Program-made: the position numbers and the translations under genes | Part shown: positions 1 to 64,000 of the stretch, in pieces | Layout: every line of letters begins with the position of its first letter | How positions within the stretch are numbered: position 1 is the first letter of the stretch | Notes under the pieces: generated by a model | What the model was told of the DNA's origin: nothing | The model's input: the letters and a program-made list of their open reading frames with translations, nothing else | Database searches by the model: none | Source of the DNA: Candidatus Binatia bacterium | Lineage (GTDB): Bacteria > Desulfobacterota > Binatia > UBA9968 | NCBI GenBank assembly: GCA_036506735.1 | Contig: DASXRG010000038.1 | Location: forward strand, 6,856 to 70,855 | Direction: 5' to 3' | Length of the DNA: 64,000 bases

Positions 1-705
1 TCGGGCAGCCAGACCTTGAAAGACGCGATGAACGAAGCGCTCAGGGATTGGGTGACCCACGTGCGCACGACCTACTATCTCATCGGCTCGGTCGCGGGGC
101 CGCATCCCTATCCGATGATGGTGCGCGATTTTCAATCGGTCATCGGCAAGGAAACGAAGCGGCAGATTCGCGCCGCCGAGGGGCGGCTGCCGGATTATCT
201 CGTCGCCTGCGTCGGCGGCGGCAGCAACTCGATGGGACTTTTCTATCCATTCGTCGGCGATTCCCGCGTTAAGATGGTGGGCGTGGAGGCGGCCGGCTCC
301 GGCTTGAAGAGCGGGCATCACGCCGCCAGCATTCTCGGCGGCGAAGTCGGCGTGCTCCACGGCAGCAAAAGCTACTTGCTGCAAGACCGGAACGGGCAGG
401 TGTGCCAAACCCATTCGATCGCCGCCGGCCTCGACTATCCCGGCGTAGGTCCGGAGCTGAGCTATCTCCGCGAGCGGGGGAGAATCCGTTTCGCGTCCGC
501 GACCGACCGCGAGGCGATTGCCGCGCTCAAAGAATTGGCCGAGGTGGAAGGGATCATCCCGGCGCTGGAGAGCGCGCACGCGATCGCCGGAGTGTTGCGC
601 CTGGCGCCGCGGCTCAAAAAAAACCAGATCGTCGTGGTCAACCTGTCGGGCCGGGGCGATAAGGACATGGGAACGGTGGGAGAATACCTGGGAGTAAAAG
701 TGTAG
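1..705 (+). CDS. trpB: Tryptophan synthase beta chain, C-terminal part (5'-truncated at window edge)
   Basis: Frame 1 is open from base 1. Translation ([27 protein letters not shown]) matches the conserved C-terminal half of PLP-dependent TrpB; trpA follows. Confidence 0.9.
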
Positions 706-780
706 TGAGGAGTGAGCCGTGAGGAGTGAGAAGTGAAAGGTCACGCGGTTTTAGTCGGCTCACTGCTCGCTTTCTCACTG
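705..780. repeat. Heptamer-periodic inverted repeat (GTGAGNN family) between trpB and trpA
   Basis: Left arm GTGAGGA GTGAGCC GTGAGGA GTGAGAA GTGAAAG (705-740); right arm CGGCTCAC TGCTCGC TTTCTCACTG (756-780) is its imperfect complement. Starts on the trpB stop codon. Confidence 0.8.
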
Positions 781-788
781 TTTTTAAG

Positions 789-1622
789 ATGAACCGCATC
801 GACCAAAAATTCGCCGAGCTCAAGAAGCGCCGCGAGGCGGCGTTGATACCGTTCGTGACCGCCGGCGATCCGAAGATCCAGACGACGCTAAAAATTCTGC
901 GCGCGCTGGAAGCGGCCGGCGCCGACGCGATCGAGGTCGGCGTCCCTTTCTCTGACCCGATGGCCGACGGCGCGACGATTCAGCGCGCCTCGGAACGCGC
1001 CCTCAGCGGCGGGACGTCGCTTGCGAACGTCCTCAAGCTCGTCCGCGCGTTTCGCCGCGGGTCGGAAACGCCGGTGATCCTCTTCGGCTATTACAATCCG
1101 TTTTTTCACTATGGCCTCCAAGAGTTCGTGCGCGACGCCGGCGCCGCGGGAGTGGACGGCATTCTGTGCGTCGATCTGCCGCCGGAAGAGAGCGGCGAGC
1201 TGAAGCTCCAGGCGGAGAAAAAAGGGCTGCACATCATTTTTCTGCTCGCGCCGACCAGCGACACGGCAAGAATCAAATTGGTCGCGCGCCGGGGCGGCGG
1301 ATTTATTTATTACGTCTCGGTCACCGGCGTGACCGGGGCGCGCCGCGCGCTGGAGAGCGAGCTGCAGGCACAGGTGGCGCGCATTCGAAAACACACCGCG
1401 CTCCCCATCGGCGTCGGCTTCGGCATCTCGACGCCGGTGCAGGCGGCGCGCATCGCCTCGTTCGCCGACGCCGCGGTCGTCGGCAGCGCCTTGATCGACG
1501 TCATGGAGCGCGCCGGGCGAAACGGCCAGAAAGTCAAAGACGCCGCCGCGTTCGTCGGGCGGCTGAAACGGGCGATGAAGCGCGCCTCACGCCTAACCCC
1601 TCACCCCTCACGTAAGGGGTAA
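789..1622 (+). CDS. trpA: Tryptophan synthase alpha chain
   Basis: MNRIDQKFAELKKRREAALIPFVTAGDP... and GADAIEVGVPFSDPMADG are typical TrpA. I prefer the ATG at 789 over the ORF-track start at 726, which lies inside the repeat hairpin. The last ~12 codons are encoded by the next hairpin. Confidence 0.9.
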   Translation: MNRIDQKFAELKKRREAALIPFVTAGDPKIQTTLKILRALEAAGADAIEVGVPFSDPMADGATIQRASERALSGGTSLANVLKLVRAFRRGSETPVILFGYYNPFFHYGLQEFVRDAGAAGVDGILCVDLPPEESGELKLQAEKKGLHIIFLLAPTSDTARIKLVARRGGGFIYYVSVTGVTGARRALESELQAQVARIRKHTALPIGVGFGISTPVQAARIASFADAAVVGSALIDVMERAGRNGQKVKDAAAFVGRLKRAMKRASRLTPHPSRKG

Positions 1623-1639
1623 AGGGTAAGGGGTTGAAG
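1585..1639. repeat. Heptamer-periodic inverted repeat (CCTCACG / TAAGGGG family)
   Basis: CCTCACGCCTAACCCCTCACCCCTCACG followed directly by TAAGGGGTAAAGGGTAAGGGGTTGAAG. Overlaps the trpA stop (1620-1622) and ends 3 nt before the folC ATG. Confidence 0.8.
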
Positions 1640-1641
1640 AG

Positions 1642-2967
1642 ATGCCGTCCTATTCGGAAACTCTCGACTATATCTTCAACCTCCGCGGCGGCGAGATCGA
1701 CCTCAAGCTCCACCGCGTCGAGCGGACGCTCGCGCTGTTCGACCATCCCGAGCGGCGCTACCCCTCTTTTCACATCGCCGGCACCAACGGCAAAGGCTCG
1801 ACCGCCGCGATGCTGCATCGCATTCTCACCCGCGCCGGTTATCGCGCCGGACTGTATATTTCGCCTCACGTCGTCTCGTTCACCGAGCGCATGCGCGTCG
1901 GCGACGAAGAAATCTCCGAGGATCAAGTCGTGGAGCTGGCCGAGACGATCAAGCGCCGGACCGCCGAGGAGCGCATCCGGCTCACTTTCTTCGAGATTGT
2001 GACCGTGATGGCGTTGATCTTTTTTGCCCGGCGAGAGATCGACGCGGCCGTGGTGGAAGTCGGCTTGGGCGGACGGTTGGACGCGACCAACCTGGTCGTC
2101 CCGCGCGTCTCGGTCATCACCACCATTTCCAAAGACCATGAAGCCTACCTGGGCTCCGATCTTCTCTCGATCGCCGGCGAGAAAGGCGGCATCATCAAGC
2201 CGGGCGTTCCTCTGGTCGGCGGCGCCTTCGATCCTAAAGTAGGAAAGCTGTTCGAAGAAATCACCGCCGCCGGCGGCTCGCAGAGCTATTTTTTGGCGCG
2301 GGATTTTTCCGTTTCGCTGAAGGAGAACGGCCTTTTCGATTATGCGGGGCGGACCTGGAATTTGACCAACCTTTCGGTTGGGCTCGCCGGGCGCCACCAA
2401 AGGACCAATGCTGCTCTCGCGCTGTGCGCTCTCGAGGTAGCACAAGCGGATTTTCCGGTGACCGAAGCGGCGGTGCGCGAAGGTTTGCAGACGGTCGTCT
2501 GGCCCGGCCGTCTCGAAGTGATCCTCAAGCGGCCGACGGTTATCCTCGACGGCGCTCACAACGGCGAGGGCATCAGGACGCTGACCGGCGAGATGCGCGA
2601 CCGTTTGGGCGCAAAAAAGGCCAAAATCGTTTTCGCCGCCATGGCGGATAAGGATTGGCCGCTCATGCTGCGCGAGCTGTCCACGATCGCAAGTGAAATA
2701 ATATTGACCCGGGTGGCCATGGAGCGGAGCGCCGATCCGGCGAAAATGGCCGCCGCCGTCCACGGAATTCCGGTTACGGTCGCGGAAGATTCGCGGCAAG
2801 CCGTGCGCCGGCTGCTCGAAGCGGCCGATCCCGACGATGTCATTGTAGTCGCCGGCTCGCTCTACCTTTTGGGCGAGGTGAGGCCGCTGCTGCTCCAGGC
2901 TGCCGCCTCGGGCGCTCCGGACGCCGGTCCGGCGAGCCATTCTTCTTCGCGCGCAAATCCCCGCTGA
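1642..2967 (+). CDS. folC: Bifunctional folylpolyglutamate synthase / dihydrofolate synthase
   Basis: Mur-ligase P-loop HIAGTNGKGST near the N-terminus, 441 aa, typical FolC length and layout. Confidence 0.85.
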   Translation: MPSYSETLDYIFNLRGGEIDLKLHRVERTLALFDHPERRYPSFHIAGTNGKGSTAAMLHRILTRAGYRAGLYISPHVVSFTERMRVGDEEISEDQVVELAETIKRRTAEERIRLTFFEIVTVMALIFFARREIDAAVVEVGLGGRLDATNLVVPRVSVITTISKDHEAYLGSDLLSIAGEKGGIIKPGVPLVGGAFDPKVGKLFEEITAAGGSQSYFLARDFSVSLKENGLFDYAGRTWNLTNLSVGLAGRHQRTNAALALCALEVAQADFPVTEAAVREGLQTVVWPGRLEVILKRPTVILDGAHNGEGIRTLTGEMRDRLGAKKAKIVFAAMADKDWPLMLRELSTIASEIILTRVAMERSADPAKMAAAVHGIPVTVAEDSRQAVRRLLEAADPDDVIVVAGSLYLLGEVRPLLLQAAASGAPDAGPASHSSSRANPR

Positions 2968-2994
2968 TGGGTTTGTCACGACGGAAAAAAATCC

Positions 2995-3022
2995 TTGCCT
3001 AGTCCTCGGCTCCTGTATATAA
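2995..3022 (+). promoter_or_regulatory. Possible sigma70-type promoter for lptD (TTGCCT, 16 nt, TGtATATAA extended -10)
   Basis: AT-rich TGTATATAA stands out in GC-rich DNA 38 nt upstream of the lptD ATG; TTGCCT lies at 2995-3000. Motif match only. Confidence 0.3.
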
Positions 3023-3059
3023 GTGGGCGGTTAGTTCTTCGCCTCCCGTTTAATCGCCC

Positions 3060-5510
3060 ATGCTTGTCCGACCGACATACGCCGTTCTGGTTTTGCTTCT
3101 AGCTTTCGGGCTGCTTCGCGCCGCGCCGCTGCCGGCTCAGCAGGCCGGGGCGGGCGCGGCCAAGCCTGAAGAGCAAATCAACGTCACCGCCGATTCTCTG
3201 CAGATGAGCGATAAAGGCACCGAGATACAAGGCCAGGGAAACGTCGAGGTCAAGCGGCAGGAGATGACCCTCAAGGCCGATCAAGTTTGGATGAATCGCG
3301 AGACCAACGACATGGAGGCCGCGGGCCATGTGACCATGGACGATCCCGAGTGGAAAATCAAATCGGCGGACCGGCTGCGGTTCAACCTGGGGGCGGAGGT
3401 CGGCACGATCGACAACGGCGACGTATTTCTTGAAAAGGGCCACTTGAGCCTCACCGGCAGACGTATCGAGAAGCTCTCCGGGCAGGCGTATCACATCGAT
3501 GACGGCTTTTTTACCACCTGTCTGTGCGAATCCGGCCCGCCGTCGTGGAAGATATCGGCCGAAGAGATGGACATCTCCCGCGAAGGAACGGGCAAGATCA
3601 GGCGGGCTACGTTTTATATCTTGGACGTGCCGGTATTGTACCTGCCTTACGCGCTCTTTCCGGTAAAATCGGAGCGACAGACCGGTTTTTTATTTCCCGA
3701 GTTCGGCGTTTCGAGCAAAAGCGGGTTTCGCTACATGCAGCCCTTTTACTGGGCGATCTCGAAGAGCAGCGACGCGACGATCACTTTCGATATCGAGACC
3801 CGTGCGCGCGTCGGATTTTTAGGCGAGTACCGGCAGATCTTCAGCCGCGACGCGAACTTCCAGATCGACTTTTCCTATTTGAACGAAGCGTTTCGCGATA
3901 ACCCGGACGCCAGCATCAAGGATCGCACGATCGCCGAGTGCAAACGGTCCAAGTTCGGCGGCGGCGTCGACTGCGACGTGATTCCGCTAAACCGCGGCAG
4001 CATCATCGCCAACCACCGTCAGACCGACTCCTCCGGTTGGACGACTTACAGCGACATCCGTCTGTTCAGCGACGATTTTTTCACCCGAGAACTGGCCCGC
4101 ACCTTGCATTTCACCTACGACCAGGAGCGGGACATCAAGACCAGCCGCTACAGTTTGTCGCGCGCGGGTTTCTTCCGGAGTTGGGGCGAGGCGAACCTCC
4201 GGGGCGAATGGGATTTCTACCAGGATTTTATTCAGGCGGACAAACGGACCCTGCAGCGGACGCCGCAGCTCGCCACCAACGGCCGCAGCGCTCTGTGGAA
4301 TACGCCGCTGGAGTTTCGCTGGCAGGCGGCGGGCGTGAATTATCTGCGGCAAGAGGGCGCCGACGGCCTGCGCTTGGATCTCCGCCCGGAGCTTGTGTTG
4401 CCGTTTCACATGGCGAACTATTTATACGGCTCTTTCAGCGTGGCGCCGCGCGAAACCGCCTATCATCTCTACGATACGAACGACTCCCCGTTGTTGGTGA
4501 CCTGCGCCCTGCCGTTCCCGGCCTTCTGCAACCGGGTGGAGCGTCACTTCGCGCGCAACAGCTCGCGCGAGTTGGTCGAGGTGAACGGCAACGTCGGGAC
4601 TTCCTTTGGGCGAGTTTATTCCTGGGACGGCGCCGACCTGCAAAAGATCAGGCACGTCGTCGAGCCCCAAGTCAGTTACCTGTTTATCTCGCGCAGCCGG
4701 CAGAGCGACATCCCGATCATGGATGGAATCGACCGGGTGAATCATCGCAATATGCTGACTTTCTCTCTGACCAATCGTTTCTGGGGAAAATTTTCCCAGA
4801 GCGGGGCGGCGCTCCCCGAGGATCCCGACGTCGAGCCGGTCGTGGCGCTGACGTCGGGCGATACCAGGGAATTGGGCCGATTAAAGTTCGAGATCAGCTA
4901 CGATATGGAGCACGAGAGAACGGTCGGCGACCGGCTTTCCGATCTGGATATCAGCCTGCGGGTGACGCCCAAGGATTATCTGGCCCTGGCGATCGGCACC
5001 GGAGTCAGTCCCAATTCAGGCCAGTTGAACCAGGCGCAAGCGCTTTTTTCCATCCTGGATCCTCGTCCGATCACCCGGCGCGTTCTCGACGTCGATTTCA
5101 TGCGGCCCAATTCTCTGGATCTGACTTACCGCTTTATCGGAAAAAACGCCGATGCCCCTCTGGCCGAAAACGCCAATCTTTTACTCGTAACCCATTCGCC
5201 GAAATTCTGCATCGGGGGCGACGTCAACTTCGATCCCCGCTGCAAGGTAGAAAAAGAAGTCATGGGATTATTCGGGGTGCGCAGCCTTTTGCACCTGACC
5301 GATCATCTGCTCTTTCTCTACGAGGCCAATTACAATACGAAGAAGGGTGGTTTCACCACGAACCGCGGCGCGGTCAAGCTGCTGTCGCAGTGCGAATGCT
5401 GGACGGTCACGGCTTCGGTCAACCGGACGACCAATCCGGATGAAACCAATTTCAAGTTTAGTTTCGAGCTGCTCGGCTTGAGCTCGCAAGCGAAGCAGAT
5501 TTTCAAATAA
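3060..5510 (+). CDS. lptD: LPS-assembly outer-membrane protein LptD (OstA family)
   Basis: Signal peptide, then an OstA-like N-terminal domain (INVTADSLQMSDKGTEIQGQGNVEVKRQEMTLKADQVWMNRETNDMEAAGHV) and a long beta-barrel-type C-terminal region; 816 aa. Confidence 0.8.
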   Translation: MLVRPTYAVLVLLLAFGLLRAAPLPAQQAGAGAAKPEEQINVTADSLQMSDKGTEIQGQGNVEVKRQEMTLKADQVWMNRETNDMEAAGHVTMDDPEWKIKSADRLRFNLGAEVGTIDNGDVFLEKGHLSLTGRRIEKLSGQAYHIDDGFFTTCLCESGPPSWKISAEEMDISREGTGKIRRATFYILDVPVLYLPYALFPVKSERQTGFLFPEFGVSSKSGFRYMQPFYWAISKSSDATITFDIETRARVGFLGEYRQIFSRDANFQIDFSYLNEAFRDNPDASIKDRTIAECKRSKFGGGVDCDVIPLNRGSIIANHRQTDSSGWTTYSDIRLFSDDFFTRELARTLHFTYDQERDIKTSRYSLSRAGFFRSWGEANLRGEWDFYQDFIQADKRTLQRTPQLATNGRSALWNTPLEFRWQAAGVNYLRQEGADGLRLDLRPELVLPFHMANYLYGSFSVAPRETAYHLYDTNDSPLLVTCALPFPAFCNRVERHFARNSSRELVEVNGNVGTSFGRVYSWDGADLQKIRHVVEPQVSYLFISRSRQSDIPIMDGIDRVNHRNMLTFSLTNRFWGKFSQSGAALPEDPDVEPVVALTSGDTRELGRLKFEISYDMEHERTVGDRLSDLDISLRVTPKDYLALAIGTGVSPNSGQLNQAQALFSILDPRPITRRVLDVDFMRPNSLDLTYRFIGKNADAPLAENANLLLVTHSPKFCIGGDVNFDPRCKVEKEVMGLFGVRSLLHLTDHLLFLYEANYNTKKGGFTTNRGAVKLLSQCECWTVTASVNRTTNPDETNFKFSFELLGLSSQAKQIFK

Positions 5511-5519
5511 GAAATCATC

Positions 5520-5882
5520 GTGCCGATCACCCATCCAACGCGAGTCGATAAACCGTGGGGCTACGAGCTGATCTGGGCGCACACCGACAAATACGTGGGT
5601 AAGATTCTTCACATCAACAAGGGCGAGTCGCTCAGTTACCAGTACCACAAGGTCAAGGACGAAACGATCTATCTGCTGAGCGGCGGCCTCGATCTCGAGA
5701 TCGGCGACGACCAAGGCCGCCGGACGTATCACGTGAAGCCGGGCGAGAGTTATCGCATCAGCGCCGGCACCAAGCATCGCATGACGGCCGTCGCCGATTG
5801 CGACGTGCTGGAGAGTTCCACGCCCGAGCTCGACGACGTGGTCCGGCTCGAAGACCGCTACGGCCGCGCAGGCCGGCCATAA
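5520..5882 (+). CDS. Cupin-domain protein (mannose-6-phosphate isomerase type II-like cupin)
   Basis: KPWGYELIW...GESLSYQYHKVKDETIYLLSG...PGESYRISAGTKHRM is the two-motif cupin signature. GTG start 10 nt after the lptD stop. Confidence 0.6.
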   Translation: MPITHPTRVDKPWGYELIWAHTDKYVGKILHINKGESLSYQYHKVKDETIYLLSGGLDLEIGDDQGRRTYHVKPGESYRISAGTKHRMTAVADCDVLESSTPELDDVVRLEDRYGRAGRP

Positions 5883-5996
5883 AGGTCCATCTCCTTCGTT
5901 GCGCTTCGAAACGTCTCGCTCGACGTACTGAAAAGAGTACGCCTGCGCTCGCCGATTTCTCGCGCGCCTTGTAGCTGGAGCCTTTCTGACCGGCCT
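5870..5996. repeat. ~120-nt structured repeat, copy 1 (core CTCGACGTACTGAAAAGAGTACGCCT)
   Basis: Outer arms GGCCGGCCATAAAGGTCC / GGAGCCTTTCTGACCGGCC and inner hairpin CGTAC-TGAAAAGA-GTACG. Shares CTTCGTTGC, CTCGACGTACTGAAAA, GTACGCCT and CTCGCGC blocks with 7779-7902. Confidence 0.65.
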
Positions 5997-6056
5997 GTCA
6001 AAGTTCCCATACTACTTTCGCGCTTTGAGCGCCCCTTTTCCCTGCCCCGAAGAATC

Positions 6057-6065
6057 TGTTATTAT
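6057..6065 (+). promoter_or_regulatory. Possible extended -10 element (TGtTATTAT) upstream of gspE
   Basis: TGTTATTAT lies 31 nt upstream of the gspE ATG. No convincing -35. Motif match only. Confidence 0.25.
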
Positions 6066-6095
6066 GCGACTACCGTAAGGTGCTTTAGGCAAGCC

Positions 6096-7778
6096 ATGGA
6101 AGGTTACGTCACTTTCGAACAGCGACTGGTCGAGCGCGGGATGATTTCGGCCGACGAGATGGACCGGATCGTCAAGCTGCAACAGGAGCAGCGCGCGCAT
6201 TTTATCCGGCTCGTCGTGGAGCTCGGCTTCGTCTCGGAAGACGATATCTTGCCGGTCCTGAGCGACCATTTTTCCATTCCGGTCGTCTCGCTCAAGGATT
6301 TTCCCGTGATCCCGCTTCCTTTGGAGCCGGTCTCGGACGGGGCCGACTTTTTTAAATCCTGCCGCATGGTGCCGCTCAAAGTGGAGGGCCGCGATCTCCT
6401 GGTCGCCACCACCGACCCGACCGATTTTTCCCGGCTTCACGCGCTGGAAGTGGCGACCGGCCTCAAGGTAAAGCCGGTGTTGGCCAAAGAGAAAGAAATC
6501 ACGGCGCGCATCGAAGCGGTGTTCGGCAACGGCGATTCGAGCGAGCCGTTGACGGGCGCCTCGGGCGCGCGCGAGATCGAAGGCGCCGCCGACCAAGAGG
6601 AGGTCGAGCACCTCCGCGACATGGCGTCGGAGGCGCCGGTCATCCGGTTGGTGAATGCTCTGCTCAGCCGGGCGCTCGAGAGCCGCGCCTCGGATATTCA
6701 CATCGAGCCGTTCGAGAACCAGCTCAAGGTGCGCTATCGAATCGATGGCATTCTGCACGAGATGGATCCGCCGCCGCGCCAGTTGAAGGCCGCGATCATC
6801 TCGCGCTTAAAAATTCTCGCCCAGCTGAACATCGCCGAGCGCCGCCTGCCGCAGGACGGCCGGATCAAGGTCAAGATCGCGGGAAAAGACGTCGACCTGC
6901 GCATCTCGACCATCCCTACGCTCTATGGCGAGAGCGTCGTGACCCGCCTGTTGGAGCGCTCGCAGATTTTTACCAGCCTCGACGAGTCGCTGGGATTTCC
7001 GCCGGACATCTACAAGCACTTCAGCGAGATGATCATCAAGCCGCACGGAATGCTTCTCGTCACCGGGCCCACCGGCAGCGGCAAGAGCACCACGCTCTAC
7101 TGCGCGCTCCAGAAGATCAACGATCCGTCCAAAAAGATCATCACGATCGAAGATCCGGTGGAGTATCAATTAAACGGCGTCAATCAGATCCACGTGAAGC
7201 CGCAGATCGGCCTCACCTTCGCCAACGGGCTGCGCTCGATCGTGCGCCAGGACCCGGACATCATCATGGTGGGAGAGATCCGCGACGCCGAGACCGCGGG
7301 CATCGCGATCCAGGCCGCGCTCACGGGCCATCTGGTGTTTTCCACGCTGCACACCAACGATGCCGCCGGCGCGGTCTCGCGCCTGTTGGAAATGGGCGTA
7401 GAAGATTATCTGCTCGCCTCCGCCCTTTTGGGCGTCCTGGCCCAGAGGCTCGTGCGGCGTCTCTGCATGGATTGCCGCGCGCAGGTGCCGTTTCAAAGCT
7501 CCAGGGTCGAAGAGTTCAGCGCCACGACCGTCTGGGAGCCGATCGGCTGCGAGGCCTGCTCCGGCACCGGTTATCTCGGCCGGGTCGGCATCTTCGAGCT
7601 GCTGCCGGCGACGCCGGAGATCTGCAAGCTGATCGTCCAGCGCTCGGATGCCAACCGGATTCGCGGCATGGCCATCTCCCAGGGCATGCGTTTGCTCAGG
7701 GAAGACGGCTGGCAGAAAGTCCGCGACGGCGTCACAACGCTGGCCGAAGTCTTACGCGTCACCCGCGAAGAAGCCTGA
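6096..7778 (+). CDS. gspE: Type II secretion ATPase GspE
   Basis: N-terminal T2SSE_N-type domain, Walker A GPTGSGKST, Walker B/Asp box, C-terminal tetracysteine CMDC...CEAC; 560 aa. Confidence 0.85.
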   Translation: MEGYVTFEQRLVERGMISADEMDRIVKLQQEQRAHFIRLVVELGFVSEDDILPVLSDHFSIPVVSLKDFPVIPLPLEPVSDGADFFKSCRMVPLKVEGRDLLVATTDPTDFSRLHALEVATGLKVKPVLAKEKEITARIEAVFGNGDSSEPLTGASGAREIEGAADQEEVEHLRDMASEAPVIRLVNALLSRALESRASDIHIEPFENQLKVRYRIDGILHEMDPPPRQLKAAIISRLKILAQLNIAERRLPQDGRIKVKIAGKDVDLRISTIPTLYGESVVTRLLERSQIFTSLDESLGFPPDIYKHFSEMIIKPHGMLLVTGPTGSGKSTTLYCALQKINDPSKKIITIEDPVEYQLNGVNQIHVKPQIGLTFANGLRSIVRQDPDIIMVGEIRDAETAGIAIQAALTGHLVFSTLHTNDAAGAVSRLLEMGVEDYLLASALLGVLAQRLVRRLCMDCRAQVPFQSSRVEEFSATTVWEPIGCEACSGTGYLGRVGIFELLPATPEICKLIVQRSDANRIRGMAISQGMRLLREDGWQKVRDGVTTLAEVLRVTREEA

Positions 7779-7902
7779 GCCACGCCCGATAAGCTGCGCC
7801 TAACTTCGTTGCTCACCTCTCGCCTTCCCTCGACGTACTGAAAACGTACGCCTCGGTTGGCTCAAGGCTCGCGCCTCGTTATGCTTGTTTCTCGGACGTG
7901 GC
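7779..7902. repeat. ~120-nt structured repeat, copy 2 (core CTCGACGTACTGAAAACGTACGCCT)
   Basis: Same orientation and block order as 5870-5996. Outer arms GCCACGCCCGATAAGC / GTTTCTCGGACGTGGC. Starts directly after the gspE stop. Confidence 0.65.
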
Positions 7903-7980
7903 TCCGCTTTGTATGAGAATTTTTTTATCAGCCTGCGGGAAATTTTTTCACAAACTGCTTAATACCGATCGATAAACTTC

Positions 7981-8004
7981 ACCTAACTTCGTTGGCTCAC
8001 GAAT
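7981..8004. repeat. Partial third copy of the 5' block of the structured repeat
   Basis: ACCTAACTTCGTTGGCTCAC closely matches GCCTAACTTCGTTGCTCAC at 7798-7816. Confidence 0.5.
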
Positions 8005-10158
8005 TTACGGCGTGACGTTCACCACGATCGGGGCGCCGGGAGATTTTTTTGGGCCGCAACCTTTGTCCGGGGTGCCGCTCGGCGGCGGATTTGGATCGAA
8101 GCCTCCCGGCAGGATGGGACGGGGGCAGGCGTCGTCGGCGCCGTGCGTGTCGGCGCTGGCGCCGCTCAAAACTTCGTGATGCACCGTCGCGGTGTGGCTG
8201 TAATCACCCGGGGTCGGGTCTTGTTTGCCGGCCGCGGCGCCGGAGCAATTATACGTTACGAGAAAATTGACCGTCATCGTCTGTCCCATGGCGAGAAGCT
8301 TCAATCCGCCGGGAAACAGCGCTGCGTTCTTTACGCCGTTCAGAGCGATCTGTGCCGCGGCGCAGGACTCGCCGTCGTCGTCGACGACGCTCACGCTGAG
8401 ACGCGCCAGACCGCTGGTCGCGCCGTCGCCGAGGTCGGCGGGGAAAATAGTTTCGTTATGTTCGCTTCGATTCTGGATCGTGACCGTGACCGGCAGGGTC
8501 ACCGGACTTCCCCTCGCCTTCTTGGGCACGGTCATCGCCGTGACGGCGAGATCGTGGATGGGCGCGAGTGAGAAGCAACTGATCCAGGTCCCCCAGTTTT
8601 CAGACGCGGCGGAGGTCGCGTATTCATTGGCGGCGCAAAATGCATTGGCGGCATTGGGGTCGACCGTAATGCCGCTGTAATCGCCGGCGCGGCAACCGAG
8701 CGAACCCGTACAGTCGAAGGCGGTATAATTGCGCTCGCCGGCCTTGGCGAGGATCGGCGTCTGCATCGTCCCGGGCGGATCTCCCGCAGATTGTCCCGTC
8801 AGGTACATCGACATAAATTGGTTTTTGGAGGACTGCATGAACGTCATGCCTAGATCCCCGCTGGCGGCGATGGCAATCGAAGGATAGTAGGTGTCGATAC
8901 CGGAGCCGGGACTGATCGTTCCTTGCTGCGTGAGCACAGGCGCTGCGCCCGAGGTGTCGAATTCATACCAGCGCGCGTTCACCGCGCCCGAGAAACCCAC
9001 CGTTTGTGCCGCGACCAGGCGGTCGCCGCGCCACTCTGCGTGCAGGATGCTGGTGTCCCCGGTGTCGATCGTAAAGCCGCCGCCTTTCTGTGTCGCATTG
9101 GGGGCGGCCCCGTAGGCGGCCACGGATAGGTCCGTGTCGCTGAAGGTTGGCGCGGTCAGAATACTCGTCATCTTTACCACGCGGATCTTATTCGGCGCGT
9201 CCGATTCTTCCGCGAGCCACATGGGACCGCCCGGAGAAGAACCGTGCATGGCCGCGGGGATCAAGGTGAAATGGGCCGGTCCGCTACGGTCGGCGTGGAG
9301 CACTGTAGGCGCGGTGGCGGAGTTCGCGTCGAGGACATTGCTCTTGTTTATGACAATGACGCTCACGTGATCGAAGCAGGTGTCGTTGAAATCGAACATG
9401 TTGAACGTAAATACGTGGGCGTCCGCGTTCCAGCCGGTGCGCGTGAAATCCCCTCCGACCGGCGTCGAGAGTCCGCAACCTGCGTTGCTGATCTCGTCCA
9501 GATCGATCGCATGCTTTTCGGCAAAGCCGTCCGTCGGATCGGAACTGTCCGACACCGCGTAGAGCAGCCGCACGGTGTTCACCGGAGTATTGTTGCAGAC
9601 CTCGGGAACGTCCAAGGCGCCGATGTAGAAGCGCTCGGCGCTCTCATCGTAGGCGACGACCGGATCGAAAATGCAATCGCTGAGCGCCGTGGAGCCGAAG
9701 AAGGAGAAAAGCGATTGTTGAGAGAGCTTCGTGCCGGTGGCCCGATCGAAGATGGCCAGAGTGGCATTGACGGCCTCTACGATGTGGTCCGGCCCGGTCG
9801 CCGCAATCGTATCGGGCGGGACCGATCCGCCGCCGTCGATAAAATTCATTCCGGCAAAGCCGCTCGTTACGCTGGGGATGCGCGGCGCCGGCGCGGCGGC
9901 GCCTTGATCTTCGGCATGCGGCGGCCGGCCGCTTTCGAGCGCCTCTCTCTCGGCGTCGGCGCGCATTTTTTTTTCGTGGAATCCTCCACGACGGTGAATG
10001 GGGGCCACTCTCTTTAGTTTTTGATCGGTCGGATGGAGCGCGGCCGGACCGAGCAGCGCAGCCGCCGCGAGGAGACTCAGGCTTAACCCGAAAACAGTCG
10101 TGGTGGGTTTGTGGTGCAGTGGACCGCCCGCGCTAAAATTCGGGCGATAATAACGCAT
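8005..10158 (-). CDS. Secreted Cys-rich protein of unknown family (possible T2SS cargo)
   Basis: 717-aa ORF with a signal-like N-terminus (TTTVFGLSLSLLAAAALLGPAAL), at least 12 cysteines and propeller-like strands (YPSIAIAASGDLGMTF, WYEFDTSG). The C-terminal ~190 aa looks like an Ig/CARDB-type domain. No family recognised with confidence. Confidence 0.6.
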   Translation of the reverse strand: MRYYRPNFSAGGPLHHKPTTTVFGLSLSLLAAAALLGPAALHPTDQKLKRVAPIHRRGGFHEKKMRADAEREALESGRPPHAEDQGAAAPAPRIPSVTSGFAGMNFIDGGGSVPPDTIAATGPDHIVEAVNATLAIFDRATGTKLSQQSLFSFFGSTALSDCIFDPVVAYDESAERFYIGALDVPEVCNNTPVNTVRLLYAVSDSSDPTDGFAEKHAIDLDEISNAGCGLSTPVGGDFTRTGWNADAHVFTFNMFDFNDTCFDHVSVIVINKSNVLDANSATAPTVLHADRSGPAHFTLIPAAMHGSSPGGPMWLAEESDAPNKIRVVKMTSILTAPTFSDTDLSVAAYGAAPNATQKGGGFTIDTGDTSILHAEWRGDRLVAAQTVGFSGAVNARWYEFDTSGAAPVLTQQGTISPGSGIDTYYPSIAIAASGDLGMTFMQSSKNQFMSMYLTGQSAGDPPGTMQTPILAKAGERNYTAFDCTGSLGCRAGDYSGITVDPNAANAFCAANEYATSAASENWGTWISCFSLAPIHDLAVTAMTVPKKARGSPVTLPVTVTIQNRSEHNETIFPADLGDGATSGLARLSVSVVDDDGESCAAAQIALNGVKNAALFPGGLKLLAMGQTMTVNFLVTYNCSGAAAGKQDPTPGDYSHTATVHHEVLSGASADTHGADDACPRPILPGGFDPNPPPSGTPDKGCGPKKSPGAPIVVNVTP

Positions 10159-10209
10159 CGAGCAAATTTATAAAAGGGAAAATACCTGAACCGAGCGTAG
10201 GAATCGTTC

Positions 10210-11271
10210 CTAGCGGGAAAGTTTTTTCGCCAATTCGCTGTCGATGACTTTTTGGAAGGTTGCGATCGGCTGCGCGCCGACAATCAGGCGGCCGTTGATG
10301 AAAAAAGTCGGCGTGCCCAAATCGCCGACTCCGAGACGCGTCCCTTCCTCGACGTCGGCCGCGACCGCGGATTGATGCTTGCCGCTGTCGAAGCACTGGT
10401 CGAAATCTTGACCGTTGAGCTTGGCGTCGCGGGCGTATCGCTTGAGATCCGGCGGACTCAAGCGCGGGGCGCGCTCGAACACCAGATCGTGATATTCCCA
10501 AAACCTTCCTTGCTCCGCCGCGCAGCGCGCCGCTTCGTGCGCCTTCGGCGCGAGCGGATGCAGGCTCGGGATCGGGAAGTCGCGGAAGACCCATCTCACT
10601 TTTCCGGGATTTTGGGCCATGAGCTGTTGCACCGTCGCGACGGCGGCTTGGCAAAACGGGCATTGGAAGTCGGAAAACTCGACGATGGCGACCGGCGCGT
10701 CTTTCGGTCCGCGGCTGAAGCCTTTATTCGGGTCCACCTTGACCGCCGTCGGATCTTCGAGATAGATCTTCACTCCCGCTTTGGCCCGGAGCTCACGGAC
10801 GTACTCGCTGCGCTGCTGGTTTATTTTGAGGTCGCGAAGATATTCCCAGACCTTCAGTTTTAGCTCCGCGTCGTCGCCCTTGACCAGGCGATTACGGTTT
10901 TGCTCGATGAAGTTCGCGACTTCCTGATCGGTGACTTTGGGCGCCTTCGCCGACACTTCTTGCTTCAGCAGCGCCTCCACGGTGAGCCCGCGGCGTTTCG
11001 CCTCCGCGGCCAATAGTTTTTCCGCGATCAGCTCCTCGAGCTTTTCGTCGATCAGCTTGTAGCGGGCCCGCTCGATTTCGGCGAGTTGGGCTTTGAGCCC
11101 TTCGTGGATTTCCTCGAGACTGATGGTCTCCTCGCCCACCTTGGCCGCCGGAGTGCCGCCGGTCGATGATTGGGCGGTTGCCGGGACGCGGGACAAATAT
11201 AAGAATCCCAGGATGAGAAGAACTATGCAGAAATTGCGGCGCAAAATTGCCTCGAACTCAGTGGTTAACAA
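10210..11271 (-). CDS. DsbA-family thiol:disulfide oxidoreductase with SurA-N-like chaperone region
   Basis: Signal peptide; thioredoxin-fold motif FSDFQCPFCQ...RWVFRDFP; helical Lys/Glu-rich N-terminal half. Confidence 0.75.
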   Translation of the reverse strand: MLTTEFEAILRRNFCIVLLILGFLYLSRVPATAQSSTGGTPAAKVGEETISLEEIHEGLKAQLAEIERARYKLIDEKLEELIAEKLLAAEAKRRGLTVEALLKQEVSAKAPKVTDQEVANFIEQNRNRLVKGDDAELKLKVWEYLRDLKINQQRSEYVRELRAKAGVKIYLEDPTAVKVDPNKGFSRGPKDAPVAIVEFSDFQCPFCQAAVATVQQLMAQNPGKVRWVFRDFPIPSLHPLAPKAHEAARCAAEQGRFWEYHDLVFERAPRLSPPDLKRYARDAKLNGQDFDQCFDSGKHQSAVAADVEEGTRLGVGDLGTPTFFINGRLIVGAQPIATFQKVIDSELAKKLSR

Positions 11272-11343
11272 ATCAAAATCGTAGAGTCAATTCAAAGGAT
11301 TTGCGGTTGATTTATCCGCCGCTTTCCCCTACTCTCTAGGGCT

Positions 11344-12567
11344 ATGGCGCTGTTCCAGTATCGCGCCGCGGATTATTCCGGCAAGGTCGTCGAAGGAGTC
11401 ATGGACGCCGACGCCGAGCAAGGTGTCGTCTCGCGACTCCACGACATGGGCTTCGTTCCCTTGCGCATCTCGGCATCGAACGAGGCAGCCGGCAGATCGG
11501 CCCAGCACGCCGTATCGCTCTTCCTGCACCGAAAAGTAAGCGAGAAAGCCCTGCTGCATTTTACTCAGGAGCTCAGCACGCTCCTCGGCGCGGGTCTGCC
11601 TCTCGATCGCAGCCTGTCGGTGCTGGCGAACCTGGTGGAAAGTCAGGAATTCAAAAAGGTCGTCGGGCGGCTTCTGGAAGAGGTGCGCGCCGGCAAATCG
11701 CTCGCCGCCGCGATGGCGGAGCACAGCGACGTATTTCCCAAGCTCTATGTCAACATGATTCGCGCCGGCGAGGCCGGCGGCGTGCTCGACGGCGTCTTGC
11801 GCCATCTTTCAGACTATCTCGAGCGCGCGATAGCCCTGAAAGAGGATCTCAAAGCGGCGCTGACTTACCCCGTGGTTCTCGCCACCGTAGCCGGGCTCTC
11901 GCTGCTGTTTCTCTTCGTTTACGTTATTCCGAAATTCGCGCTCATATTCAAAGATATTCACCAGGCTATTCCCGTGATGGCCAAGGTGCTGATCGGCTTC
12001 AGCGAGTGGGTGGCAGAGTACGGATGGATCGCTTTGATTCTGATCGTCGTAGGCGTTGCGGGCGGATCGTTCTATATCCGTAGCCCGGAAGGCAGGCTTC
12101 AGTGGGACCGCTGGCGTCTCAACGTCTGGCTCGTCGGCCACCTCATGCGCCAACTCGAGGTGGCCCGCTTCGCGCGTACTCTGGGCGCATTGCTGAAGGG
12201 CGGCGTGCCGCTGCTCGATGCCTTGGGCACGGTTCAGGGAGTGGTCGGTAACCGTTTGATCGCGCGCGCTATAGCGCAAGTCCAGAGCCGCGTGCGCGAA
12301 GGCAAGGGCATGGTCGGGCCCCTGACCGAAAGCGGACTTTTTCCGCCGCTCGCTTTGCACATGATCGCCGTAGGCCAGGAAACCGGCCGTCTGGAAGGGA
12401 TGCTGGTGAATGTCGCGGACCACTATGATCAAGAGGTGAAGCGCACCACCAAGCGGCTGACGTCGCTGCTCGAGCCGATTTTGATTGTCGGCATGGGATT
12501 GGTGATCGGAACGGTCGTCATCTCCATGCTGACGGCGATTTTCAGTATCAACGATTTGCCGTATTGA
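11344..12567 (+). CDS. gspF: Type II secretion inner-membrane platform protein GspF
   Basis: 407 aa with two T2SSF repeats (GLPLDRSLSVL..., GVPLLDALGTV...) and three TM segments. Confidence 0.85.
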   Translation: MALFQYRAADYSGKVVEGVMDADAEQGVVSRLHDMGFVPLRISASNEAAGRSAQHAVSLFLHRKVSEKALLHFTQELSTLLGAGLPLDRSLSVLANLVESQEFKKVVGRLLEEVRAGKSLAAAMAEHSDVFPKLYVNMIRAGEAGGVLDGVLRHLSDYLERAIALKEDLKAALTYPVVLATVAGLSLLFLFVYVIPKFALIFKDIHQAIPVMAKVLIGFSEWVAEYGWIALILIVVGVAGGSFYIRSPEGRLQWDRWRLNVWLVGHLMRQLEVARFARTLGALLKGGVPLLDALGTVQGVVGNRLIARAIAQVQSRVREGKGMVGPLTESGLFPPLALHMIAVGQETGRLEGMLVNVADHYDQEVKRTTKRLTSLLEPILIVGMGLVIGTVVISMLTAIFSINDLPY

Positions 12568-12584
12568 GAAAGAAGGGGTCGACA

Positions 12585-13046
12585 ATGATTAAGAGACGAG
12601 AAAAGTTCAACCGTTCGTTGGCGCCGCTGACGCAGCGCGGCGGCTTTACCTTGATCGAGCTGCTCGTTGTCATGGTGATCATCGGTCTCCTTGCTGCACT
12701 GGTGGGCCCGAAACTCCTCGGCCAAAAGGAAAAGGCGGAGGTGGGCGCGGCCAGAGTGCAGATCGAGATGCTGAGCGCCGCATTGGATACGTTCCGCCTC
12801 GACGTCGGACGCTATCCGACGACCGATGAAGGACTGGAGGCTTTGATTCGCAAGCCGGTCAGTGCGGACCGATGGGATGGTCCTTATCTGAGAAAAGACG
12901 CCGTTCCGCTCGATCCTTGGAAGAAGCCGTATATTTATCGGAGTCCGGGCGAGCACGGCGCGTTCGATCTCTTCACGTACGGCGCCGACGGCGCTCCGGG
13001 GGGAGAAGGAAACAATCGTGATGTCGGGAGCTGGGAGACATCGTGA
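12585..13046 (+). CDS. gspG: Major pseudopilin GspG
   Basis: RGGFTLIELLVVMVIIGLLAALV prepilin signature and the GspG core (YPTTDEGLEAL...DPWKKPYIYRSPGEHGAFDLFTYGADGAPGGEG). ATG at 12585 has a GAAGGGG Shine-Dalgarno; a TTG at 12564 is an alternative. Confidence 0.85.
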   Translation: MIKRREKFNRSLAPLTQRGGFTLIELLVVMVIIGLLAALVGPKLLGQKEKAEVGAARVQIEMLSAALDTFRLDVGRYPTTDEGLEALIRKPVSADRWDGPYLRKDAVPLDPWKKPYIYRSPGEHGAFDLFTYGADGAPGGEGNNRDVGSWETS

Positions 13047-13498
13047 TTGCGCGCCTCGCAAAATCCAGGCAGGGCTTTTCCCTCATTGAACTCATGATGG
13101 TCCTTGTGCTTGTCGGGTTGGCGAGTCTGATAACCATTCCGGCCATTGATCGTGGAATCAAAAAGCGCCAGGCCAGGCAGTCGATCCTGGCAATCGCGGC
13201 AGTGGCGCGCGACATGCGCCGGCGGGCCATTGACGAAGGGAAGCTCAAGGAACTTATCATCAGCCCCCGCGAGGACAGCTACTTCGCCTCGGGCACCGAC
13301 ATCTTCCACTTGCCCCAGACGGTCAAAGTCACCGGGATCGCGGGCGGCGAGCCGCTCGGCAATCAGATCACGCGATTTACCTTTTTCCCCAACGGAAGCA
13401 TCGTCGGCGGCGCCATCGAGCTTTCGGATCGCCAACAATATACGTACTTGATACGTCTCGAACCGCTCGTGGGACGCGTCGTGGTGACCCGACAATGA
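13043..13498 (+). CDS. gspH: Minor pseudopilin, GspH-like
   Basis: SRQGFSLIELMMVLVLVGL prepilin motif after a 10-aa leader; 151 aa; GTGA overlap with the gspG stop. Confidence 0.65.
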   Translation: MIARLAKSRQGFSLIELMMVLVLVGLASLITIPAIDRGIKKRQARQSILAIAAVARDMRRRAIDEGKLKELIISPREDSYFASGTDIFHLPQTVKVTGIAGGEPLGNQITRFTFFPNGSIVGGAIELSDRQQYTYLIRLEPLVGRVVVTRQ

Positions 13499-13989
13499 AA
13501 AACGAAAAGCGGAAAACGGAAAGCGGAAATAGGAAATCCGAAAATCCAAAACCTGTCCCTTCGATAAACTCAGGGCAAGCTCTGAGCCAAGCCGAAGGAT
13601 CTAAAATCGAAAGTGGTTTTACCCTTTTGGAAGTCGTCGTCGCCATGGCGATCGTCGGCTTGGGAGTGGTGACTTTGCTCGAAGTTTTTTCGTACGGCCT
13701 CAGGCTGGAAGCCTCCGGCGCGGCCCGGACCGATGCCGTCGTCTACAGCCGCCAGGTGATGGACGAGTTTCTGACCCGCAAGGATTTTGACGGTCGGGGA
13801 GATGCAGGCTCGTTCGGAAAGAACCACCGCTGGCGGGTGGATACCAGTCCCCTGCGCGACGACAGCGACCTCGCGCCGAAGGGCTGGGACGTAACCGAGA
13901 TCACGCTGCGCATGCGCTACCCCGACGGAGAGCGCGACAAACTGGTGGAGATGAAAACTCTCCGGGTGCAAAAAACGAAACGACAATGA
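13495..13989 (+). CDS. gspI: Minor pseudopilin, GspI-like, with 41-aa leader
   Basis: ESGFTLLEVVVAMAIVGLGVV prepilin motif. The only in-frame start is the ATG at 13495 (ATGA overlap with gspH), giving an unusually long leader. Confidence 0.65.
   Translation: MKNEKRKTESGNRKSENPKPVPSINSGQALSQAEGSKIESGFTLLEVVVAMAIVGLGVVTLLEVFSYGLRLEASGAARTDAVVYSRQVMDEFLTRKDFDGRGDAGSFGKNHRWRVDTSPLRDDSDLAPKGWDVTEITLRMRYPDGERDKLVEMKTLRVQKTKRQ
13498..13552. repeat. Tandem degenerate heptamer tract (GGAAARC type) inside the gspI leader codons
   Basis: GAAAAGC GGAAAAC GGAAAGC GGAAATA GGAAATC CGAAAAT CCAAAAC. The same repeat type recurs at 22562-22593. Confidence 0.7.
13540..13605 (+). repeat. 66-nt block duplicated in gspI and gspJ leaders, copy 1
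   Basis: 61/66 identity to 14028-14093. Encodes ENPKPVPSINSGQALSQAEGSK. Contains the hairpin CCTTCG..CTCAG-GGCAAGCT-CTGAG..CGAAGG. Confidence 0.85.
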
Positions 13990-14705
13990 AAAGCGAAAAT
14001 GCTCGGCAGCCGCGGGCGCCCAAAATCGAAAATCCAAAACCTGTCCCTTCAATAAACTCAGGGCAGGCTCTGAGCCAGGCCGAGGGATCCAAATTGGAAT
14101 GCGGCTTCACGTTGATCGAGGTCACGGTCGCGATCACCTTACTGGCGTTGATTATTGCGACGCTTTACGGCTCCTTTCATTTAAGTGAAAAAGCCATGGT
14201 GAAGGCGCAAGCGCGCGCCGAGGAGAGCCAGGGGCTCAGGACGTTTCACAGTTTCCTCGGCGAGTATATCCACTCCGCTTATCCGTATCGGGCGTCGGCG
14301 CGGGATGCCGCCGTATACTTCATCGGCGACGACCGGGGCGTCGAATTCGTCTCCTCGCTCTCAACCGGCCTCGGCGGCCGCGGCATGTCCAAGGTGCGGA
14401 TCTCCGCCGAGCTCGTGGGCAATCGCGGCGCGACGTTGACGTTGGAGGAAGAAATGCCCGTGCGCGTGAGCGACAAGGACAGCGGCAGCGGCGGCTACCG
14501 GAACAGCGTCGTGCTCGCCGAGGGCCTCAAAGGATTGCGCCTAGAATATCTCGATTCCCAATCTCAGGACGAGAACTGGGTCGATGAATGGGACGGCCGG
14601 CAGCGCCGGTCGCTGCCGCGGGCCGTGCGCCTGATCCATCGGGGCGAGCGAGGCGCGGAAATCCGCTGGGTGTTTCCCATTATGATGAGAGTCTTAACAC
14701 CGTGA
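13986..14705 (+). CDS. gspJ: Minor pseudopilin, GspJ-like, with 40-aa leader
   Basis: ECGFTLIEVTVAITLLALII prepilin motif; 239 aa; ATGA overlap with gspI. Confidence 0.6.
   Translation: MKSENARQPRAPKIENPKPVPSINSGQALSQAEGSKLECGFTLIEVTVAITLLALIIATLYGSFHLSEKAMVKAQARAEESQGLRTFHSFLGEYIHSAYPYRASARDAAVYFIGDDRGVEFVSSLSTGLGGRGMSKVRISAELVGNRGATLTLEEEMPVRVSDKDSGSGGYRNSVVLAEGLKGLRLEYLDSQSQDENWVDEWDGRQRRSLPRAVRLIHRGERGAEIRWVFPIMMRVLTP
14028..14093 (+). repeat. 66-nt block duplicated in gspI and gspJ leaders, copy 2
   Basis: See 13540-13605. The five differences (tcg/tca, caa/cag, caa/cag, gaa/gag, tct/tcc) are all third-codon-position and synonymous. Confidence 0.85.
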
Positions 14706-15736
14706 AATCACACTCGGCACTCAGCACTCGGTCCTCAGCACTATCCAATGAGCGCGGCGTGGCGCTGATCGTCGTGCTGTGGATTTTTATCTTTCTCTTC
14801 GTCGTGGCCTTCGATTTTTCCGCGGCGGTGCGCGAGGAGGGAATGGCGGCGCACCGTTATGCCGAAGAAGCGGAGGGCTACTACCTGGCGCTCGCGGGCT
14901 TTCAGCAGGGGATTTATGAGTTGATGAAGCTATCGGCAAAGACGGGACAGGTCGCCGCGCCGCAGGGCAGCGACGTGTTCGAAGGAAATTGGATCAAAGG
15001 GAATCTGGGCGGAGGAATCTACGAGGTCCGGTTCGTCGATGAGTCGGGGAAGATCAACATCAACCGCATCACCGACGACACCCTGCGCCTGGTCTTGGCT
15101 CATCTGGGCGTGGAGGAAAAAAGGCGCAACATTATCGCCGATTCCGTCATGGATTGGCGCGACGAAGACGACCTGCATCGCTTGAACGGCGCGGAGAGCG
15201 ATTATTATCTGACGCTCTCGCCTCCCTATACGGCGCGGAACGGGCCGTTCGATTCCGTCGAGGATTTGCTATGGGTGCGCGGGGTGACGCCGGAGATTTT
15301 CTACGGCCGTGAGGGCGGCGTCGGGCTGCAAGAAGTTTTTACCGTTGACAGCCAGTCGGCGGTCAATCTGCGCACCGCGCCGCCCGCGGTCTGTGTCGCG
15401 CTGCTCGGCGTCTCGTTGGAAAAATGCCAAGCCTTCATCGACCAGAGGGCCAAGCTGTCGGAGAAGACCCTGGGCGATCTGTTGCGGCTTTTAGGGATTG
15501 CCGACGATGATTTGATCCGGCGGCAGGTGACGTTCGCCAATCCGACCGTGATCACGATCGAAGCCAAGGGGTATCAAGCGAACTCGACTACCGAGCGGCA
15601 GGTCAAAGGAGTGGTCCGCATGCTCGGCGGCGACCGGGGTTACGACCTGCTTCGCTGGATCGATCGCGACTCGCCCAAGGGCATCAGGTCAACCGGCTTC
15701 CAATACGAGGAAGGTGATAGCCAACCCGCGTCATGA
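14702..15736 (+). CDS. gspK: Minor pseudopilin GspK
   Basis: ERGVALIVVLWIFIFLFVVAF N-terminal helix and the GspK core (GKININRITDDTLRLVL, helix-hairpin-helix-like region). GTG at 14702 gives a GTGA overlap with gspJ; the ORF-track start at 14588 lies inside gspJ. Confidence 0.7.
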   Translation: MKSHSALSTRSSALSNERGVALIVVLWIFIFLFVVAFDFSAAVREEGMAAHRYAEEAEGYYLALAGFQQGIYELMKLSAKTGQVAAPQGSDVFEGNWIKGNLGGGIYEVRFVDESGKININRITDDTLRLVLAHLGVEEKRRNIIADSVMDWRDEDDLHRLNGAESDYYLTLSPPYTARNGPFDSVEDLLWVRGVTPEIFYGREGGVGLQEVFTVDSQSAVNLRTAPPAVCVALLGVSLEKCQAFIDQRAKLSEKTLGDLLRLLGIADDDLIRRQVTFANPTVITIEAKGYQANSTTERQVKGVVRMLGGDRGYDLLRWIDRDSPKGIRSTGFQYEEGDSQPAS

Positions 15737-17175
15737 GTTATCCCCGCTGGCTTAAAGATCTCTCCCGCGCCGATTTTGTCCGCAGCGTCGGGCTCTACGT
15801 CACGCCGGAGCGCTTCTACCTCGTGCGCATGCGCAAGAACTTGCTGAACCTCGCCGTGCTCGAGGCGCAGTCCCGTGAGATACCGACGGGGGAGGATCCG
15901 GCGGCGCGCAAGCAGGCTCTCGCCGATGCGCTCCGATCTCTGGTTCGGTTCGATCCCGCGAGAGATCCTCTGTACGTCTGTCTGTCGTCGGACCAGGTGA
16001 TCAGCCTCGAGATATCCTTGCCGCAGATCGCCGGCGAAAATCTATCCCAGGTGGTCGAATACGAAATCGAACGACACCTGCCGTTTCGCCGGGAGGAGAT
16101 CTACTACGATTTTCTGCCCATGGGGCTCAAAGGCGATAAGGTCGGCGTGATTCTGTTCGCGGTGCAGAAAAAGATCGTCGATGAAGTCCTCGAAGTGTTT
16201 TCCGCCTTCGGGGCGAAGCCCAAGGGCCTGGAAAGCTCGGCGACGGCGCTGTCCAATTATCTTCTCTTCTGCACCGGAGGGATCGACGGTCCGGCGCTGC
16301 TGCTCGGAGGTCAGAACCACGACTGGGAAATCACCGGTCTCAGCGCCAAAGGCGAAGGCTGGCGCCAGGAAGCCGTGCTGGCTTTCAATCACCGGCTGCC
16401 GCATTCCGACTGGGCCCAAGGGCCGGGCCGGGAGCTTTTTTACGGTTCGTTGCGCGACTCGCCGCGGTTTTTCGGCTGGGGCACGGCGGCGGAATTTTTA
16501 CGCTCCGTCAGCGAAGACGCGGTGCCGTACGAGGATCTGTTCGATTTAGGCAAGGCCAAGTTGGCCAAAGGGAATGAGCTGGCGGCCGATCCGGCTTTTC
16601 TACCGGCGCTCGGCGCCGCGCTGCACGGTCTTCGTGAGGCGACGTTCGCGGTCAATCTGGTTCCCGGAGCAAAAAAGGACAGCCGCGGAAAAGTGCTTTC
16701 GTGGCTGAATACGGCGCTCGCCGTTCTGCTCGTGATCGGGCTCATCGGATGGGGCGTAAGCTATCCGATCAAAGACGAGATCCGGCTGCGCCGGTTCCAG
16801 AAAGAGAACGAGAAAATCGCCCCGGCGGTGGAGGCGCTGCGCCGCGAAGAGACCGAGCTCAACCGTTTGCGTAAAGAGATCGCCTTTTTCTCCGACTTAA
16901 AGGCGCGCCGAGGCATCGTGATGCGCATCCTGGACGAGCTTTCGCGCATCGTCCCGACCAACGCGTACGTTTCCAATCTGCGCTTTCGCGAAGCGACGCT
17001 CGAGCTCCAGGGCAGCGCGGACAACGCGTCGAATTTAGTTCCTCTGCTCGAGCGCTCGCCGGTATTTGAAAATGTCGCCACCAACGCTCCGTCGAGCACG
17101 GATCGCATCGGCAAACAAACGTTTTCCATCAAGGCCGAGATCGAAAAGCCCAAAGCAGGCGGAGCCAAACCATGA
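15733..17175 (+). CDS. gspL: GspL-like assembly protein (PilM-like cytoplasmic domain + TM + PilN-like periplasmic domain)
   Basis: 480 aa, a single TM (WLNTALAVLLVIGLIGWGV) at about two-thirds of the length, coiled-coil and ferredoxin-like C-terminus; ATGA overlap on both sides. Confidence 0.6.
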   Translation: MSYPRWLKDLSRADFVRSVGLYVTPERFYLVRMRKNLLNLAVLEAQSREIPTGEDPAARKQALADALRSLVRFDPARDPLYVCLSSDQVISLEISLPQIAGENLSQVVEYEIERHLPFRREEIYYDFLPMGLKGDKVGVILFAVQKKIVDEVLEVFSAFGAKPKGLESSATALSNYLLFCTGGIDGPALLLGGQNHDWEITGLSAKGEGWRQEAVLAFNHRLPHSDWAQGPGRELFYGSLRDSPRFFGWGTAAEFLRSVSEDAVPYEDLFDLGKAKLAKGNELAADPAFLPALGAALHGLREATFAVNLVPGAKKDSRGKVLSWLNTALAVLLVIGLIGWGVSYPIKDEIRLRRFQKENEKIAPAVEALRREETELNRLRKEIAFFSDLKARRGIVMRILDELSRIVPTNAYVSNLRFREATLELQGSADNASNLVPLLERSPVFENVATNAPSSTDRIGKQTFSIKAEIEKPKAGGAKP

Positions 17176-17885
17176 ATCGCTTCCGGCGCATCTGGCAGCG
17201 CCTTTCCCAGCGCGAAAAGGGTCTCGTTCTGGCGACCCTGGCGATCTTCGGCTTGCTCCTCGGACGTTATTTTATCTGGGCGCCGTTTGTGGACCGCAGA
17301 GAATCGGTCAAAAACCAGCTCGAGCTCCAACCGCAACGCCTGGAAAAAAATCTGCGCTACATCGATCGCAAGCCGGAAATCATGGCGGGGCTCGAAAAGG
17401 CCCGCACCGAGCTCAAGTCGCTCGAACCGATGCTCTTGACGGGAGATACTCCTTCGGTGAGCGCCTCGACCCTTCAGGAGACCGTGCAGGGCTTCGCGTC
17501 GAAGGGCGGCGCCCAGGTCATCTCCACGCGCGTGCTGGGTCCGGAGGCGATGGGCACGTTCACGCGGATTCCGATCCAGTTGGAGGTCACCGGGCAGATC
17601 GATCAGCTGGCCAACCTGATCCAGGGAATCGAATCCTCGCAGCCGAAGCTTTTATTGATCAATGAGATCAACGTTCGCTCCTTTGCGGTCGTCGGCGCTC
17701 CGCCGCGGCGTCCGGACGGTGCGGCGCAGCCGCCGCAAAATCTGCGCGTCAGCCTGATCGTCTCCGGCTTTATCCGCAACCAGTCCGCGGCTCCGTCAAA
17801 GGATGCCGCCTTGGACCGCGGGGTGAGAGCAAAAGAGAAAGAAGACGATGTCCGTGCGCCGAGAAGGCGCTCTGAGGAGGACTAA
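17172..17885 (+). CDS. gspM: GspM / PilO-like assembly protein
   Basis: N-terminal TM (LVLATLAIFGLLLG), coiled coil, then FTRIPIQLEVTGQIDQLANLIQGIESS, typical of GspM/PilO. Confidence 0.5.
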   Translation: MNRFRRIWQRLSQREKGLVLATLAIFGLLLGRYFIWAPFVDRRESVKNQLELQPQRLEKNLRYIDRKPEIMAGLEKARTELKSLEPMLLTGDTPSVSASTLQETVQGFASKGGAQVISTRVLGPEAMGTFTRIPIQLEVTGQIDQLANLIQGIESSQPKLLLINEINVRSFAVVGAPPRRPDGAAQPPQNLRVSLIVSGFIRNQSAAPSKDAALDRGVRAKEKEDDVRAPRRRSEED

Positions 17886-18110
17886 ACGCGCGACCCGCAT
17901 GGAACGAATCCCGAGTTAGCACCGGGATTTGCCGGTTTGCACCCGTGAAATTTACCCTCCGGTAACAGCCCTTTGCAAAATCTGCAATATCCGTTGACCT
18001 CGGGTTTTTTCCGGAGTAGGAATAAGGGGCAAATTTGCCTTGGCCCATGGGAGGGTTGAGTTATTCTTAAGCGGTCTTCGCTTCTGAGCCTTTTACTTCT
18101 CGCCGCTATC

Positions 18111-18848
18111 GTGTTCGTGGACGCGAGCATTTACCGGCTATGGCAGACGGGTCCACGGGATCTGCCGGTCACGGTGAAGCCCAAGCAGCCTCCAGCTCCC
18201 GAGCCGGCAAAAGAATCGGCGCCGGAGCTCCCGACAGCGAACACGCGCGAGGTTATCGCAAAAAACCTCTTCGATCCCGAACGCGGCGCAACCAAAGCAA
18301 ACGAGCAAAAGAATCAAGCCGAAGAGGCGGCCAAGCAGAGAATACGCAACATGACATTGCTCGGCACGGCGATTTTAGGAAACAGCCGATACGCCATCAT
18401 GCAGGAGCCGTCGGCGACGCCGCGCGGCGGGCCCACCAAAGCGCAGCCCAATACGAATACGGGGCAAATGCGGCTCAAACTCGGCGACACGGTGGAAGGA
18501 TTCAGGTTGTCGGAGGTCAGGGACAAGAGCGTGGTTTTTACCAAAGGGGCTACTCGGGTCGAGGTGTCGATCGATTTCTTTAATCCCGGCCCGGAGCCGC
18601 CCCCAACCTCGGCGCCGCCCGCGCCGCGCACGCCGGTTCCGCCGAGACAGACGGTGCCGCCGCGCGCAGTCCCGCGCCCCGCCCCGGGCGCCGAAGGCAG
18701 CCCGCCTCCCGCGCCGCAGTCCAGCGTCGAGCGCGCGCGCAACGCTTTACGAGAACGGCAGCTCCAACCGCCGCAGCAACCGGAAGGGCGGCCGCCGCAG
18801 CGAGTCACACCGACGAACCCAGAGAACGCTCCGGCCGGAAGTCCTTGA
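18111..18848 (+). CDS. GspC / PilP-like protein with Pro-rich C-terminus (start uncertain)
   Basis: MRLKLGDTVEGFRLSEVRDKSVVFTKGATRVEVSI resembles the GspC HR / PilP beta-domain. The in-frame upstream codons 18063-18110 encode a TM helix but contain no canonical start (see findings). Confidence 0.5.
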   Translation: MFVDASIYRLWQTGPRDLPVTVKPKQPPAPEPAKESAPELPTANTREVIAKNLFDPERGATKANEQKNQAEEAAKQRIRNMTLLGTAILGNSRYAIMQEPSATPRGGPTKAQPNTNTGQMRLKLGDTVEGFRLSEVRDKSVVFTKGATRVEVSIDFFNPGPEPPPTSAPPAPRTPVPPRQTVPPRAVPRPAPGAEGSPPPAPQSSVERARNALRERQLQPPQQPEGRPPQRVTPTNPENAPAGSP

Positions 18849-18866
18849 GTGATAAAGGAGGGAAAC

Positions 18867-21386
18867 ATGGCACCGAGAATATCCCGCAAGAACCTTCTGG
18901 TTGCGGTCTTGATATGGTTTATTTTCATCTCCATTCCAGGGCCGGCGGGCAGGTTCGTGCGCGCGCAAGAGCGCGGCGAGCGAGAAACCGCAACCGAGGT
19001 GCAACCTCCTGAGGGCGACGAGTCGGAAGAGAAAGGCGCAGTGGCGCCGACTCCTCAAGCGCCGCAATCTCAACCGGTCCCGCAGACTCCGCCGGCTGGC
19101 CGCGGGCAACCGCCCGTAGCCACGCCCGAGCGGCGCCTGTCGCCCGCGCCGGCGGCTCCGCGCGGCGGCGGCGGGGAGATGGTGTCGCTCAATTTCAACC
19201 GCGCCGACTTGATCGAGGTCATCCATGTGTTGGCGCAGCATTTGCGCCTCACTTACACCATTGATCCCGACGTCAAAGGCACCGTCACGATCAACAGCGC
19301 CGAGCCGCTCAGAAAGGACGATCTGCTGCCGGTGTTCCATCAAATTCTGCGCATGAACGGCGCGGTGGCCGTAAAGAGCGGCGACATTTACCGTATCGCT
19401 CCGATCGAAAAAGGCAAAGGACTGGCGCGCCCCGTGGAATCCGAAAAAGACGGCGGCTATGCGATTCAAGTGGTCCCGGTGCGATTTTTCTCTGTCGCCG
19501 AGATGAAGCGGCTGCTCACGCCATTCGTTACGCCGGGAGGCGACATCTTCGACTACCCGCGCGGCAACTTTCTTATGATCGTCGATCTGCCTTCGAATAT
19601 CCAACGGCTGATGGAGATCCGGGACATGATCGACGTCCAGACTTTTGTCGGCACCAAGACCGAGATCTATCAACCCAAGGTGGCGAGCGCCGACGAGCTG
19701 CAGGCGGAGATGACCAAGGTCATGCAGGCTTATGCTTCTTCGTCCGCGCAGCAGGAGGGATTCGCGGCGCAGTTTCTTTCGATTCCACGGATCAATCAGC
19801 TTTTAGTCATCGCCGACAGCGAGGCCGCATGGACTTACGTCAAGCGCTGGCTCGAACGGCTCGACACCCTGGGCGAAGGCCCGGGACGGAAAATTCACAT
19901 CTATCCGGTGGAAAACGGCAAGGCATCGGAGCTGGCCGATGTGTTGACCCAGGTGTTAGGCATTACCGCCGGCGCGCAAAGGCAGCAGGGGCGGACGCTT
20001 GAGCAGATCCACCGGTCAACGTCGGGCGCATCGCCCCCAACGACGCCAGGTTTGCAGCGGACTCCGGGAATGGTGGGGACACCGTTTGGAGCCTTCGCCG
20101 TCGCGCCGGCGCAGCCCCAACAGCAACAGCCGACGACGCCGCCGCAGGCCACGACGCCGCCCAGACCGCAACAGCAGCAGCCCCCACGGCCGGGAGAGGC
20201 CAGGCCGGGGGACACGAGCCAGATTGACCAAGTTCGGATTGTCGCCGATACGACGACGAATACGCTGATCATCTACGGCAGCGCTCAGGAGTTTCAAAAT
20301 ATCAGAATGATCCTGAAAGAGCTGGACATCCCGCCGCGCCAAGTCGTGCTCGAATGTCTCGTGGCGGAGGTCAAAGCTGGACCCGACAGCAACTCGCTCG
20401 GATTCGATTACCAACTCGTTTTCGGCGGGACCCTTAAAGGAAAAGGGGGAAATACCGGGTTCACCGATGCTTTCACTTCGACGAAGGCTGCGCCCTTTCC
20501 CATCCAACTCGGCGCAACCAAAGGCCTTGCCGCGCTGATCGGCGACGACAGGGTCCGCGGTTTGGTCACCGCGTTGCAGAACGATAGCCGTTCGAAAATC
20601 CTCGCCTCGCCGACGATTCTCGCGACCGACAACCAGGCCGCCCGTATTCAGGTCGGCGACGAAGTCCCGGTCGCGACCGGGACGATATCTTCCGCCCTTA
20701 CGGGCAGCACCGGGGTCACAACCGCGATTCAATCCCGCAACACGGGAAAAATCATGACCATCATCCCGCAGGTCAACTCAAAAGGACTGGTTAATCTCCA
20801 GATCAAAGTCGAAGTGAGCCGGCCGGCCGGCAACGTTACGGTGGGAGATCAGAGTTTCCCCTCTTTCTCCACGCGCGACGTTGAGACCACGGCGGTGGTC
20901 AAGGATGGCGAGGCTCTGGTGATCGGCGGCATCTTCGCCGAGGACCGCGACCGGAGCCGCAGCGGCATCCCGTTTCTCATGGACATCCCGGTGTTCGGCT
21001 GGTTTTTCCGCAAGACGACGGAGACTTTGACCGAGCGGACCGAGCTGATCATCATCATCATGCCGCACGTGATTCGCGACGTTGAAGAATCGCGCAAGGT
21101 CACGGACGAATTCAAGAAAAAACTGTCTACAGTCGCCGGCGAGATCGAGAATATGAGAAGAGGAGGGGCGAAAGAGGATCTCCCGCCGCCGAAAGTGCAG
21201 CCGGTGGTGCCCGACAAAGAATCGAGCGCGGCTCCCGAGCTGGCGCCGGAAGGGCGCGGCGCGAGTGCTCCCGGCGGCAACAACCAAAACGGCGTCATGC
21301 CGGCGGCGGTCAACGTCCAAGCGCCGCCGTCACCAGGCGCATGGAAAACTATCGTGAAGTTCCTCTCGTTCGGCCTGGTGGATTGA
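18867..21386 (+). CDS. gspD: Secretin GspD
   Basis: N0/N1 domains (NFNRADLIEVIHVLAQHLRLTYTIDPDVKGTVTI) and secretin C-domain (GIPFLMDIPVFGWFFRKTTETLTERTELIIIIMPHVI). ATG at 18867 follows AAAGGAGGG; a GTG at 18849 is an alternative. Confidence 0.85.
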   Translation: MAPRISRKNLLVAVLIWFIFISIPGPAGRFVRAQERGERETATEVQPPEGDESEEKGAVAPTPQAPQSQPVPQTPPAGRGQPPVATPERRLSPAPAAPRGGGGEMVSLNFNRADLIEVIHVLAQHLRLTYTIDPDVKGTVTINSAEPLRKDDLLPVFHQILRMNGAVAVKSGDIYRIAPIEKGKGLARPVESEKDGGYAIQVVPVRFFSVAEMKRLLTPFVTPGGDIFDYPRGNFLMIVDLPSNIQRLMEIRDMIDVQTFVGTKTEIYQPKVASADELQAEMTKVMQAYASSSAQQEGFAAQFLSIPRINQLLVIADSEAAWTYVKRWLERLDTLGEGPGRKIHIYPVENGKASELADVLTQVLGITAGAQRQQGRTLEQIHRSTSGASPPTTPGLQRTPGMVGTPFGAFAVAPAQPQQQQPTTPPQATTPPRPQQQQPPRPGEARPGDTSQIDQVRIVADTTTNTLIIYGSAQEFQNIRMILKELDIPPRQVVLECLVAEVKAGPDSNSLGFDYQLVFGGTLKGKGGNTGFTDAFTSTKAAPFPIQLGATKGLAALIGDDRVRGLVTALQNDSRSKILASPTILATDNQAARIQVGDEVPVATGTISSALTGSTGVTTAIQSRNTGKIMTIIPQVNSKGLVNLQIKVEVSRPAGNVTVGDQSFPSFSTRDVETTAVVKDGEALVIGGIFAEDRDRSRSGIPFLMDIPVFGWFFRKTTETLTERTELIIIIMPHVIRDVEESRKVTDEFKKKLSTVAGEIENMRRGGAKEDLPPPKVQPVVPDKESSAAPELAPEGRGASAPGGNNQNGVMPAAVNVQAPPSPGAWKTIVKFLSFGLVD

Positions 21387-21434
21387 CGCGAGCGCCCGCT
21401 CTTGCGCGTGAAGCCGTAGACCTATCCGAATTCG

Positions 21435-21467
21435 ACGGAGAAGCTTGAGTCGGTCAAGCTTCTCCGT
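21435..21467 (+). terminator. Perfect 14-bp stem-loop after gspD (no U-tract)
   Basis: ACGGAGAAGCTTGA-GTCGG-TCAAGCTTCTCCGT, 49 nt downstream of the gspD stop. Confidence 0.5.
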
Positions 21468-21475
21468 CCATCCCT

Positions 21476-22597
21476 ATGTCCCGATCCGAGTTGCTCCATT
21501 TGCTCGAGAGGTTGCTCTCGCTTCCCACCGCGCCGTTTCACGAGCGGTTTGTCAGCTCGTTTCTGCGCGCCGAGCTTAAAGAAGCCGCTCTCGATTTCAC
21601 TTTGGATGAATACGGCAACATCATCGCCGGCTGGGGCGACGAGCCGGCGCTCGCCTGCGTCGCGCACATGGACCATCCGGGGTTTGAGATTACCGACGCT
21701 TCGGGTGGTAGTGCGGAAGCTTCATGGTTCGGCGGCGTGGACGCCAAATATTTTTCCGGCGCGCGGGTGGTGATCTACGATCAAAACTCCGGCGCGGCGC
21801 GCGGCCGCGGCGTCGTCCGGAAAATCACCAGGAACCTCCAGAACAGAGTCGTGAAGATGGCGCTGCGGGTGAAAGGCGGCGCCTTCCCCGGAGACTTCGG
21901 TACTTGGGATCTCACCCCGTTTCGCCGGCAAAAAGAATGGATTCGCACCAAAGGCGCCGACGACCTGGTCGGCTGCGCCGCGATTCTTTCGCTGCTCAAA
22001 CGGGTCAAAGAGCGCGCGAATCGGACCGGAGTGCGCGCGGTGTTCACGCGCGCCGAAGAGCAGGGTTTCATCGGCACCCTGGGGATGATTCGCGCCGGTC
22101 ATTTGCCGCTCACGACCAAAATCATCTCCGTGGAAACCAGCAAGGCGCTGCCGGGCGTGGTCTTGGGCGGCGGCCCGGTGATCCGCCTCGGCGACCGCGC
22201 CAGCATGTTCGATCAGCGCATGGTGTTTTTCATGGACCACGTGGCGCGCGAGCTTAAAAAAAAGGACCGCCGGTTTCGTTACCAGCGACGGGTGATGGAC
22301 GGCGGCACCTGCGAGGCGACGCCCTATCAGCTGAACGGCTATGTCGCCGGCGGCATCGCGATTCCGCTCCATAACTACCACAATCAGGGCAGGACGAAGA
22401 TCGGCGCGGAGGCGGTCCATATCCGCGACGTCGAAGGGGCGATCGAGTTTCTCGTGGAGCTGGCGCTGCGGATGGAACATTTCGCCGCCGCCGCCGAAGC
22501 GGTGCGCGGCAGGATCGAAAGCGGTTGGGACAAGTATGGGATGCGGCTCAAAAACAAAGGTGAAAACGGAAAGCGGAAAGATGAAAACAGGGGATAG
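21476..22597 (+). CDS. M42/M28-like metallopeptidase (aminopeptidase/endoglucanase-like family)
   Basis: Motif series AHMDHPGF, KGADDLVGCAA, RAEEQGFIG, MDGGTCEA, PLHNYHN parallels the metal ligands of M42 peptidases. The C-terminal KNKGENGKRKDENRG is encoded by a GGAAARC heptamer tract (22562-22593). Confidence 0.55.
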   Translation: MSRSELLHLLERLLSLPTAPFHERFVSSFLRAELKEAALDFTLDEYGNIIAGWGDEPALACVAHMDHPGFEITDASGGSAEASWFGGVDAKYFSGARVVIYDQNSGAARGRGVVRKITRNLQNRVVKMALRVKGGAFPGDFGTWDLTPFRRQKEWIRTKGADDLVGCAAILSLLKRVKERANRTGVRAVFTRAEEQGFIGTLGMIRAGHLPLTTKIISVETSKALPGVVLGGGPVIRLGDRASMFDQRMVFFMDHVARELKKKDRRFRYQRRVMDGGTCEATPYQLNGYVAGGIAIPLHNYHNQGRTKIGAEAVHIRDVEGAIEFLVELALRMEHFAAAAEAVRGRIESGWDKYGMRLKNKGENGKRKDENRG

Positions 22598-22664
22598 AGG
22601 AGGCCCACGCCGCGTTTTCATAACGTGGGGCGGTTTGTTATGATGGTTTGAATGCGAGGACAAC

Positions 22665-23579
22665 GTGAATCCAAAACAGCTTACGATTGAGAAAATTCAA
22701 GAAGCGCTGCGGCGGGAAAAATACATCTGCGACCGCTCGCTGGCGACCGTGGTGTATCTGTCGATCTCGATGGGCAAACCGGTTCTACTGGAAGGCGAGG
22801 CGGGGGTCGGCAAGACCGAAGTCGCCAAGGTGCTGGCCGACATCCTGGGCAGCAAGCTGATCCGTCTCCAGTGCTACGAAGGCCTCGACGCCAACACCGC
22901 GCTCTACGAGTGGAACTATCCCAAGCAGATGCTGCGCATCAAATTGGAAGAAGTCGGCCGGCGCGACCGCGCCGCGGTGGAGACGGAGATCTTCAGCGAG
23001 GAATATCTCGTCAAGCGGCCGCTGCTCGAAGCGATCCAGGGCGACGGCGCGACGCCGCCGGTGCTGCTGATCGACGAAATCGACCGCGCCGACATGGAGT
23101 TCGAAGCGTTTTTGCTCGAAGTGCTGTCGGATTTTCAGATCACGATACCCGAGCTGGGCACGATCCGCGCCAAAATGCGGCCCTACGTTTTTTTGACCTC
23201 GAACCGGACGCGGGAGATTCACGACGCGCTCAAGCGGCGCTGCCTGTACCACTGGATCGATTATCCGAGCTTCGAGAAAGAGCACGAGATCATCACGACC
23301 AAGTTTCCGGAAATCCGCGAACGGCTGGCGAACCAGATCTGTTCGTTCATGCAGCAGGTGCGCCAGATGAATTTTTACAAGCGCCCCGGGGTCGCGGAGA
23401 CTCTCGACTGGGCGGCGGCGCTGATCATGCTGAGCCGCGACGAGCTGGATGAGAAGACCGTGCAGGAGACCGTCGGATGCGTCTTCAAGTATCGCGAGGA
23501 CCTGCACCACCTCGAGGAAGAGTTGGCCGGGAAAAAGATCGATCTCGAAGCCAGGGAAAGCGACGCCTATCCGGCTTAG
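22665..23579 (+). CDS. MoxR-family AAA+ ATPase (CoxD-like)
   Basis: Walker A GEAGVGKTE, Walker B LLIDEIDRA, LIRLQCYEGLDANTALYEWNY typical of the CoxD/MoxR subgroup. Confidence 0.8.
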   Translation: MNPKQLTIEKIQEALRREKYICDRSLATVVYLSISMGKPVLLEGEAGVGKTEVAKVLADILGSKLIRLQCYEGLDANTALYEWNYPKQMLRIKLEEVGRRDRAAVETEIFSEEYLVKRPLLEAIQGDGATPPVLLIDEIDRADMEFEAFLLEVLSDFQITIPELGTIRAKMRPYVFLTSNRTREIHDALKRRCLYHWIDYPSFEKEHEIITTKFPEIRERLANQICSFMQQVRQMNFYKRPGVAETLDWAAALIMLSRDELDEKTVQETVGCVFKYREDLHHLEEELAGKKIDLEARESDAYPA

Positions 23580-23582
23580 GCC

Positions 23583-24794
23583 ATGGAAATCTCCGACGAG
23601 CTGATTCTCCAGACGGTGGAACGTTTCGGCGCCCTGCGCGGCCGGGGGACGGTGACGAACGTGCTCGCCTTCGGCCGGATATTGAAAGAGCTTGGGATCA
23701 AGCTCGGGCTCAGCCAGGTCATGGATTCAAGCCGCGCTCTGGAGTACGTGGACGTCGGGTCCAGGGAAGATTTTCGCGCGGTGCTGCGCGCGAACCTGGT
23801 TTCCGACAAAGACGCGCGCGCGCTTTTCGAGCGCGCCTTCGATTTGTTCTGGCGCGCGGGGCCGGTGCAAGAGACTTTGACCGAGACGTCCGATATCCCT
23901 TCGTTTCCATCGGACGACGCAAAAATAGAGCAGGGCCGCGGCGAGAATCTGGAAGAGCTCTTGGAATCGCTCGCCGGCGGCGAAGCCGGCAAAGACGGCG
24001 AGGCGGAGCAGGTTTCCATTCCGACTTATAGCCCGAGCGAGTCGCTCAACAAAAAAGATTTCAGCGACATGGGCATCGAAGAGAGCCGCGCGATCAGCCG
24101 GGCGATCCTGCTGATCGCGACCAAGATCGCGACGCAGGCGAGCCGGCGCAAGAAGCGGGCGACCAAAGGCGACGAGGTGGACCCGCGCTGGACGCTGCGC
24201 AAGAACATTAAATACGGCGGCGAGATCGTCGAGCTGGTCAACCGCAAGAAGAGGATCAAGAAAACGCGCGTCGTGCTCCTCTGCGACGTGAGCGGCTCGA
24301 TGGACTGTTACAGCCGCTTTTTGATCCAGTTCATGTACGGCCTGCAGAACGAGCTGTGGGGCGTGGAGACTTTCGTCTTCAGCACTGCGCTCAGCCGCAT
24401 CACGCATCTGATTCGCACCAAGGAGATCGCCGGCGCGCTGGAGCGAATTTCGCATTCCGTTGTGGGCTGGTCCGGCGGCACCAACATCGGCCGCTCGCTC
24501 GCCGCTTTCAACCGCGATTTCGCGCCCAGCCTGGTGACGCACCGGACCGTCGTCGTCATCATCAGCGACGGCTGGGACCGCGGCGACGTGTCGCTCCTCG
24601 AGCGCGAGATGCAGACGCTCAAGCGCCGCTGCTACAAGATTCTCTGGCTCAATCCCTTGCTGGCGAGCGAAAATTACGAGCCGCTGTGCAAAGGCATGCA
24701 GGCGGCGCTGCCGTATCTCGATCTCTTTTTGTCCGTGCACAATCTCAATAGTTTAGTGACGTTGGGACGGACGCTGCAAAAAATGGTGGCATAG
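23583..24794 (+). CDS. VWA-domain protein (CoxE-like)
   Basis: C-terminal VWA with MIDAS VVLLCDVSGSMD; 403 aa; 3 nt after the MoxR gene. Confidence 0.75.
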   Translation: MEISDELILQTVERFGALRGRGTVTNVLAFGRILKELGIKLGLSQVMDSSRALEYVDVGSREDFRAVLRANLVSDKDARALFERAFDLFWRAGPVQETLTETSDIPSFPSDDAKIEQGRGENLEELLESLAGGEAGKDGEAEQVSIPTYSPSESLNKKDFSDMGIEESRAISRAILLIATKIATQASRRKKRATKGDEVDPRWTLRKNIKYGGEIVELVNRKKRIKKTRVVLLCDVSGSMDCYSRFLIQFMYGLQNELWGVETFVFSTALSRITHLIRTKEIAGALERISHSVVGWSGGTNIGRSLAAFNRDFAPSLVTHRTVVVIISDGWDRGDVSLLEREMQTLKRRCYKILWLNPLLASENYEPLCKGMQAALPYLDLFLSVHNLNSLVTLGRTLQKMVA

Positions 24795-24796
24795 AA

Positions 24797-24838
24797 CCTC
24801 ACCCTAGCCCTCTCCCGTGGGAGAGGGAAGGGAGAGGG
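24797..24838. repeat. Inverted repeat (CCCTCTCCC-GTG-GGGAGAGGG core)
   Basis: CCTCACCCTAGCCCTCTCCC GTG GGAGAGGGAAGGGAGAGGG directly after the VWA stop codon. Confidence 0.75.
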
Positions 24839-24864
24839 AAAACTGATTCAAGGAGGCAAATACG

Positions 24865-25239
24865 ATGGCTGGAGCAGGCATGTGTCATGACGTTGAGGAG
24901 AGCAAAGGTCCAAAAAAGGAAACGATCTACCATCAGGTGAAAGAGTTTCTCGACAAGGGCGAGACGCTCGCGGTCGCGACGATCGTCTCGACCAAAGGCT
25001 CGACGCCCAGAGAAGTCGGCGCGAAAATGGTCGTGACCGCCTGGGGCGAAATCCTTGGCACGATCGGCGGCGGCTGCGGCGAGGCGGACGTCAAGCGCGA
25101 GGCGATCGAGGTGATTCGCACGCGCAAGCCGAGAACCGTCCGCATCGATCTGCTGGACGACATCTCTTCGGACAGCCCGGCGGTTTGCGGCGGGATCATG
25201 AACGTGTTTATCGAGCCGTGGTGGCAGGAAAATAAGTGA
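24865..25239 (+). CDS. XdhC/CoxI-family protein, N-terminal-domain-only
   Basis: LAVATIVSTKGSTPREVGAKMVV...GTIGGGCGEADV is the XdhC_CoxI signature; AAGGAGG Shine-Dalgarno upstream. Confidence 0.7.
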   Translation: MAGAGMCHDVEESKGPKKETIYHQVKEFLDKGETLAVATIVSTKGSTPREVGAKMVVTAWGEILGTIGGGCGEADVKREAIEVIRTRKPRTVRIDLLDDISSDSPAVCGGIMNVFIEPWWQENK

Positions 25240-25324
25240 GTTAGTGAGCAGTGAGCAGTGAGACGTGAGGAGTCCTGAGCGAAAAGTTTTTTCTGCTCAC
25301 TGCTCACTTCTCACGCCTCACTGT
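25236..25324. repeat. Heptamer-periodic inverted repeat (GTGAGNN family)
   Basis: GTGAGTTA GTGAGCA GTGAGCA GTGAGAC GTGAGGA ... CTGCTCAC TGCTCAC TTCTCAC GCCTCACTG. Overlaps the stop codon at 25237-25239. Confidence 0.85.
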
Positions 25325-25346
25325 AAAGGTCGAAAACGGTAACCGG

Positions 25347-26120
25347 ATGACATCGTTAGTTGATGAGCTCATTAGAATCCAAGAGGAGGGCGCGGCCGGC
25401 GTATTGGCCACGGTGATCGAAGCTGAAAACAACGGCGCCGTCGAGCCCGGAGCCAATTCTCTCATCCGCGACGGCAAACCGGCCGCCGGCACGATTCGCG
25501 ACGAAAAACTTCTGGCGGCCATTTTGAAGGAAGCGGACGCCCGTCTCAAAGAGGAGAAATCCAAACTCGTCGCTCTCAAGTCGCCGGATGCCGGCGCCAA
25601 AATCGAAGTCTTCTTCGAGGTCCTTCCGGCGCCGCCGAAGTTGATCGTCGTCGGCGCGGGCCATATCGCCGTGCCGCTGGTCAAATTCGCCAAGCTCCTC
25701 GATTATCACGTGACCGTGCTCGACGATCGCATCCTGTTCGCCAACCGCGAGCGCTTTCCCGGCGCCGACGAGATTCGCACCGGCGAGATGGCGGCCGAGC
25801 TCAAAGCGCTGCCCATCACGCCGTCCACTTACATCATTCTCATCACGCGGGGCCACAAGTACGACGAGCCTTGCCTGCGCGAGATCATTCATAGCCCGGC
25901 CAAATACATCGGCATGATCGGCAGCCGGCGGCGCATCAAGGCGTGCTTTCAGAGATTCCGCGACGAAGAGAAAATCGCCGAAGAGATCATCCAGCGGGTC
26001 TACGCCCCGATCGGCCTCGACATCAATACCGAAACACCCGAGGAAATCGCGCTGTCGATCATGGCCGAGGTCATCAAAGTTCGCCGCGGGGGCGAGGCGC
26101 GGTCGCTGTCGGGCAAATAA
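25347..26120 (+). CDS. XdhC-family molybdenum-cofactor insertion chaperone (N-domain + Rossmann C-domain)
   Basis: LIVVGAGHIAVPL Rossmann motif, YIILITRGHKYDE and YIGMIGSRRR typical of XdhC C-domains. Confidence 0.75.
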   Translation: MTSLVDELIRIQEEGAAGVLATVIEAENNGAVEPGANSLIRDGKPAAGTIRDEKLLAAILKEADARLKEEKSKLVALKSPDAGAKIEVFFEVLPAPPKLIVVGAGHIAVPLVKFAKLLDYHVTVLDDRILFANRERFPGADEIRTGEMAAELKALPITPSTYIILITRGHKYDEPCLREIIHSPAKYIGMIGSRRRIKACFQRFRDEEKIAEEIIQRVYAPIGLDINTETPEEIALSIMAEVIKVRRGGEARSLSGK

Positions 26121-26126
26121 AAAATG

Positions 26127-26201
26127 GCGTTCAAGTGGTTCAAATCGTTCAATTCGTTCAAAATAAAAGATCGGATTGAACGGCTTGAACAACTTTTGAA
26201 C
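26127..26201. repeat. Heptamer-periodic inverted repeat (GTTCAAN family)
   Basis: GCGTTCAAG TGGTTCAAA TCGTTCAAT TCGTTCAAA ... GGATTGAAC GGCTTGAAC AACTTTTGAAC. Confidence 0.85.
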
Positions 26202-26236
26202 ATTGGCGGTCTAGCCGGCAGCAAACGGATACGAGG

Positions 26237-26632
26237 ATGGGCAAAACGTTGACCGGGGTGGTGTTCTCCGACTTGGGCCGGGCCGCCTCGTTCATGGCAT
26301 TGGCTTGGGTACAGGCTTCGCTCAAAGAGAGTCTCGGCTTCGCGCCCTATCCGGGAACGCTGAATGTGAGAGTGGAAACGGATCAAGGGAGAGAGCTATG
26401 GCGCGCCGTACAGAGCCAGGGGAGAGGCATCGAGATCAGCGCGCCGGACGCGGCCTACTGCCAGGCCCGTTGCTTTTTGGTTAGGATTGAAGGTAAACAT
26501 CAAGGCGCGGTGCTTCTTCCGGAAGTCGAAGCCTATCCGGAGGACAAGCTCGAAGTCGTCGCTCCCGTCCGGCTCAAAGACGAGCTTAAGCTCGCGGATG
26601 GGCAGCGGATTACCCTGGAGTTCGTGGATTGA
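26237..26632 (+). CDS. ribK: CTP-dependent (archaeal-type) riboflavin kinase domain protein
   Basis: 131 aa; GVVFSDLGRAASFM...LGFAPYPGTLNVRV resembles the DUF120/RibK cradle-loop barrel signature (G-x-G-x-G...PGTLN). Confidence 0.6.
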   Translation: MGKTLTGVVFSDLGRAASFMALAWVQASLKESLGFAPYPGTLNVRVETDQGRELWRAVQSQGRGIEISAPDAAYCQARCFLVRIEGKHQGAVLLPEVEAYPEDKLEVVAPVRLKDELKLADGQRITLEFVD

Positions 26633-26638
26633 GATTCT

Positions 26639-27283
26639 ATGCGTAGACTGATTGTCGGCATCTCGGGCGCAACCGGGGCGATCTACGGCGTGCGGATGCT
26701 GGAAATTCTATCGAAGATCAAAGACATCGAGACCCATCTGGTGATGACGCGCGCGGCCAAGATGACCATCCAGGTCGAGACGTCTCACTCGGTCAAGGAC
26801 GTCGAGGCGATGGCGGACGTCGTGCACGACGTCGGCAACGTCGGCGCGAGCATCTCGAGCGGCTCGTTTCGCACCGAGGGAATGGTGATCGCGCCTTGCT
26901 CGATGAAGTCGATGGGCGGCATCGCCCACTCGGTCGGCGGCGATCTTTTGGTGCGCGCCGCCGACGTCATTCTCAAAGAAAGAAAAAAGCTGGTGTTGGT
27001 CGCGCGCGAGACGCCGCTTCATCTCGGCCATCTGGAAAGCATGGTGGCGCTCACGCGGATGGGCGCGGTGATTTTTCCTCCGGTGCCGGCTTTTTACCAC
27101 CGCCCCAAGACGCTGGACGATATCATCAACCAGACCGTGACGCGTATTCTCGATCAGTTCGATATCGACGTGACGCTTTTCGAGCGCTGGAGCGACGAGC
27201 AGATGCGCCGCCATCCCGAGGCCAAGCGCGTCGTCTCCGTCGTCGCGCCCAAAGAAGTCAGGCCGGCAAAGAAATCCAAGTGA
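26639..27283 (+). CDS. ubiX: Flavin prenyltransferase UbiX
   Basis: RLIVGISGATGAIYG..., MVIAPCSMKSMGGIA, LVLVARETPLH: typical UbiX/Pad1 flavoprotein motifs. Confidence 0.85.
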   Translation: MRRLIVGISGATGAIYGVRMLEILSKIKDIETHLVMTRAAKMTIQVETSHSVKDVEAMADVVHDVGNVGASISSGSFRTEGMVIAPCSMKSMGGIAHSVGGDLLVRAADVILKERKKLVLVARETPLHLGHLESMVALTRMGAVIFPPVPAFYHRPKTLDDIINQTVTRILDQFDIDVTLFERWSDEQMRRHPEAKRVVSVVAPKEVRPAKKSK

Positions 27284-27301
27284 TCTTCCTTTCGCCCCGC
27301 C

Positions 27302-28348
27302 ATGCCTTCCACCAGGGGTAAGAAATCTCTCTCTCCCACGCAGCTGAGAAAGAAGGAGCATCTCGAGCTCTGTCTCGACACCCCGGCGGTCGCCGGCACG
27401 GCGGGCACGGGTTTGGACCGCTACGCGTTCGTCCATAACGCGCTGCCCGAAATCGACATCGACGAGATCGATCTCACGACGACCTTCCTCGGCAGGCGGC
27501 TCAGGGCGCCGCTCGTGATCTCGTCGATGACCGGCGGCTTTGACCTGGCGCGCAAGGTCAATCGCAACTTGGCGGCCGCGGCACAGCAGCTCGGACTCGC
27601 GATGGGCGTCGGGTCGCAGCGCGTGGCGCTCGAAGAGCCGGGCGCCGCCGATTCCTTCAAGGTGAGAGATCTGGCGCCGGATGTCCTTCTGCTGGGAAAT
27701 CTGGGCGCGGTTCAGCTCAACTACGGCTATGGCGTCGAGCAATGCCGCAAGGCGGTCGCAATGATCGGCGCGGACGGATTGATTCTCCATCTGAACGTGT
27801 TGCAGGAGGCGGTTCAGCCCGAGGGTAACCGGAATTTCAAGGGGCTCGCGCGGCGCATCGCCGAGGTCTGCCGCGCGCTCGACGTGCCGGTGGTCGCCAA
27901 GGAGGTCGGCTTCGGCATCTCGGCGGACGCCGCCTTGCGCTTAAAGCAGGCCGGCGTCGCCGCCATCGACGTGGCCGGTCGCGGCGGGACCTCATGGTAC
28001 GCGGTGGAGGCGAAGCGCGCGGCACGGAAGGGAGCGGCCGTCGAGGGCGCCTTCGTGGACTGGGGCATACCGACCGAGGAGGCTTTGATCGCGGTGCGGA
28101 GCGCGCTGCCGGATATCGAGCTCATCGCCTCCGGCGGCATCCGCAACGGCCTGGACGTGGCCAAGAGCATCGCGCTCGGCGCCAACGTCGCCGCCATCGG
28201 CCAGCCGCTGCTTGCGCCGGCTTTGGAATCGGCCGACAAGGTGATAAAATCACTCGGCAAAGTGATTCACGAGATCAAAGTAGCGATGTTGTGCGTCGGC
28301 GCGGGCGATCTCGCGGCGCTGAGGACGGCGGCGCTCGTCAGGAGATAG
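27302..28348 (+). CDS. fni: Type 2 (FMN-dependent) isopentenyl-diphosphate delta-isomerase
   Basis: KKEHLELCL, RLRAPLVISSMTGG, VVAKEVGFGIS, IASGGIRNGLDVAKSIALGA: TIM-barrel IDI-2 signature. Confidence 0.85.
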   Translation: MPSTRGKKSLSPTQLRKKEHLELCLDTPAVAGTAGTGLDRYAFVHNALPEIDIDEIDLTTTFLGRRLRAPLVISSMTGGFDLARKVNRNLAAAAQQLGLAMGVGSQRVALEEPGAADSFKVRDLAPDVLLLGNLGAVQLNYGYGVEQCRKAVAMIGADGLILHLNVLQEAVQPEGNRNFKGLARRIAEVCRALDVPVVAKEVGFGISADAALRLKQAGVAAIDVAGRGGTSWYAVEAKRAARKGAAVEGAFVDWGIPTEEALIAVRSALPDIELIASGGIRNGLDVAKSIALGANVAAIGQPLLAPALESADKVIKSLGKVIHEIKVAMLCVGAGDLAALRTAALVRR

Positions 28349-28361
28349 TGCTGAGGGCTGA

Positions 28362-28389
28362 GTAGGGGCGGTTCGCGAACCGCCCCTAC
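28362..28389. terminator. Perfect 28-nt palindrome after fni
   Basis: GTAGGGGCGGTTCG|CGAACCGCCCCTAC, preceded by GTGCTGAGGGCTGAG heptamers; 14 nt after the fni stop. No U-tract. Confidence 0.55.
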
Positions 28390-28401
28390 AAGTGTTCTGG
28401 T

Positions 28402-28881
28402 ATGTCAGTCGAACTCAAACAACAGATCCTGGCTTACATGGAAAGCCACAATACGATGACCTTGGCGACGTGCCAAGGCGACGCGCCGTGGGCGGCGACG
28501 GTTTTTTATGCCAGCGACGGTCTGCGGCTCTATTTTTTTTCCGTGCCTGATTCACGGCACTGCCAAAATCTCGCGGTCAATCCGAAAGTCGCCGTCACGG
28601 TCCAGGAGGACTACCGCGACTGGCAGAAGATCAAGGGCATCCAGCTCGAAGGCCGCGTGGCGCAGGTGGATTCTCTGATCGAAAAGGGCAAGGCGATGGC
28701 GGTGTATGCGCGCAAGTATCCCGAGGTCATGAAAATCTTCACCCATGCGGGAAGCGGCGCTTTGTACCAGGCGTTTCTCAAGGTCAGGTTCTATTGCGTG
28801 GCGCCCGAGCGGGTTTTTTATATCGACAACGAGCAGGGTTTTGGAAAAAGGCAGGAACTTATACTCAGGGATGAGGGATGA
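28402..28881 (+). CDS. Pyridoxamine 5'-phosphate oxidase-family FMN-binding protein
   Basis: 159 aa; HNTMTLATCQGDAPWAATVFY...KGIQLEGRV split-barrel pattern. Confidence 0.6.
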   Translation: MSVELKQQILAYMESHNTMTLATCQGDAPWAATVFYASDGLRLYFFSVPDSRHCQNLAVNPKVAVTVQEDYRDWQKIKGIQLEGRVAQVDSLIEKGKAMAVYARKYPEVMKIFTHAGSGALYQAFLKVRFYCVAPERVFYIDNEQGFGKRQELILRDEG

Positions 28882-28950
28882 AGGCGGAGCGATGAATCGA
28901 ACCCGAAAAATAAAATCGAAAATTGGCGGCGCGCGAGGCTAGGAGGCAAA

Positions 28951-29427
28951 ATGTCACAAGTTTTAGGCACGGAACTCACGGAGGAACTGTTTCACCGTCT
29001 CAAAGGCGACGCGATGGCGTCCAAGACCGACAAGGCGATCGTCGTCGTCACCGTCGATGAGACGGGCTGGGCGCATCCGGCCATGCTTTCCTATTATGAA
29101 GTGGTCGCCAAAGACCGCTCCACGATCGATCTCGCGATCGGGAAAAGCAGCACGACGGCGAAAAATCTCCGCCGCACGGGAAAAATCACCCTCTTGATCA
29201 CCGACAGCGACCTCAACTACTATGTCAAGGGAAACGGGCGCGAGATCAAAGAGACAATGGACGGCGTGCCTTTTATGTCGCTGTTTCGGGTGGCCGTGGC
29301 GCATCTCCTGGAAGACCTGGAGCCGGACTCGATCATCACCAGCGGCGTGACCTTCGAGCGGCCGCAGAAAAAAGAAGTCGGCGAGATCGTGGAAAAAATA
29401 TTTCAGGGAGTGCGCCGAGAGCCGTGA
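28951..29427 (+). CDS. PNPOx-like split-barrel protein (weaker match)
   Basis: 158 aa; AIVVVTVDETGWAHPAMLS...GKITLLI pattern; AGGAGG Shine-Dalgarno. Confidence 0.45.
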   Translation: MSQVLGTELTEELFHRLKGDAMASKTDKAIVVVTVDETGWAHPAMLSYYEVVAKDRSTIDLAIGKSSTTAKNLRRTGKITLLITDSDLNYYVKGNGREIKETMDGVPFMSLFRVAVAHLLEDLEPDSIITSGVTFERPQKKEVGEIVEKIFQGVRREP

Positions 29428-30719
29428 AGCTCAAGCGTAAAAAACTTTTGGTCGTGCCGCTTGCCGTGATCACGGTTCTGGGGCTGGCCTACTGGGGGCT
29501 GCGCGACGGCGCCAAGGAATCGCCTTTTGTGACCGCGCCGATTCAAAAGGGTTCCATCACGCAAGTGGTCTCGGCGACCGGCACCTTGCAGGCGGTGGTG
29601 ACGGTGCAGGTGGGCAGCCAGGTTTCGGGAACCATCGAAAAGCTCTACGCCGATTTCAACAGCAACGTAAAAAAAGACCAGGTGGTGGCCCAGCTCAATC
29701 AGGACAAGTTCAAGGCCTCGGTCGACCAGGCGAAGGCGAATGTGCTCGCCGGTCAGGCCAATCTCGTCAAAGCCAGAGTCACGGTCGATGACACGCGACG
29801 AACGTTGGAGCGCAGTAAAGAGCTGCGCCAGCGCAATTTGATCTCGCAAAGCGAGCTGGATACGGCTCAAGCCGCCCATGACGCCGCGGTGGCGCAGTTG
29901 GACGTCAATCAGGCCCAGGTCGCGCAAGCCCAAGCGTCGCTCAACCAGTCCGCCGTCGATCTCAACAACACGACGATCCGTTCCCCGGTCGACGGCATCG
30001 TCATCTCGCGCACGGTCGATGTCGGTCAGACCGTCGCCGCGTCGCTGCAAGCGCCTATCCTGTTCACCATCGCCAATGATTTATCCAAGATGGAGGTGCA
30101 TACCAGCGTGGATGAGGCCGACGTGGGCGGGATCTGGGCGGGACAGTCGGTAACGTTTACCGTGGACGCCTATCCGGCGCGCCGCTTCAAAGGCAAAGTG
30201 TCTCAGGTGCGCAACGCGCCTACGACCGTGCAGAACGTCGTCACTTATGACGCGGTCGTCGGCATCGACAATAGCGAGCTGCTGCTCAAGCCCGGGATGA
30301 CTACGAACGTCGAGTTTCTCGTGAGCCAAAAGACCGACGTCCTCAAGATTCCCAACATGGCGATCCGTTTTCGGCCGCCGTGGGAAAAACAAGAGGGGCA
30401 GGATCTCATCCGCCAGGCGAGCCGCGGCGGCGCGGCCGGCGGCGCCGGGCGCCGCCGCACGCGCGCGGCCTCGACTACGCCCGACAAAAAAGATGGCGGC
30501 CGGACTGTCAAGGTTTATGTTTTGAAAGATCAGGAAGTGGTCCCGGTCGAAGTCCGCGTCGGAATCACCGACGGCTCTTTCACCGAGGTGATCGACGGCG
30601 AGGTCGCCGAAAAGGATCCCGTCGTTCTCAGCATGTCGGAGAGCGCGAAATCCGGCAGCACGCCCGGCAGCGCCAATCCCTTCCAGCCGCAGTCGCGAGG
30701 TTTCGGTTGGTTCAGGTAG
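29424..30719 (+). CDS. Efflux periplasmic adaptor (MacA/HlyD family)
   Basis: N-terminal TM, lipoyl/hairpin motifs (GTLQAVVTVQVGSQVSGTI..., TTIRSPVDGIVISR); 431 aa. Confidence 0.8.
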   Translation: MKLKRKKLLVVPLAVITVLGLAYWGLRDGAKESPFVTAPIQKGSITQVVSATGTLQAVVTVQVGSQVSGTIEKLYADFNSNVKKDQVVAQLNQDKFKASVDQAKANVLAGQANLVKARVTVDDTRRTLERSKELRQRNLISQSELDTAQAAHDAAVAQLDVNQAQVAQAQASLNQSAVDLNNTTIRSPVDGIVISRTVDVGQTVAASLQAPILFTIANDLSKMEVHTSVDEADVGGIWAGQSVTFTVDAYPARRFKGKVSQVRNAPTTVQNVVTYDAVVGIDNSELLLKPGMTTNVEFLVSQKTDVLKIPNMAIRFRPPWEKQEGQDLIRQASRGGAAGGAGRRRTRAASTTPDKKDGGRTVKVYVLKDQEVVPVEVRVGITDGSFTEVIDGEVAEKDPVVLSMSESAKSGSTPGSANPFQPQSRGFGWFR

Positions 30720-31402
30720 ACAGTCTCATTTCCATTCGCAACATCGAGAAGGTCTATCACATGGGGGACATCGAGGTGCCCGCGCTGCGCGGCGTCAACT
30801 TGGATATCCACGCCGGTGAGTTCGTCGCGATCATGGGCGCTTCCGGCTCGGGCAAGTCCACTTTCATGAATATCTTGGGCTGTCTCGACCGGCCGACCCG
30901 CGGGAATTATTTTCTCGAAGGCCAGGAAGTCGGCTCGCTTTCCTCGGACGAGTGGGCGAGCATCCGCAATCGCAAGATCGGCTTCGTATTTCAGGGATTC
31001 AATCTGCTTTCCCGGACCTCGGCGCTGGAAAACGTCGAGCTGCCGATGATGTACAACGGGCTGCACGGCAAGGACAGGCGCCAGCATGCGCTCGAGTCAC
31101 TCGCGCTGGTCAGCTTGGGAGACCGGCTGCACCATATGCCGAACCAGCTCTCCGGCGGGCAGCAGCAAAGGGTCGCGGTCGCGCGCGCGTTGGTGAACCA
31201 TCCGTCGCTGATTTTAGCCGACGAGCCGACCGGAAATCTCGATTCGAAAACCAGCGCCGAGATCATGGAGCTGTTCCAAGCGCTGAACCGCCGGGAGGGT
31301 CTGACGATCGTCCTGGTCACGCACGAAGCCGACGTTGCGGCGTACGCCGAGAGACAGATTCATTTTCGCGACGGCCTGATCACTTCGGATGAGAGGAAGT
31401 GA
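30707..31402 (+). CDS. ABC transporter ATP-binding protein (MacB/LolD family)
   Basis: Walker A GASGSGKST, signature LSGGQQQRVA, Walker B LILADEPT. The conserved ISIRNIEKVY start region requires a start before the first ATG, so I propose the TTG at 30707; the ORF-track start at 30380 lies inside the adaptor gene. Confidence 0.75.
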   Translation: MVQVDSLISIRNIEKVYHMGDIEVPALRGVNLDIHAGEFVAIMGASGSGKSTFMNILGCLDRPTRGNYFLEGQEVGSLSSDEWASIRNRKIGFVFQGFNLLSRTSALENVELPMMYNGLHGKDRRQHALESLALVSLGDRLHHMPNQLSGGQQQRVAVARALVNHPSLILADEPTGNLDSKTSAEIMELFQALNRREGLTIVLVTHEADVAAYAERQIHFRDGLITSDERK

Positions 31403-31479
31403 GGAGTGAGAAGTGAGCCGTGAGCAGATAAAGAAGGGGAATGGGTGGACTGCTCACTACTCACTGCTCACGGCTCACT
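31398..31479. repeat. Heptamer-periodic inverted repeat (GTGAGNN family)
   Basis: AGTGAGG AGTGAGA AGTGAGC CGTGAGCAG ... CTGCTCAC TACTCAC TGCTCAC GGCTCACT. Overlaps the ATPase stop codon. Confidence 0.85.
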
Positions 31480-31485
31480 AAAAAA

Positions 31486-32700
<1,215 letters not shown>

Positions 32701-32708
32701 CGCGCCGG

Positions 32709-33686
32709 CTACTTGAACACGCCTTCTTTTTCCAATTCGCGGAGCGCGCGGAGATCGACGAAGTCTTCGAACTTCGCGGTCTTGGCTTTGGGCTCTTTCT
32801 CGGACAGTTCTTCCAACACGGTTTGAATGCCCGCGACCGTGGGGAACGGCCGCACGTCGAGGACCTTGGCGCTCCGCGTCGCCGCGTATTCCAGAGTCTC
32901 AGGGTCGTTGGTTTTGAGCGCCGCCTGAATTGCGGCTTTGGCGGCGTTGCGGTCGGTCTTCAGCAATCGAATGCCTTCGGAGACGCTCTTGACGAATGCC
33001 TTGACCAGCTTGAAATTGCGCTCGATGACCGGCCCCATCATGTGAAAGGTGAGGAAGGGATACTCGAGGTTCGTATCGGCGAGATCGGCCAGAATGTTGA
33101 ACCCTTGTTTCTTGGCGAGCGGAACGAAGTCGGCCGCCATGATCGTTCCATCGACGCTCCCCGCCATGATCGCGGCCATGCGCGACGAAGAATTTCCGAT
33201 CTGCAGCACGGTCACGTCTTTTTTCGGATCCAGCCCGGCCTCCTTGACCAAGAGATCGGTCATGAAGTGGGACCCCGAGCCGAAGCGGCTCACGGCGACC
33301 TTCTTTCCCTTGAGCTGCTTCAACGCAGTGATCGATGGGTGGCTCAAAAAAACGTGGTTGAAGTGGTTGGCGACCGCCGCGACGATGCGCATATCGGCGC
33401 CGCGGAGCTTCGCCTGCACCGATTCCGAGCCCTGGGAAAAAGCGATGTCGAAGCTGCCTCCGATCAGCCCTTGCCCCAAAAGCGAGCCGCTGCCGACGTA
33501 GACGATGACCGGGTCCAGACCATTTTTCCGAAAGATGCCCTGCCGCTTGGCGATTTCCAGCGTGTACTGGCTGATGCCGGTCCCGCTGTAGCCGACGTTG
33601 AGCTTCTGGAGGTCCTGAGCTTCGGCCGGATGCAACGACACGAACCCGAGCGCCGCCGACAACATCAGAATTCTGATCCGGTTCAT
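32709..33686 (-). CDS. NMT1/THI5-like (SsuA/TauA-type) periplasmic substrate-binding protein
   Basis: Signal peptide MNRIRILMLSAALGFVSLHPAEA; LKGKKVAVSRFGSGSHF pattern. Confidence 0.7.
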   Translation of the reverse strand: MNRIRILMLSAALGFVSLHPAEAQDLQKLNVGYSGTGISQYTLEIAKRQGIFRKNGLDPVIVYVGSGSLLGQGLIGGSFDIAFSQGSESVQAKLRGADMRIVAAVANHFNHVFLSHPSITALKQLKGKKVAVSRFGSGSHFMTDLLVKEAGLDPKKDVTVLQIGNSSSRMAAIMAGSVDGTIMAADFVPLAKKQGFNILADLADTNLEYPFLTFHMMGPVIERNFKLVKAFVKSVSEGIRLLKTDRNAAKAAIQAALKTNDPETLEYAATRSAKVLDVRPFPTVAGIQTVLEELSEKEPKAKTAKFEDFVDLRALRELEKEGVFK

Positions 33687-33766
33687 GACCCCTCCTGAAG
33701 AGCGCGCGTTTGAATCGAACCGGAGCTTAGCAGATGGCGGCGGCTTGTCAATTGTGAAACTCTTCG

Positions 33767-33870
33767 TTAAACCAGCTCGAAATCGATTTCGCTCCGAAAC
33801 GCGTTGATGCGCGCGACTTTGACGCGCACGGCGTCGCCCAAGCGGAATTTTCGCCCGTGGCGCAGGCCTT
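33767..33870 (-). pseudogene. Displaced original 3' end of rnr (34 codons + TAA)
   Basis: Reverse translation ends ...VRVKVARINAFRSEIDFELV*, a near copy of the rnr C-terminus at 35897-36000 (...VRVRVARINAFRSEIDFELG*). Confidence 0.8.
33821..33870. repeat. 50-bp perfect direct repeat, left copy (att-like)
   Basis: GACGCGCACGGCGTCGCCCAAGCGGAATTTTCGCCCGTGGCGCAGGCCTT, identical to 35951-36000, offset exactly 2130 bp. Confidence 0.95.
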
Positions 33871-34088
33871 AGCTCAATAATTTTTGACGTGCATTTCGGG
33901 TATTTCTTCGGTAAAATTTCACTTCTACACAGCTATCACATTGTACCCGATGTCTTTTGAAAGAAAAAAAGTTCATGGGAGTCATGTGACTTAAGTTCAC
34001 GAGGCATAAATCTTACTAAATCTATTGCGGTGAACGAGATCAGAACATGAACACTCAACCTTGAGTCGAGTCCAACCGATAGGAAGAG

Positions 34089-35087
34089 TTGATGACTAAA
34101 GTCTCAAGCTTCACGGTGGGCGAGATCTACACGAATGACCAGATTCGTTTCTCGCTTGACGTCGAGAATCTTGGAGGCATTCGACCAGCGCTCGGCCCTG
34201 ATCGGAACGTAAGACACGTCGCTGTACTGACGGCTGCCGAAGATTCTGGAAGACTAAGATCGGAGAACCCGTATTATGATCGCATCGAGGGCGATGTTCT
34301 GACCTATACCGCGCAAGGTCGTGAAGGCGATCAAGAACTTACGGGACGGAACAAGCGGCTCATCGAGCAATACACAGTTCCGACGCCATTGTTTGGTTTC
34401 GTCAATCTTGGGAGACAGACGTATCGATTCCTCGGCCTACTGGAACTACTTCGCCATTACCAAGAGAGGCAAGCAGACAAGAGGGGGAACATCCGCAGAG
34501 TCTGGTCGTTTGATTTTCGTATTTATGGCTCTCCACGTGTGGTTCCCATCAGTGAAGCGAAGACCCTGACTGCTGCGCTGCTCGCACAATCTCGTCAGAA
34601 CAATCCGCTTGTAACTTTGGACCGAGAAGTTGCTAGTACCCCTGTGGTCGATTTGCCTTCGGGCATCAGATCGGCAGGAGAGATTGAGAGTGTTCGGATG
34701 AGACTTTTCCAAATTGCGCCGCTTGAATTCGAGCACTTTGTCAAGCTGGTCATGGAGAGGAGTGGTTTTGTAGAGGTTGCAGTTACCAGGGCCAGTGGTG
34801 ATGGCGGAATAGACGTGAACGCTTATGTGGAAAATGGAAATGACTTCTTTGCGGGTACCCACGTCCAAGCTCAAGTAAAGCGGTGGCGTCATGCAGTGGG
34901 CAGTCCAGACATAAACAGCTTTAGGGGGGCATTGAGCACGACCGCTAAGGGAGTGTTCGTGACTACTAACGCTTTCACAAGAGCCGCCGTGACTGAGGCA
35001 AGCCATGCGAACAAGCCATCGATCAGTCTGATTGACGGACCACGGCTCTCTGCCATTTTGTTGCGCCTGAACTTGGCCCCACAGTGA
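34089..35087 (+). CDS. Putative modification-dependent (type IV) restriction endonuclease: SRA/YDG-like N-domain + Mrr-type PD-(D/E)xK C-domain
   Basis: C-terminus: FEHFVKLVMERSGF...ASGDGGIDVNAY...AQVKRW...VFVTTNAFT is the Mrr_cat pattern. N-terminus: VGEIY...GGIRPA...YDRIEGDVLTYTAQGREGDQELTGRNKRL...PLFGFV...YRFLGLLEL parallels SRA-domain motifs. TTG at 34089 or ATG at 34092. Confidence 0.6.
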   Translation: MMTKVSSFTVGEIYTNDQIRFSLDVENLGGIRPALGPDRNVRHVAVLTAAEDSGRLRSENPYYDRIEGDVLTYTAQGREGDQELTGRNKRLIEQYTVPTPLFGFVNLGRQTYRFLGLLELLRHYQERQADKRGNIRRVWSFDFRIYGSPRVVPISEAKTLTAALLAQSRQNNPLVTLDREVASTPVVDLPSGIRSAGEIESVRMRLFQIAPLEFEHFVKLVMERSGFVEVAVTRASGDGGIDVNAYVENGNDFFAGTHVQAQVKRWRHAVGSPDINSFRGALSTTAKGVFVTTNAFTRAAVTEASHANKPSISLIDGPRLSAILLRLNLAPQ

Positions 35088-35108
35088 AAAAACCTAGGAG
35101 GATAACCT

Positions 35109-35417
35109 ATGCTTGCTTTAGCCATCCCTATGGATACCGACTCCCGAGGAAATACGATTGTTGAGACGAATGCGGGGAATGAATTAAAGGCACGGCGATG
35201 GCCACAAGATTGCGAGTTTCAATTAGTGGCCTTCGGCCCAGCCAGCACCACTTGCCAAATAGTGTGGCCCGCGCAACTTGCTGAAGACATTGCCACGGCG
35301 TTACAACAGGTGGATCGCCTAGGCAATTCCCGGGGAGTAAAGCCTGACTGGTACCGAAGACTTCATCACTATTCTAAGGGAATCGAACTGCGGCGGCGTC
35401 AACGTTCGCAGCGTTAG
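35109..35417 (+). CDS. Hypothetical protein (102 aa), islet-borne
   Basis: Strong Shine-Dalgarno (CTAGGAGGATAACCT-ATG), 21 nt after the nuclease stop. No recognisable motif. Confidence 0.5.
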   Translation: MLALAIPMDTDSRGNTIVETNAGNELKARRWPQDCEFQLVAFGPASTTCQIVWPAQLAEDIATALQQVDRLGNSRGVKPDWYRRLHHYSKGIELRRRQRSQR

Positions 35418-35514
35418 TGCAGAAAGATGATCGTAAAATCTCATTGCTCGGCCAAATGTTGGTGGATATTCATCTTGACTTTCGGATGGTGTTGAGGCAG
35501 GAAAGTGAGGCGGT

Positions 35515-35862
35515 ATGGCGAAAAGAAATTCCAGACGGCAGTCTCCGAACATTGGTCAGCGGTTCACTTCTCTGGAAAGGCTTGTTCGGACCGGGTTTCG
35601 CCAGACAAATGCCGGATTTCGAAGCTTTCAGAAACATACGGATACAAAGTTTAGAGCTGTCCATTTTGATCTTCGGAATCTCCGCAGAGAAATGAATGGG
35701 CGGTTCGCCACGGTCGACGACCGGATCGATCGGCTGGCAAGCCACGTTGATGGCTTCATGAAACTGCACGAGACCATGGACATCGAGATGAGAGTCATGA
35801 AAGAGCAAATGAACCGTTTTGAACAAAGGCTGAAGCGTTTAGAAGCGGCGCAGGCGAGTTAG
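35515..35862 (+). CDS. Hypothetical coiled-coil protein (115 aa), islet-borne
   Basis: GAGG 5 nt upstream of the ATG; heptad-like C-terminal half (DDRIDRLASHVDGFMKLHETMDIEMRVMKEQMNRFEQRLKRLEAAQ). Preferred over the overlapping 35417-35695 ORF. Confidence 0.45.
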   Translation: MAKRNSRRQSPNIGQRFTSLERLVRTGFRQTNAGFRSFQKHTDTKFRAVHFDLRNLRREMNGRFATVDDRIDRLASHVDGFMKLHETMDIEMRVMKEQMNRFEQRLKRLEAAQAS

Positions 35863-35896
35863 CCTAGTCCGAGTGCGAACCTTTCTCTAATTCCGT

Positions 35897-38086
35897 CTAC
35901 CCCAGTTCAAAATCTATCTCGCTCCGGAACGCGTTGATGCGCGCCACGCGGACGCGCACGGCGTCGCCCAAGCGGAATTTTCGCCCGTGGCGCAGGCCTT
36001 TGATGAGATATTCTTTCTCGTAATACTGGTACACGTCGTCTGTGAGAGACGATAGCTTCACGAGCCCTTCGATGAAGTAATTCTCCAGCTCGACAAAAAA
36101 TCCAAAGTTCGTAAGGCTCACGATGAAGCCGTTAAATTCCTGGCCGATCTTGTCCATCATGAACTGCGCCTTCTTGAGATCGACCATCTCACGCTCCGCG
36201 TCCATGGCGATTCTCTCGCGCTCGGAGGTGTGCTTGCCGGCCTCCTCGAGATAGCGGTCGAGCTCTTCCTTTTCCTTGGCTTTCAGTTTTTTCCCGCGCA
36301 ACACTTCCTCCAACGCGCGATGAACGGTCAGATCGGGATAGCGCCTTATCGGGGAGGTGAAATGGGTATAGCAGGTCGAGGCGAGGCCGAAGTGGCCAAT
36401 GTTCTCCGGCGCGTAGTGCGCCTGCTTCATCGCGCGGAGCACGACCCGATTGACGACTCTTTCCTCCGGTTTGCCGCGACAGGCCGCGAGCAGTTTTTGC
36501 AGCTCCTTCGGAGTCATCCGTTCTCGCTTGAGCGGCAGCCGATATCCCAGACTTAAAAGAAACGGCGCGATTTCCTCGAGCGCTTCGTGCTCCGGCCCCT
36601 CGTGCACCCGGTACAGCAGCGGAAAATCTTTTTCTTTCAAGTGGCGCGCGACCGCCTCGTTGGCGGCGATCATAAACTCTTCGATGATCCGGTGCGCGAT
36701 GTTGCGCTCGGCGCGCACGATGTTCTCGGGCTTTCCCTGGAGGTCCAGAATGATTTCCGCTTCGGGCAGATCGAAATCCAAACTGCCGCGCGCCTTGCGC
36801 TGCTCCCAGAGGAGCAAGGCCAGCTCCTCCATCAGCTTGAAACCGTCCACCCGATCGCGGTAGCGCTCCAGACACTCGGGGTCTCGGTCGACGAGGATGC
36901 GGCGCACGTACGTGTAAGTCATGCGCGCGTGGCTGCAAATGACGGAATTGAAAAAACGGCTCTTGATCACTTCGCCGCGGTGGTTGATCTCGATCAGCGC
37001 GGTTTTCGTCAGCCGGTCCTGTTTCGGATTGAGACTACAGATTCCGTTCGAAAGCTCTTCGGGCAGCATGGGCAGCGCGCGGTCGGGAAAATAGACGCTG
37101 GTCGCCCGCTCGTAAGCGTCTTGATCGAGCGCCGCGCCCGGCTTCACGTAGTAAGCGACGTCGGCGATCGAAACGTAAAGGTGGTAGACGCCGTCTTTCT
37201 TTTCGACGATGACGGCGTCGTCGAAGTCGCGCGCCGTTTCGCCGTCGATCGTGACGATCGGACGGGAGCGCAGATCGACGCGCGAGGCGATCTCCTTGGG
37301 ATCGATCGCCTGGGGAATTTCGGTGGCTTCGCGCCGCGCCTCCGGTGAAAAAACGGCCGGCAGATTGTATCTAAAAACAAGCGCCCGGGCCTGAATGTCG
37401 GGGTCTTCGGAATTGCCCAGTGTTTCGACAAGATCGGCCTCGGTGGAAGAATAGCCGGTGCCGTAGCGGGAGATCTCGGCGGCGATCACGGCGCCTTTTT
37501 CCGGCCGGGGACCGCCGGCCGCAAGCGGGATGGCCGGGGCGACGCGCAAGTCCATCGGAATGAGATAGCCTTTGCCGTCGTGCTCCTCGTACGTGCCAAT
37601 GAGCCGCTTCTGGCCGCGCTCTAAAATCTGCACGACGTGGGTCTCGTCGCCGCCTCTTTTGCGGTCGACGCGGACCATGACGCGGTCGCCGTGCATGAGC
37701 CGGCGCATCTCGCGCCGGCTCAAATAGAGATCGTCCTTGCCGCGCTCGTCGAGGATCAGAAAGCCGTAGCCGTCCGGATGGGCGTGGACTCTGCCGGTCG
37801 CGCAGTTTTGCCCGTCCGGCAGCGCGTAATGGTTTTTTTTCAGCCGGACGATTTTTCCCTCTTTGGCGAGCGCTCGGAGACTGCCGACGATTTCGTTCAA
37901 GTCGTCGCGGGCGGCGCCGATTCCCTTGAGGATCTCCGCCGGCGTCAGGCGCCGCCGCGGCCGGGAAGAGAAAAGGGAAAGAACTTTCCGTTCGATGTTT
38001 GGATCGGCTGCCATCGATTTCAGTATGACGGATAAAACACGGGGGATGAAGGGATCGGCGCGCTCATTCTTCGTCCGCGAGCTCAC
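35897..38086 (-). CDS. rnr: Ribonuclease R
   Basis: HTH/CSD N-terminal region, RNB catalytic domain (TIDGETARDFDDAV, SIADVAYYV, YFPDRALPMLP, HFGLASTCYTHFTSPIRRYPDL) and C-terminal S1 domain. An alternative start at 38014 (MAADPN) would remove the overlap with the upstream gene. Confidence 0.9.
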   Translation of the reverse strand: MSSRTKNERADPFIPRVLSVILKSMAADPNIERKVLSLFSSRPRRRLTPAEILKGIGAARDDLNEIVGSLRALAKEGKIVRLKKNHYALPDGQNCATGRVHAHPDGYGFLILDERGKDDLYLSRREMRRLMHGDRVMVRVDRKRGGDETHVVQILERGQKRLIGTYEEHDGKGYLIPMDLRVAPAIPLAAGGPRPEKGAVIAAEISRYGTGYSSTEADLVETLGNSEDPDIQARALVFRYNLPAVFSPEARREATEIPQAIDPKEIASRVDLRSRPIVTIDGETARDFDDAVIVEKKDGVYHLYVSIADVAYYVKPGAALDQDAYERATSVYFPDRALPMLPEELSNGICSLNPKQDRLTKTALIEINHRGEVIKSRFFNSVICSHARMTYTYVRRILVDRDPECLERYRDRVDGFKLMEELALLLWEQRKARGSLDFDLPEAEIILDLQGKPENIVRAERNIAHRIIEEFMIAANEAVARHLKEKDFPLLYRVHEGPEHEALEEIAPFLLSLGYRLPLKRERMTPKELQKLLAACRGKPEERVVNRVVLRAMKQAHYAPENIGHFGLASTCYTHFTSPIRRYPDLTVHRALEEVLRGKKLKAKEKEELDRYLEEAGKHTSERERIAMDAEREMVDLKKAQFMMDKIGQEFNGFIVSLTNFGFFVELENYFIEGLVKLSSLTDDVYQYYEKEYLIKGLRHGRKFRLGDAVRVRVARINAFRSEIDFELG
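35951..36000. repeat. 50-bp perfect direct repeat, right copy (inside rnr)
   Basis: Identical to 33821-33870. Confidence 0.95.
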
Positions 38087-38324
38087 GCATCAGCCAGTCG
38101 TCGCCGACATCGGCCGGCCGCGGGATCTCGGTCAGCTGAATTTCATGCCGGAGCGAGGCCATGAGAGAGCGGCCGACGGCGAGGAAATCCTCGACGATCA
38201 GCACGACGATGACGGCTTTCTTGCGGTCGATGGTGCGAATGATGCCGATGCCTTCGTAAGATTCGATGATGAATTTGACGTAGGCGATGTCTTCGGTGCG
38301 GAGCTCGAAATAGATTTCGTGCAT
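38064..38324 (-). CDS. DUF4911-like small protein
   Basis: MHEIYFELRTEDIAYVKFIIESYEGIGIIRTID... matches the pattern I recall for DUF4911. ATG at 38324; the longer ORF-track start lies in the hairpin. Confidence 0.5.
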   Translation of the reverse strand: MHEIYFELRTEDIAYVKFIIESYEGIGIIRTIDRKKAVIVVLIVEDFLAVGRSLMASLRHEIQLTEIPRPADVGDDWLMRELADEE

Positions 38325-38331
38325 ATTTTTT

Positions 38332-38387
38332 GCGTAAAGGGTTAAGGGTAAGGGGATCGCCTGACGCCTCACGCCTTACCTTTCACG
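38332..38387. repeat. Heptamer-periodic inverted repeat (TAAGGGG family)
   Basis: GCGTAAAGGGTTAAGGGTAAGGGG-ATCGCCTGA-CGCCTCACGCCTTACCTTTCACG. Confidence 0.85.
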
Positions 38388-38394
38388 TTCCGCG

Positions 38395-41028
38395 CTAGAG
38401 GCCTTTCTGGGCGCGCTCGCGCCGATTCTTCTTTCTGGGCTGTTTTTCTCCCTCGCCGGATGGCGTGTCGATCTTCTGCTGCGCGCCTTTCTCGACGGGC
38501 TCAGCCAATTTTTGCAGGTCCGGTTTTGCCTGGACGTGGGGCAAGGTGCCTTCGAGATGGAAGGGCACCGCGAGCCTGCCTTGGTCGTCGACCATCGTGC
38601 GGACGTTTTTGTATTCCTGCATCAGCTCCCGGGTGAATTGCGGCGACATGACAAGCGTAGCGTCCCAGGTCATTTTTTTGTCCAGGCCGACCGAGCCTTC
38701 GGCGCGGACGCTGTAATGGGGAGCCGAGAGCAGGAGGTCGTTGCTGTAAATCTTTCCCTGTTTGATCGTGAAGGTTGCGGTGAGAGAATCGAAGGGCGTG
38801 TCCTTTCTTTGGGCCAGCGCGATAAAGCCGGCAGGGATGCGCACTTTGGACATTCCCGGCAGCTCGGGGACCTTCGCGAACACGAGCTGCATCAAATTAA
38901 AATCCTTGAGGGACCCGTTCCTGAGTTGCGTCTCTCCTTCGCCGTCGAGACTCTCGGGCAGGGCCGAAATGTTTTTGCTCTCCGCTCTGAGCTTCGCTTT
39001 GACGTTGAGCTTGCCGTCGATATGGTCCTTGAAGCGCGGAAATTTCTGGGACAACAGGGCGTTCACGTCCATCGACTCGATATTGGGATCGAGAGCCAGC
39101 CGCAGCGAATTTTCCGCGCCGGTCTGCCATGATCCGCTAAGGCGGAGGCTGCCGCCCAGCGCCTGGAATGACAAATTCTTAAAGCCGACGGCCGCCGGGC
39201 TCCACGCGACGTCGCCGCGCAAATTGCGGTAAGGGACTTCCTGCAGGACGCCTTCGGGAGAGGAGAGGGTGCCGCGGACGACGGGCTTGCCGTCTTGGAT
39301 CCGCAGCTCGCCGGTGCTCGTCACCGATTTCATCTCGTCGGTCTTGGAGACTACCGCCGCCATCAGGTCGCCGGGGGCCAACTTGGCGGCGCGGAGCGTA
39401 TAGTGCAGGGACGGCCGGAAAAGGTCCGGGACCGCGCCCTCGAGCGCTACGTCGGAAGAGCCAGCGCGCAGCGCGAGCTGCTCCACGCGCGCGTCTCTGC
39501 CGCGAAAGACGATCCGTCCGGTCGTCCGCTCTACTCCGCGGCCGCTTTTTTTGTCCTTCACCTGAACGTCCTGCAGATCGACGCTGCCGCGCACTTCGAG
39601 GCCGTCCTCGGAAGCGAGATTCTTTTTCACCGCGAGGTCCCAGCGCAAATTTCCGCCCACGTTGTAGCCCGAGAGCGGCAGAAGCAATTTTTCCCACCCG
39701 GCGAGATTCACCCCATCGGCGCTGACCTCGACCGTGAGGCGCGGCTCGGCCACGTCCTCCAGCGCGCCCGAGAATTTCAGTTTCGAGTTATGGATCGCGA
39801 GCGCCGATTCTTGAAAGACGAACCGATCCCTTTGGCGCTCGATTTTCAACTCGACGTCGACCGGAACGCCTTTGGCCTTCTTGAACCAATTGCCGTAGAG
39901 GATTTCGCTGCGTTCGGCCTTGATCCTGGCATGCATTTTCAAATCGTCCAGGCGGCCTTGCGCGCCGGCCGCGACGCTCACCGGCCCTTCGAACAGCAGC
40001 GACGCGGGCAAGGTCTGGCGGAAGAAAGGAATGGTTTTGAGCTGCTCGAGGGCGAGCGGGTCGATGACGATCTGCGCCTTGATCACGCCGTTTTCCCACG
40101 CGCCGGTCTGAGAAAAATCCAGCTCGCCTTTGACCGTCGTGTTGTTTTCCGTCGCGCCGAAGAGCGGTCCGGTCAGGTTCAGCTCGGTGAAGCGCGGCCG
40201 CGCCACCGTGCCCAGCAATTTGGTTTCGATCGCGAGCGGTCCGGTCGCGTCCAGGTGGCGCACGAAGGGCGTTCTGAGCGCGGGGATCGCGCGCGTCAAT
40301 CGCGGCAGCAGCAGGGAATCGCAGCGCAGTTGCAGGTCGAGCGGTATCTGGCTCCAGGTTCGATCCGGCGCCCACGGTCCCACCTGCCCGTCGACGCTCA
40401 GATTGCGCCCCTGGCCTTCGAGGACGCTGGAAGTGAGGTTCACTTTGGCCGTCCCGGTCCGGCCGACGCCTCTTACGTCGAGATCCACTTTGCGCAGGCG
40501 AACTTCGGCCGGCTCTCTGGAAGAGCGGTCGATATAGTCGACGCTGCCGTTTTTTACGTTGACGCCGGTGATCAGGAATGCCGGCGCGCCCGGCCCTTTT
40601 TTCTTCCGGGGCTCGGCCGGCGGCGGTGATTTTTTCTCCCGGCTCGCCAGCGTCTCGATGTTCAGCGCGCCGGTCTCGTTCTTGATGATCTGGATTTCCG
40701 GCTCGTCGAGGACGAATCGGTCGATCTGAAGCTTGCCGGCCAGAAGCGGCAGCCAGCGCAGCTGCATCTTCAACTCTTTGGTTTGTATGAACGGCGTCGC
40801 GGCAAAGCGCGGATCTTCGGCGATGCGAAGGTCCTTGGCCGATACTCCCGGGCCGCCCCAGAAGCTCACCTTCAGCTCGCCAAAGGTCACCGCCCGGCCG
40901 AGCGATTTCTGCAGGTCTTCCTGGATGCGCGCGCGATTTCTGCCGACGACCGCGTTCAGCGAAACGCCTAAAATGAGCAGGAGAGAAGCGAGGACGAGGA
41001 AAACGATCGGGACGACTTTGCGACTCAT
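38395..41028 (-). CDS. AsmA-family outer-membrane biogenesis protein
   Basis: N-terminal anchor MSRKVVPIVFLVLASLLLILGV, then AsmA-type repeats (VTFGELKVSFWGGPGVSAKDLRI...IDRFVLDEPEIQII). ATG at 41028 avoids overlap with the thiolase gene. Confidence 0.75.
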   Translation of the reverse strand: MSRKVVPIVFLVLASLLLILGVSLNAVVGRNRARIQEDLQKSLGRAVTFGELKVSFWGGPGVSAKDLRIAEDPRFAATPFIQTKELKMQLRWLPLLAGKLQIDRFVLDEPEIQIIKNETGALNIETLASREKKSPPPAEPRKKKGPGAPAFLITGVNVKNGSVDYIDRSSREPAEVRLRKVDLDVRGVGRTGTAKVNLTSSVLEGQGRNLSVDGQVGPWAPDRTWSQIPLDLQLRCDSLLLPRLTRAIPALRTPFVRHLDATGPLAIETKLLGTVARPRFTELNLTGPLFGATENNTTVKGELDFSQTGAWENGVIKAQIVIDPLALEQLKTIPFFRQTLPASLLFEGPVSVAAGAQGRLDDLKMHARIKAERSEILYGNWFKKAKGVPVDVELKIERQRDRFVFQESALAIHNSKLKFSGALEDVAEPRLTVEVSADGVNLAGWEKLLLPLSGYNVGGNLRWDLAVKKNLASEDGLEVRGSVDLQDVQVKDKKSGRGVERTTGRIVFRGRDARVEQLALRAGSSDVALEGAVPDLFRPSLHYTLRAAKLAPGDLMAAVVSKTDEMKSVTSTGELRIQDGKPVVRGTLSSPEGVLQEVPYRNLRGDVAWSPAAVGFKNLSFQALGGSLRLSGSWQTGAENSLRLALDPNIESMDVNALLSQKFPRFKDHIDGKLNVKAKLRAESKNISALPESLDGEGETQLRNGSLKDFNLMQLVFAKVPELPGMSKVRIPAGFIALAQRKDTPFDSLTATFTIKQGKIYSNDLLLSAPHYSVRAEGSVGLDKKMTWDATLVMSPQFTRELMQEYKNVRTMVDDQGRLAVPFHLEGTLPHVQAKPDLQKLAEPVEKGAQQKIDTPSGEGEKQPRKKNRRERAQKGL

Positions 41029-41060
41029 TTTGGGACCGGGGCGGGACGAACGCGGCCGGC

Positions 41061-42263
41061 TTAAACAATGCTCTCGACGATCGTCGCGATGCCCTGGCCG
41101 ACGCCGATGCACATGGTCGCCAGTCCGTAACGGCTGCCGCGCCGCTTCATTTCATGAACCAGGGTCGTCATGATGCGCGCGCCGCTGCAGCCCAGCGGGT
41201 GACCGAGAGCGATCGCCCCGCCGTTGACGTTGACTTTATTCATATCCAGGCCGAGCTCGCGCACGTCGGCGAGGACCTGCGAGGCGAACGCTTCGTTGAT
41301 TTCGACCAGATCGATCTGGTCGATCGTGAGCCCGGCCCGCTTTAAGACTTTCAGCGTCGCCGGCACGGGGCCCATGCCGAAATAGGCCGGATCGACGCCG
41401 GCGACCGCGGAGGCGACGATGCGCGCCAGCGGCCTCAGCCCCAGCGCCCGAGCCTTCTCCGCGCTCGCGACGAGGAGCGCCGCGGCGCCGTCGGAGATCT
41501 GCGATGAATTTCCCGCCGTGACGCTGCCGTTTTTCCTGAACAGCGCCGGCAGGGCCGCGAGCTTTTCCATCGAGGTGTCGGCCCGCGGGCCTTCGTCTTT
41601 GTCGTGGACGACGGGATCGCCGCGTCTTTGCGGCACCGCGATCGGGACGATCTCGTCCTTGAACCGGCCGCTTTCGGCCGTGCGGAGCGCGCGCCGGTGG
41701 CTTTCGAGCGCGCAGGCGTCCTGGTCCTTGCGGCTCACCTGATATTTCTCCGCGACGTTTTCCGCGGATTCGCCGTTGCTGATCAGCGGGTAGAGCTCGC
41801 CCAGACGGAGATTGGGAAAACGCCAGCCCAACGTGCTGTCGTAGACCGTGACGTTTCCCTGCTGGAACGGCACCGCGCTCTTGCCCATCACCCACGGCGA
41901 GCGCGTCATGCTCTCCACGCCGCCGGCGATGAACAGGTCGCCGTGGTCCATCTCGATCGCCCGCCCCGCCTGGTTGACCGCTTCGAGGCCGGAGCCGCAC
42001 AGGCGGTTGACCGTCGCGCCGGGAACCGTCATCGGCAAGCCGGCCAGCAGCGCGGCGTTGCGCGCGACGTTGCGCGAGTCTTCGCCCGCCTGGTTGGTGC
42101 AGCCGAAATAAACGTCTTCGACCTCGTCGCCTTTGACGCCGGTGCGCTGCACCAGCTTGTTGATGATATGGGCGGCCAAGTCGTCGGTGCGGACGTCTTT
42201 GAGAATGCCGCCGTGGCGCCCCATCGGAGTGCGCACGGCTTCAAGGATAAAAGCTTCTTTCAT
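41061..42263 (-). CDS. Acetyl-CoA C-acetyltransferase (thiolase II)
   Basis: [12 protein letters not shown] (active-site Cys), [18 protein letters not shown] and [12 protein letters not shown] motifs. Confidence 0.9.
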
Positions 42264-42278
42264 AGTATCCGAAGTCCG

Positions 42279-43004
42279 TCACTTGTATTCGTAGAACCCT
42301 TTTCCGGCGCTCTCGCCCAGCCAACCCGCGCGGACCATTTTATTCAGCAGCGGCGCCGGGCGGTAACGGTCGTCGCCGGTCTCGCGTTGAAGCCCTTCCA
42401 GGACCGCGAGGACTTCATCGAGCCCAATTCGATCCGCCCAACGAAGCGGCCCCGACGGATAGTTGACGCCGAGCCGCATCGCCGTGTCGATCTCTTCCGC
42501 CTGAGCCACGCCTTCGTCCAAGCTGCGCGCCGCCTCGTTGATGATAAGGCTCACGACGCGCGGGAAGATCAACCCGGGCGCGTCTTTCACTCGGACCGCC
42601 TCTTTACCGAGCGCGCGGAAGAAGTTTTCCGCCTCGATCAGGGCGTGTTCCCCAGTTTTTAGCCCGGAAGCTAATTCTATCACTTTTTTTTCTTTAAGGG
42701 GATAGAACGTGGCGAAGCCGACGACGCGCTCGGGCCGCGTCGTCCACGAGGCGATGCGCGTCGTGGAGGAGCCCAGGCACGAGGTCAGGATGACCGAGGA
42801 CGGAGATTGCGCGTCGAGCCGCTCGATGATTTGTTTCTTCGCCGCGTCGTCTGCGGCGCAGGTCTCGATGACCAGCGGGGCCGAGACGGCCGCGGTGTAG
42901 GCGTCGGAATAAATCTTTGCCTCCACGCCGCCGGCTGCGCACAGCTCGACGGTCTCCCGGGCCAGACGATTCTTGCCGATGACGGCGACGCTATTTTTCG
43001 CCAT
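42279..43004 (-). CDS. 3-hydroxyacyl-CoA dehydrogenase paralog with degenerate NAD-binding motif
   Basis: C-terminal half ([24 protein letters not shown]...[25 protein letters not shown]) is HAD-like. The N-terminus [10 protein letters not shown] lacks GxGxxG. ATG at 43004. Confidence 0.6.
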
Positions 43005-43857
43005 AGGTGTAAAAGCCCCGGCCGGTTTTGCGCCCGAGATTTCCCGATTCGACCAGGCGCCGTTGAATCGGGCTCGGACGAAATCTCGGATCGTGGAAGA
43101 AAGACTCATAGAGCGAGGTCGTCGCCGCGAAATTGATGTCGTTGCCGATCAGATCCATCAATTCGAAAGGCCCCATGGGGAATCCGCCGGCGCCTTTCAT
43201 AACGCGGTCGATCGTCTCGACGGTTGCGCCGCCGTCCTCCAGGATGCGCAGCGCTTCGTTGTAGAACGCGCGCGCGACTCGGTTGACGATAAATCCCGGC
43301 GTGTCCTTGGCCCGGACCGGCGTCTTTTTCATCGCGCGAACAAGCTCCGTCGCCCGTTCCATGCTGGCGCCGCTGGTGCGCTCGCCCTGAACGACCTCGA
43401 CGAGCGCCATGAGCGGCGGCGGATTGAAAAAATGGGTGCCGAGCACGCGCTCGGGCTTTTGCGTCGCGCCGGCGATCGCGGTGACGGAGAAAGAGGAGGT
43501 ATTGGTCGCGAGCAAGGTCTCCGGCCCGCAGACTTCGTCCAGCTTTTTGAAGATCTCCCGCTTGAGCTCGAGCTTTTCCGGGGCGGCCTCGATGATCAGG
43601 CCAAAACCTGCGAAGTCCTCCAGCTTCAGCGTTGAGGAAAGCCGGCCGATGATTTTGCCCTCTTGCTCCGCGGTGAGCTTGCCGCGCTCTTTGCTCCGCT
43701 GAAGAAAATTGCGGATCCTGCCGAGCCCTTTATCGATAAACTCTTGCGAGACGTCGTAGACGAGAGTTTCGAATCCAGCCTGCGCGGCGACTTGAGCGAT
43801 GCCGCCGCCCATAGTTCCGGCGCCAAGCACGCCGATCTTCGAGTTCGAGCTGGCCAT
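42991..43857 (-). CDS. hbd: 3-hydroxybutyryl-CoA dehydrogenase
   Basis: [15 protein letters not shown] Rossmann motif, [16 protein letters not shown] and [14 protein letters not shown] motifs. Confidence 0.85.
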
Positions 43858-43871
43858 GATTTAGAAGAAAT

Positions 43872-44651
43872 TTATTTGCCGGTGAAAACGGGCGTCCGTT
43901 TCTCCAGGAACGCGCGCACGCCTTCGTCGTAATCGGCGCTCTTGCCCGCGATCTCCTGGAGATAGGCTTCGTATTCGAGCTGGGTCGCCAGGTCGTGCAT
44001 GATGGCGCGATTGACCGCCCGCTTGATCAGCCCGATGCTGCGCGGCCCGTGCGCCACTTTTTCCGCGATCTCGCGGGCGGTGCCGGCGAGCTTGTCGGCC
44101 GGCACCACTTTGGCCACCAGGCCGATGCGGAGCGCCTCCTCGGCGTCCACCGGCTCGGCGAGCAGGAGAAGCTCCATCGCTTTGCTGAGGCCGACGAGAC
44201 GCGGCAGAATGATGCTGCCGCCGCAGTCGGGCGCCAATCCCACCCGGGCAAAGGCCTGGATAAATTGCGCCGCTTCGGACGCGACGCGGAGATCGCAGGC
44301 GAGAGCGAGATTGCAGCCGGCGCCCGCGGCGACGCCGTTGACCGCGGCGAGCGAAATTTTTTCCGTTCTTCTCAAGCGCAAAATGATCGGATTGTATCTT
44401 TCCCTGAGCGAAGCGCCGAGCGAGCCTTTCTTTTCCGGCGTGCGGCCTTTCAGGTCCTGCCCCGCGCAAAAGGCGCGTCCCGCGCCGGTCAGCACGATCG
44501 ATCGAATGCTCTTATCCTCGTCCGCGTCCTTCAAGGCTTGATGAATCTCGCCGTTCATTTGAATCGTAAAAGCGTTCATCGCCTCGGGCCGGTTCAACGT
44601 GATCGTCGCGACGCCGTTTTGCTTGCCGTAGATGATGTTCTCGAAGCTCAC
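43872..44651 (-). CDS. Enoyl-CoA hydratase/isomerase (crotonase family)
   Basis: ITLNRPEAMNA, VLTGAGRAFCAGQDL and AAVNGVAAGAGCNLALACD oxyanion-hole motifs. Confidence 0.85.
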   Translation of the reverse strand: MSFENIIYGKQNGVATITLNRPEAMNAFTIQMNGEIHQALKDADEDKSIRSIVLTGAGRAFCAGQDLKGRTPEKKGSLGASLRERYNPIILRLRRTEKISLAAVNGVAAGAGCNLALACDLRVASEAAQFIQAFARVGLAPDCGGSIILPRLVGLSKAMELLLLAEPVDAEEALRIGLVAKVVPADKLAGTAREIAEKVAHGPRSIGLIKRAVNRAIMHDLATQLEYEAYLQEIAGKSADYDEGVRAFLEKRTPVFTGK

Positions 44652-44664
44652 GTCTTCTCCTGAT

Positions 44665-45438
<774 letters not shown>

Positions 45439-45490
45439 AATTAGGAGAGCTATACACTAAAAACCTAGAGGTATAAAGGCTTTACGGAGT

Positions 45491-45519
45491 TTGACAGCCT
45501 CGGCTCGGTTTGCGAATAT
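45491..45519 (+). promoter_or_regulatory. Sigma70-type promoter for the TetR gene (TTGACA-17 nt-GAATAT), nearly leaderless
   Basis: Perfect -35 hexamer at 45491-45496, 17-nt spacer, GAATAT at 45514-45519. The ATG is only 9 nt after the -10, implying a leaderless or very short 5' UTR. Confidence 0.4.
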
Positions 45520-45528
45520 GTTCCGATC

Positions 45529-46209
45529 ATGGCCAACCGGACCGAGCCTTCCACGCGCCACTACGACGAGAAATTGCAAGAGCTCCTCAAGTGCGCCGCG
45601 AAAATCTTCGCCGAGAAGGGTTTTCATCGCACTTCGATCCGCGACATCGCCCGGGCGAGCGGCATGAGTCTCGCCGGCCTCTATTATTACTTCCGCACCA
45701 AAGAAGAATTGCTGTATCTCATTCAAGAGCGTTGCTTCTTGACTTTGCTGCAGAGGTGGGAGACAACAGGCGACCCGAAAACGGATGTCCGGGGAAGGAT
45801 CCGCGCGTTCGCCGAAAATCACCTCAGCTTTTTTTTCCACAACACGTTCGAGATGAAGGTCATGGCGCACGAGGATGAATCGCTGACGGGCGAATTCGAG
45901 GAAAAAATCCTGATCCTCAAGCGCCGCTACGTGAAAATCTTGATGGATCTCGTCGCCGAGCTGCAGGGGCCGGAGCGCGGCAAGGAGGTGGATCTGAGAA
46001 CCGCCACGTTCGCGCTCTTCGGCATGATGAACTGGATTTATACCTGGTATCATCCCAAGCGCGATCTGCCGCTCCCGGAGTTGATCGAGCAGATGATGCG
46101 CATCTATTTTTTCGGCGCTCTCAAGGCCGGGAAGGTCGAAGAGCCGTGGTTCGCTTCGTCCGCCAAGACCGGAAAAGGGGCGTTTTCCCTCTGGCAGAAC
46201 GTGCCCTAA
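45529..46209 (+). CDS. TetR/AcrR-family transcriptional regulator (divergent from the acyl-CoA operon)
   Basis: N-terminal HTH AAKIFAEKGFHRTSIRDIARASGMSLAGLYYYFRTKEELL. Confidence 0.8.
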   Translation: MANRTEPSTRHYDEKLQELLKCAAKIFAEKGFHRTSIRDIARASGMSLAGLYYYFRTKEELLYLIQERCFLTLLQRWETTGDPKTDVRGRIRAFAENHLSFFFHNTFEMKVMAHEDESLTGEFEEKILILKRRYVKILMDLVAELQGPERGKEVDLRTATFALFGMMNWIYTWYHPKRDLPLPELIEQMMRIYFFGALKAGKVEEPWFASSAKTGKGAFSLWQNVP

Positions 46210-46247
46210 CCTGCGCCGATGAACTGCCGCACAATTTCGTAGGAACC

Positions 46248-46778
46248 ATGATGATCTCGGTTGGATCGAAGGCGCCCGATTTCGCGCTCAAAGGCATCTA
46301 TCAGGGACGCATCGCCGACTATTCGCTCAAATCTTACCCGGGAAAGTGGCTGGTCCTCTTCTTTTACCCGGCGGATTTTACCTTTATCTGTCCCACCGAA
46401 GTCACCGGGTTCAGCAAAATGGCGCATGAGTTCCGCGCGGAGGAGGCGGAAATTTTGGGCATCAGCGTCGATTCGCTCGAAACGCATCGCGCTTGGGCGG
46501 AGGAGCTCGGCGGCGTGGATTATCCGCTGCTCAGCGATGAGCAAAAAAAAATGAGCCGCGCTTACGGGGTTTTGGAAGAAAAAGAGGGAGTGAGCATTCG
46601 GGCCACCTTCATCGTCAATCCGGCGAGAGAAATCAGCTACTTTGTGGCGAGCCACATGAACGTCGGGCGCAGCGTCGAGGAAACGCTGCGCGTTCTCAAA
46701 GCGCTCTGCACCGGGAAACTGTGCCCGGCCGAATGGCAGCCGGGAGAAACCACCGGCGAGCTGCGGCTTAAATACTAA
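46248..46778 (+). CDS. Peroxiredoxin (AhpC/Prx1-type)
   Basis: KWLVLFFYPADFTFICPTE peroxidatic-Cys motif. I prefer the ATG at 46248 over the ORF-track start that overlaps the TetR gene. Confidence 0.85.
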   Translation: MMISVGSKAPDFALKGIYQGRIADYSLKSYPGKWLVLFFYPADFTFICPTEVTGFSKMAHEFRAEEAEILGISVDSLETHRAWAEELGGVDYPLLSDEQKKMSRAYGVLEEKEGVSIRATFIVNPAREISYFVASHMNVGRSVEETLRVLKALCTGKLCPAEWQPGETTGELRLKY

Positions 46779-46787
46779 ATGCAGACT

Positions 46788-46852
46788 CGTTAGGGGTAAG
46801 GCGTAAAGCGTGAGGCGATTTGCTCCTAACCCCTTACGCCTAACGATTCACG
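46788..46852. repeat. Heptamer-periodic inverted repeat (TAAGGGG family)
   Basis: CGTTAGGGGTAAGGCGTAAAGCGTGAGGCG ... CTCCTAACCCCTTACGCCTAACGATTCACG. Confidence 0.85.
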
Positions 46853-46857
46853 AAAAT

Positions 46858-47589
46858 ATGGGCCTCGACGAAATCCGGCAGAAGCGAGCGCTGGTCGAGA
46901 GCCGGTCGCGCATCCGCGAGTTTGTCTTCGGCATTCAGGACGGGCTCATCAGCACGGTGGGCCTGTTAGCAGGTGTTCAAGGCGCGACGGAAAACAACCT
47001 CGTCGTGGTTATCACCGGTCTCACTTCGATGTTCGCCGGCGCCGTCTCGATGGCGACGGGTTCGTATCTCTCATCCACCGCGCAGAAGCAGATTTTCGAC
47101 AAGGAGCTGCGCGAAGCGGAAGCGCTGGCGGAGCGAGAGCCCTATCTTGCCGCTGAAGGTTTGCTCAACGCGCTGAGTCAGGAGGGCCTGAAAAAAGAAC
47201 AGAGCTATCGCCTCGTCAAGCTCCTCGCCCAGGAAGAGAGAGTTTTCCTCAGAACGTTTCAAGAAAAAGTTTTCGGTCTGGGAACGGCCGAGATCAACCG
47301 CCCATTTCAGGCCGCGCTGGTGATGGGACTCTCTTTTGTCGTGGGATCGATCATTCCCTTGCTGCCGTATCTCCTGCTGACGGGGATGAACGCGCTCTAT
47401 TGGTCCATCGCGCTCGCGGCAATGACGCTTTTCTCCGTCGGCGTCTTTAAGGGATATCTTGCCGCCCGGCCGCTTTTTTCTTCCGGCGTGGAGTTCTTTT
47501 TCATCGCCGTCGGCGCGGCTCTGCTCGGCTACCTTATCGGTCTTGTGGTGCAATATTTCTTTCCGGGCGTGGCGGTTCCGGTAGGCTGA
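46858..47589 (+). CDS. VIT1/CCC1-family iron/manganese transporter
   Basis: REFVFGIQDGLISTVGLLAGV and GAVSMATGSYLS motifs plus C-terminal TM bundle. ATG at 46858 lies just after the hairpin. Confidence 0.75.
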   Translation: MGLDEIRQKRALVESRSRIREFVFGIQDGLISTVGLLAGVQGATENNLVVVITGLTSMFAGAVSMATGSYLSSTAQKQIFDKELREAEALAEREPYLAAEGLLNALSQEGLKKEQSYRLVKLLAQEERVFLRTFQEKVFGLGTAEINRPFQAALVMGLSFVVGSIIPLLPYLLLTGMNALYWSIALAAMTLFSVGVFKGYLAARPLFSSGVEFFFIAVGAALLGYLIGLVVQYFFPGVAVPVG

Positions 47590-48511
47590 GCGCCGGCGTG
47601 TATCCGTCGACCAGGCTGCGCAACAAGGTCAGGTTCTCGATATCTTCCTTCAAATCCGGACCCTTCGGCGTCTCCAAGCACATCGGGAAACCCCAGAAAC
47701 GCTGATCGTTCAGCAGCAGCCGAAACCCCTCGACGCCGATGTGGCCCTTGCCGATGTGCTCGTGGCGGTCCACGCGCGAATGAAATTCTTTTTTCGAATC
47801 GTTCAAGTGAAAAGCCGCCAGCAGTTCGAGGCCGATTGTTTCGTCGAATTCTCCGAACGTTCTCTCGTAGCCGTCGCGCGTCCGGATATCGTAGCCGGCG
47901 GCGAAGGCGTGCTCGGTGTCGAAGCAGACGCGCAGGCGATCATTTTCTTTCGTGGCGTGGATGATGTCGCGGATTTGCTCGAAGCGGTAGCCGAGACAGC
48001 TTCCTTGTCCGGCGGTGATCTCCAGAGCGATTCGAACTTTGAATCCGGGACAGGCCGTGTGGATCTCGTCGAGCGAGCGGGCGATGATTTTGATCCCCTC
48101 CTCCTCGCCCGCGCCGACGTGAGCGCCGGGATGAGCGATCAAGTACGAGATGGACAAAGTCTCGCAGCGCTCCATCTCGTCGATGAAGGCCCGGATCGAT
48201 TTTTTTCTCAGGGTCTCATCGGGAGTGCCGAGGTTGAGCAGATACGAATCGTGCGCCACGACCGTGGCGATGCCGGTCTCTTTTCGATTCTGTTCGAAGC
48301 CCTGTATTTCTTCTTTACTGTACGGCTGGGCGGCCCATTGGCGCGACGACTTGGTAAAGATCTGCATGGCGTCGCAGCCGGCTTTCTTCCCGTGGAGGAA
48401 CGCGTTGCCCACGCCGCCGGCGATGGACATATGGGCGCCCAATAGCGGACCTCTCTTTCCATTTTTAGGTACAGGTTTCATCTTCTTTGATTGCCCCGCA
48501 TCGTTGGTCAT
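47534..48511 (-). CDS. nfo: Endonuclease IV (AP endonuclease, Nfo)
   Basis: LLGAHMSIAGG, AMQIFTKSSRQW, LIAHPGAH, LEITAGQG, CFDTEHAFAAGYD, HLNDSK, DRHEHIGKGHIG: complete Nfo metal-ligand series. The start may be the internal ATG at 48481. The 3' end overlaps the convergent VIT1 gene by 56 nt. Confidence 0.8.
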   Translation of the reverse strand: MTNDAGQSKKMKPVPKNGKRGPLLGAHMSIAGGVGNAFLHGKKAGCDAMQIFTKSSRQWAAQPYSKEEIQGFEQNRKETGIATVVAHDSYLLNLGTPDETLRKKSIRAFIDEMERCETLSISYLIAHPGAHVGAGEEEGIKIIARSLDEIHTACPGFKVRIALEITAGQGSCLGYRFEQIRDIIHATKENDRLRVCFDTEHAFAAGYDIRTRDGYERTFGEFDETIGLELLAAFHLNDSKKEFHSRVDRHEHIGKGHIGVEGFRLLLNDQRFWGFPMCLETPKGPDLKEDIENLTLLRSLVDGYTPALSLPEPPRPERNIAPQDR

Positions 48512-48519
48512 CGACTCGT

Positions 48520-48593
48520 CGTTAGGCGTGAGGGGTGAGGCGTGAAATGAGAATTTTTCCGATCGCCTATCGCCTCACCCCTTACCCCTCACG
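48520..48593. repeat. Heptamer-periodic inverted repeat (GTGAGGG/TAAGGGG family)
   Basis: CGTTAGGCGTGAGGGGTGAGGCGTGAAATGAG ... CGCCTATCGCCTCACCCCTTACCCCTCACG. Confidence 0.85.
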
Positions 48594-50205
48594 TTTCTCC
48601 TGAGAAGTGCCTCTTTTCCACGAGCGGCAGCGAGATGCTGCCGGCGCTCAGCAGCCGGTCGTGGAATTTACCCAAATCGAAGCGCGCGCCGAGCTTCTCC
48701 TGCTGCGCCGCGCGCAGGCGGTTGATGATCGACCAGCCGAGCGCGTAGCCCATTGGAATCGAAGGCGACTGGCTGTACCAGTTGAGATCGCCCTCGGCCT
48801 GCGGGCGGGGGAAGTGGAGCTCCCGGACCATGATATCCGCCGCCTCATCGTACGTCATCCTCCCGGTCTGCGTCTTTACGTCGATGATGATCCGGAGGGC
48901 GCGCCACAGACGGTCTTTCAGCATCACAAAGCGGTGCTCCTCGGTTTTCAAAAAGCCCTGCTCTTGCATGAGCTGCTCGCAGTAAAGCGCCCAGCCCTCG
49001 TAGAAGACCGACGACTCGTTCATCAAGCGCGGCAAGGTGCAGGCGGCGGGAATCGAGTTGGCGACGGTAAACTGCAGATGGTGGCCGGGATAGCTTTCAT
49101 GCACCGAGGTATTTTCAAGTCCGGTCCAGTTGTGCTCCCTCAGCAAGTCGTCGTCGTCGACCGGCGTGACGTAGTAGTAGCCGATCTGCTCGGGATCTTT
49201 CGGTGACGGCGAGAGATAAGCCGCAAAAGGGACTTCGTGGCGCTGGAACTCCGGCGTGTGGACGACGCGGAGTTGCTCGCGGGGCGGAAAGGAGACGAGT
49301 CGTTTTTCGCGCACGAAATCCCGCGCCGCCTCCATCGCTTTCTGATAAACCGCCAGCAGCTCGCTCGCCGCCGGGTGATCTTCCTGAATTTTCCGCGCCA
49401 CTTCCTCGATGCTTTTCCCCGGCGCGATCGTCTCGGCCGCCGCCGCCAGCTCTTTCTTGGTCTCGGCAAAGAGCTTTTCACCGAGAGCGAGCAGGCTCTC
49501 GGCGTCCTGGCTGAGAAAGTGGCGCTTCTTGAGCAGCAGGTGATAATGCTCCGGACCGACGGCATAGACGCCGCGGCTGCGCGGGAGAAGATCACGGGCG
49601 AGAAAATCCTGAAAGACACGCGTCGCGCCTTTCGCTTTGTCGACGGCCGCCTGGAAGCGTTGCGGCTCCTTGAGCGCATTCTTTACTCTCGGGATATTTC
49701 CCAGATTGTCGAGGAAAGACAGGCCGCCCTGCGCCGACTCGATCGCCATCTCGGTCCAGAGCCGCGGCGGGTTCGCCTCCGGGCGACTCAGATTGGCGAT
49801 GCCCTGCTCGATTATTTTCGGCGAGCTTCCGAGCCGCGCGAGAAGATTTCCGATCACGTCGTTGGTCGGCCGGACGGTCAGGATATAAAAGTGCGAAGTC
49901 GAGAGATAGAGATCGGGCAGCTTGAGGCGATAGTCTTCTTTGTTGAATTCGTAGTTGTCGATCGTGAGCCGGCCTTCGAGCAGCGCGTAGTCGAGGGTAT
50001 CATCCGGGTTCAAGCCCTTGATGGAGACTTGTTTCAAGCGCTGCAGCGAATCTGCCGCAAAGCTTTTTTCCTCCCGGTACGCCTCGTCCGTATAGTCTTT
50101 CAGCCGGTGGTCGTATCCCTCGATCCCGTAATGAATCGCCTCGGTGGGATGCAGCTCGAAGTAGCGCTTAAAAAACTCCGCGCAGAACTCGGCGAAGGAA
50201 GCCAT
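48589..50205 (-). CDS. DUF885-family protein (metallopeptidase-like fold)
   Basis: 538 aa; HESYPGHHLQ motif and the overall pattern I associate with DUF885. Confidence 0.7.
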   Translation of the reverse strand: MASFAEFCAEFFKRYFELHPTEAIHYGIEGYDHRLKDYTDEAYREEKSFAADSLQRLKQVSIKGLNPDDTLDYALLEGRLTIDNYEFNKEDYRLKLPDLYLSTSHFYILTVRPTNDVIGNLLARLGSSPKIIEQGIANLSRPEANPPRLWTEMAIESAQGGLSFLDNLGNIPRVKNALKEPQRFQAAVDKAKGATRVFQDFLARDLLPRSRGVYAVGPEHYHLLLKKRHFLSQDAESLLALGEKLFAETKKELAAAAETIAPGKSIEEVARKIQEDHPAASELLAVYQKAMEAARDFVREKRLVSFPPREQLRVVHTPEFQRHEVPFAAYLSPSPKDPEQIGYYYVTPVDDDDLLREHNWTGLENTSVHESYPGHHLQFTVANSIPAACTLPRLMNESSVFYEGWALYCEQLMQEQGFLKTEEHRFVMLKDRLWRALRIIIDVKTQTGRMTYDEAADIMVRELHFPRPQAEGDLNWYSQSPSIPMGYALGWSIINRLRAAQQEKLGARFDLGKFHDRLLSAGSISLPLVEKRHFSGET

Positions 50206-50284
50206 TCATGTGACTTAGCACGATAACTCCGCCGGCGCAATTTTCCGTCTTGTAATTCCTTGGGCAGCGACGGAATATTGGTCG

Positions 50285-52438
50285 ATGGCCCGGCCCGCAT
50301 CCTCTAAGCAGCGGCAATCGCCCGCTCCGAGCGCCTTCAAAACTGGCGCGGCGACACTTTCATGGGGTCCGCAGCTCATCGGCTGGATCGCACTGGCCGG
50401 CTGCGTCGCCGCTCTCACGATCTTCAAGCTGGGAAACAACGACATCTGGATCCATCTCAAGACCGGCGAGTATGTGCTGCAAACCGGCTGGGTGCCTGTC
50501 ACCGACCCTTATTCCTTCACCGCGGCAGACCACGCCTACGTGGCCCACGAGTGGCTCGCGGCCGTGCTCTTCTACCTCGTCTACGCGCCTTTCGGCGTAG
50601 TCGGTCTGACCGTTTTCAAGGCGCTCGTCGTAGCCGCCGCGTGTGTCTTGCTCTACGGCGCCGCCCGCACCGCCGGCGCGCGCCTCTCGGTGATGCTGCC
50701 CGCTTTCGGCCTGCTTCTTTACATCGCCGGCGCGCGCTATATCGAGCGGCCGCACATCTTCGCTTACCTGATGGCGGCGATCTATCTCTGGCTCTTCTTC
50801 CGCTACCGCGACGGGGACCGGAATCGCCGCTGGCTTTACCTGATCGTTCCGGCGGACGTCGCGTGGACAAACCTGCACGGCAGCTTTGTCCAGGGCCTCG
50901 CGATGCTGGCGGTCTTCGCTCTCGGCGAAGGTCTCGCCTACGCTCGTGCCCGGATGCTGAGCGCGAACCGCGAGCAGACACTTCCCGCACGCGATCTAAT
51001 TGTCCTCGCCGCGCTCGTGCCGGTTTGCGTCGCGGCCTCGCTGCTCAACCCCTACGGCTTCAGAATGCTGACGTTTCCCTTCGAACTAACTGGGCTCGAG
51101 CTGTTCATGCAGAGCGTCTACGAGTGGAAGCCGCCTTACGACTCCGCCTACAACAGCTCGACCATGTTTGTCCTTTACCTCGTCTGGGTTGGGGCACTCT
51201 GGACGAGCTTTTTCATCCGCTACCGTGACCGGCGCCCGCTGGCATGGCTCCGCGCCGGCAACGCGCTCCTCCTCGGCGCGCTCGCTCTCGTCTACGCGCT
51301 CTTCGCCGTCTTCTGGTTCGAGAACCCGGCGGTGCACTGGAATCCGGCGGCTCTCGCCCGGCTGCTGTACGCGCTCCTCGGGCTATTTTTTTTCTTCATC
51401 GTCTTGAATCATCGCTCGGTGGACTTCACCCACGGCGGGCTCGTAGCTTTTTTCTACCTCCTCAGCCTGCGGCACAACCGGGCGGTGACGGATGCGGTCA
51501 TGGCCACGTTTGTCACCTTGGCCGTCTCGGCCTCGGCGCTGGGCGAGGGCGCGCTCCGCGATACACGCGTGGACCGATCCAATCCGCTTGCCGTCTTCAT
51601 CGGCGCCGCGATTCTGCTCGCGGTCGCGGCGCACGTCTCGCTCGTTGGTTACTACTTCGCCTTTCGGGGCAAGCCGCGCGAGCAGGGCTTCGGCATCGGC
51701 CCCGAAATGCCGACCTGCGCCGTCGACTTCATCGAGCGCGCCCGCATCTCGGGCAACGCGTTCGTCTCATACTCCGAGGCGGCGCAGCTCATCCACCGGA
51801 TGTATCCCGCGGTGAAGGTCAATATGGACTCGCGCAACGACGTGTACGGGGAGGCGCTCTATCGCGAGTATCTGGCCGCCCTTGCGAGCCCGGAGGCCAT
51901 GCAGGCGTATTTGCGGCGCTATCCAGTGGATTTCTTCCTGTTGTCGTATTACCCGCGAGTGCCGAAGATTTTCGCGGCGCTCGAATCGCGCGGCGAATGG
52001 GCGCCGGTGTACTACGACGACGCCTGGTCTGTGCTGGTTCGGCAGAAACCGGAGAACGATGGGCTGATTCAGCGGGAAGGGTTCCGGATTCTGCGCCCGT
52101 ATCCGCTCGTCCCGCAGGAGATCGACGGCAGCAACGCGACGCAACTCTTCGGCGAGGCCGAGCGGGCAATACGGAATTGCCCCAGCGCGGTCCTCGGCTA
52201 CTTTATGAAAGGCGACGCGCTGCGCGCCCTCGGCCGACGGGAGGAGGCGGTCGGTGCTACCCGCGAGGTGCTCGCGCGGGACCCGGAAAACGTTTTTGCC
52301 TATGCCCGCCTGGCCGAGGACTATGCAGCCATCGGAAAGCGCGCTGAGGCGATCGAGATGCTCGAGACGGCGGTCCGGTTAAATCCGAAGTTCACAAGAG
52401 CGCGCGAGTTTCTTGCAGAGCTCCGCCGGCGCCGCTGA
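50285..52438 (+). CDS. Polytopic membrane protein with C-terminal TPR domain (GT-C-like?)
   Basis: At least 10 hydrophobic segments in the first ~430 aa; C-terminal TPR-like helices (GDALRALGRREEAVGATREVLARDPENVFAYARLAEDYAAIGKRAEAIEMLETAVRLNP). Confidence 0.55.
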   Translation: MARPASSKQRQSPAPSAFKTGAATLSWGPQLIGWIALAGCVAALTIFKLGNNDIWIHLKTGEYVLQTGWVPVTDPYSFTAADHAYVAHEWLAAVLFYLVYAPFGVVGLTVFKALVVAAACVLLYGAARTAGARLSVMLPAFGLLLYIAGARYIERPHIFAYLMAAIYLWLFFRYRDGDRNRRWLYLIVPADVAWTNLHGSFVQGLAMLAVFALGEGLAYARARMLSANREQTLPARDLIVLAALVPVCVAASLLNPYGFRMLTFPFELTGLELFMQSVYEWKPPYDSAYNSSTMFVLYLVWVGALWTSFFIRYRDRRPLAWLRAGNALLLGALALVYALFAVFWFENPAVHWNPAALARLLYALLGLFFFFIVLNHRSVDFTHGGLVAFFYLLSLRHNRAVTDAVMATFVTLAVSASALGEGALRDTRVDRSNPLAVFIGAAILLAVAAHVSLVGYYFAFRGKPREQGFGIGPEMPTCAVDFIERARISGNAFVSYSEAAQLIHRMYPAVKVNMDSRNDVYGEALYREYLAALASPEAMQAYLRRYPVDFFLLSYYPRVPKIFAALESRGEWAPVYYDDAWSVLVRQKPENDGLIQREGFRILRPYPLVPQEIDGSNATQLFGEAERAIRNCPSAVLGYFMKGDALRALGRREEAVGATREVLARDPENVFAYARLAEDYAAIGKRAEAIEMLETAVRLNPKFTRAREFLAELRRRR

Positions 52439-52446
52439 TTTACGCT

Positions 52447-53394
52447 CTAGTTTCCTACAGGTGCGAACAGATCCTTCAATTTCGGCCGCCGGGAGATATA
52501 TCCCTGCTCTTCGGCGTACTGAAGAAACTTCTCGAGGACAATTTGATTTTGCGGCGTCAGGCCGTGCTGGAAGGGCTCCTTGCCGAAAGCTTCTTCTTCC
52601 TCTTCGATAACCAGAACGGCGCTGGGCAGCGCGAGACGCTTGGGATATTCATAAGACTTGCGGCAGATTTTTTCCGCTTCGACGAACGCGTTGACCAGGC
52701 TGTTAACGATCCACGGTTGTTCAGCGACGAGAGATTCCCGCAGCACGACCGTGTGCGTGATCGGGAAGATTTTCGTCCGGCCGAAATATTCCGTGATCTC
52801 GCTGCGGGGATTTTTGAACACGCGGCGGATGCGCGGATCGCCGGCCCTGAAAGAGGCCGGGACGTTCGGCGCGATCAGAGCGTCGATCGCGCCGTCCAGC
52901 AGAAGCGACTCCACGTTCCGTTCCCGAACCGCGATGCGCACTCCGTCGGGCGGCTGAAATCCCGCGCCTTCCGGCTCGGAGGTGAACCAGAGCATCTCTT
53001 CCGGACGCACGCCGTAAAATTCCTTGATAATTCCCCTGGCCCACAGCCCGACGGTGAGCCGGTACTGATCCATGCCGACTTTCTTGCCCCGCAAATCTTC
53101 CGGCGCGCGAATGCCCGAAGACGGCGAGCAAAAGACGTATGGGTGGATGAACATGCGCATGGGAAAAACCGGCAGCGCGATGACCGGCTCGCCGCGGCAC
53201 CTCGCCATCGCGTACCAGGAGAGCGACATTTCCGCGATATCGAATTCCTCGTAGACGGGACGGAGACACGCTTCTCCCGGCACCGCCGGACAGGGCTTCA
53301 ATCTGATTCCATCCGCTGTCACTGCGCCGGAGAGTATCGGGCTGGTCCGGTGATAATCCGCCAGCATCAAGGTCAGATTCAGATCGTGAGGCAT
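52447..53394 (-). CDS. PhtD-like (4,5-dihydroxyphthalate decarboxylase family) periplasmic-binding-fold protein without signal peptide
   Basis: LTLMLADYHRTSPILSG...FDIAEMSLSWY...LPVFPMRMFIHPYVF...LRGKKVGM pattern that I recall from proteins annotated PhtD. Family call is from memory. Confidence 0.5.
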   Translation of the reverse strand: MPHDLNLTLMLADYHRTSPILSGAVTADGIRLKPCPAVPGEACLRPVYEEFDIAEMSLSWYAMARCRGEPVIALPVFPMRMFIHPYVFCSPSSGIRAPEDLRGKKVGMDQYRLTVGLWARGIIKEFYGVRPEEMLWFTSEPEGAGFQPPDGVRIAVRERNVESLLLDGAIDALIAPNVPASFRAGDPRIRRVFKNPRSEITEYFGRTKIFPITHTVVLRESLVAEQPWIVNSLVNAFVEAEKICRKSYEYPKRLALPSAVLVIEEEEEAFGKEPFQHGLTPQNQIVLEKFLQYAEEQGYISRRPKLKDLFAPVGN

Positions 53395-53402
53395 CCATCC
53401 TC

Positions 53403-54371
53403 CTAACGTCCCTGGCCGAGCGCCTTGGCCGCGAAAGTTCCGATAAAAAATTTCTCCGCGCCGCCGATCTTCCTGGCGTCCGCCTCCAGTCTGGCCGCGG
53501 CGACGATACTGTCGATCTCTTCTTTCGTGATGGAGATCGAATAGAGGTCGGCGAAGTGCTCGACGACCTTTCTGACGGTCGCGGGATCGCCGTAAGATTT
53601 TTTCTTCAAGACCGTGGCGATGACTCTCTCCGGGTCGGTCTTGACGAGATCCATGCCGCGCTTCATCGCCTTGAGTAAAGACACGGCGCCTTCAGGATCG
53701 GTCTCCGCTTTGCGCCGGCTGGAAAGAATGACCACAAAGGGGAATCCCGTCACGACCTTGCCGATGTCGAACAGCACCGGAAAGCCTTTGCGCTCGAGCT
53801 CCAGCTTTTCCATGAAAGAAAACGGCGAGGCCTGAATCCTTCCCGCTTCCAATGCCTGCGCGCGTGCCGGACTGTTGCCGACGCCGTAAAGAACCTTGTA
53901 ATCCCGGTCGCGCACGAGTCCTTTTTTCGCGAGCCCTTCCACGGAAGCGAACTCCGCGATTCCGCCGGCGCCGGTGACGCCGACGACCTTGCCCTTGAGA
54001 TCATTGGCCGTCGATATCCCTTTAGCGCCGATCAGACTGTAGTCGATGTAGGGCTGCATTCCTCCCACGATGGTGAGGGGGGCGCCTTGCGCGATCGCCC
54101 GCACGGAAGGGACCGAGCCGGCCAGAGTATAATCCACGTCGCCGCCGATCAGCGCGGCGATCGCCGTGGGTCCGCCGATGATGAAGACCGGTTTGATCTC
54201 CAGCCCCTCGGCGGCAAAGAAGCCCAGCTCCATGCCGATCACCAGCGGCAACGTGCTGCTCAACGTCGGCGTCTGGTAGGCGAAGGTGACCGGTTTGGCC
54301 TCGAGTGCTTCGGGCGCGGCAAGGAGGACGATGAGCCAAGCGAAAAAGCAGCCGCGCAGAATCCTCTTCAC
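53403..54371 (-). CDS. NMT1-like ABC substrate-binding protein
   Basis: Signal peptide CFFAWLIVLLAAPEALEA; LKGKVVGVTGAGG pattern. Confidence 0.65.
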   Translation of the reverse strand: MKRILRGCFFAWLIVLLAAPEALEAKPVTFAYQTPTLSSTLPLVIGMELGFFAAEGLEIKPVFIIGGPTAIAALIGGDVDYTLAGSVPSVRAIAQGAPLTIVGGMQPYIDYSLIGAKGISTANDLKGKVVGVTGAGGIAEFASVEGLAKKGLVRDRDYKVLYGVGNSPARAQALEAGRIQASPFSFMEKLELERKGFPVLFDIGKVVTGFPFVVILSSRRKAETDPEGAVSLLKAMKRGMDLVKTDPERVIATVLKKKSYGDPATVRKVVEHFADLYSISITKEEIDSIVAAARLEADARKIGGAEKFFIGTFAAKALGQGR

Positions 54372-54397
54372 TTCGCTCTCCTCGTTGCACCGCTCGT

Positions 54398-55324
54398 CTA
54401 CGCCAGCGGCGCCAGGCCCGACGCCGCGACCGCTTTGCGGATTCCCTCGACGTGTTCCGGGCGGAGCGGCTGAAACGGCGGCCGCACGGTCGAGCGCGGG
54501 AAGCGCCCGCGCGCCGTCAGCGCCTCTTTCTCGACCACCCAGTGCTGCATGAGCGGCTGCTTGTAATAAATCGCGTTCGACAGCGGCCGGATCTGATTAA
54601 AGAGCGCGGTCGCTTGTTGCATCTGGCCGGAATGGGCCAGCTCGAAGAGCTTGGTGATGAATTCGGGCGCGACGTTGGAAAACGAGCTGACCGCGCCGTC
54701 GCAAGTCGCAAACCGGATCAGGAAAAGGCTGCCGTGCGCGACGAGGAAATTGATCTTGCGCGGAAAGTCCTGAAACGCGACCCAGGCTTCCTCGTAATCG
54801 AAGGACGAATCTTTGATCGCGACCACCTGCGGCACTTTCTCGGCGATCTTCTGCAGAACTTCGACCGAGTACATCAAGCCGGTCTTGGCGCCATAGCGGA
54901 AGACGATCATCGGCAGGTCCACCTTCGAGGCCAGCTCCTCGAAGCACGGCACGATCAGCTCGGGACGATCGACCGCCCCGAACGCGAAATGCGGGATCGG
55001 CATGACCAGCAGCCCATCGGCGCCGGCGGCCTTGGCGTCGCGCGCGCATTCGACCAGCTCGCGCGTGCTGAGGCCGGTGCAGCCGACGACCATCGGCATA
55101 TGGCCCGGAATTTCGGCGCGCGCGAGCTCGGCGACGCGGATTCTCTCCTTCGGCGTCAACGATTCGAGCTCGCCGGCGTGGCCGCTGATGACCAGGCCGC
55201 CGATGTCGTGTGTGATGAGCCAGCGGAGGTGGCTGCGGTAGGCCTCTTCGTCGATGCTCGTGTCCGGGAACATCGGCAGGTTCGCCGCCGGCAAAACTTT
55301 TCTGAACTCTTTGAATCCAGCCAT
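54398..55324 (-). CDS. Dihydrodipicolinate synthase/N-acetylneuraminate lyase-family (class I aldolase) protein
   Basis: GGLVISGHAGE, VVGCTG, VAIKDSS (Schiff-base Lys) layout typical of the DapA family. Confidence 0.75.
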   Translation of the reverse strand: MAGFKEFRKVLPAANLPMFPDTSIDEEAYRSHLRWLITHDIGGLVISGHAGELESLTPKERIRVAELARAEIPGHMPMVVGCTGLSTRELVECARDAKAAGADGLLVMPIPHFAFGAVDRPELIVPCFEELASKVDLPMIVFRYGAKTGLMYSVEVLQKIAEKVPQVVAIKDSSFDYEEAWVAFQDFPRKINFLVAHGSLFLIRFATCDGAVSSFSNVAPEFITKLFELAHSGQMQQATALFNQIRPLSNAIYYKQPLMQHWVVEKEALTARGRFPRSTVRPPFQPLRPEHVEGIRKAVAASGLAPLA

Positions 55325-55336
55325 GGGTGTCTCCTC

Positions 55337-56320
55337 TTATGATTTCAGTCCTTCCACAAACTGCTCGCGTTTGAGCCGGTCGACCAGCGTTCCGTCGATA
55401 AATTCTTTCGGATCGCGGCGCGCGGCGTCCGGAAACTCGTTGCCGAAGTTTTCCAGGATCAGACGCGTCCCCTCGACCGTCGGCGCGGCGTAGTCGGGCA
55501 GCAGCGAGACGACGAAGTCGTATTCCATCCTGATGAGCTGGGGATCGTTCATCCTCATGTATTTGGCGATGATCCGCTCGCTTTCCGGCCGGTGGCGCTT
55601 CATGGTCCAGATCGCTTCGGTGAGCGACTTGAGATAGCGGTAGGCGACGTCGCGATTGGGGCCGAGCCAGGCTTCGTCGACGACGACGGAGGTCCAGGGG
55701 AAAGGAATGCCCATCTGCTGCGCGGTAGCGAGTACGCGAAAACCGAGCGCCCGGGCCTGCTCGGTCGCTGCGGCGCCCAGGAACGTGTACTGAATTTTGC
55801 CGACTTTGAACGCGGCGAGGCGGCTCGCGTCGCCGCCGAGCTGCAAGAGCTTCAGGTCTTTTTCCACGCTGAGGCCGGCCTTGCGAAAAAGATAACGAAA
55901 ACCCTGATCGGTCGAAGAGCCGAAGCGGGAAATTCCTCCTACCTTACCCTTCAACTCGGGGATCGCCTTGATCTCGGGCAGGGTCACCAGGTTTGCCGCC
56001 AGGAAAGGCAGCGGGTTGGCGAGGATCAACAGCTTGATTCCTCTCAAGCGCGCTTCGATCGAAACCGGCCCGCCGCCCGCGACCTGGATGCTGCCGCCGA
56101 CCAGCGCCGCGATATTCATCGAGCCGCTGTTGATGTAGAGCAGGTCCACGTCGAGACCGTGCTTCCGATACAAGCCGGCGTCCTGGGCGACCCACAAGTA
56201 CGATTGGCTCGCGTTCAGCGCCGAGTAGGCGACGCGGAATCGGTCGGCGGCGAACCCGCGGGCGGGAAGAGAGATCGCCAATAAGACGGCGAGTCCAAAC
56301 AACCTGTTACGACGCCTCAA
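55337..56320 (-). CDS. NMT1-like ABC substrate-binding protein
   Basis: Signal peptide LFGLAVLLAISLPARGFAA; LKGKVGGISRFGSSTD pattern. Confidence 0.65.
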   Translation of the reverse strand: MRRRNRLFGLAVLLAISLPARGFAADRFRVAYSALNASQSYLWVAQDAGLYRKHGLDVDLLYINSGSMNIAALVGGSIQVAGGGPVSIEARLRGIKLLILANPLPFLAANLVTLPEIKAIPELKGKVGGISRFGSSTDQGFRYLFRKAGLSVEKDLKLLQLGGDASRLAAFKVGKIQYTFLGAAATEQARALGFRVLATAQQMGIPFPWTSVVVDEAWLGPNRDVAYRYLKSLTEAIWTMKRHRPESERIIAKYMRMNDPQLIRMEYDFVVSLLPDYAAPTVEGTRLILENFGNEFPDAARRDPKEFIDGTLVDRLKREQFVEGLKS

Positions 56321-56371
56321 TTGAAGCCCTCCAAACTTGGCGCTGCCGCAGCCGATCGGTCCACCGCAGCG

Positions 56372-57565
56372 CTAGGACCACAGTCTCGTAAAGCGCTCGC
56401 CGAACTGGCGCGCAATCTCGCGCGATTCGATGACCACGCTGAGATCGTCGTACAGGAAGTAAGAGCCCGCCGACCAGTTGTGGCTGCCGACGATCACGCG
56501 CTCTCCGTCGACGATCACGAACTTCGAGTGCAGCAGCTTGTCCGCGGGATCGAAGCGGCAGGCGACGCCGGCCTGGTCAAAAAGCTGCTTGGCGGGCGCA
56601 TTGATGATCGCCGAACGATAAGGATCTTCCTCACGGTCCTGGTCCATCAGCACCCGCACTTCGACGCCGCGACCGTGCGCGGCGATCAGCGAGTCGATCA
56701 GCGCGCGGGTCGGGTGTTGCGGCGACGCGCACGCGATGTGAAACATGCAAACCTCGATCGTGGCCCGCGCGTCGTCGAAAAGCGCGGGCAGAGCGCGGTA
56801 GTATTCGATCCCGGAAAGGACGCCCATCCATTCGGCCTCGGTCTCGGGCGGCGTCAGCGGCGTCGGCACTTGGCGGATGCGCTGCGCCCGTGCCGCCGGG
56901 TGCGGGTCTTGAGCCGTCTCCGCCGCCAGCATATCGAGCGCCGCGGCCAGCCGTTGCCGCGCGCCGTCGCCCGGCTGTCGACCGACCAGGGTGGCCACGT
57001 CACGCGCGAAATCGCCGGAGGCGCGCGGGTATTCCGGCAGCGTCTCGCCCGGACCGTCGAACCAAACCGCCCGTGCAATCTGGTCGCGCCGCTGCGCGCC
57101 GATTCCTTTCACCCGGTCATCGAAGTCGTCCAGCGAAGCGAACCGGCCGTGCGCGGTGCGCTCGTCGACGACCCGCCGGCAGACGGTTGCATCCAACCCG
57201 AGCGCGGCCAATTGCTCGACCGGCGCGCGGTTGAGCCGCACGCGCTCGACGCGCTCGATCACCGAGCCGAGCTTGGGGATCGCCGAGCGGTGCTCCATTT
57301 GCCCCGGCGGCACCGGAGAAGCGGCCGCCTGCGCCATAAGGTGGCGCGTCGCTTCGTGCAGCCACTGCCGCGCGATCGCGGTACATTCGGCGGCCGACCT
57401 CGGCTCCTCGCACAGCGGCAGCCCGCCGACATGTTTGAGGACGCGAGCGACCACCGGCCGGAGTCCGGTCAAATCCACGCTTGCCTCCACTCCGGCCGCG
57501 TCGCCGAGTTGCCGCAGCAGATCGTCGGTCGCGAGCGCTTCCCACTCGAATTTGTACATGGTCAT
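56372..57565 (-). CDS. PLD-superfamily (single HKD) protein with N-terminal region and helix-hairpin-helix DNA-binding-like segment
   Basis: C-terminal HSKFVIVDGERVIVGSHNWS (HxK-x4-D-x6-GSxN). Central LNRAPVEQLAALGLDATVCRRVVDERTAHGRFASLDDFDDRVKGIGAQRRDQI resembles ComEA-type HhH. ATG at 57565 gives an ATGA overlap with the upstream PLD gene. Confidence 0.7.
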   Translation of the reverse strand: MTMYKFEWEALATDDLLRQLGDAAGVEASVDLTGLRPVVARVLKHVGGLPLCEEPRSAAECTAIARQWLHEATRHLMAQAAASPVPPGQMEHRSAIPKLGSVIERVERVRLNRAPVEQLAALGLDATVCRRVVDERTAHGRFASLDDFDDRVKGIGAQRRDQIARAVWFDGPGETLPEYPRASGDFARDVATLVGRQPGDGARQRLAAALDMLAAETAQDPHPAARAQRIRQVPTPLTPPETEAEWMGVLSGIEYYRALPALFDDARATIEVCMFHIACASPQHPTRALIDSLIAAHGRGVEVRVLMDQDREEDPYRSAIINAPAKQLFDQAGVACRFDPADKLLHSKFVIVDGERVIVGSHNWSAGSYFLYDDLSVVIESREIARQFGERFTRLWS

Positions 57566-58077
57566 TTCACGAACGCCCGGCTCCATTGCTGCTGGAAGAG
57601 CGCCGCGACGTGGGCGGCGAAATCGGGCGAGAGCACGAGCACGCTGTCCTGCGTTTGATCGCCGAAGGCGCCGGCGGACCAGTTGTGCGACCCGGTGAGC
57701 ACGTAGTCGTCGGCGACGACGAACTTCGCGTGGCTGCCGCGCACTTTATGGCTCGTCAGCCAGCGGCAGGGAATATCAAGCTGTAAGGCCCGGGCGCGGG
57801 CCAAATCCGCCGTCTGGGCGATGCCGAAGTTGTCGCGCGAGCCGCCGAGCAGGAGCCGGACGTCCACGCCGCGCCAGCGCGCTGCGGCCAGGTCCTCGAG
57901 CAATTCGTCCACGATCAACTCGGAATCGCTGAGCGGCAACGGATCGACGATGAACAGGCTGCACAGCAACGAGCGCTCGGCCGCCGCCACGAGCGCGCGC
58001 ACCTCCGAGTGATACGCGCCGTCGGAGACCAGGCGCACGCGCGGCCGGAGCACCCCGGTCGGAATCGGCGCCGTCAC
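57562..58077 (-). CDS. Small PLD-superfamily (single HKD, Nuc-like size) protein
   Basis: 171 aa; HAKFVVADDYVLTGSHNWS; GTGA overlap with the upstream gene. Confidence 0.7.
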   Translation of the reverse strand: MTAPIPTGVLRPRVRLVSDGAYHSEVRALVAAAERSLLCSLFIVDPLPLSDSELIVDELLEDLAAARWRGVDVRLLLGGSRDNFGIAQTADLARARALQLDIPCRWLTSHKVRGSHAKFVVADDYVLTGSHNWSAGAFGDQTQDSVLVLSPDFAAHVAALFQQQWSRAFVK

Positions 58078-58379
58078 AAACTATCTCCGAGCCCAGCGTG
58101 CTTGAGCGCGAGCCGCGCCACGGTGCGCGCGAAGCGGAGGGCGTCGTCGTGATGCTGCAGCCGGTCATAGGCCGCCGCGGCGCGCCCGGTAAGCGCGGCG
58201 AGAAGTCCCATCTGCCGCGCGTCCTTGCGATCGATCGCCCCCGACATGGCTTCGACGAGCCTGAGCGCCGAGCGCTCGCCGAGCTGCAATAACTCGAAAC
58301 GCCGCGCGTGCCGCTCGTACATTTCATGGCGCTTGAGCGCGGCGAACTCTTTGTCGGTGAGCGCGGTGAAGTCGGCCAT
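58074..58379 (-). CDS. Hypothetical all-helical protein (101 aa)
   Basis: ORF bracketed by 1-nt and 4-nt junctions with its neighbours. No motif recognised. Confidence 0.45.
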   Translation of the reverse strand: MADFTALTDKEFAALKRHEMYERHARRFELLQLGERSALRLVEAMSGAIDRKDARQMGLLAALTGRAAAAYDRLQHHDDALRFARTVARLALKHAGLGDSL

Positions 58380-58380
58380 T

Positions 58381-58932
58381 TCACTCCTCCTCGGGCAGGC
58401 TCCAATCGCTCGGCAGCGGCGGATCCGAACTTTCGACTTCGCGCTCGAGCGCGTCGGCGCCGAATTGATTGAGAACGTCTTGAATCGGCGACTCGCCGAT
58501 CTTGCCCTTGCCCTTGCATTGGTCCTTGACCGCCTTGAGGAAGGCCGCGGCGAAGGCCTGGGCCATCTGCTCGCGCTCTTCTTTGCTTGTCTCCCATTCC
58601 GCGTCGGTGTCCGGGTCGAACTCCTCGTCGAGCTGATCGTGCAGCCCGTGCATCAACTCGTGCGACGCCGAACTGTACGCGTAGTCGAAGCCGTCGGTGG
58701 TGCTCCCGGGATGGTTCTCGAAGAGGTCGGGGTCGAGGTAGAGCGTGTCGGTGTTGCCGTCCCACTCGGCGCGGTGGCCGGGATTATGCGGCGGCGCCTC
58801 GCGCTTGATCTGAAAATTGTCGTTTATCCCGAGGCGCCGCGCCAAATCCCTGAGGTTCTGCTCGGTGTCATGAAAGCGCTTATCTGCCGTGAAGCTATTC
58901 CAGTTTTCCAATTGCTCGCAAAGACCCGCCAT
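58381..58932 (-). CDS. Hypothetical acidic protein with HExxH motif (putative Zn-metallopeptidase)
   Basis: SSASHELMHGLHDQL in a 183-aa ORF with an acidic C-terminal tail (SDWSLPEEE). First gene of the four-gene operon. Confidence 0.5.
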   Translation of the reverse strand: MAGLCEQLENWNSFTADKRFHDTEQNLRDLARRLGINDNFQIKREAPPHNPGHRAEWDGNTDTLYLDPDLFENHPGSTTDGFDYAYSSASHELMHGLHDQLDEEFDPDTDAEWETSKEEREQMAQAFAAAFLKAVKDQCKGKGKIGESPIQDVLNQFGADALEREVESSDPPLPSDWSLPEEE

Positions 58933-59074
58933 GACGCGCCTCCTCGCCGGCCCGGTCGCGCGGGCCGTGCGCGATCATCGAACGCGTGAGGCTTAATACA
59001 ACGGTGCCGCGTTTGCAAGTCGAGGTTGTATTCCAAGGAGCGGCTATTTTATAAACAATCAGGAGGAAAGGGCT

Positions 59075-59485
59075 ATGGCGAACCGCTGGCTTTTCAAAAC
59101 GGAACCGACTGCGTATTCGTTTCAACAATTAGACAAAGACAAGCGTACGGTGTGGGACGGCGTGAAGAACAACCTCGCGCTCAAGCATCTGAGCAAGATC
59201 AAGCATGGGGATTCGATTTTCATCTACCACACCGGCGACGAGAAGGCCGTGGTCGGGGTCGCCAAAGCGCTGAGCGAGGCGTATCCGGACCCGGCGCAGA
59301 AAGACCCCAAGCTGCGCGTCGTCGAAATCGAGGCGGAAAAAGCGCTGCCGCGACCGGTCGCGCTGGCGGAAATAAAATCCAACCCGAAGTTGCAAAGCTT
59401 CGACCTGGCGCGTCTGCCGCGCCTATCGGTGATGCCGGTGAGCGACGAACAATGGAAGATCATCGAAGAGCTGTCACGCCGGTAA
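59075..59485 (+). CDS. EVE (PUA-like) domain protein
   Basis: MANRWLFKTEPTAYSFQQL...VWDGVKNNLALKHLSKIKHGDSIFIYHTG...VVGVAKA is the canonical EVE/DUF55 N-terminal pattern; AGGAGGA Shine-Dalgarno. Confidence 0.75.
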   Translation: MANRWLFKTEPTAYSFQQLDKDKRTVWDGVKNNLALKHLSKIKHGDSIFIYHTGDEKAVVGVAKALSEAYPDPAQKDPKLRVVEIEAEKALPRPVALAEIKSNPKLQSFDLARLPRLSVMPVSDEQWKIIEELSRR

Positions 59486-59663
59486 TCACCGGAAGTGGAT
59501 TACGCTCCGGCTGATTCCGTCAAGCCTCAAAACACGTAAAAATTTCCCTCCCCGCCTACTTTTTTACGGGCGCGATCCCCGCTGATCGCCGATAAGTTCT
59601 TTAATTTACCTGACTATTTGTTGGCATGGCCGTTGCTCTGGCTTCTCCTTGGCTGGAGGCAAT

Positions 59664-60065
59664 ATGGAAACGCTACGGAGCAACCCCGCTTGGAAAATGG
59701 CCATCATCATGCTGATCGCCTTGACCTGCCTTTTTATCTTTCTGGTCGCCTTGGCCTCCTCCCAGGCCGGTGATAGCGCTCAGGCTGCCCGCGACAAAGC
59801 CATGTTGACAGCTTTGGCCGCCGCCCAGGCTATCCCTTCCGAAAGCGAGGACGGGCACAAATTCCTGAATGATTTTGTGCTGGTTCCGGGGAGCGCCGTT
59901 CTGGTCGACGATCACCACGTTCTGGCGTTGTACAAAAATGAGGGAAAGGATTTTTATGCGGTGCTTTTGTTCAGCGTCGATTGCGATCGAACGGGCTGCA
60001 CTCCCAACCAGCTTCTCGCCTTCTCGATAGTCGATAGCGACGGTCAGGATATCCAGGTCGCATAA
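59664..60065 (+). CDS. Hypothetical membrane-anchored protein
   Basis: N-terminal TM (WKMAIIMLIALTCLFIFLVALA); GGAGG upstream of the ATG at 59664. No family recognised. Confidence 0.4.
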   Translation: METLRSNPAWKMAIIMLIALTCLFIFLVALASSQAGDSAQAARDKAMLTALAAAQAIPSESEDGHKFLNDFVLVPGSAVLVDDHHVLALYKNEGKDFYAVLLFSVDCDRTGCTPNQLLAFSIVDSDGQDIQVA

Positions 60066-60163
60066 CATCGAAGTGAACAAGTCGAGGAGCACGTCGTCAT
60101 ACATATATATGAGGTCGGTTAGGTCAGAGTAGGACATCCGGCATCGGCAAAAGGAGGTGGAAG

Positions 60164-60514
60164 ATGGAAGCAGGTAAGGCAAGGACATCCCTCGGAGCGA
60201 CGGTCAAGATTTCGCATCAACATTGGCTGCGCGGGCTTGAGCAGGGAATGGTGATCGGTTACCGGCCGCGCGCGCAAAAAAATTGGCTGGTCAAATTCGA
60301 CGAAAGGTATCCCGGCGGCGGAATCGACGGGGATAAGCTGTACTTCAACGAAAGCGAATTCATAGAAATCCGTGACCCGGACGCGTCTCTCGAAACGCCC
60401 ACGTTGGCCTCAAATGAATTTCTCATCTCTGCGCCCGGGCTGGGTGAAAAACCGGCCGTGGCGTCAAACGAGTTTGTCATCTCCGCGGCCAACGGCCACG
60501 ACATCCGACAATAA
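60164..60514 (+). CDS. Hypothetical protein (116 aa) with internal ASNEF[LV]ISA duplication
   Basis: Strong Shine-Dalgarno (AAAGGAGGTGGAAG-ATG). The nine-residue motif is repeated at 60407-60433 and 60461-60487. Confidence 0.45.
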   Translation: MEAGKARTSLGATVKISHQHWLRGLEQGMVIGYRPRAQKNWLVKFDERYPGGGIDGDKLYFNESEFIEIRDPDASLETPTLASNEFLISAPGLGEKPAVASNEFVISAANGHDIRQ

Positions 60515-60662
60515 GCCAAATTTCTTTTTCCGCTCGCAACCTGCCACCCAGCGCCGTCTCCCGTGAGACGGCGCTCCTCTCTCAGCCGCTGTCGCCCTCT
60601 CGAACTTGAAGAAATCGGTTGTTCTAGGGTAGCGTACCCGAACAATCTTCTGAGGAGGGTGT

Positions 60663-62087
60663 ATGCCATTCGCAGAGCTTCGCCGGCTGGGATTTCTTAT
60701 TGTGTTGTTCGCCGCGCCGGCCTGGGCACAGACGCGCCCGGTGGTGATCCAGGGCGGGACTCTCATCGACGGCAGCGGACGGCAGCCGCTCTACGACGCG
60801 GCGATCGTCTTCCAAGAGGGCCGCATCCGCGACGTCGGCGAGAGAGGGAAGGTCTCAGTGCCGCAAGGCGCAGAGGTCATCGACGCCAAGGGCAAGACGA
60901 TTTTGCCGGGGCTGATCGACGGCCATTGCCACCTGCGCGACTGGATGGGCGAGCTTTATCTCCACTTCGGCATCACGACGTGCCCGACGATCTCCAACAA
61001 TCCGACCGAATGGGTGATCGCCCAGAGAGAGGGCGTGCGCAACGGCACAATCCGCGGGCCGCGCGTCTGGGCCTCGGGCAACGTCATCGACGGACCGCCG
61101 CCCGAGGGATTGAGCGGGCTCCGGCGCCAGCGCATGAGCGTCTTCGTCGAGACCGAGGACGAGGCGCGCAAAGCGGTTCGCGGGGGGGTGGAAAAAGGCG
61201 TGGACGGCTTCAAGCTGTTCGAGCGGCTGCAGCCGAAAATCGCCAAAGCCGCGACGGAGGAAGCGCACCGCCTGGGCAAGCCGGTCCTCGCGCATACGCT
61301 CGATATTTTTGCCGCGGCCGACGCCGGTTACCAATCCGTCGAGCACTCGTGGTCCGTGCTCTTCACCTCGATTCAGGATCCCAAGAAAAAATCCGATCTC
61401 GACATCGCGCGCATCATGGGAAAAATCAGCACCGCGGAAGCCCACGTTCACATGGAGCCGGCGCAGTTCGACAAGATCATCCAGGCGATGGTGGCGAAAA
61501 ACGTCCACTGGAGCCCGACGTGGGGCACGACGTTTCGCCCGCTCTCGCCGCGCACGGCACAAATGCGCGAGCGTGAGCTGGCGCTGCTAAAAAATCCGGA
61601 TCTCCGTTATCTCCCTGCTTATCTTCCCAAGGATAGCCAGCGACTCTACTCGCTTTACGAGGACGCGTCGCTGGAAAAACGGGCGCAGCTTCTCGCCGGC
61701 TATAAGATGGTCCAGGATTTCGCCCGGCGCTTCGTCGCCGCGGGCGGCAAAATTCATCTCGGCTCCGATCCGGGCTACATCCTGGCGGGCTACGCGCTCC
61801 ACGTTGAGCTTCAGCTCGCGGTCGAAGCCGGCCTCACCCCGCTCCAGGCGATTCGGGGCGCGAGCCTGAACGTCGCCGAGGCATGGGGCAAACAGAAAGA
61901 CTACGGCAGCGTCGAGAACGGCAAGGTCGCCGACCTCGTGATCGTCGACGGCGATCCGCTGAAAGACATCGCGGCGACCCAGCGGGTGGAGAAATTTTTC
62001 ATGGACGGCAGGCCGGTCGACCTCTCGTTCCACCCGGACTACAAGAATCCGATTCCACGGCCGATTCCGGATCGGCCGGGGGAATAA
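60663..62087 (+). CDS. Secreted amidohydrolase-family metallohydrolase
   Basis: Signal peptide; GLIDGHCHL metal motif, VLAHT, HLGSD and C-terminal VADLVIVDGDPL typical of the amidohydrolase superfamily. Confidence 0.8.
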   Translation: MPFAELRRLGFLIVLFAAPAWAQTRPVVIQGGTLIDGSGRQPLYDAAIVFQEGRIRDVGERGKVSVPQGAEVIDAKGKTILPGLIDGHCHLRDWMGELYLHFGITTCPTISNNPTEWVIAQREGVRNGTIRGPRVWASGNVIDGPPPEGLSGLRRQRMSVFVETEDEARKAVRGGVEKGVDGFKLFERLQPKIAKAATEEAHRLGKPVLAHTLDIFAAADAGYQSVEHSWSVLFTSIQDPKKKSDLDIARIMGKISTAEAHVHMEPAQFDKIIQAMVAKNVHWSPTWGTTFRPLSPRTAQMRERELALLKNPDLRYLPAYLPKDSQRLYSLYEDASLEKRAQLLAGYKMVQDFARRFVAAGGKIHLGSDPGYILAGYALHVELQLAVEAGLTPLQAIRGASLNVAEAWGKQKDYGSVENGKVADLVIVDGDPLKDIAATQRVEKFFMDGRPVDLSFHPDYKNPIPRPIPDRPGE

Positions 62088-62090
62088 GAA

Positions 62091-62164
62091 AGGCGGAGGG
62101 ATGAAGGCTGAAAAAAATACAAAAGAGAGTTTCTTTTTCATCCCTCATCCCTCATCCTTCATCC
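62091..62164. repeat. Heptamer-periodic inverted repeat (GGATGAG / CATCCCT family)
   Basis: AGGCGGAGGGATGAAGGCTGAA ... TTCATCCCT CATCCCT CATCCTT CATCC. Confidence 0.75.
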
Positions 62165-63153
62165 TTGTCATGTTTGCCGCGACGTTTTTTGTCTCCTCCA
62201 TTTGGGCACAAGAACCCAAAACATTGACGGTCGTCTCCTATCCCGCCCGGCCGCCGAAACTTTCTCTCTGGCTCGCGCTGGAAGAAAAGCTTTTCGCCAA
62301 ATACGGCCTGAACGTCGCCGTGAAAGAATTGGACTCGAGCGATGAGCTGCTGCGCGCGCTCGGGAAACGAGAAGGGGATATCTACGCCGCGACCGCGACC
62401 CACGTCATCTCCGGCATCGGCGACGGCGCCGATTTGGTTTTTATCGCCAACACCGGCTACAGCGTGCTCAAGCTCCTGGCGCGTCCCGAGATCAGCCGTC
62501 CGGAAGAGCTCAAGGGCAAGAAGGTCGGCACCGGCGAGGCCGGCAGCAACCAGGACCGGATCACGCGCCAGACGCTCTTGCGTCTGGGGCTGAATCCCGA
62601 CAAAGACGTGACCCTGGTTTCTTTCGGCAGCCGGAGCGTCACCCGCTTGAACGCGCTGCTCGAGGGCAAGATCGACGCGACGACCAGCAACGAGGACAAT
62701 ATTTACGATCTCGAACGCAGGGGCGGTCTCGGCAAGGTCCGCGTTTTGGCCGACAACGACAGCCTCAAGCTCTACATCGGCGCGGGGGTGGACTTCGCGG
62801 TCTCGCGCGCGCTGCTCGGGCGCGCGCGGGAAAAGGTCAAGAATTTTCTCCGGGCGCTGTGCGAATCGATCGCGCTGGGCAAAAAGTCGCGCGCGGCGGC
62901 GGATCGCGTGTACACCAAGTATCTCCAAGTCAAAGATCCGGCGATGCTGGATTTCATGTACCGTACTTACGTGCAAGGCGCGATTCCCGAGCGGCCGTAT
63001 CCGAAGTCGGAAGTCATCGCGCTGGGCCTGGAGGAATTCGGCGCCAAGCCCGGAGTCAAAGGGAAAAGAGCGGAAGAGCTGATCGACGTCAGTTTACTGA
63101 AAGAGCTGGAGCAGGAAGGTTTCTTCGACCGGCTGTACGGAGCCGCCAGGTAA
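62101..63153 (+). CDS. NMT1-like ABC substrate-binding protein
   Basis: LKGKKVGTGEAGSNQD pattern and overall similarity to the other SBPs in the window. The start is uncertain: 62101 lies inside the hairpin, and the alternative ATG is at 62170. Confidence 0.6.
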   Translation: MKAEKNTKESFFFIPHPSSFILVMFAATFFVSSIWAQEPKTLTVVSYPARPPKLSLWLALEEKLFAKYGLNVAVKELDSSDELLRALGKREGDIYAATATHVISGIGDGADLVFIANTGYSVLKLLARPEISRPEELKGKKVGTGEAGSNQDRITRQTLLRLGLNPDKDVTLVSFGSRSVTRLNALLEGKIDATTSNEDNIYDLERRGGLGKVRVLADNDSLKLYIGAGVDFAVSRALLGRAREKVKNFLRALCESIALGKKSRAAADRVYTKYLQVKDPAMLDFMYRTYVQGAIPERPYPKSEVIALGLEEFGAKPGVKGKRAEELIDVSLLKELEQEGFFDRLYGAAR

Positions 63154-63168
63154 TCGCAAGATTCCGCC

Positions 63169-64000
63169 ATGTCTGAAGTTCGCATTCTGCTCCTTAAACC
63201 GGGCGGGAAAAGCCCTTCGCCGACGGACCAGTCCTTGGGCGCGTCTCTGGCGGCCACGTACGGGCGGCTTGATGTCAGCCTGGAAGTCGAAACATTTCGC
63301 CCCAAAGACCTGAACGATTTGGCCGCGGCGGTCAGGCGCTGGAAGGGAAGGATCGACGGCGTCGTCGCGACGACCAACGTTCCCGAATCGACGAGACTGG
63401 GAGAGGTTTCCGAAGAGCTTAAATTTCTTTGCTTCGTCTCCAACAACAATCCGGCGGTCTGGCAACATCGCCGGACGATTTTTCACATCGGCGTGCCGAC
63501 GCGCCTGACCTCCGCCGCCGTCGCCGACCAGCTGCTCAACCAAGTGGGAACGAAACGCATCTATCTGTTCCACGACGAGACCGAATTCCAAAGGCGCGTA
63601 TCCGACAACACGGGTGCCTTTCTGACGGACCTGGGCGCGGAAGTCCGCGCCGGCGCCGCGACGCGCGTCGATTGGCTCGACGACGTCCGCTCGTGGACGC
63701 CCGAGCTGATCTACCTCGTGCTTTCGGACGAAGCGCGCGCATTGACATTGGTCCGGAAACTGCGCGGCGTTTTTCCTCGGCTGCCGCTGCTTCTCGGGCG
63801 CTCGCTGCTGCGCCGGAGCTTCATCGATGCGGTGGGAAAAGATACTGAAGCGTTGCTTTTCGTCGACATGTTTCAGCGCGGCGCGCCGCGGACGGGGGAG
63901 GAGGCGGCGTTTGCAAAGGCGCTCGCCGACGCCGGCGTTTCGATTCCGACTGCAAATCACGGCTTCGGCTGGGACGCGATGATCCTCTGCGCCGGCGCGC
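63169..64000 (+). CDS. Type-1 periplasmic-binding-fold (LivK-like) protein, 3'-truncated at window edge
   Basis: Open frame from the ATG at 63169 to the end of the window; it is absent from the ORF track because it has no stop. Translation MSEVRILLLKPGG...IYLFHDETEFQRRVSDNTGAFLTDLGAEV... resembles the alternating beta-alpha pattern of LivK-type proteins. No signal peptide. Confidence 0.45.
   Translation, partial: MSEVRILLLKPGGKSPSPTDQSLGASLAATYGRLDVSLEVETFRPKDLNDLAAAVRRWKGRIDGVVATTNVPESTRLGEVSEELKFLCFVSNNNPAVWQHRRTIFHIGVPTRLTSAAVADQLLNQVGTKRIYLFHDETEFQRRVSDNTGAFLTDLGAEVRAGAATRVDWLDDVRSWTPELIYLVLSDEARALTLVRKLRGVFPRLPLLLGRSLLRRSFIDAVGKDTEALLFVDMFQRGAPRTGEEAAFAKALADAGVSIPTANHGFGWDAMILCAGA

Follow-up and report, generated by a model that had tools for sequence, protein, structure and literature searches.

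Periodic-arm hairpins at gene junctions of a Candidatus Binatia genome and their probable relationship to PF05635 cassettes

Hairpins whose arms are built from degenerate tandem repeats recur between the genes of a 64,000-nt stretch of a Candidatus Binatia genome (assembly GCA_036506735.1, contig DASXRG010000038.1; hereafter, the window), raising the question of what these elements are and how they came to occupy gene boundaries. An initial annotation of the sequence described them as a single architecture with a constant 7-nt period and suggested slippage, a protein reading a 7-bp register or a role in termination as possible explanations. Our analysis partly confirms that observation and partly supports its interpretation. 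The account that we consider probable is that the hairpins are gene-less copies of cassettes enclosing a PF05635 gene, with one family replacing another at a few "hot" junctions. PF05635 denotes the "23S rRNA intervening-sequence protein" (IVS protein), an Avd-like four-helix bundle.

Hairpins and tracts of the window

All 11 hairpins listed at the outset are present, with predicted RNA folds of -23 to -45 kcal/mol and z-scores of -2.0 to -6.7 when each is compared with 200 dinucleotide shuffles. For ten of them none of the 200 shuffles folds as well; for 1585-1639, nine do. Three one-armed tracts are likewise genuine tandem arrays according to TRF, weakly so at 22562-80. The loci are as follows.

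704..780, unstranded: GTGAGNN hairpin in the trpB/trpA gap (-35.3 kcal/mol, z -3.6); 5' arm AGTGAGG AGTGAGC CGTGAGG AGTGAGA AGTGAAA, 3' arm of CTCAC type; the trpB stop TAG (703-705) falls within the first unit.
1585..1639, unstranded: CCTCACN / GTAAGGG hairpin, pyrimidine arm first (reversed polarity), with the weakest fold (z -2.0); the trpA frame runs across the first arm to a TAA stop in the second; also found in relative G010.
13497..13552, + strand: one-armed array of about 6.6 units, GAAAGCG grading into GAAATCC (TRF period 7 at 13497-13544); its AAAATCC units complement GGATTTT, a unit that brackets PF05635 in G010, G005 and G029.
14706..14748, + strand: one-armed array CACTCGG CACTCAG ..., 4.6 units (TRF period 7 at 14711-14742); G008 and G005 retain this family at the corresponding junction.
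22562..22593, + strand: weak one-armed tract of GAAAGCG type at the 3' end of a + strand gene, with 2.7 units (TRF period 7, weak, 22562-80).
24797..24838, unstranded: hexamer hairpin with CCCTCN arms, CCTCACCCTAGCCCTCTCCC / GGGAGAGGGAAGGGAGAGGG (TRF period 6/11, z -3.9), a member of a period-6/12 family and not of the heptamer family.
25234..25324, unstranded: GTGAGNN hairpin directly 3' of a TAA stop (25237-25239), z -6.2.
26127..26201, unstranded: nonamer hairpin, four copies of GTTCAANNN and three of NNNTTGAAC, z -6.7.
28349..28389, unstranded: perfect 28-nt REP-like palindrome (28362-28389) with two GCTGAGN units ahead of it, z -4.0.
31393..31479, unstranded: GTGAGNN hairpin, z -6.5; the TGA stop of the upstream gene (31400-31402) lies within a GTGAG unit.
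38332..38387, unstranded: GTAAGGG/GTGAGGC-type hairpin between minus-strand genes, z -3.9.
46788..46852, unstranded: GTTAGGG GTAAGGC GTAAAGC GTGAGGC and complementary arm, z -3.1.
48520..48593, unstranded: GTGAGGC/GTGAGGG hairpin between minus-strand genes, z -5.9.
62091..62164, unstranded: GGATGAG/GGGATGA / CATCCCT hairpin 3' of a TAA stop (62085-62087), z -4.1.

Among the hairpins, TRF reports period 7 at 704-736, 1585-1634, 25234-25323, 31393-31479, 38358-38376, 48520-48592 and 62138-62164, often accompanied by a 14-nt super-period. A constant 7-nt period is nonetheless contradicted at three loci, 26127 being made of 9-mers, 24797 of 6-mers and 28362-28389 being non-periodic, and arrays of period 6, 8 and 9 are found besides those of period 7. 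A shared architecture with several sequence sub-families stands; a single period does not. The arms could plausibly pair in several registers: in 10 of the 11 hairpins only 7-41% of the ensemble falls to the minimum-energy structure. In line with the initial annotation, the elements are neither CRISPRs nor classical REP/BIME or ERIC repeats, and a search of Rfam returned no match to them.

The palindrome at 28362-28389 (GTAGGGGCGGTTCGCGAACCGCCCCTAC) belongs to a separate, non-periodic family and is identical in at least ten contigs. It is the window copy of a classical-looking REP, GTAGGGGCGGTTCG/CGAACCGCCCCTAC, with at least ten identical copies, and the octamer GTAGGGGC occurs 99 times in the genome, which also encodes a Y1_Tnp-domain protein (C227:52032-52361, 59 bits). 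A REP/REPIN-type system mobilized by a RAYT (Y1 transposase) is nevertheless a very improbable source of the hairpins at large: the periodic ones lack a GTAG head and comprise many unrelated unit families, more than ten of which one transposase cannot explain, and neither REP nor heptamer array was seen in the sequence flanking the Y1 gene. Such a system may be limited to this palindrome.

Genome-wide population and placement

The window loci form part of a set of foldback elements spread over the whole genome, in which we counted 292 intergenic period-7 arrays (8.0 in dinucleotide shuffles), 39 of period 6 (4 in shuffles) and 90 of period 9 (12 in shuffles). An inverted partner array lies within 130 nt of 164 of 352 arrays (47%), as opposed to none with shuffled flanks. 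Heptamer hairpins occupy about 110 intergenic gaps, nonamer hairpins about 33 and hexamer hairpins about 15, and one-armed heptamer arrays are found in about 170.

The location at gene boundaries noted for the window, including the intra-operon trpB/trpA case, holds across the genome. The 5' edge of a hairpin lies at a median of -2 nt relative to the upstream stop codon, and its 3' edge at a median of 12 nt upstream of the next start. The space occupied runs from that stop to a point shortly upstream of the following ribosome-binding site. Gaps with period-7 hairpins are tandem in 85 cases, convergent in 19 and divergent in 5, compared with 2812/464/512 for all gaps; hairpins avoid divergent promoter regions. 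Polarity is fixed per family on both strands, the purine-rich, stop-codon-bearing arm being the 5' one: the core-bearing arm comes first in 24:0 GTGAG, 14:0 TGAAT, 6:0 GTAAGG and 12:1 GTTCAA hairpins. Stops in all three frames are present on the 5' arm of roughly 50% of hairpins, but in only 3% of random intergenic 35-mers.

Each arm unit consists of a conserved core and two to three variable bases, and arrays mostly contain four to five units (187 arrays at 4-5 copies versus 19 at 5-6). In three of four families, complementarity at the variable positions is no higher within hairpins than between them, which makes an origin by slippage plus inversion doubtful. Nonamer hairpins of the CTTCGTG family, 60-66 nt in length, are 90-97% identical at many loci, indicating that gene-less copies disperse as such. 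Nor are the hairpins ordinary terminators, since they show neither a U-tract 3' of the stem (15/85 in sense orientation, 23/85 in antisense) nor a folding bias between strands: the G-U wobble asymmetry suspected from A-opposite-C mismatches is not supported, the sense strand being more stable in 40 of 85 hairpins and less stable in 45 (p = 0.16).

Comparison of junctions between relatives shows that occupancy is concentrated. Of the 10 genomes scored, 7 have an occupied trpB/trpA junction and the close relatives G004 and G003 an empty one, per-junction variance in occupancy exceeds that of permutations (p = 0.0005), and recurrently occupied junctions carry different unit families in different species. 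Discrete unit families are common to several genera, and the number of units differs between orthologous arrays. Neither a target-site duplication nor a precise empty/filled pair could be resolved against these relatives, owing to their protein identity of only ~80-85%.

This recurrence is what would be expected of host-selected RNA elements, acting as 3'-end protectors, RNase III sites or partial terminators that set cistron expression ratios; any stable hairpin would then serve, leaving the sequence family free to change. The position directly 3' of stops and the depletion in divergent gaps also fit, and in E. coli similarly placed REP elements are reported to influence 3'UTR function. Against selection of this kind stand the absence of a sense-strand U-tract excess, the indistinguishable stability of the two strands, the lack of pairing-keeping covariation at variable arm positions in three of four families, the empty trpB/trpA junctions and a sister family, f3, devoid of such arrays. 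We regard host selection as unlikely to be the primary explanation; it could act on selfish elements that have been co-opted, and hence does not strictly exclude the cassette explanation.

PF05635 cassettes in relatives and other phyla

In related genomes, a PF05635 gene is enclosed by the same arms, with units, polarity and stop-to-start placement as in this genome. In one G015 cassette, the TGA of the upstream gene falls within the initial GTGAG unit, and the CTCAC arm is followed ~25 nt later by the start of the next gene; a G006 cassette has TTGAATTT-type arms. Inverted flanks (score of at least 12) surround 37 of 55 PF05635 loci and 4 of 400 control genes, and a periodic array is present on at least one side of 51 of the 55 loci and 47 of the 400 controls. 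The association extends to other phyla, where inverted flanks occur at 54 of 77 PF05635 loci versus 17 of 380 cross-locus controls, and period 7 characterizes 102 of 109 arrays flanking PF05635 loci of many phyla. Cassette arrays show a tail reaching 26 units, so that the five-unit limit is not strict.

For 44 of the 109 heptamer hairpins in this genome, both arms correspond to those of a cassette with the polarity correct (5 for reversed controls), and the same is true of 14 of 33 nonamer hairpins (0 for reversed controls); about 60% of hairpins match none of the 55 sampled cassettes. Four window loci are among the matches: 25234 (both arms; score 17.5, reversed control 8.5) and 31393 (14.0, control 9.0) with G015 cassette L048, 26128 (14.5, control 8.0) with G010 cassette L046, and 48520 (13.5, control 6.5) with G005 cassette L073.

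This genome contains only two PF05635 remnants. One of them, 55 aa long and sharing 86% identity with a protein of G006, still sits within its CNNGAGG / CTCGNGC arms in an intergenic gap. No intact PF05635 gene was found even though the genome is among the richest in hairpins, the assembly being a draft of 403 contigs from whose ends repeated genes could be missing; G007 has hairpins and no PF05635 match. Copies number 0-13 per genome in family f1 and 2-3 in f2, with none in all 15 genomes of f3. Period-7 arrays per 100 kb amount to 10.5 in G000 and G006, 5.5 in f2 and 1.5-2.0 in f3, a family-level comparison of f1/f2 with f3 that is drawn from 200-kb samples and confounded by phylogeny.

An alternative origin would be plain simple-sequence repeats, generated in place by polymerase slippage and occasionally inverted by template switching, with no dedicated protein. 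A heptamer excess attributed to slippage in many bacteria is cited in two studies (PMC4679880, PMC4692102), the 14-nt super-period points to two units being duplicated as a block, and unit number varies between orthologous arrays and between Coxiella strains. Against slippage, which we judge improbable, stand a polarity fixed in every family, a peaked copy number that drops sharply above five units with no geometric tail, discrete unit families common to several genera, conserved cores with variable spacers, the tight PF05635 association here and in other phyla, and the lack of array excess in f3.

Indirectly, the suggestion that a protein reads a register is supported by arms that enclose a PF05635 gene in relatives, by closely related proteins having the same unit and by the peak at 4-5 units. 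PF05635 proteins at least 60% identical across genomes have common arms and those below 60% have none (Mantel p = 0.001), a correlation that would also arise by joint inheritance or movement and does not prove recognition. We speculate that the protein might recognize its own repeat unit, a pentamer being matched to 4-5 units, and might be needed for spread or maintenance of the elements. Gene-less copies would arise by internal deletion or MITE-like spread and would persist as selfish or commensal occupants of the limited number of junctions that tolerate them, one family giving way to another over evolution. By analogy with rRNA intervening sequences, the elements may be transcribed as part of the operon mRNA, folding so as not to interfere, may stop incoming ribosomes in all three frames and are probably RNase III substrates. 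We found no paper linking PF05635 to heptamer repeats; the link suggests a partner for the long-unexplained heptamer repeats of bacteria.

Comparison with known systems

Inverted pairs of heptamer arrays have been published before, and the elements match, in part, a repeat family already described. Intergenic GGGAATC arrays, also mostly of about four units, occur in Xanthomonas campestris and X. axonopodis (Rehm et al. 2015, PMC4692102), with convergent plus/minus-strand pairs capable of forming stem-loops at 70 of 186 sites in Xcc and 75 of 183 in Xac; they are transcribed, and their length varies among related species while the single or inverted type is kept. That system is built on what is in essence a single G-rich unit, taken to form G-quadruplexes, whereas here more than ten unrelated unit families, AT-rich ones included, coexist with 6-, 8- and 9-nt periods, and the Xanthomonas study mentions neither stop-codon polarity nor PF05635. 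The solved PF05635 structure, 2GSC, comes from X. campestris.

The IVS of Coxiella burnetii resembles the cassettes in having a terminal inverted-repeat stem around a PF05635 ORF: its 28-bp stem is cut by RNase III, two to three GACAGAT heptamers, variable in number, precede the S23p gene, the ORF is decaying and the element is regarded as selfish (PMC4990558). Its site is helix 45 of the 23S rRNA, from which RNase III excises it, whereas the elements described here lie between protein-coding genes, the window copies without an ORF.

The STRR heptanucleotide repeats of heterocystous cyanobacteria and the TAACTGA repeats of Beggiatoaceae (PMC4679880) share abundant intergenic tandem heptamers adjoining start or stop codons, stops in all frames in one orientation and a patchy phylogenetic distribution. 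They are described mostly as direct arrays of one or few units, inverted in 1 of 170 cases in BOGUAY, with no mention of a hairpin architecture or an associated gene.

REP sequences are palindromes of 20-40 nt that lack periodicity, carry a GTAG head and are tied to a Y1 transposase (PMC3333891, PMC3116915), unlike the periodic arrays seen here, whose associated gene encodes a four-helix-bundle protein without known nuclease activity. What the present elements have in common with REP/BIME and REPIN-RAYT systems is an extragenic, palindromic character, a location in gene 3' regions and families that have expanded in particular lineages; in both, too, a non-autonomous hairpin is proposed to rely on a protein gene that is present in single copy and bordered by that repeat.

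Hairpins of the window and their abundance across the genome

The genome under study is a draft assembly of 5.18 Mb in 403 contigs, with 60% G+C; the window corresponds to C38:6856-70855. All 11 hairpins listed for the window by the initial annotation were confirmed, each lying between protein-coding ORFs, with predicted RNA folds of -23 to -45 kcal/mol (z = -2.0 to -6.7; 200 dinucleotide shuffles each); for 10 of them, none of the 200 shuffles folded equally well. The 7-nt period that had been described as constant was recovered with TRF at eight hairpins and three one-armed tracts (single arrays), frequently alongside a 14-nt super-period, and does not hold at three of the listed loci. Units of other lengths form the following window hairpins:

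26127-26201, nonamer hairpin with 9-mer units GTTCAANNN
24797-24838, hexamer hairpin with CCCTCN units

Array units follow one another head to tail without spacers and are not CRISPRs, and the periodic hairpins, which lack a GTAG head, are not REP/BIME elements. Searching the whole window against Rfam returned no match at the gathering threshold, for the hairpins or elsewhere. An origin of the periodic hairpins from a RAYT/REP system was considered and rejected: a Y1-transposase gene is present in the genome, but no REP or heptamer array was seen in its flanks.

Among the listed loci of the window, only a perfect, non-periodic 28-nt palindrome, GTAGGGGCGGTTCGCGAACCGCCCCTAC, has a REP-like GTAG head. 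It lies at 28362-28389 (35217-35244 of C38, the contig carrying the window) and is found identically in at least 10 contigs; the octamer GTAGGGGC has 99 occurrences in the genome. No palindrome copies of this kind were seen in the flanks of the Y1-transposase (PF01797) gene at C227:52032-52361.

Genome-wide, TRF detected 544 period-7 arrays, 350 of which fall in the intergenic 11% of the genome, as delimited by a crude model of 4832 genes. That the 7-nt periodicity exceeds chance is borne out by comparison with dinucleotide shuffles of identical intergenic DNA.

Intergenic arrays by period, real versus shuffled
Period 6: 39 versus 4
Period 7: 292 versus 8.0
Period 8: 47 versus 13
Period 9: 90 versus 12
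Periods 10-11: approximately twice the shuffled count

An inverted partner array within 130 nt accompanies 164 of 352 period-7 arrays (47%), versus none with shuffled flanks; the corresponding rates are 60% for period 9, 28% for period 6 and 0% for period 10. Approximately 165 canonical units occur in the genome, dominated by a few (GAATTTT, AAAAAGT, AGGGATG, GAGCAGT, AACATTC and GAGGCGT), and array length falls sharply above five units (187 arrays with 4-5 copies versus 19 with 5-6). The feature is real, abundant and non-random, and these foldback elements occupy a sizeable share of operon junctions and provide stop codons for many genes.

Position and polarity at gene junctions

The location at gene boundaries proposed from the window extends to the whole genome. 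Relative to the upstream stop, the median start of an element is at -2 nt (IQR -10 to +4 in co-directional gaps), and its median end lies 12 nt short of the next start. Co-directional gaps with a hairpin have a median length of 95 nt, 78 nt of which is element, and a stop codon lies within or adjoining the array at 67 of 123 hairpin-facing gene ends. Since the 109 gaps with period-7 hairpins comprise 85 co-directional, 19 convergent and 5 divergent ones, versus 2812, 464 and 512 among all intergenic gaps of the genome, promoter-side gaps are avoided.

Hairpin polarity is fixed. The arm rich in TAA, TAG and TGA is the 5' arm in 87 of the 109 hairpins and the 3' arm in 15, and the core-bearing arm comes first rather than second at ratios of 24:0 (GTGAG), 14:0 (TGAAT), 6:0 (GTAAGG) and 12:1 (GTTCAA). 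Because the hairpin reads alike on both strands, a ribosome coming from either side reaches the stop-rich arm first; stops in all three frames are present in approximately 50% of 5' arms, versus 3% of random intergenic 35-mers. The arms could be recent inverted duplicates, or could co-evolve for pairing, but this was rejected because three of the four families show no excess complementarity within hairpins: at variable positions, the two arms of a TGAAT, GTAAGG or GTTCAA hairpin complement each other no better than do arms taken from different hairpins, and only the heterogeneous GTGAG set is higher within hairpins (0.76 versus 0.54). The conserved property is a core at fixed spacing, rather than exact pairing.

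The suggestion that G-U wobbles would favor the transcript of one strand fails because sense and antisense strands fold equally well; in the 85 hairpins of co-directional gaps, the sense strand is the more stable in 40 and the antisense strand in 45 (p = 0.16). A terminator role did not find support either. A U-tract, defined as at least five T within 9 nt after the stem, follows 15 of 85 hairpins on the sense strand versus 23 of 85 on the antisense strand and, with no sense-strand excess, the hairpins are not canonical intrinsic (Rho-independent) terminators.

At the trpB|trpA junction, TGAATTT units look like the start of trpA (ATGAAT), and some copies have short direct repeats (TTATGA, GATGAAT) at their sides. 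An origin in place from an ATGA stop/start overlap was considered; the resemblance is not counted as evidence for it, because dozens of unrelated junctions carry the same unit family, which also surrounds a PF05635 gene. At the other end of trpA, the final ~12 codons constitute the first arm of a hairpin (window 1585-1622), with the TAA stop inside the second arm. The trpA end of the related genome G010 is arranged in the same way, and those of other relatives differ; the hairpin element at 1585-1622 has remodelled the trpA C-terminus. That foldback elements sometimes encode the last residues of genes, as in trpA here, is relevant to gene callers and annotators.

Synteny is good between the window and nine relatives. 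Elements concentrate at a few junctions, and the majority of junctions never carry one (permutation p = 0.0005): trpB|trpA has an element in 7 of the 10 genomes scored, and junctions g10|g11 and g12|g13 in 5 of 7 each. Unit families replace one another at such hot junctions, with trpB|trpA carrying GTGAGNN, GAATNTT, TGCAAAA or CTCGTNN units in different species and no element in two. Some arrays are inherited, namely the CCTCACN|GTAAGGG hairpin where trpA ends, common to the genome under study and G010, and the CACTCRG array at 14706, which is shared with relatives G008 and G005. The CTTCGTG nonamer hairpins, 60-66 nt long, are 90-97% identical across many loci, so gene-less copies disperse as such; they are near-identical in G005.

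The arrays are restricted by lineage. Period-7 arrays reach a density of 10.5 per 100 kb in the genome under study and in the related genome G006, 5.5 in one genome of a second family of relatives (f2) and 1.5-2.0 in two genomes of a third (f3). Four-unit GTGAGNN arrays number 20 in the genome under study; congeners have 0-3, other genera of its family as many as 10, and the order's two remaining families none (reversed control, 0). Four-unit TGAATNT arrays number 16, with 42 in G006, 33 in G013 and 0 outside three genera.

Several other sequence elements were recorded in the window and elsewhere in the genome:

Window 13530-13570 and 14025-14065: ~40-nt block GAAAATCCAAAACCTGTCCCTTCRATAAACTCAGGGCAGG, with one copy at each of two consecutive gene junctions (within 500 nt); the copies link AAAATCC arrays to small palindromes that differ from one another
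Window 2990-3040: promoter-like motif CTTGCCTA-N14-18-CTCCTGTATATAAG before an 816-aa gene (3060-5510)
Window 5890-6010 and 7800-7920, C133:247-429 and others: dispersed palindromic element of ~110-180 nt with a GTACT(N4-8)AGTAC center and the pattern ...CTTCGTTGC...CGACGTACTGAAAAGAGTACGCCT...CGCGCCTTGT...
C351:939-1077, C148:11223-11360 and C7:22365-22503: ~140-nt element with terminal inverted repeats, GCCCGCCYGGGNNTCTCTCTCCGGGCCGATGCGATA ... CGTCCCACGCATCGGCCCT..GAGA...CCCRGGCGGGC

At the junction equivalent to 13530-13570, G006 carries adjacent non-complementary arrays, GTTCCGG x4 followed by AAATCCA x4. The promoter-like motif is strongly conserved in nearly all relatives, and its junction holds a repeat element in none of the genomes compared. 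The GTACT(N4-8)AGTAC element is found at corresponding junctions in G008, G005, G006 and G009, and an Rfam search of window 5850-8050 gave no match at E <= 1. Dozens of copies of the ~140-nt element, a possible MITE or structured RNA, occur in both orientations in the genome, none of them seen in the window.

PF05635 cassettes and their probable gene-less counterparts

The same arms bracket genes of the PF05635 family ("23S rRNA intervening-sequence protein", S23p) in relatives, forming cassettes. The genome under study contains no intact PF05635 gene, only two remnants:

C400: 55-aa N-terminal fragment, 86% identical to a G006 protein (Pfam E = 5e-12)
C398:2031-2180, minus strand: decayed remnant, 64% identical to the 'MKSVEELDVFKLAH...' subfamily of the related genome G016

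The C400 remnant begins right after the stop of the upstream gene and retains its arms (CACGAGG CTTGAGG CGCGAGT and CTCGCGC CTCGAGC CTCGCGC). No recognizable arms remain around the C398 fragment; its G016 subfamily goes with CTCGTG arms. PF13366 (GxxExxY nuclease) is absent from the genome. Copies of PF05635 number 0-13 per genome in family f1 and 2-3 in f2, with none in 15 of 15 f3 genomes. Many hits in relatives are no more than a few hundred bases from the end of a contig, or have internal stops or truncations, which suggests that cassettes break short-read assemblies and decay quickly.

The 150-nt flanks of 55 PF05635 loci in relatives were compared with those of small genes from the genome under study, calling flanks inverted at a score of at least 12.

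Flanks of PF05635 loci versus control genes
Inverted flanks: 37 of 55 versus 4 of 400
Periodic array on at least one side: 51 of 55 versus 47 of 400

The cassette units in relatives belong to families seen gene-less in the genome under study, including the TGAAT family, for which a cassette is present in G006:

GTGAGNN (relative G015); GTGAGGC (G005, G006); GTTCAA (five genera); TTGAATTT (G006)
AAAAAGT; GGATTTT; GCTGAAA; GAGGATN; GTTTCNG; CTCGTG

Arm units track PF05635 protein subfamilies, being shared across genomes between proteins at least 60% identical and never below 60% (Mantel p = 0.001). In both arms and with correct polarity, 44 of 109 heptamer hairpins match one of the cassettes sampled, versus 5 reversed controls, as do 14 of 33 nonamer hairpins, versus 0 reversed controls; the window loci at 25234, 26128, 31393 and 48520 match cassettes sampled in G015, G010 or G005 (L048, L046 or L073, respectively). 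The G015 and G006 cassettes have a stop-to-start layout like that of the gene-less hairpins. In G015, the upstream TGA lies within the first GTGAG unit, the ORF starts inside the array and the next gene begins ~25 nt past the CTCAC arm. No PF05635 ORF bracketed by inverted arms was found in the window hairpins, which are therefore at most gene-less derivatives, not full cassette members.

The association extends to other phyla. Scanning one genome per species yielded at least 597 relatives; because the profile was built from a four-protein alignment, they represent a single PF05635 subfamily. We took 77 loci from Bacteroidota, Acidobacteriota, Planctomycetota, Clostridia, Chloroflexota, CPR, Proteobacteria, Cyanobacteria and one archaeal MAG. 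Flanks are inverted at 54 of the 77, versus 17 of 380 cross-locus controls, and 69 have a periodic array on at least one side. The period is 7 in 102 of 109 flanking arrays, with copy number peaking at 4-5 and tailing to 26.

Interpretation and relation to known systems

As a whole, these results are probably best explained by foldback elements that are gene-less derivatives of PF05635 cassettes residing at gene junctions, an explanation in which we place moderate confidence. We infer that the window hairpins are such derivatives, and they would be selfish or commensal rather than host-designed. The main weakness of this reading is that the genome is rich in hairpins yet has no intact PF05635 gene. 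Together with its relatives, it shows heptamer arrays and PF05635 in combination, with arms, polarity and stop-to-start position equal whether the gene is present or absent. By analogy with rRNA intervening sequences, the hairpins may be co-transcribed with the operon and then cut by RNase III and, more speculatively, a pentameric PF05635 protein might read 4-5 units of its own repeat. The joint occurrence of arrays and PF05635 opens several points to experiment: binding of the protein to its repeat, cleavage of operon mRNAs by RNase III, and mobilization. Foldback elements also probably break metagenome assemblies.

A broader and rather doubtful proposition is that heptamer-armed hairpins and PF05635 cassettes make up one widespread, undescribed class of bacterial element. 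Its pentameric, Avd-like four-helix-bundle protein would recognize, in DNA or RNA, 4-5 tandem copies of its own 6-9-nt arm unit, and would be required for the spread, replacement or survival of the element at gene junctions. Gene-less hairpins would then be non-autonomous satellites, and cyanobacterial STRR, Xanthomonas GGGAATC arrays and TAACTGA repeats would all be manifestations of the same system, as would rRNA intervening sequences with an ORF.

Tandem heptanucleotide repeats have reportedly been noted in bacteria since 1990 (cyanobacterial STRR, a general heptamer SSR excess, Xanthomonas GGGAATC and Beggiatoaceae TAACTGA), and we know of no accepted origin or function for them. PF05635, a large family without a known function, has to our knowledge been encountered only in rRNA intervening sequences and through its relation to Avd, the accessory protein of DGRs. 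Inverted heptamer arrays are a known kind of repeat; the system seen here is distinguished by its many unit families, 6-9-nt periods, stop-first polarity and an apparently unpublished tie to PF05635 cassettes. A full-text literature search, with most subscription journals outside its coverage, found no paper tying PF05635 genes in general to heptamer arrays or gene-less hairpins.

As to a possible MITE nature, the elements have inverted arms, and near-identical copies are dispersed in the genome; no target-site duplication was resolved at the divergence of the relatives compared, and the gene that goes with the arms is no known transposase. In the Coxiella intervening sequence, a 28-bp stem is cut by RNase III and 2-3 GACAGAT heptamers precede the S23p (PF05635) ORF (PMC4990558); the window copies lie between protein-coding ORFs rather than in a 23S rRNA helix. 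The closest solved relative of the PF05635 proteins analyzed here is X. campestris S23p (2GSC, E = 3e-22), described as a pentameric four-helix-bundle toroid (PMC4990558), and the family resembles Avd of diversity-generating retroelements (PMC10053308). Among repeats, TAACTGA arrays have been described (PMC4679880), as have a bacterial heptamer-repeat excess and inverted GGGAATC pairs in Xanthomonas, the latter at 70 of 186 sites in Xcc and 75 of 183 in Xac (PMC4692102). The genome under study presents both features of bacterial heptamer arrays and their inverted pairs, an intergenic 7-nt excess and close, convergent complementary arrays.

Follow-up and report, generated by a model that had tools for sequence, protein, structure and literature searches.

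The long leaders encoded by two adjacent minor pseudopilin genes, gspI and gspJ, in the type II secretion system (T2SS) operon of an uncultured Candidatus Binatia bacterium are probably real translated N-terminal extensions, which would have arisen from a repeat lying in frame and would be tolerated as an insertion in a disposable presequence. A hairpin repeat dispersed across the genome and runs of 7-base repeats, both in frame within the segment that is later cleaved away, would have brought these leaders to three times the usual length, and with the repeat in that cut-off segment, the 22-residue block shared by both leaders would be conserved repeat DNA and not a conserved peptide. Coordinates refer to the window, that is, the whole stretch of 64,000 nucleotides that was analyzed, and all features described are on its forward strand.

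Leader length and translation starts of gspI and gspJ

The operon has the gene order F-G-H-I-J-K-L-M with 4-nt overlaps between genes, and G, H, I, J, K, L, and M were assigned to the T2SS with Pfam and NCBIfam support. The first gene considered here, gspH (13043..13498), encodes an 11-residue leader without the repeat (the 10 residues given by the initial annotation become 11 when counted in the same way as for gspI and gspJ), and its stop is overlapped by the gspI start. The gspI ORF (13495-13989) and the gspJ ORF (13986-14705) each open with an ATGA in which the start overlaps the stop of the preceding gene, and gspK starts (14702..14761) on a GTG overlapping the gspJ stop, with a presequence of about 19 residues inside which a tandem-repeat search (TRF) found a CACTCAG heptamer array (14711-14742).

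GspI and GspJ both carry the class III cleavage motif, Gly-1|Phe+1...Glu+5 followed by about 20 hydrophobic residues, with the cleavage sites G|FTLLEVVVAMAIVG in GspI and G|FTLIEVTVAITLL in GspJ, and both match Pfam N_methyl (E 2.5e-5 and 3.2e-6, respectively) as well as TIGR02532. The mature GspI-like minor pseudopilin (13618..13989, beginning FTLLEVVVAMAIVG...) was assigned from N_methyl, weak XpsI/GspI matches and its operon position, and the mature GspJ-like one (14106..14705) from Pfam T2SSJ, which scores 30.5 bits against a cut-off of 28; the XpsI and GspJ NCBIfam matches score under their own cut-offs. A prepilin peptidase gene (Peptidase_A24, 55.4 bits) was found on contig C89 of the same genome.

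Class III leader peptides are cytoplasmic and cut after the Gly (PMC4471445). With Gly-1 included in the count, the gspI leader-coding segment (13495..13617) spans 41 codons from the ATG on the gspH stop and consists wholly of repeat material, and the gspJ segment (13986..14105) spans 40 codons from the ATG on the gspI stop, so that the long leaders first described before G|FTLxE stand. These lengths are measured from the only canonical start in gspI and from the most upstream one in gspJ. It had also been claimed that no in-frame ATG, GTG, or TTG lies nearer to the motif, and this is true of gspI but not of gspJ, where a TTG (14094..14096) located four codons ahead of the cleavage position and preceded by GAGGGA at a distance of 6 nt would give the leader MECG. 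The 41 and 40 residues lie outside the 6-26 residues documented for such leaders, and well above the fewer than 10 of type IVa pilins and pseudopilins (PMC4471445); since leaders of 40 residues exceed even the 6-26/30 range, their efficient cleavage is putative. Both leaders are hydrophilic, with net charges of +3 (gspI) and +2 (gspJ), and the GC fraction of the gspI segment is 0.44 compared to 0.605 for the operon. If translated, the leaders would yield peptides such as SENPKPVPSINSGQALSQAEGSK.

Evidence on translation came from gspI/gspJ junctions lengthened beyond 38 nt. Results showed that 24 of 26 have, no more than 7 nt from the upstream stop, a canonical start that shares the pseudopilin frame, and that frame runs without a stop as far as the cleavage motif, versus 2 of 52 cases in the two control frames, although both figures are inflated by the shared ancestry of the genomes. 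This conservation of frame and start makes translation of the extension very probable, most likely from the overlapping ATG; the 40-residue leader would then be cleaved and presumably near-neutral.

If instead the repeat were an untranslated intercistronic spacer, which we consider very unlikely, the true starts would lie beside the motif, at the TTG at 14094 in gspJ and at a non-canonical ATC at 13606 in gspI, with the 3' arm of the hairpin (GAAGGA/GAGGGA) acting as Shine-Dalgarno (SD) sequence and the long ORFs being a by-product of a stop-free repeat. The proximal gspJ TTG with its SD-like GAGGGA is indeed a possible second start, which counts against a reading with long leaders only; the gspI ATC likewise follows GAAGGA, the gspJ leader of a genome of the same genus (G005) ends in ...MKNG|F, whose ATG stands four codons ahead of the cut, and the element is naturally open in two of its three forward frames. 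But gspI has no canonical proximal start, and neither do many orthologs whose leaders end in KSKIQNG|F. The overlapping ATG and its context are, moreover, identical in the closest relative (L049), where that ATG is necessarily the start of a 13-residue leader, and a mere spacer sits badly with the frame and openness kept in the lengthened junctions.

The shared block and its fate in relatives

A 22-residue block common to the two leaders had been reported and is indeed encoded as ENPKPVPSINSGQALSQAEGSK in both genes. The gspI copy (13540..13605) consists of a heptamer flank, the hairpin module, and a second flank, and the gspJ copy (14028..14093) matches it at 61 of 66 bases; the five differing sites (13563, 13578, 13590, 13596, and 13602) are all transitions and, as first described, all third-position and synonymous. 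The hairpin proposed for this DNA was recovered in computed folds of both copies. In gspI (13558..13598), it has an outer stem CCUUCG/CGAAGG, an inner stem CUCAGGG/CUCUGAG and a CAAG loop, with -17.2 kcal/mol and a z of -2.4, and in gspJ (14043..14088), where two gspJ-specific changes re-register the outer stem, it reaches -23.1 kcal/mol with a z of -2.1. The first part of the gspI leader is an imperfect heptanucleotide array of the AAAACGG type with about 6.6 units (13499..13544), found by TRF and by repeat search. The other-frame translation of the block also reads as noted earlier (KTCPFDKLRASSEPSRRI). The junction common to both gene starts (CGACAATGAAAA) is real as well, but as a piece of the repeat it was rejected: it is kept in L049, which has no block, and therefore represents the ancestral gene junction.

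How much weight can the five synonymous differences bear? Finding all five at synonymous third positions has P ~0.003 under uniform placement, and likewise when placement is restricted to hairpin-neutral sites, but P ~0.02 after allowing for the variable hot spots of the element, to which three of the five belong (loop, bulge, and 3' flank). Hairpin constraint was rejected as the source of the pattern, as the structure-neutral sites are even over codon positions (17:19:18). Such a pattern would be unexpected if the peptide were strictly neutral; with five sites it may be taken as a weak residual signal, which seems to fit translation better than peptide function.

The same five differences would count in favor of the block being a functional propeptide under purifying selection, for instance a recognition or chaperoning segment common to GspI and GspJ, and two copies elsewhere point the same way. 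L085 (the same place as L082) and L084 are read in the window's frame, lie upstream of PF04392 binding-protein signal peptides, and differ from the gspI copy within the hairpin at third positions only, with two residue-altering changes (Gln to His, and Ser to Arg in L084). Nonetheless, we find a functional propeptide highly improbable, in view of where the block is missing. Among the 61 genomes searched, it was absent from all 38 further relatives in which gspJ was matched, and likewise from 120 database homologs; no ortholog examined carries it, one of 93% protein identity included. With no ortholog carrying the block, dN/dS over orthologous leaders has no input, and this absence is itself the result. 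The leader peptide, searched by itself, retrieved nothing beyond the GspI of the window and the precursors of two ABC binding proteins, and the latter extend the observation to signal peptides.

Closely related genomes are informative on this point. In L049, the flanks are about 94% identical at the nucleotide level and the CGACAATGAA junctions are identical to those of the window, whereas the block is absent and the leaders, of 21 and 13 codons, consist of unrelated DNA; the empty site is non-homologous, and no clean excision is visible. G005 has a homologous hairpin in both gspI and gspJ, but in the other open frame (KTCPAFDKLRP...), and its leaders reach 62 residues. The two G005 copies are mutually identical across 68 nt and have one heptamer fewer 3' of the hairpin, and this one-heptamer difference between G000 and G005 moves the reading frame across the hairpin. 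Considering all other hairpin copies, differences from the gspI copy fall on codon positions 1, 2, and 3 in the proportion 24:36:38, without codon bias. What is conserved across frames and contexts is DNA and not peptide. The initial annotation had argued that the block is conserved as a peptide, which these comparisons contradict, and selection on the 22 residues is not supported.

In the window's Binatia family, the ancestral leader has 13 residues for both gspI and gspJ, and its start sits at -4 with respect to the stop of the preceding gene. Leader length among 120 GspJ homologs has its mode at the same 13 residues (42 proteins), with a tail up to 46, and many of these homologs carry other hairpin-derived peptides.

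Dispersed copies of the repeat

The suggestion that the block belongs to a REP-like dispersed element was borne out. The hairpin core is present in 20 of 41 related genomes, 19 of them in the window's family, with several copies each, and 42 distinct copies in as many contexts were drawn from public genomes and metagenomes. The repeat is a hairpin module of 45-50 nt flanked by heptanucleotide runs, its 28-nt 5' arm is identical across the 42 contexts while the neighboring coding sequence differs, and the core also occurs within mosaic REP arrays. Some copies, such as L070, have inverted heptamer-run arms. Because the element lies within repetitive heptamer runs, no target-site duplication is identifiable. 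Arrays of period 7 are strongly over-represented in the genome, with 94 of them versus 2 of period 8 and 6 of period 9. The arrays analyzed in the window have 2.9-6.6 units and 76-84% matches.

More than half of the copies (24 of 42) lie in frame, open, and directly before the hydrophobic core of an export signal, in genes encoding pseudopilins, PF04392 and other binding proteins, and an LptE-like lipoprotein, in agreement with the earlier idea that repeat DNA now serves as a presequence. Nineteen of these 24 are read in another frame than the window's, a further point against a functional propeptide. None of the 24 copies upstream of export signals uses the stop-containing frame, and in nearly all of them the nearest canonical start that is in frame with the downstream gene lies upstream of the element and so none falls between element and hydrophobic core, both of which speak against an untranslated spacer also before Sec signal peptides. 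An in-frame ATG, usually after an SD-like motif, precedes the hairpin by 17-21 codons in most of the 17 copies examined for this feature.

The recurrent arrangement raises the question of whether a role at the RNA or DNA level, or as a 7-nt slippage on/off switch, explains why the hairpin is retained, alone or together with its heptamer flanks, translation being incidental; such a hairpin might adjust coupling, the stability of the mRNA or the speed of translation at the 5' end of exported-protein genes. We regard this as rather unlikely. It would account for stable hairpins, for a nucleotide sequence strongly conserved in any frame, for the recurring order of ATG (about 19 codons upstream), heptamers, hairpin, heptamers, and hydrophobic core, and for the fact that the genes immediately following a copy all encode exported or membrane proteins. 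Slippage would also fit the frame shift between G000 and G005 and the excess of period-7 arrays, and heptamer simple-sequence repeats are known to drive phase variation in Haemophilus (PMC12721329). Against it, the window has short, imperfect arrays (76% matches), which are poor slippage substrates, L049 does without the hairpin, and about 16 of the 42 copies are plainly intergenic or at gene 3' ends. The association with exported proteins could moreover arise if the element prefers A-rich, Lys-coding DNA as its target, and it is inflated by paralogy of the binding-protein genes. In its fullest form, to which we give the same low probability, this reading would make the heptamer-hairpin-heptamer unit a portable presequence and translation-start module of Binatia, recruited preferentially at the 5' ends of exported-protein genes, those with prepilin-type leaders among them, and composed of an SD-like motif with an ATG about 19 codons upstream, Lys-rich heptamer codons, and the hairpin, with the RNA hairpin or 7-nt slippage setting or switching expression.

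We favor tolerated insertion into a removable presequence, which could have proceeded as follows. An ancestral leader of 13 codons, whose start overlaps the upstream stop so that translational coupling is possible, would have been rebuilt in this genome from heptanucleotide runs (AAAATCN-like, giving a Lys-rich hydrophilic peptide), with the REP-like hairpin module nested within them. As the leader is cytoplasmic and removed by the prepilin peptidase after Gly-1, the mature pseudopilin would be unchanged, and the leader may show no other constraint than keeping its frame open and its peptide hydrophilic and net positive. That the gspI and gspJ copies are nearly identical would result from DNA-level conservation or homogenization of the repeat rather than peptide selection, possibly by a recent paired insertion or by gene conversion between sites 488 nt apart.

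Comparison with known elements and significance

REPs are extragenic by definition. The Binatia element resembles REP/BIME/REPIN sequences as a short, imperfect, dispersed palindrome that also forms mosaic arrays with other modules, but the two copies of the window and 22 others sit inside ORFs at gene 5' ends. The genome has a candidate Y1-transposase (RAYT-like) gene (Y1_Tnp match at C227:52032-52361, 59 bits). To our knowledge, heptamer-run flanks are not a REP feature. Coding repeats are known from Neisseria opa, where CTCTT pentamers in the signal-peptide coding region form long perfect tracts, encode the hydrophobic core, and cause demonstrated phase variation. Both systems place short tandem repeats in the presequence-coding part of an exported-protein gene, where unit number shifts the frame; unlike those of opa, the Binatia arrays are short and imperfect and encode the hydrophilic part.

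Rickettsia palindromic elements (RPE) are reported as dispersed palindromes found between genes and in frame, where they are translated and leave the host protein intact (Ogata et al. 2000, reviewed in PMC10969869). The Binatia repeat likewise occurs both between genes and in frame inside coding genes, where its translation is very probable. It differs from RPE (about 150 bp, with a conserved peptide kept in the mature protein) in having about 50 nt plus heptamer flanks, in using two frames, and in lying always upstream of a signal or leader cleavage site, in cleaved presequences; the two elements have no sequence relationship. It is best read as a variation on the RPE theme and would itself be new, and a literature search on Binatia repeats returned nothing relevant.

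Heptanucleotide repeats have been described as intergenic or regulatory in Beggiatoaceae (intergenic TAACTGA; PMC4679880), in Xanthomonas and Nostoc (GGGAATC/GGGGATT; PMC4692102), and in Geobacter metallireducens (PMC2700814). They share with the present case a genome-wide period-7 excess at gene boundaries, often as inverted pairs, that varies among close relatives, while none of these three reports describes their translation within prepilin leaders or signal peptides. Type IVb/Flp prepilins have leaders of 15-30 residues still processed by the prepilin peptidase (PMC4471445), showing that class III signal peptides can have leaders well over 10 residues. Theirs are typical of the lineage, whereas here T2SS minor pseudopilins have repeat-derived leaders of 40-41 residues (up to 62 in G005), past the documented range.

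These observations advise against taking DNA-level conservation of a repeat for conservation of a peptide, and they are relevant to gene-start annotation in metagenome-assembled genomes, to signal-peptide predictors and to the question of how repeats spread without harm to genes. If the module reading were true, T2SS pseudopilin leader length would be a fast-evolving and possibly regulatory trait. If the long leaders are made and processed, the range of bacterial class III signal peptides would grow from 6-26/30 to 40-62 residues, and prepilin leaders would be able to absorb arbitrary repeat DNA. More generally, selfish or structural repeats of this high-GC soil lineage appear to find a safe harbor within coding sequence in cleaved presequences, whether prepilin leaders or the signal peptides of Sec substrates and lipoproteins.

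Leaders of the minor pseudopilins

The type II secretion operon (gspF-G-H-I-J-K-L-M ... gspD, window 11344-21386, Pfam and NCBIfam) is a chain of genes linked by 4-nt start/stop overlaps. The starts of gspI (13495-13989) and gspJ (13986-14705) each share an ATGA with the stop of the gene before, and from these starts we found, as the initial annotation had described, 41 and 40 codons ahead of the prepilin cleavage motifs G|FTLLE and G|FTLIE, respectively. It had also stated that no in-frame start lies closer to the motif; this is incorrect for gspJ, where an in-frame TTG at 14094, preceded by GAGGGA and four codons from the cleavage site, may be an additional start. The leaders are hydrophilic, with a net charge of +3 (gspI) and +2 (gspJ), and their DNA is AT-richer than the operon (GC 0.44 and 0.54 versus 0.605).

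GspI and GspJ leaders have ENPKPVPSINSGQALSQAEGSK in common, and their genes share a 66-nt block (13540-13605 and 14028-14093). As previously noticed, five sites distinguish the two blocks, every one a synonymous third codon position; all five are transitions. The block folds as a two-stem hairpin (-17.2 kcal/mol, z ~ -2.4 in gspI; -23.1 kcal/mol, z ~ -2.1 in gspJ) and reads KTCPFDKLRASSEPSRRI in the +1-base frame, in agreement with the hairpin and second reading already proposed. The all-synonymous pattern has a P of ~0.003. Hairpin constraint, considered as its source, fails to account for it. Three of the five sites are habitual variable positions of the element (loop, bulge, 3' flank), and once these are allowed for, P is roughly estimated at ~0.02; we take the pattern to mildly favour translation in this frame, and not as evidence of a functional peptide.

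Other leaders of the system are also long. Textbook leaders have 6-8 residues; that of the major pseudopilin GspG has 20 (MIKRREKFNRSLAPLTQRGG, 12585-12644), and therefore leaders of this secretion system generally exceed the textbook length. Unlike the gspI and gspJ leaders, it is recognisably kept as a peptide across the genus (e.g., VIRRYEKFFRPLRRLTRRSG, VIRREKKFYRPVDRLRLRDG). The gspK presequence VKSHSALSTRSSALSNERG|VALIVVLW (14702-14761) is coded by ~4.6 units of a CACTCAG heptamer array (14711-14742, TRF); its HSALST..SALS motif is seen again in relatives, and gspK presequences are expanded to 33-41 residues in some. TRF also reports heptamer arrays in the gspI leader, 5' of the hairpin (13499-13544), and in the gspJ leader (14020-14039).

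Translation and conservation of the leaders

Our comparison of gspI and gspJ covered 30 loci of relatives and one metagenome contig. Members of the family commonly have 13-codon leaders, with a 4-nt overlap between the leader's start and the upstream stop, and leader length varies widely even inside the genus (GspI 7-44, GspJ 13-62 residues). Gene finders give 120 GspJ homologs a modal leader of 13 residues (42 proteins), a second peak at 20, and a tail to 46. In 24 of the 26 junctions exceeding 38 nt, the pseudopilin frame has a canonical start no more than 7 nt from the upstream stop and then stays open to the cleavage motif, versus 2/52 for the two other frames, a statistic that is inflated by the shared ancestry of the genomes. 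The lengthened leaders hold unrelated inserts; therefore, many lengthening events were independent.

The closest relative, L049 (GspJ 93% identical, flanking DNA ~94% identical), has the same CGACAATGAA junctions as the window and wholly different leader DNA, with a gspI leader of 21 codons made of GTTCCGR and AAACTCA heptamers and a gspJ leader of 13 codons. Judging from this sequence, translation in L049 must begin at the overlapping ATG; as the initiation context is the same in the window, ribosomes starting there would read through the repeat into the pseudopilin. The long gspI and gspJ leaders are likely translated. An untranslated spacer, with proximal starts in use (the gspJ TTG would be one), is improbable beside these junctions.

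Ortholog and leader-peptide searches found the 66-nt block in none of the gspI and gspJ orthologs. A genome of the same genus, G005, has a homologous hairpin in this position in gspI and in gspJ; these copies are mutually identical over 68 nt and have a species-specific nested insert in the loop. As the distance from their hairpin to the cleavage site is shorter by one heptamer, they are read in the other open frame, KTCPAFDKLRPRACRGEPSRRI. On its contig C57 (L020/L055/L074), the predicted gspJ leader has 62 residues and two hairpin modules, one with a further palindrome inside its loop; a short leader is a possible alternative there, from an ATG that precedes the cleavage site by four codons (MKNG|F). 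Copies in gspI and gspJ of one genome are more alike than either is to the copies of the other species, which points to a paired recent insertion or gene conversion, that is, a DNA-level process. Moreover, the third-position bias does not extend to other variants of the repeat, as the differences between fourteen other copies and the gspI copy number 24:36:38 at codon positions 1:2:3.

The extension had been proposed to be an exapted repeat, translated and conserved as a peptide. The repeat is confirmed and its translation is probable; selection on the peptide is contradicted by the comparative evidence, and a functional propeptide, despite the synonymous differences, appears very unlikely.

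A dispersed repeat ahead of export signals

The hairpin core was found again in the window's own Binatia genome (G000; 5.18 Mb, 403 contigs), on C233 and in part on C53. Of 41 related genomes, 20 have the core, at up to 15 scored copies per genome, and 19 of the 20 are from the window's family, bearing out the suspicion of a dispersed REP-like repeat. Many copies are parts of mosaic arrays with other palindromic modules, and others are bordered by runs of a 7-nt unit, e.g., AAAATCN. Period-7 arrays are a hallmark of this genome, with 94 near-perfect tandem arrays, whereas periods 8 and 9 give 2 and 6, respectively.

Some period-7 arrays form near-adjacent inverted pairs (e.g., AGTGAGC versus CTGCTCA), hairpin-forming heptamer palindromes at gene boundaries (window 25243-25273/25293-25323, 31393-31424/31449-31479, 48520-48545/48573-48592, and 1585-1611/1612-1634). 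Further near-perfect heptamer arrays of G000 are in frame with predicted signal peptides or membrane anchors and code for part of their hydrophilic head, e.g., MNVKFKVPGSRFKV-RRSAMKKSACFSLLVLWLAA (C26:4948-4979, C73:26599-26631, C80:24034-24057, C156:2460-2514, C236:16077-16109, C256:9088-9114). Another palindromic family, longer than the first (CCCTTCGACAAGCTCAGGGCGAACGG ... CCGTTCGTGCTGAGCTTGTCGAAG), is represented by at least 12 copies, on contigs C8, C13, C99, C124, C155, C166, C186, C227, and C236; it has its outer arm in common with the pseudopilin-leader hairpin, suggesting that the repeats form a modular system. A Y1 transposase gene of the IS200/RAYT type (C227:52032-52361) could mobilise hairpin repeats.

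Searching with the leader peptide only returned two ABC substrate-binding protein precursors (PF04392), in which the block, with one residue changed, lies ahead of the hydrophobic core of a Sec signal peptide. We then scanned public genomes and metagenomes with the 28-nt 5' arm and obtained 42 distinct copies, including the two of the window. In 24 the element is in frame and open throughout, with the hydrophobic core of an export signal directly after it, reading KTCPFDKLRAGSE in 19 and NPKPVPSINSGQAL in 5; none uses the third, stop-containing frame. These copies belong to genes for PF04392 and other binding proteins, for an LptE-like lipoprotein, and for the two pseudopilins. Two further copies lie in the 5' untranslated region of exported- or membrane-protein genes having their own start, and ~16 are intergenic.

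In nearly all in-frame cases, the nearest canonical start is 5' of the element, with none between element and hydrophobic core, and among 17 copies examined, most are preceded by an in-frame ATG, 17-21 codons 5' of the hairpin, which as a rule follows an SD-like motif. In every case, the residues encoded by the element come before the predicted cleavage site, whether of the signal peptidase, lipoprotein, or prepilin type. Among loci L083-L124 on public Binatia contigs (e.g., L105, L097, L117, L116, L111), the hairpin sits in frame in long N-terminal extensions, ~45-50 residues before the hydrophobic core, of PF04392 and other substrate-binding proteins and of the LptE-like lipoprotein; the stretch from the ATG, in most of them ~19 codons upstream, to the hairpin has the loose common pattern M..IFR..F....SDN[RL]KSK.

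The most interesting of the remaining alternatives is an RNA-level or slippage-based regulatory role, considering that the nucleotide sequence is conserved regardless of the frame read and that all genes directly 3' of a copy encode exported or membrane proteins; we regard it as unlikely, if less so than the spacer or the propeptide. The block is repeat DNA, probably translated, and not a conserved peptide.

A proposed accommodation of repeat DNA in disposable presequences

In Neisseria opa, repeats also lie in the region coding for the signal peptide, but the Binatia arrays are short and imperfect. The element resembles REP/REPIN in form, although 24 of the 42 copies, the two of the window included, lie within ORFs and not extragenically as REPs do. 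Among published systems, the Rickettsia palindromic element comes nearest, being likewise a repeat found in frame within coding genes (reviewed in PMC10969869); in comparison, the Binatia element is short, read in two frames, and confined to cleaved presequences. Intergenic heptamer repeats are over-represented in other bacteria (PMC4692102, PMC4679880, PMC2700814), but are not described there as translated leaders.

We propose that repeat DNA, consisting of heptamer runs with the REP-like hairpin nested inside, is accommodated in frame within a disposable presequence. Whatever the frame, the heptamer runs code for a Lys-rich hydrophilic peptide. The prepilin leader remains cytoplasmic and is cut after Gly-1 (PMC4471445), and the candidate for this cut is the Peptidase_A24 (prepilin peptidase) gene on contig C89, the only such match in the genome (C89:7-303, at a contig edge away from the secretion locus). 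The leader appears to require only an open frame and a hydrophilic, net-positive character.

Follow-up and report, generated by a model that had tools for sequence, protein, structure and literature searches.

How did a 2.13-kb islet come to lie at the 3' end of a housekeeping gene, between two copies of that gene's own tail, and was a dedicated integrase responsible? In the genome of an uncultured soil bacterium, Candidatus Binatia, the convergent core genes rnr and macB enclose a variable hot spot, and the islet lies in it; we analysed one stretch of 64,000 nucleotides of this genome (the window). The topology of an insertion that brings a surrogate gene end is supported, while a dedicated site-specific integrase is not. 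In our best reading, to which we give a probability of about one half, homology-driven (Campbell-type) recombination between rnr tails brought in the islet. Loci and contigs used for comparison carry L numbers, and the features of the window are as follows.

31441..32700, plus strand: macB-type ABC permease gene, conserved and bounding the rnr-macB variable hot spot on its far side
32709..33686, minus strand: NMT1/THI5-type substrate-binding protein gene, flank
33767..33820, minus strand: displaced, probably native, 3' end of rnr, ending ...KVARINAFRSEIDFELV, TAA, reading frame intact
33821..33870, minus strand: left of the two perfect 50-nt repeat copies, making up the 5' portion of the displaced rnr tail
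33871..34091, plus strand: islet leader, non-coding, 221 nt, GC 0.39, preceding the Mrr gene and meeting the displaced tail at its left edge
34092..35087, plus strand: Mrr cargo gene, predicted MspJI-like modification-dependent restriction endonuclease (SRA-like domain at the N-terminus, Mrr_cat PD-(D/E)XK nuclease at the C-terminus)
35109..35417, plus strand: ORF2, 102 aa, without assigned function, 3' of the Mrr gene
35515..35862, plus strand: ORF3, 115-aa basic coiled-coil protein, convergent with rnr
35897..35950, minus strand: surrogate 3' end of rnr, ending ...RVARINAFRSEIDFELG, TAG, running on into post-stop DNA linked to ORF3 in L070 and L077
35951..36000, minus strand: right copy of the perfect 50-nt repeat, inside functional rnr, codons GLRHGRKFRLGDAVRV
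35897..38086, minus strand: rnr (RNase R), Pfam RNB 2.6e-108, OB_RNB, CSD2, S1

One gene with two ends

The rnr gene is intact and completed by the surrogate tail. With the JGI start at 38014 it encodes 705 aa, and an exact 705-aa match is named ribonuclease R of Candidatus Binatia; the RNase R protein of the window forms a singleton cluster. A preliminary description, made from the window alone, had reported identical 50-mers 2130 bp apart, followed by 50 bp with 10 mostly synonymous mismatches, and these observations hold. The 50-mers at 33821-33870 and 35951-36000 match exactly at that offset, the match ending on both sides at 50 nt (chance expectation for 50-mer repeats in 64 kb, ~1e-21), and 10 mismatches separate 33771-33820 from 35901-35950. 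Over the last 54 nt including the stop codon, the two tails show 12 differences spread over 9 codons, of which 7 are silent, counting TAG/TAA, while the other 2 change the residue, CGC/AAA from R to K and GGG/GTT from G to V. The tail readings given earlier are likewise correct: the contiguous copy ends ...VRVRVARINAFRSEIDFELG and the displaced copy ...VRVKVARINAFRSEIDFELV, with its own TAA at 33767-33769 on the minus strand.

All 17 codons of the displaced tail equal the family consensus, with no deviation and no neutral decay. Together with the 7 silent changes among the 9 differing codons, this suggests that both tails diverged as working genes and that the displacement is recent. The displaced tail abuts the start region of the NMT1-type gene, at a distance of 80 nt on the upstream side; in the window's lineage, this gene was originally the neighbour downstream of rnr. 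On its other side, the rnr homology of the left copy breaks off sharply at 33870/33871, with ~15 nt beyond being only weakly similar. Given the identity seen in the adjacent 54 nt, an unbroken run of 50 matches has a probability of ~3e-6, and the perfect block is therefore better seen as a tract of exchange or conversion than as simple divergence. Judging from sliding identity, in which no breakpoint appears along rnr, the crossover probably lies within the rnr tail.

Foreign composition and a defence cargo

The enclosed segment had been described as AT-richer, and both composition tests bear this out. GC content is 0.503 in the islet interior (z = -5.0), where all other 2080-nt windows average 0.6085, with an sd of 0.021 and a minimum of 0.561. 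The tetranucleotide distance of the interior (z = +8.0) is larger than in any of the 289 other windows. The three interior ORFs have GC3 values of 0.51-0.57, those of rnr, the NMT1-type gene and macB being 0.77-0.81. By composition, the 2.13-kb segment is foreign and horizontally acquired.

The restriction-type nuclease and two unknown genes noted earlier are the Mrr gene, ORF2 and ORF3. We predict the first to be an MspJI-like SRA-Mrr enzyme cutting modified DNA, based on Pfam Mrr_cat (2.5e-23), a precomputed PF26348 SRA_ScoMcrA match, PADLOC PDC-S02 / mREase_IV, a PDB profile match to MspJI 4f0p, and Foldseek matches to MspJI (1e-13), the SUVH5 SRA domain (1.6e-7) and the ScoMcrA SRA domain (8.5e-7) from an AF2 model of moderate confidence (pLDDT 65.5). 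The MspJI family (type IIM/IV), which provides the best fold and sequence matches, resembles it in having an SRA-like base-flipping reader domain followed by a PD-(D/E)XK nuclease, in a stand-alone gene without a methyltransferase. The islet enzyme differs in its identity to MspJI of only ~18-20% and in preceding a conserved 102-aa ORF: ORF2 follows the Mrr gene in L007, L010, L015, L016, and L071, and L070 has ORF2 together with a 37-nt remnant of Mrr. Nucleotide identity of the Mrr gene to the former five genomes is 83-87%, compared with 76-81% for rnr and 76-85% for macB, which may speak for foreignness and recent transfer. No known family was found for ORF3, and a search of the leader for a sigma-70 consensus promoter found none. 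ORF3 is the sole gene between two rnr tails in L077, and in L095 it is followed by a displaced tail, the contig end cutting off the rnr side.

Displaced tails recur among related genomes

The preliminary description had proposed to look for the empty site, and it exists in related species, with rnr and macB directly facing each other 12-110 nt apart in L013, L017, L018, L032, and L054. From these Binatia genomes, rnr directly facing macB is the ancestral state. Extra rnr tails were found in 9 of 47 non-redundant Binatia loci with at least 1 kb downstream, and the short contigs L065, L077, L084, and L095 add further cases. The inserts bracketed by rnr tails measure 0.35-3.5 kb, and arrays reach three tails in depth (L071 and L079). 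The displaced tails are all short, at about 45-160 nt; in arrays the tails are mosaic, and one cassette junction is present twice in L084. The cargo comprises RHH+PemK (MazEF) in L016, DUF433+DUF5615 and PIN in L079, and GSDH+cytochrome c (dehydrogenase-cytochrome c) in L071, L021, L065, and L082. Tail displacement thus recurs with small defence and toxin-antitoxin cassettes across many related genomes. A macB tail has been affected likewise: in L071, an AbiEi/AbiEii insert displaces it, the repeat here measuring 98 nt. At least 9 of 47 loci have a displaced rnr tail, and 1 of 27 has a displaced macB tail.

The site-specific integration proposed in the preliminary description stands in one part: a foreign insert lies in the rnr 3' end with a surrogate end, and the resident end is displaced. 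In L016, the displaced tail and the DNA downstream of it are colinear and nearly identical with the native rnr end of L015, which identifies the displaced copy directly as the native one. In addition, the sequence after the stop of the contiguous tail (TAG ACGGAATTAGAGAAA...) goes together with ORF3 in three genomes, namely the window, L070, and L077.

The other part, that the 50-mer is the signature of an integrase, probably does not hold, given variable boundaries, the lack of a shared motif or an integrase, and the macB tail of L071. Relative to a fixed anchor, the upstream boundaries of the repeats fall at -24, -27, -33, -34, -51, -83, and about -95 nt depending on the event, and the identical block spans -33..+17 in the window, -4..+43 in L016, -27..+57 in L079, and -75..-16 in L069. 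Cassette ends show no motif, with no 8-mer common to three or more cassettes. Several independent junctions do fall within ~10 nt (AAAGG/CCGCCGCCACGG), a clustering that hints at a preferred site, and GGCGAC.CCGT.CGCGTC, with a short inverted repeat inside it, is the stretch on which the identical block of the window overlaps that of L016.

Recombinases were sought by motif, Pfam and phmmer in 10 kb on each side of rnr and in the one 64-kb window. As previously described, the islet lacks a recognizable tyrosine or serine recombinase or transposase, Pfam being negative for recombinases in all three interior ORFs. An integrase targeting the rnr 3' end, envisaged in the same description, was found neither as a gene nor as a fragment within 10 kb of rnr in ~60 Binatia loci or in the window, in searches whose motif and phmmer sensitivity was limited (lambda Int missed even Firmicute integrases). 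The literature searched reports no use of rnr as an integration site.

Proposed homology-driven entry and its alternatives

The preliminary description had offered a decayed island or mobilization in trans, a choice that proves too narrow: the data are accounted for at least equally well by homologous recombination of gene tails. By this recombination, the islet would have entered through a single crossover with circular DNA, or its sister-chromosome equivalent, in the last ~100 nt of rnr. The rnr tail that now completes the gene would have come with the incoming DNA, and the resident tail would have been pushed 2.13 kb downstream, beside its old neighbour. General homologous recombination of rnr tails, instead of a dedicated integrase, would have joined the two, and the perfect 50-mer would be the heteroduplex or gene-conversion tract of the exchange, bounded on one side by the end of homology. 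We infer the circular intermediate, RecA dependence and the direction of transfer. A cassette between two tails could excise by looping out, insert again at any rnr tail, multiply through unequal exchange and form stacks, which would explain the arrays seen in relatives, and toxin-antitoxin and defence cargo may be retained because it is addictive or selected. Several points count against the homology-driven reading. Random capture should also yield long fragments, unless these are quickly lost; junction clustering and the far more frequent use of rnr than macB tails hint at a preferred target; and RecA-type exchange is inefficient on 50-100 nt of 80-90% identical DNA. The origin of the first tail-tagged cassette is also left unexplained.

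It is possible, if on balance unlikely, that the islet is a CIME-like, att-flanked minimal cargo element mobilized in trans by an integrase encoded elsewhere in Binatia genomes. Such an integrase would recognize a site in the last ~100 nt of rnr and insert small circular cassettes bearing attP with a surrogate rnr tail; the arrays would have grown by one insertion after another. An attL-cargo-attR topology with a restored gene end is classical, and many independent events with unrelated cargo share one ~100-nt target. The clustered junctions, the overlap with its inverted repeat, the strong preference for rnr and the uniformly short tails fit this as well, and integrase-less accretion is known in CIMEs (PMC5704250) and tycheposon islands (10.1101/2020.12.28.424599). 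However, boundaries and identical blocks differ by event, cassette ends have no common sequence, and no integrase was found at or near these loci. Both copies have one and the same lineage-specific allele in the block that precedes the divergent 3' end, which would not be expected from a fixed-point crossover by a mobile attP. Moreover, the macB tail of L071 would demand a second specificity, and a search of viral contigs for the tail pattern gave no match.

More doubtful is a larger, integrase-bearing element that inserted site-specifically in rnr and was later reduced by internal deletions to attL, a defence gene and attR. This would yield the same topology, toxin-antitoxin and restriction genes are typical island-end cargo, and decay is seen among relatives (Mrr truncated in L007 and a remnant in L070, tails with internal deletions in L071 and L077, a macB remnant in L016). 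Yet it needs the same complete loss in all of more than 12 arrays, with inserts down to 0.35-0.9 kb and both flanking repeats kept. Intermediates with an integrase remnant were not seen, and the undecayed displaced tail of the window indicates a recent event, leaving little time for such reduction.

Old vertical inheritance appears improbable. Here, ORF3-ORF2-Mrr would be ancestral to the subclade of the window, L007 and L070, the tail would be an old relic, and only the 50-mer would stem from recent gene conversion. L007 does share the order rnr-ORF3-ORF2-Mrr-NMT1-macB, L070 has rnr-ORF3-ORF2, and the post-stop sequence common to the window, L070, and L077 has diverged about as much as rnr. 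Nevertheless, a sensitive profile search of L007 gave no tail relic, L007 is missing the 221-nt leader beside the displaced tail, its islet is 87% identical to that of the window (ORF2, 94%), above the 81-84% of the flanks, and an old relic would not be expected to retain 17 of 17 consensus codons.

Finally, although the window is from a metagenome-assembled genome and repeats can mislead assemblers, a chimeric joining of strains at shared rnr sequence can practically be dismissed: three further assemblies from different samples reproduce the junctions (L001, JGI 3300036863, matches 32700-38100 at 99.98% with both repeat copies; L002, JGI 3300036864, crosses the left junction; Logan contig L003 ends within the left core, 30 nt in, just as a true repeat would make it do), k-mer sharing cannot account for 33870|33871, at which mid-tail sequence meets unique DNA other than rnr, and comparable structures occur in many unrelated assemblies, including an older decayed example from another assembly project (L030).

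Comparison with known systems

Integron arrays and CALINs consist of very small cassettes, often toxin-antitoxin, each with a ~60-140-nt repeat and sometimes without an integrase nearby. The rnr-tail arrays are similar in their very small, repeat-bounded and often toxin-antitoxin cassettes. They differ in that the repeat copies a coding gene end instead of an attC hairpin, cassette genes are in mixed orientation, and IntI and attI are missing; on reading the rnr tail sequences, no R''/L''-L'/R' boxes (RYYYAAC...GTTRRRY) were found.

CIMEs (ICESt1/ICESt3-related; PMC5704250) also leave the target gene intact, lack integration and transfer genes, and stack several units in tandem at one site. 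They derive from and are moved by ICEs or IMEs with an integrase for the same site, whereas no mobilizing element was found in the ~60 Binatia loci; rnr-tail units are far smaller (0.35-3.5 kb, often one gene pair) and their repeat boundaries vary by event. In Prochlorococcus tycheposon islands (10.1101/2020.12.28.424599), successive integrations at one site likewise drive older elements deeper, partial target-gene copies are dispersed in the island, and the cargo consists of plug-in cassettes. Tycheposons have tRNA genes as their targets and bring tyrosine recombinases and replication modules with them, whereas recombinase and replication genes were not found at the rnr-tail loci and the target is protein-coding.

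Orphan rhs-CT / cdiA-CT arrays (PMC3967940) have, behind a full-length gene, 5'-truncated fragments derived from its 3' region, which recombine homologously with the main gene. As with rnr, the fragments look like displaced ends with kept homology, and there is no dedicated recombinase. The displaced part there is a variable toxin tip with its immunity gene and protein function is changed, whereas the rnr tail is conserved housekeeping sequence that would act only as a homology handle, with unrelated cargo between the tails.

The rnr 3' end is duplicated around an AT-rich islet

The preliminary description had reported a pair of identical 50-mers exactly 2130 nt apart, and both are present as described, with the exact match stopping on both sides. 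The perfect 50-nt repeat is followed by 54 nt at 78% identity, and both copies correspond to the 3' end of rnr, i.e., the direct repeats are derived from the target:

35897-38086, minus strand: rnr, with OB_RNB, CSD2, RNB, and S1 domains (Pfam); ends ...RVARINAFRSEIDFELG-TAG
35951-36000: 50-mer within the contiguous rnr copy
33821-33870: 50-mer within the displaced tail, 2.13 kb downstream
33767-33769: stop codon of the displaced tail, which ends ...KVARINAFRSEIDFELV-TAA

Past the 50-mer the differences are mostly silent, as had been noted: the last 54 nt contain 12 changed positions in 9 codons, 7 of them silent and the other two replacements (R/K, G/V). The enclosed DNA is also AT-richer, since windowed GC of the 2080-nt interior is 0.503 against 0.6085 +/- 0.021 for windows of the same size (z = -5.0). 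Its tetranucleotide profile is the most deviant among all windows (z = +8.0), and GC3 is 0.51 to 0.57 in the islet versus 0.77 to 0.81 in flanking genes.

An assembly chimera is ruled out by contigs from other samples that carry the structure, namely L001, L002, and a Logan contig. L001 matches the window at 99.98% over 5.4 kb, both repeats included, while L002 covers the left junction and the Logan contig breaks within the repeat. A target-site duplication made by a transposase is rejected on the ground that the surrogate tail keeps the register of rnr. The repeat is real, and insertion of DNA with a surrogate gene end is the right reading of it.

Two other features of the window were observed. 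A 72-nt direct repeat (13534-13605 and 14023-14093; 91.7% identical) codes for the same leader, ENPKPVPSINSGQALSQAEGSK, in adjacent pseudopilin-like genes (13495-13989 and 13986-14705), ahead of the GFTL(L/I)E prepilin motif, as if one repeat element had been captured by the starts of both neighboring genes. At 28362-28389, just past an ORF ending at 28348, lies a perfect 28-nt palindrome, GTAGGGGCGGTTCGCGAACCGCCCCTAC, a GC-rich hairpin without a T-run.

The displaced tail as the probable original gene end

The polarity of such an event can be read in L016, a related rnr locus in which rnr is followed by a 0.75-kb insert (RHH antitoxin and PemK/MazF toxin) and then by a 116-nt rnr tail. The displaced tail and the DNA beyond it (ORF2, Mrr gene) correspond to the native rnr end of the related locus L015, with the match immediately after the stop codon holding at every base. 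Judged from this alignment, the original end in L016 is plainly the displaced copy, the new end having come with the insert. In the window, 80 nt separate the displaced tail from the NMT1-type gene downstream, presumed to be its original neighbor. What follows the stop codon in the contiguous tail (TAG ACGGAATTAGAGAAA...) goes together with ORF3 not only in the window but also in contigs L070 and L077. The displaced tail still codes for the consensus RNase R end and has not drifted from it, and the displacement in the window is therefore recent.

The islet carries a predicted modification-dependent restriction enzyme

A restriction-type nuclease had been proposed for the islet, and Pfam, PADLOC, PDB profile, and Foldseek searches bear this out, with an Mrr_cat domain joined to an SRA-like domain. 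The 331-aa protein is identical to an entry named "restriction endonuclease [Candidatus Binatia bacterium]," and the RNase R protein is likewise labeled Binatia. The C-terminal nuclease is of the PD-(D/E)XK type (Pfam Mrr_cat, 2.5e-23), with its catalytic residues conserved (D237/D241...Q259, V262, and K263 invariant in 24 homologues and Q261 nearly so); the N-terminal SRA-like domain has a weak precomputed match to PF26348 (SRA_ScoMcrA). PADLOC calls the protein PDC-S02 / mREase_IV, the PDB profile search leads to MspJI, and Foldseek of the AlphaFold model (pLDDT 65.5) recovers MspJI (1e-13), the plant SRA protein SUVH5 (1.6e-7), and the ScoMcrA SRA domain (8.5e-7). Together, profiles and model predict a stand-alone MspJI-like restriction enzyme dependent on modified DNA. 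The protein belongs to a large family of more than 880 homologues; most of the matches listed share 65 to 79% identity with the query, and those few that are named come from Acidobacteriota and Binatia. To our knowledge, this SRA-Mrr family has not previously been studied.

ORF2 (102 aa) follows the Mrr gene in five related loci (L007, L010, L015, L016, and L071); it is likewise found in L070, where a remnant of Mrr survives. ORF3 (115 aa; 35515-35862) is a basic coiled-coil protein. Neither ORF gave anything above threshold in Pfam or anything in PADLOC. The approximately 200 ORF3 homologues, nearly all on very short contigs, are 104, 111, 118, 125, 132, 139, 146, 153, or 162 aa long, mostly in steps of seven residues, and the coiled coil therefore grows and shrinks by heptads. 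ORF3 was considered as a recombinase and rejected, as the neighborhoods of its homologues identify it as the usual convergent neighbor of rnr in the window's subclade. A promoter scan found no sigma-70 consensus promoter in the islet, and a tblastn search with the cargo protein among plasmids and phages returned only partial matches below 40% identity and identified no vector.

The rnr-macB interval is a recombination hot spot

We compared 55 rnr loci from species-representative genomes, 23 metagenome contigs recovered with a degenerate rnr-tail pattern, and the contexts of cargo homologues. An empty site was found in related species only, with rnr facing the ABC permease gene macB at a distance of 12 to 110 nt (L013, L017, L018, L032, and L054). 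A same-species empty allele, sought in the collection via the RNase R protein cluster, was not found, the cluster being a singleton. Otherwise the interval holds SRA-Mrr, MazEF, PIN, AbiE, SNF2, Uma2, a methylase fragment, metabolic genes, an NMT1-type gene, or nothing. It is a defense-rich variable region and a recombination hot spot between core genes.

The Mrr gene of the window is 83 to 87% identical in nucleotide sequence to those of L007, L010, L015, L016, and L071, whereas in the same genomes rnr is 76 to 81% and macB 76 to 85% identical to the window; the cassette has therefore moved between lineages. L007 has the window's gene order but neither the displaced tail nor the 221-nt AT-rich leader. 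A profile search found no tail relic in L007, L004/L010, L070, or L092.

The closest rnr relative found, L070:1-1043 (90.7% amino acid identity over the C-terminal 161 residues), carries ORF3 and ORF2 with an AbiEi-like fragment in place of the Mrr gene, of which the last 37 nt remain. In L016, macB is cut to an 86-aa in-frame remnant (17498-17758) that joins its N terminus to its C terminus and adjoins a block of AbiEi, AbiEii, and nucleotidyltransferase-like genes; the hot spot therefore erodes its own border gene too. Six contigs with the Binatia-type rnr-macB arrangement (L010, L011, L017, L022, L028, and L036) bear MAG labels of Syntrophobacteraceae, Verrucomicrobiia, Terrimicrobium, Udaeobacter, and Acidiferrales, which suggests mis-binning or outdated taxonomy.

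Displaced tails recur and stack

Searched with a tail profile, the 47 non-redundant loci whose sequence extends 1 kb or more beyond rnr include 9 with extra 5'-truncated rnr tails downstream of it, a frequency of about 1 in 5 rnr loci. Further displaced tails are found on short contigs (L065, L077, L084, and L095), and the inserts bracketed by tails span 0.35 to 3.5 kb.

Arrangements with displaced rnr tails, in rnr orientation

L079: rnr, DUF433 and DUF5615 pair, tail, PIN gene, tail, macB
L071 / L085: rnr, small antitoxin-like gene, tail, glucose/sorbosone dehydrogenase and cytochrome c, tail, ORF2, Mrr gene
L077: rnr, ORF3, tail
L095: ORF3, tail, PemK pair (contig end removes the rnr side)
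L021, L027, L030, L082: older tails, decayed

ORF2 and the Mrr gene directly follow a tail in L010, L015, L016, and L071, and ORF3 is a separate unit in L077; on gene order, the islet of the window looks composite. The far border can behave alike: in L071, the macB tail is duplicated (1666-1763 and 3741-3838; 98 nt, 95.9% identical, with its own stop codon) on either side of a 1.98-kb AbiEi and AbiEii insert of GC 0.526, the only displaced macB tail among the 27 macB-bearing loci. What is new here is that the islet is one case of a lineage-wide displacement of tails that stacks tiny defense and toxin-antitoxin cassettes without recombinases.

Two further repeats were noted. In L061, a 127-nt direct repeat (8744-8870 and 9456-9582; 96.9% identical) lies just downstream of rnr, and a 183-aa gene that resembles SET-domain genes on visual inspection has the second copy as its 3' end, possibly a further instance of tail displacement in the rnr hot spot. 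In L009, direct repeats of about 100 nt (11504-11601 and 12361-12464; 76% identical) flank a ParE toxin pair in a different genomic context, together with a 79%-identical Mrr homologue.

No recombinase is recognized near Binatia rnr

The islet had been described as lacking a recombinase, and Pfam analysis of its three ORFs agrees. Pfam likewise found none among the cassette genes, and a targeted search of ten suspicious neighbors returned SNF2, Uma2, a methylase fragment, AbiEi, and similar genes instead; a Pfam summary over 100 rare downstream ORFs covered the top 25 of 126 families. The JGI precomputed Pfam annotation lists no recombinase in the 18.8 kb around the islet. A regular-expression scan for tyrosine and serine recombinase motifs, covering the entire window and, in every locus, 10 kb to either side of rnr, gave no match in Binatia and matched two Firmicute loci only. 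In one of these (L049:13487-14659, Sporosarcina), a phage-type tyrosine integrase lies approximately 1.4 kb downstream of rnr, and the scan can therefore detect integrases; this one presumably belongs to an element integrated at the adjoining ssrA (Firmicute order rnr-smpB-ssrA) and is unrelated to the Binatia pattern. A phmmer search of the window and all loci with four seeds (lambda Int, phiC31 Int, and two Firmicute integrases) returned nothing in the Binatia loci, though its sensitivity is low because lambda Int failed to find the Firmicute integrases. The recombinase searches as a whole are of limited sensitivity and reach 10 kb on each side of rnr plus the window. Viral contigs gave no match to the degenerate rnr-tail pattern.

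Recombination between rnr tails as the proposed joining mechanism

We favor homology-driven recombination between rnr tails as the mechanism that joined the islet to rnr, with a probability of roughly 0.5. Homologous exchange between tails would form a Holliday junction, branch migration would carry it as far as the homology extends, and segregation or repair would then leave an identical tract in both tail copies. Unequal exchange could amplify cassettes, and loop-out could give circles able to re-enter any rnr tail.

The geometry of the tails constrains the event. The displaced tail begins 50 nt before the contiguous tail turns foreign, and the topology requires a single-crossover, Campbell-type event; a linear double crossover on one chromosome is incapable of giving that arrangement. 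Sliding identity detects no breakpoint along rnr, and the foreign DNA therefore starts within or just after the last ~50 nt. Import of a longer donor, by one-sided homologous recombination upstream of the tail and illegitimate joining at the other end, is rejected for the window on the same lack of a breakpoint.

The initially proposed site-specific integration, taken as a fixed-point crossover, is argued against by the tails themselves and by the failure to find an integrase within 10 kb of rnr. Identity in the 50-mer is in excess, simple divergence being rejected as its source (P about 3e-6), and its allele (CTG..GGG CGA) is in both window copies and in no other tail. The identical block varies in position among events (-33..+17 from the anchor in the window, -4..+43 in L016, -27..+57 in L079, and -75..-16 in L069). 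Upstream tail boundaries range from -24 to about -95, some of them moved by later deletions (L077 versus L095, L071 versus L065). Tails within arrays are mosaic, the same cassette junction occurs twice in L084, and cassette ends share no 8-mer or terminal motif. These features are all consistent with homologous exchange between tails.

These observations also bear on an integrase acting in trans, one of the two origins that the preliminary description had allowed. Such an enzyme would fit the uniform shortness of the tails, the several junctions that fall within about 10 nt, and the strong preference for rnr over macB; the varying blocks and boundaries and the missing shared 8-mer at cassette ends speak against it, and we regard it as unlikely. 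The other, a decayed island, is improbable; both thus stand behind homology-driven joining. CIMEs retain attL and attR and have lost integration and transfer genes (PMC5704250), and the islet resembles a CIME with tandem accretion in this respect; however, a CIME presupposes a related ICE or IME whose integrase shares its site specificity and which can accrete beside it, and none was found within 10 kb of rnr in the 47 non-redundant loci and the short contigs. An old, vertically inherited arrangement with recent conversion is likewise improbable.

More broadly, and tentatively, the tails of rnr (its last ~100 nt) and occasionally of macB may serve as a portable handle by which tail-tagged defense and toxin-antitoxin mini-cassettes insert, excise, amplify, and stack, integron-like, without a recombinase of their own, driven by host homologous recombination alone or by an unrecognized recombinase in trans.

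Significance and comparison with known systems

Binatia are abundant uncultured bacteria of soil and sediment whose mobile elements are almost unknown; the literature searched offered nothing substantive on them and no report of rnr as an insertion target or genomic-island site. The locus represents one route by which defense and toxin-antitoxin genes spread and stack in Binatia without recognizable integrases, transposases, plasmids, or phages. If joining is homology-driven, recent gene gain would be simple to trace in metagenomes by searching for short displaced gene ends, and att-like repeats would not always be a sign of integrase activity. Should the agent be a recombinase acting in trans, rnr would constitute a landing pad of a new kind, one that takes unusually small units of cargo.

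Among known systems, integrative elements (genomic islands, IMEs) share with the islet the target-derived direct repeats and the empty sites in relatives, but encode a tyrosine or serine recombinase, of which none was found in the islet. Partial target copies pile up similarly in tycheposon islands (10.1101/2020.12.28.424599), whereas the rnr arrays are without recombinase or replication genes. Integrons and CALINs carry attC repeats (R''-L''...L'-R') in uniform orientation; the rnr tails are a copy of coding sequence in which attC boxes were sought by eye only, and attC is rejected, as the repeat follows the rnr coding sequence colinearly and the orientation of cassette genes is mixed. As for the cargo, the pairing of an SRA-like reader with a PD-(D/E)XK nuclease that defines the MspJI family appears in the modeled enzyme. 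Finally, in orphan Rhs/CdiA arrays, displaced 3' ends undergo homologous recombination with the main gene (PMC3967940), and these arrays, like those at rnr, consist of a main gene followed by 5'-truncated fragments homologous to its 3' region. The displaced part there is a variable toxin domain with its immunity gene, whereas the rnr tails are the conserved S1-domain end of RNase R; unlike in Rhs/CdiA, the tail is merely a handle, and separate cargo genes lie between the tails.
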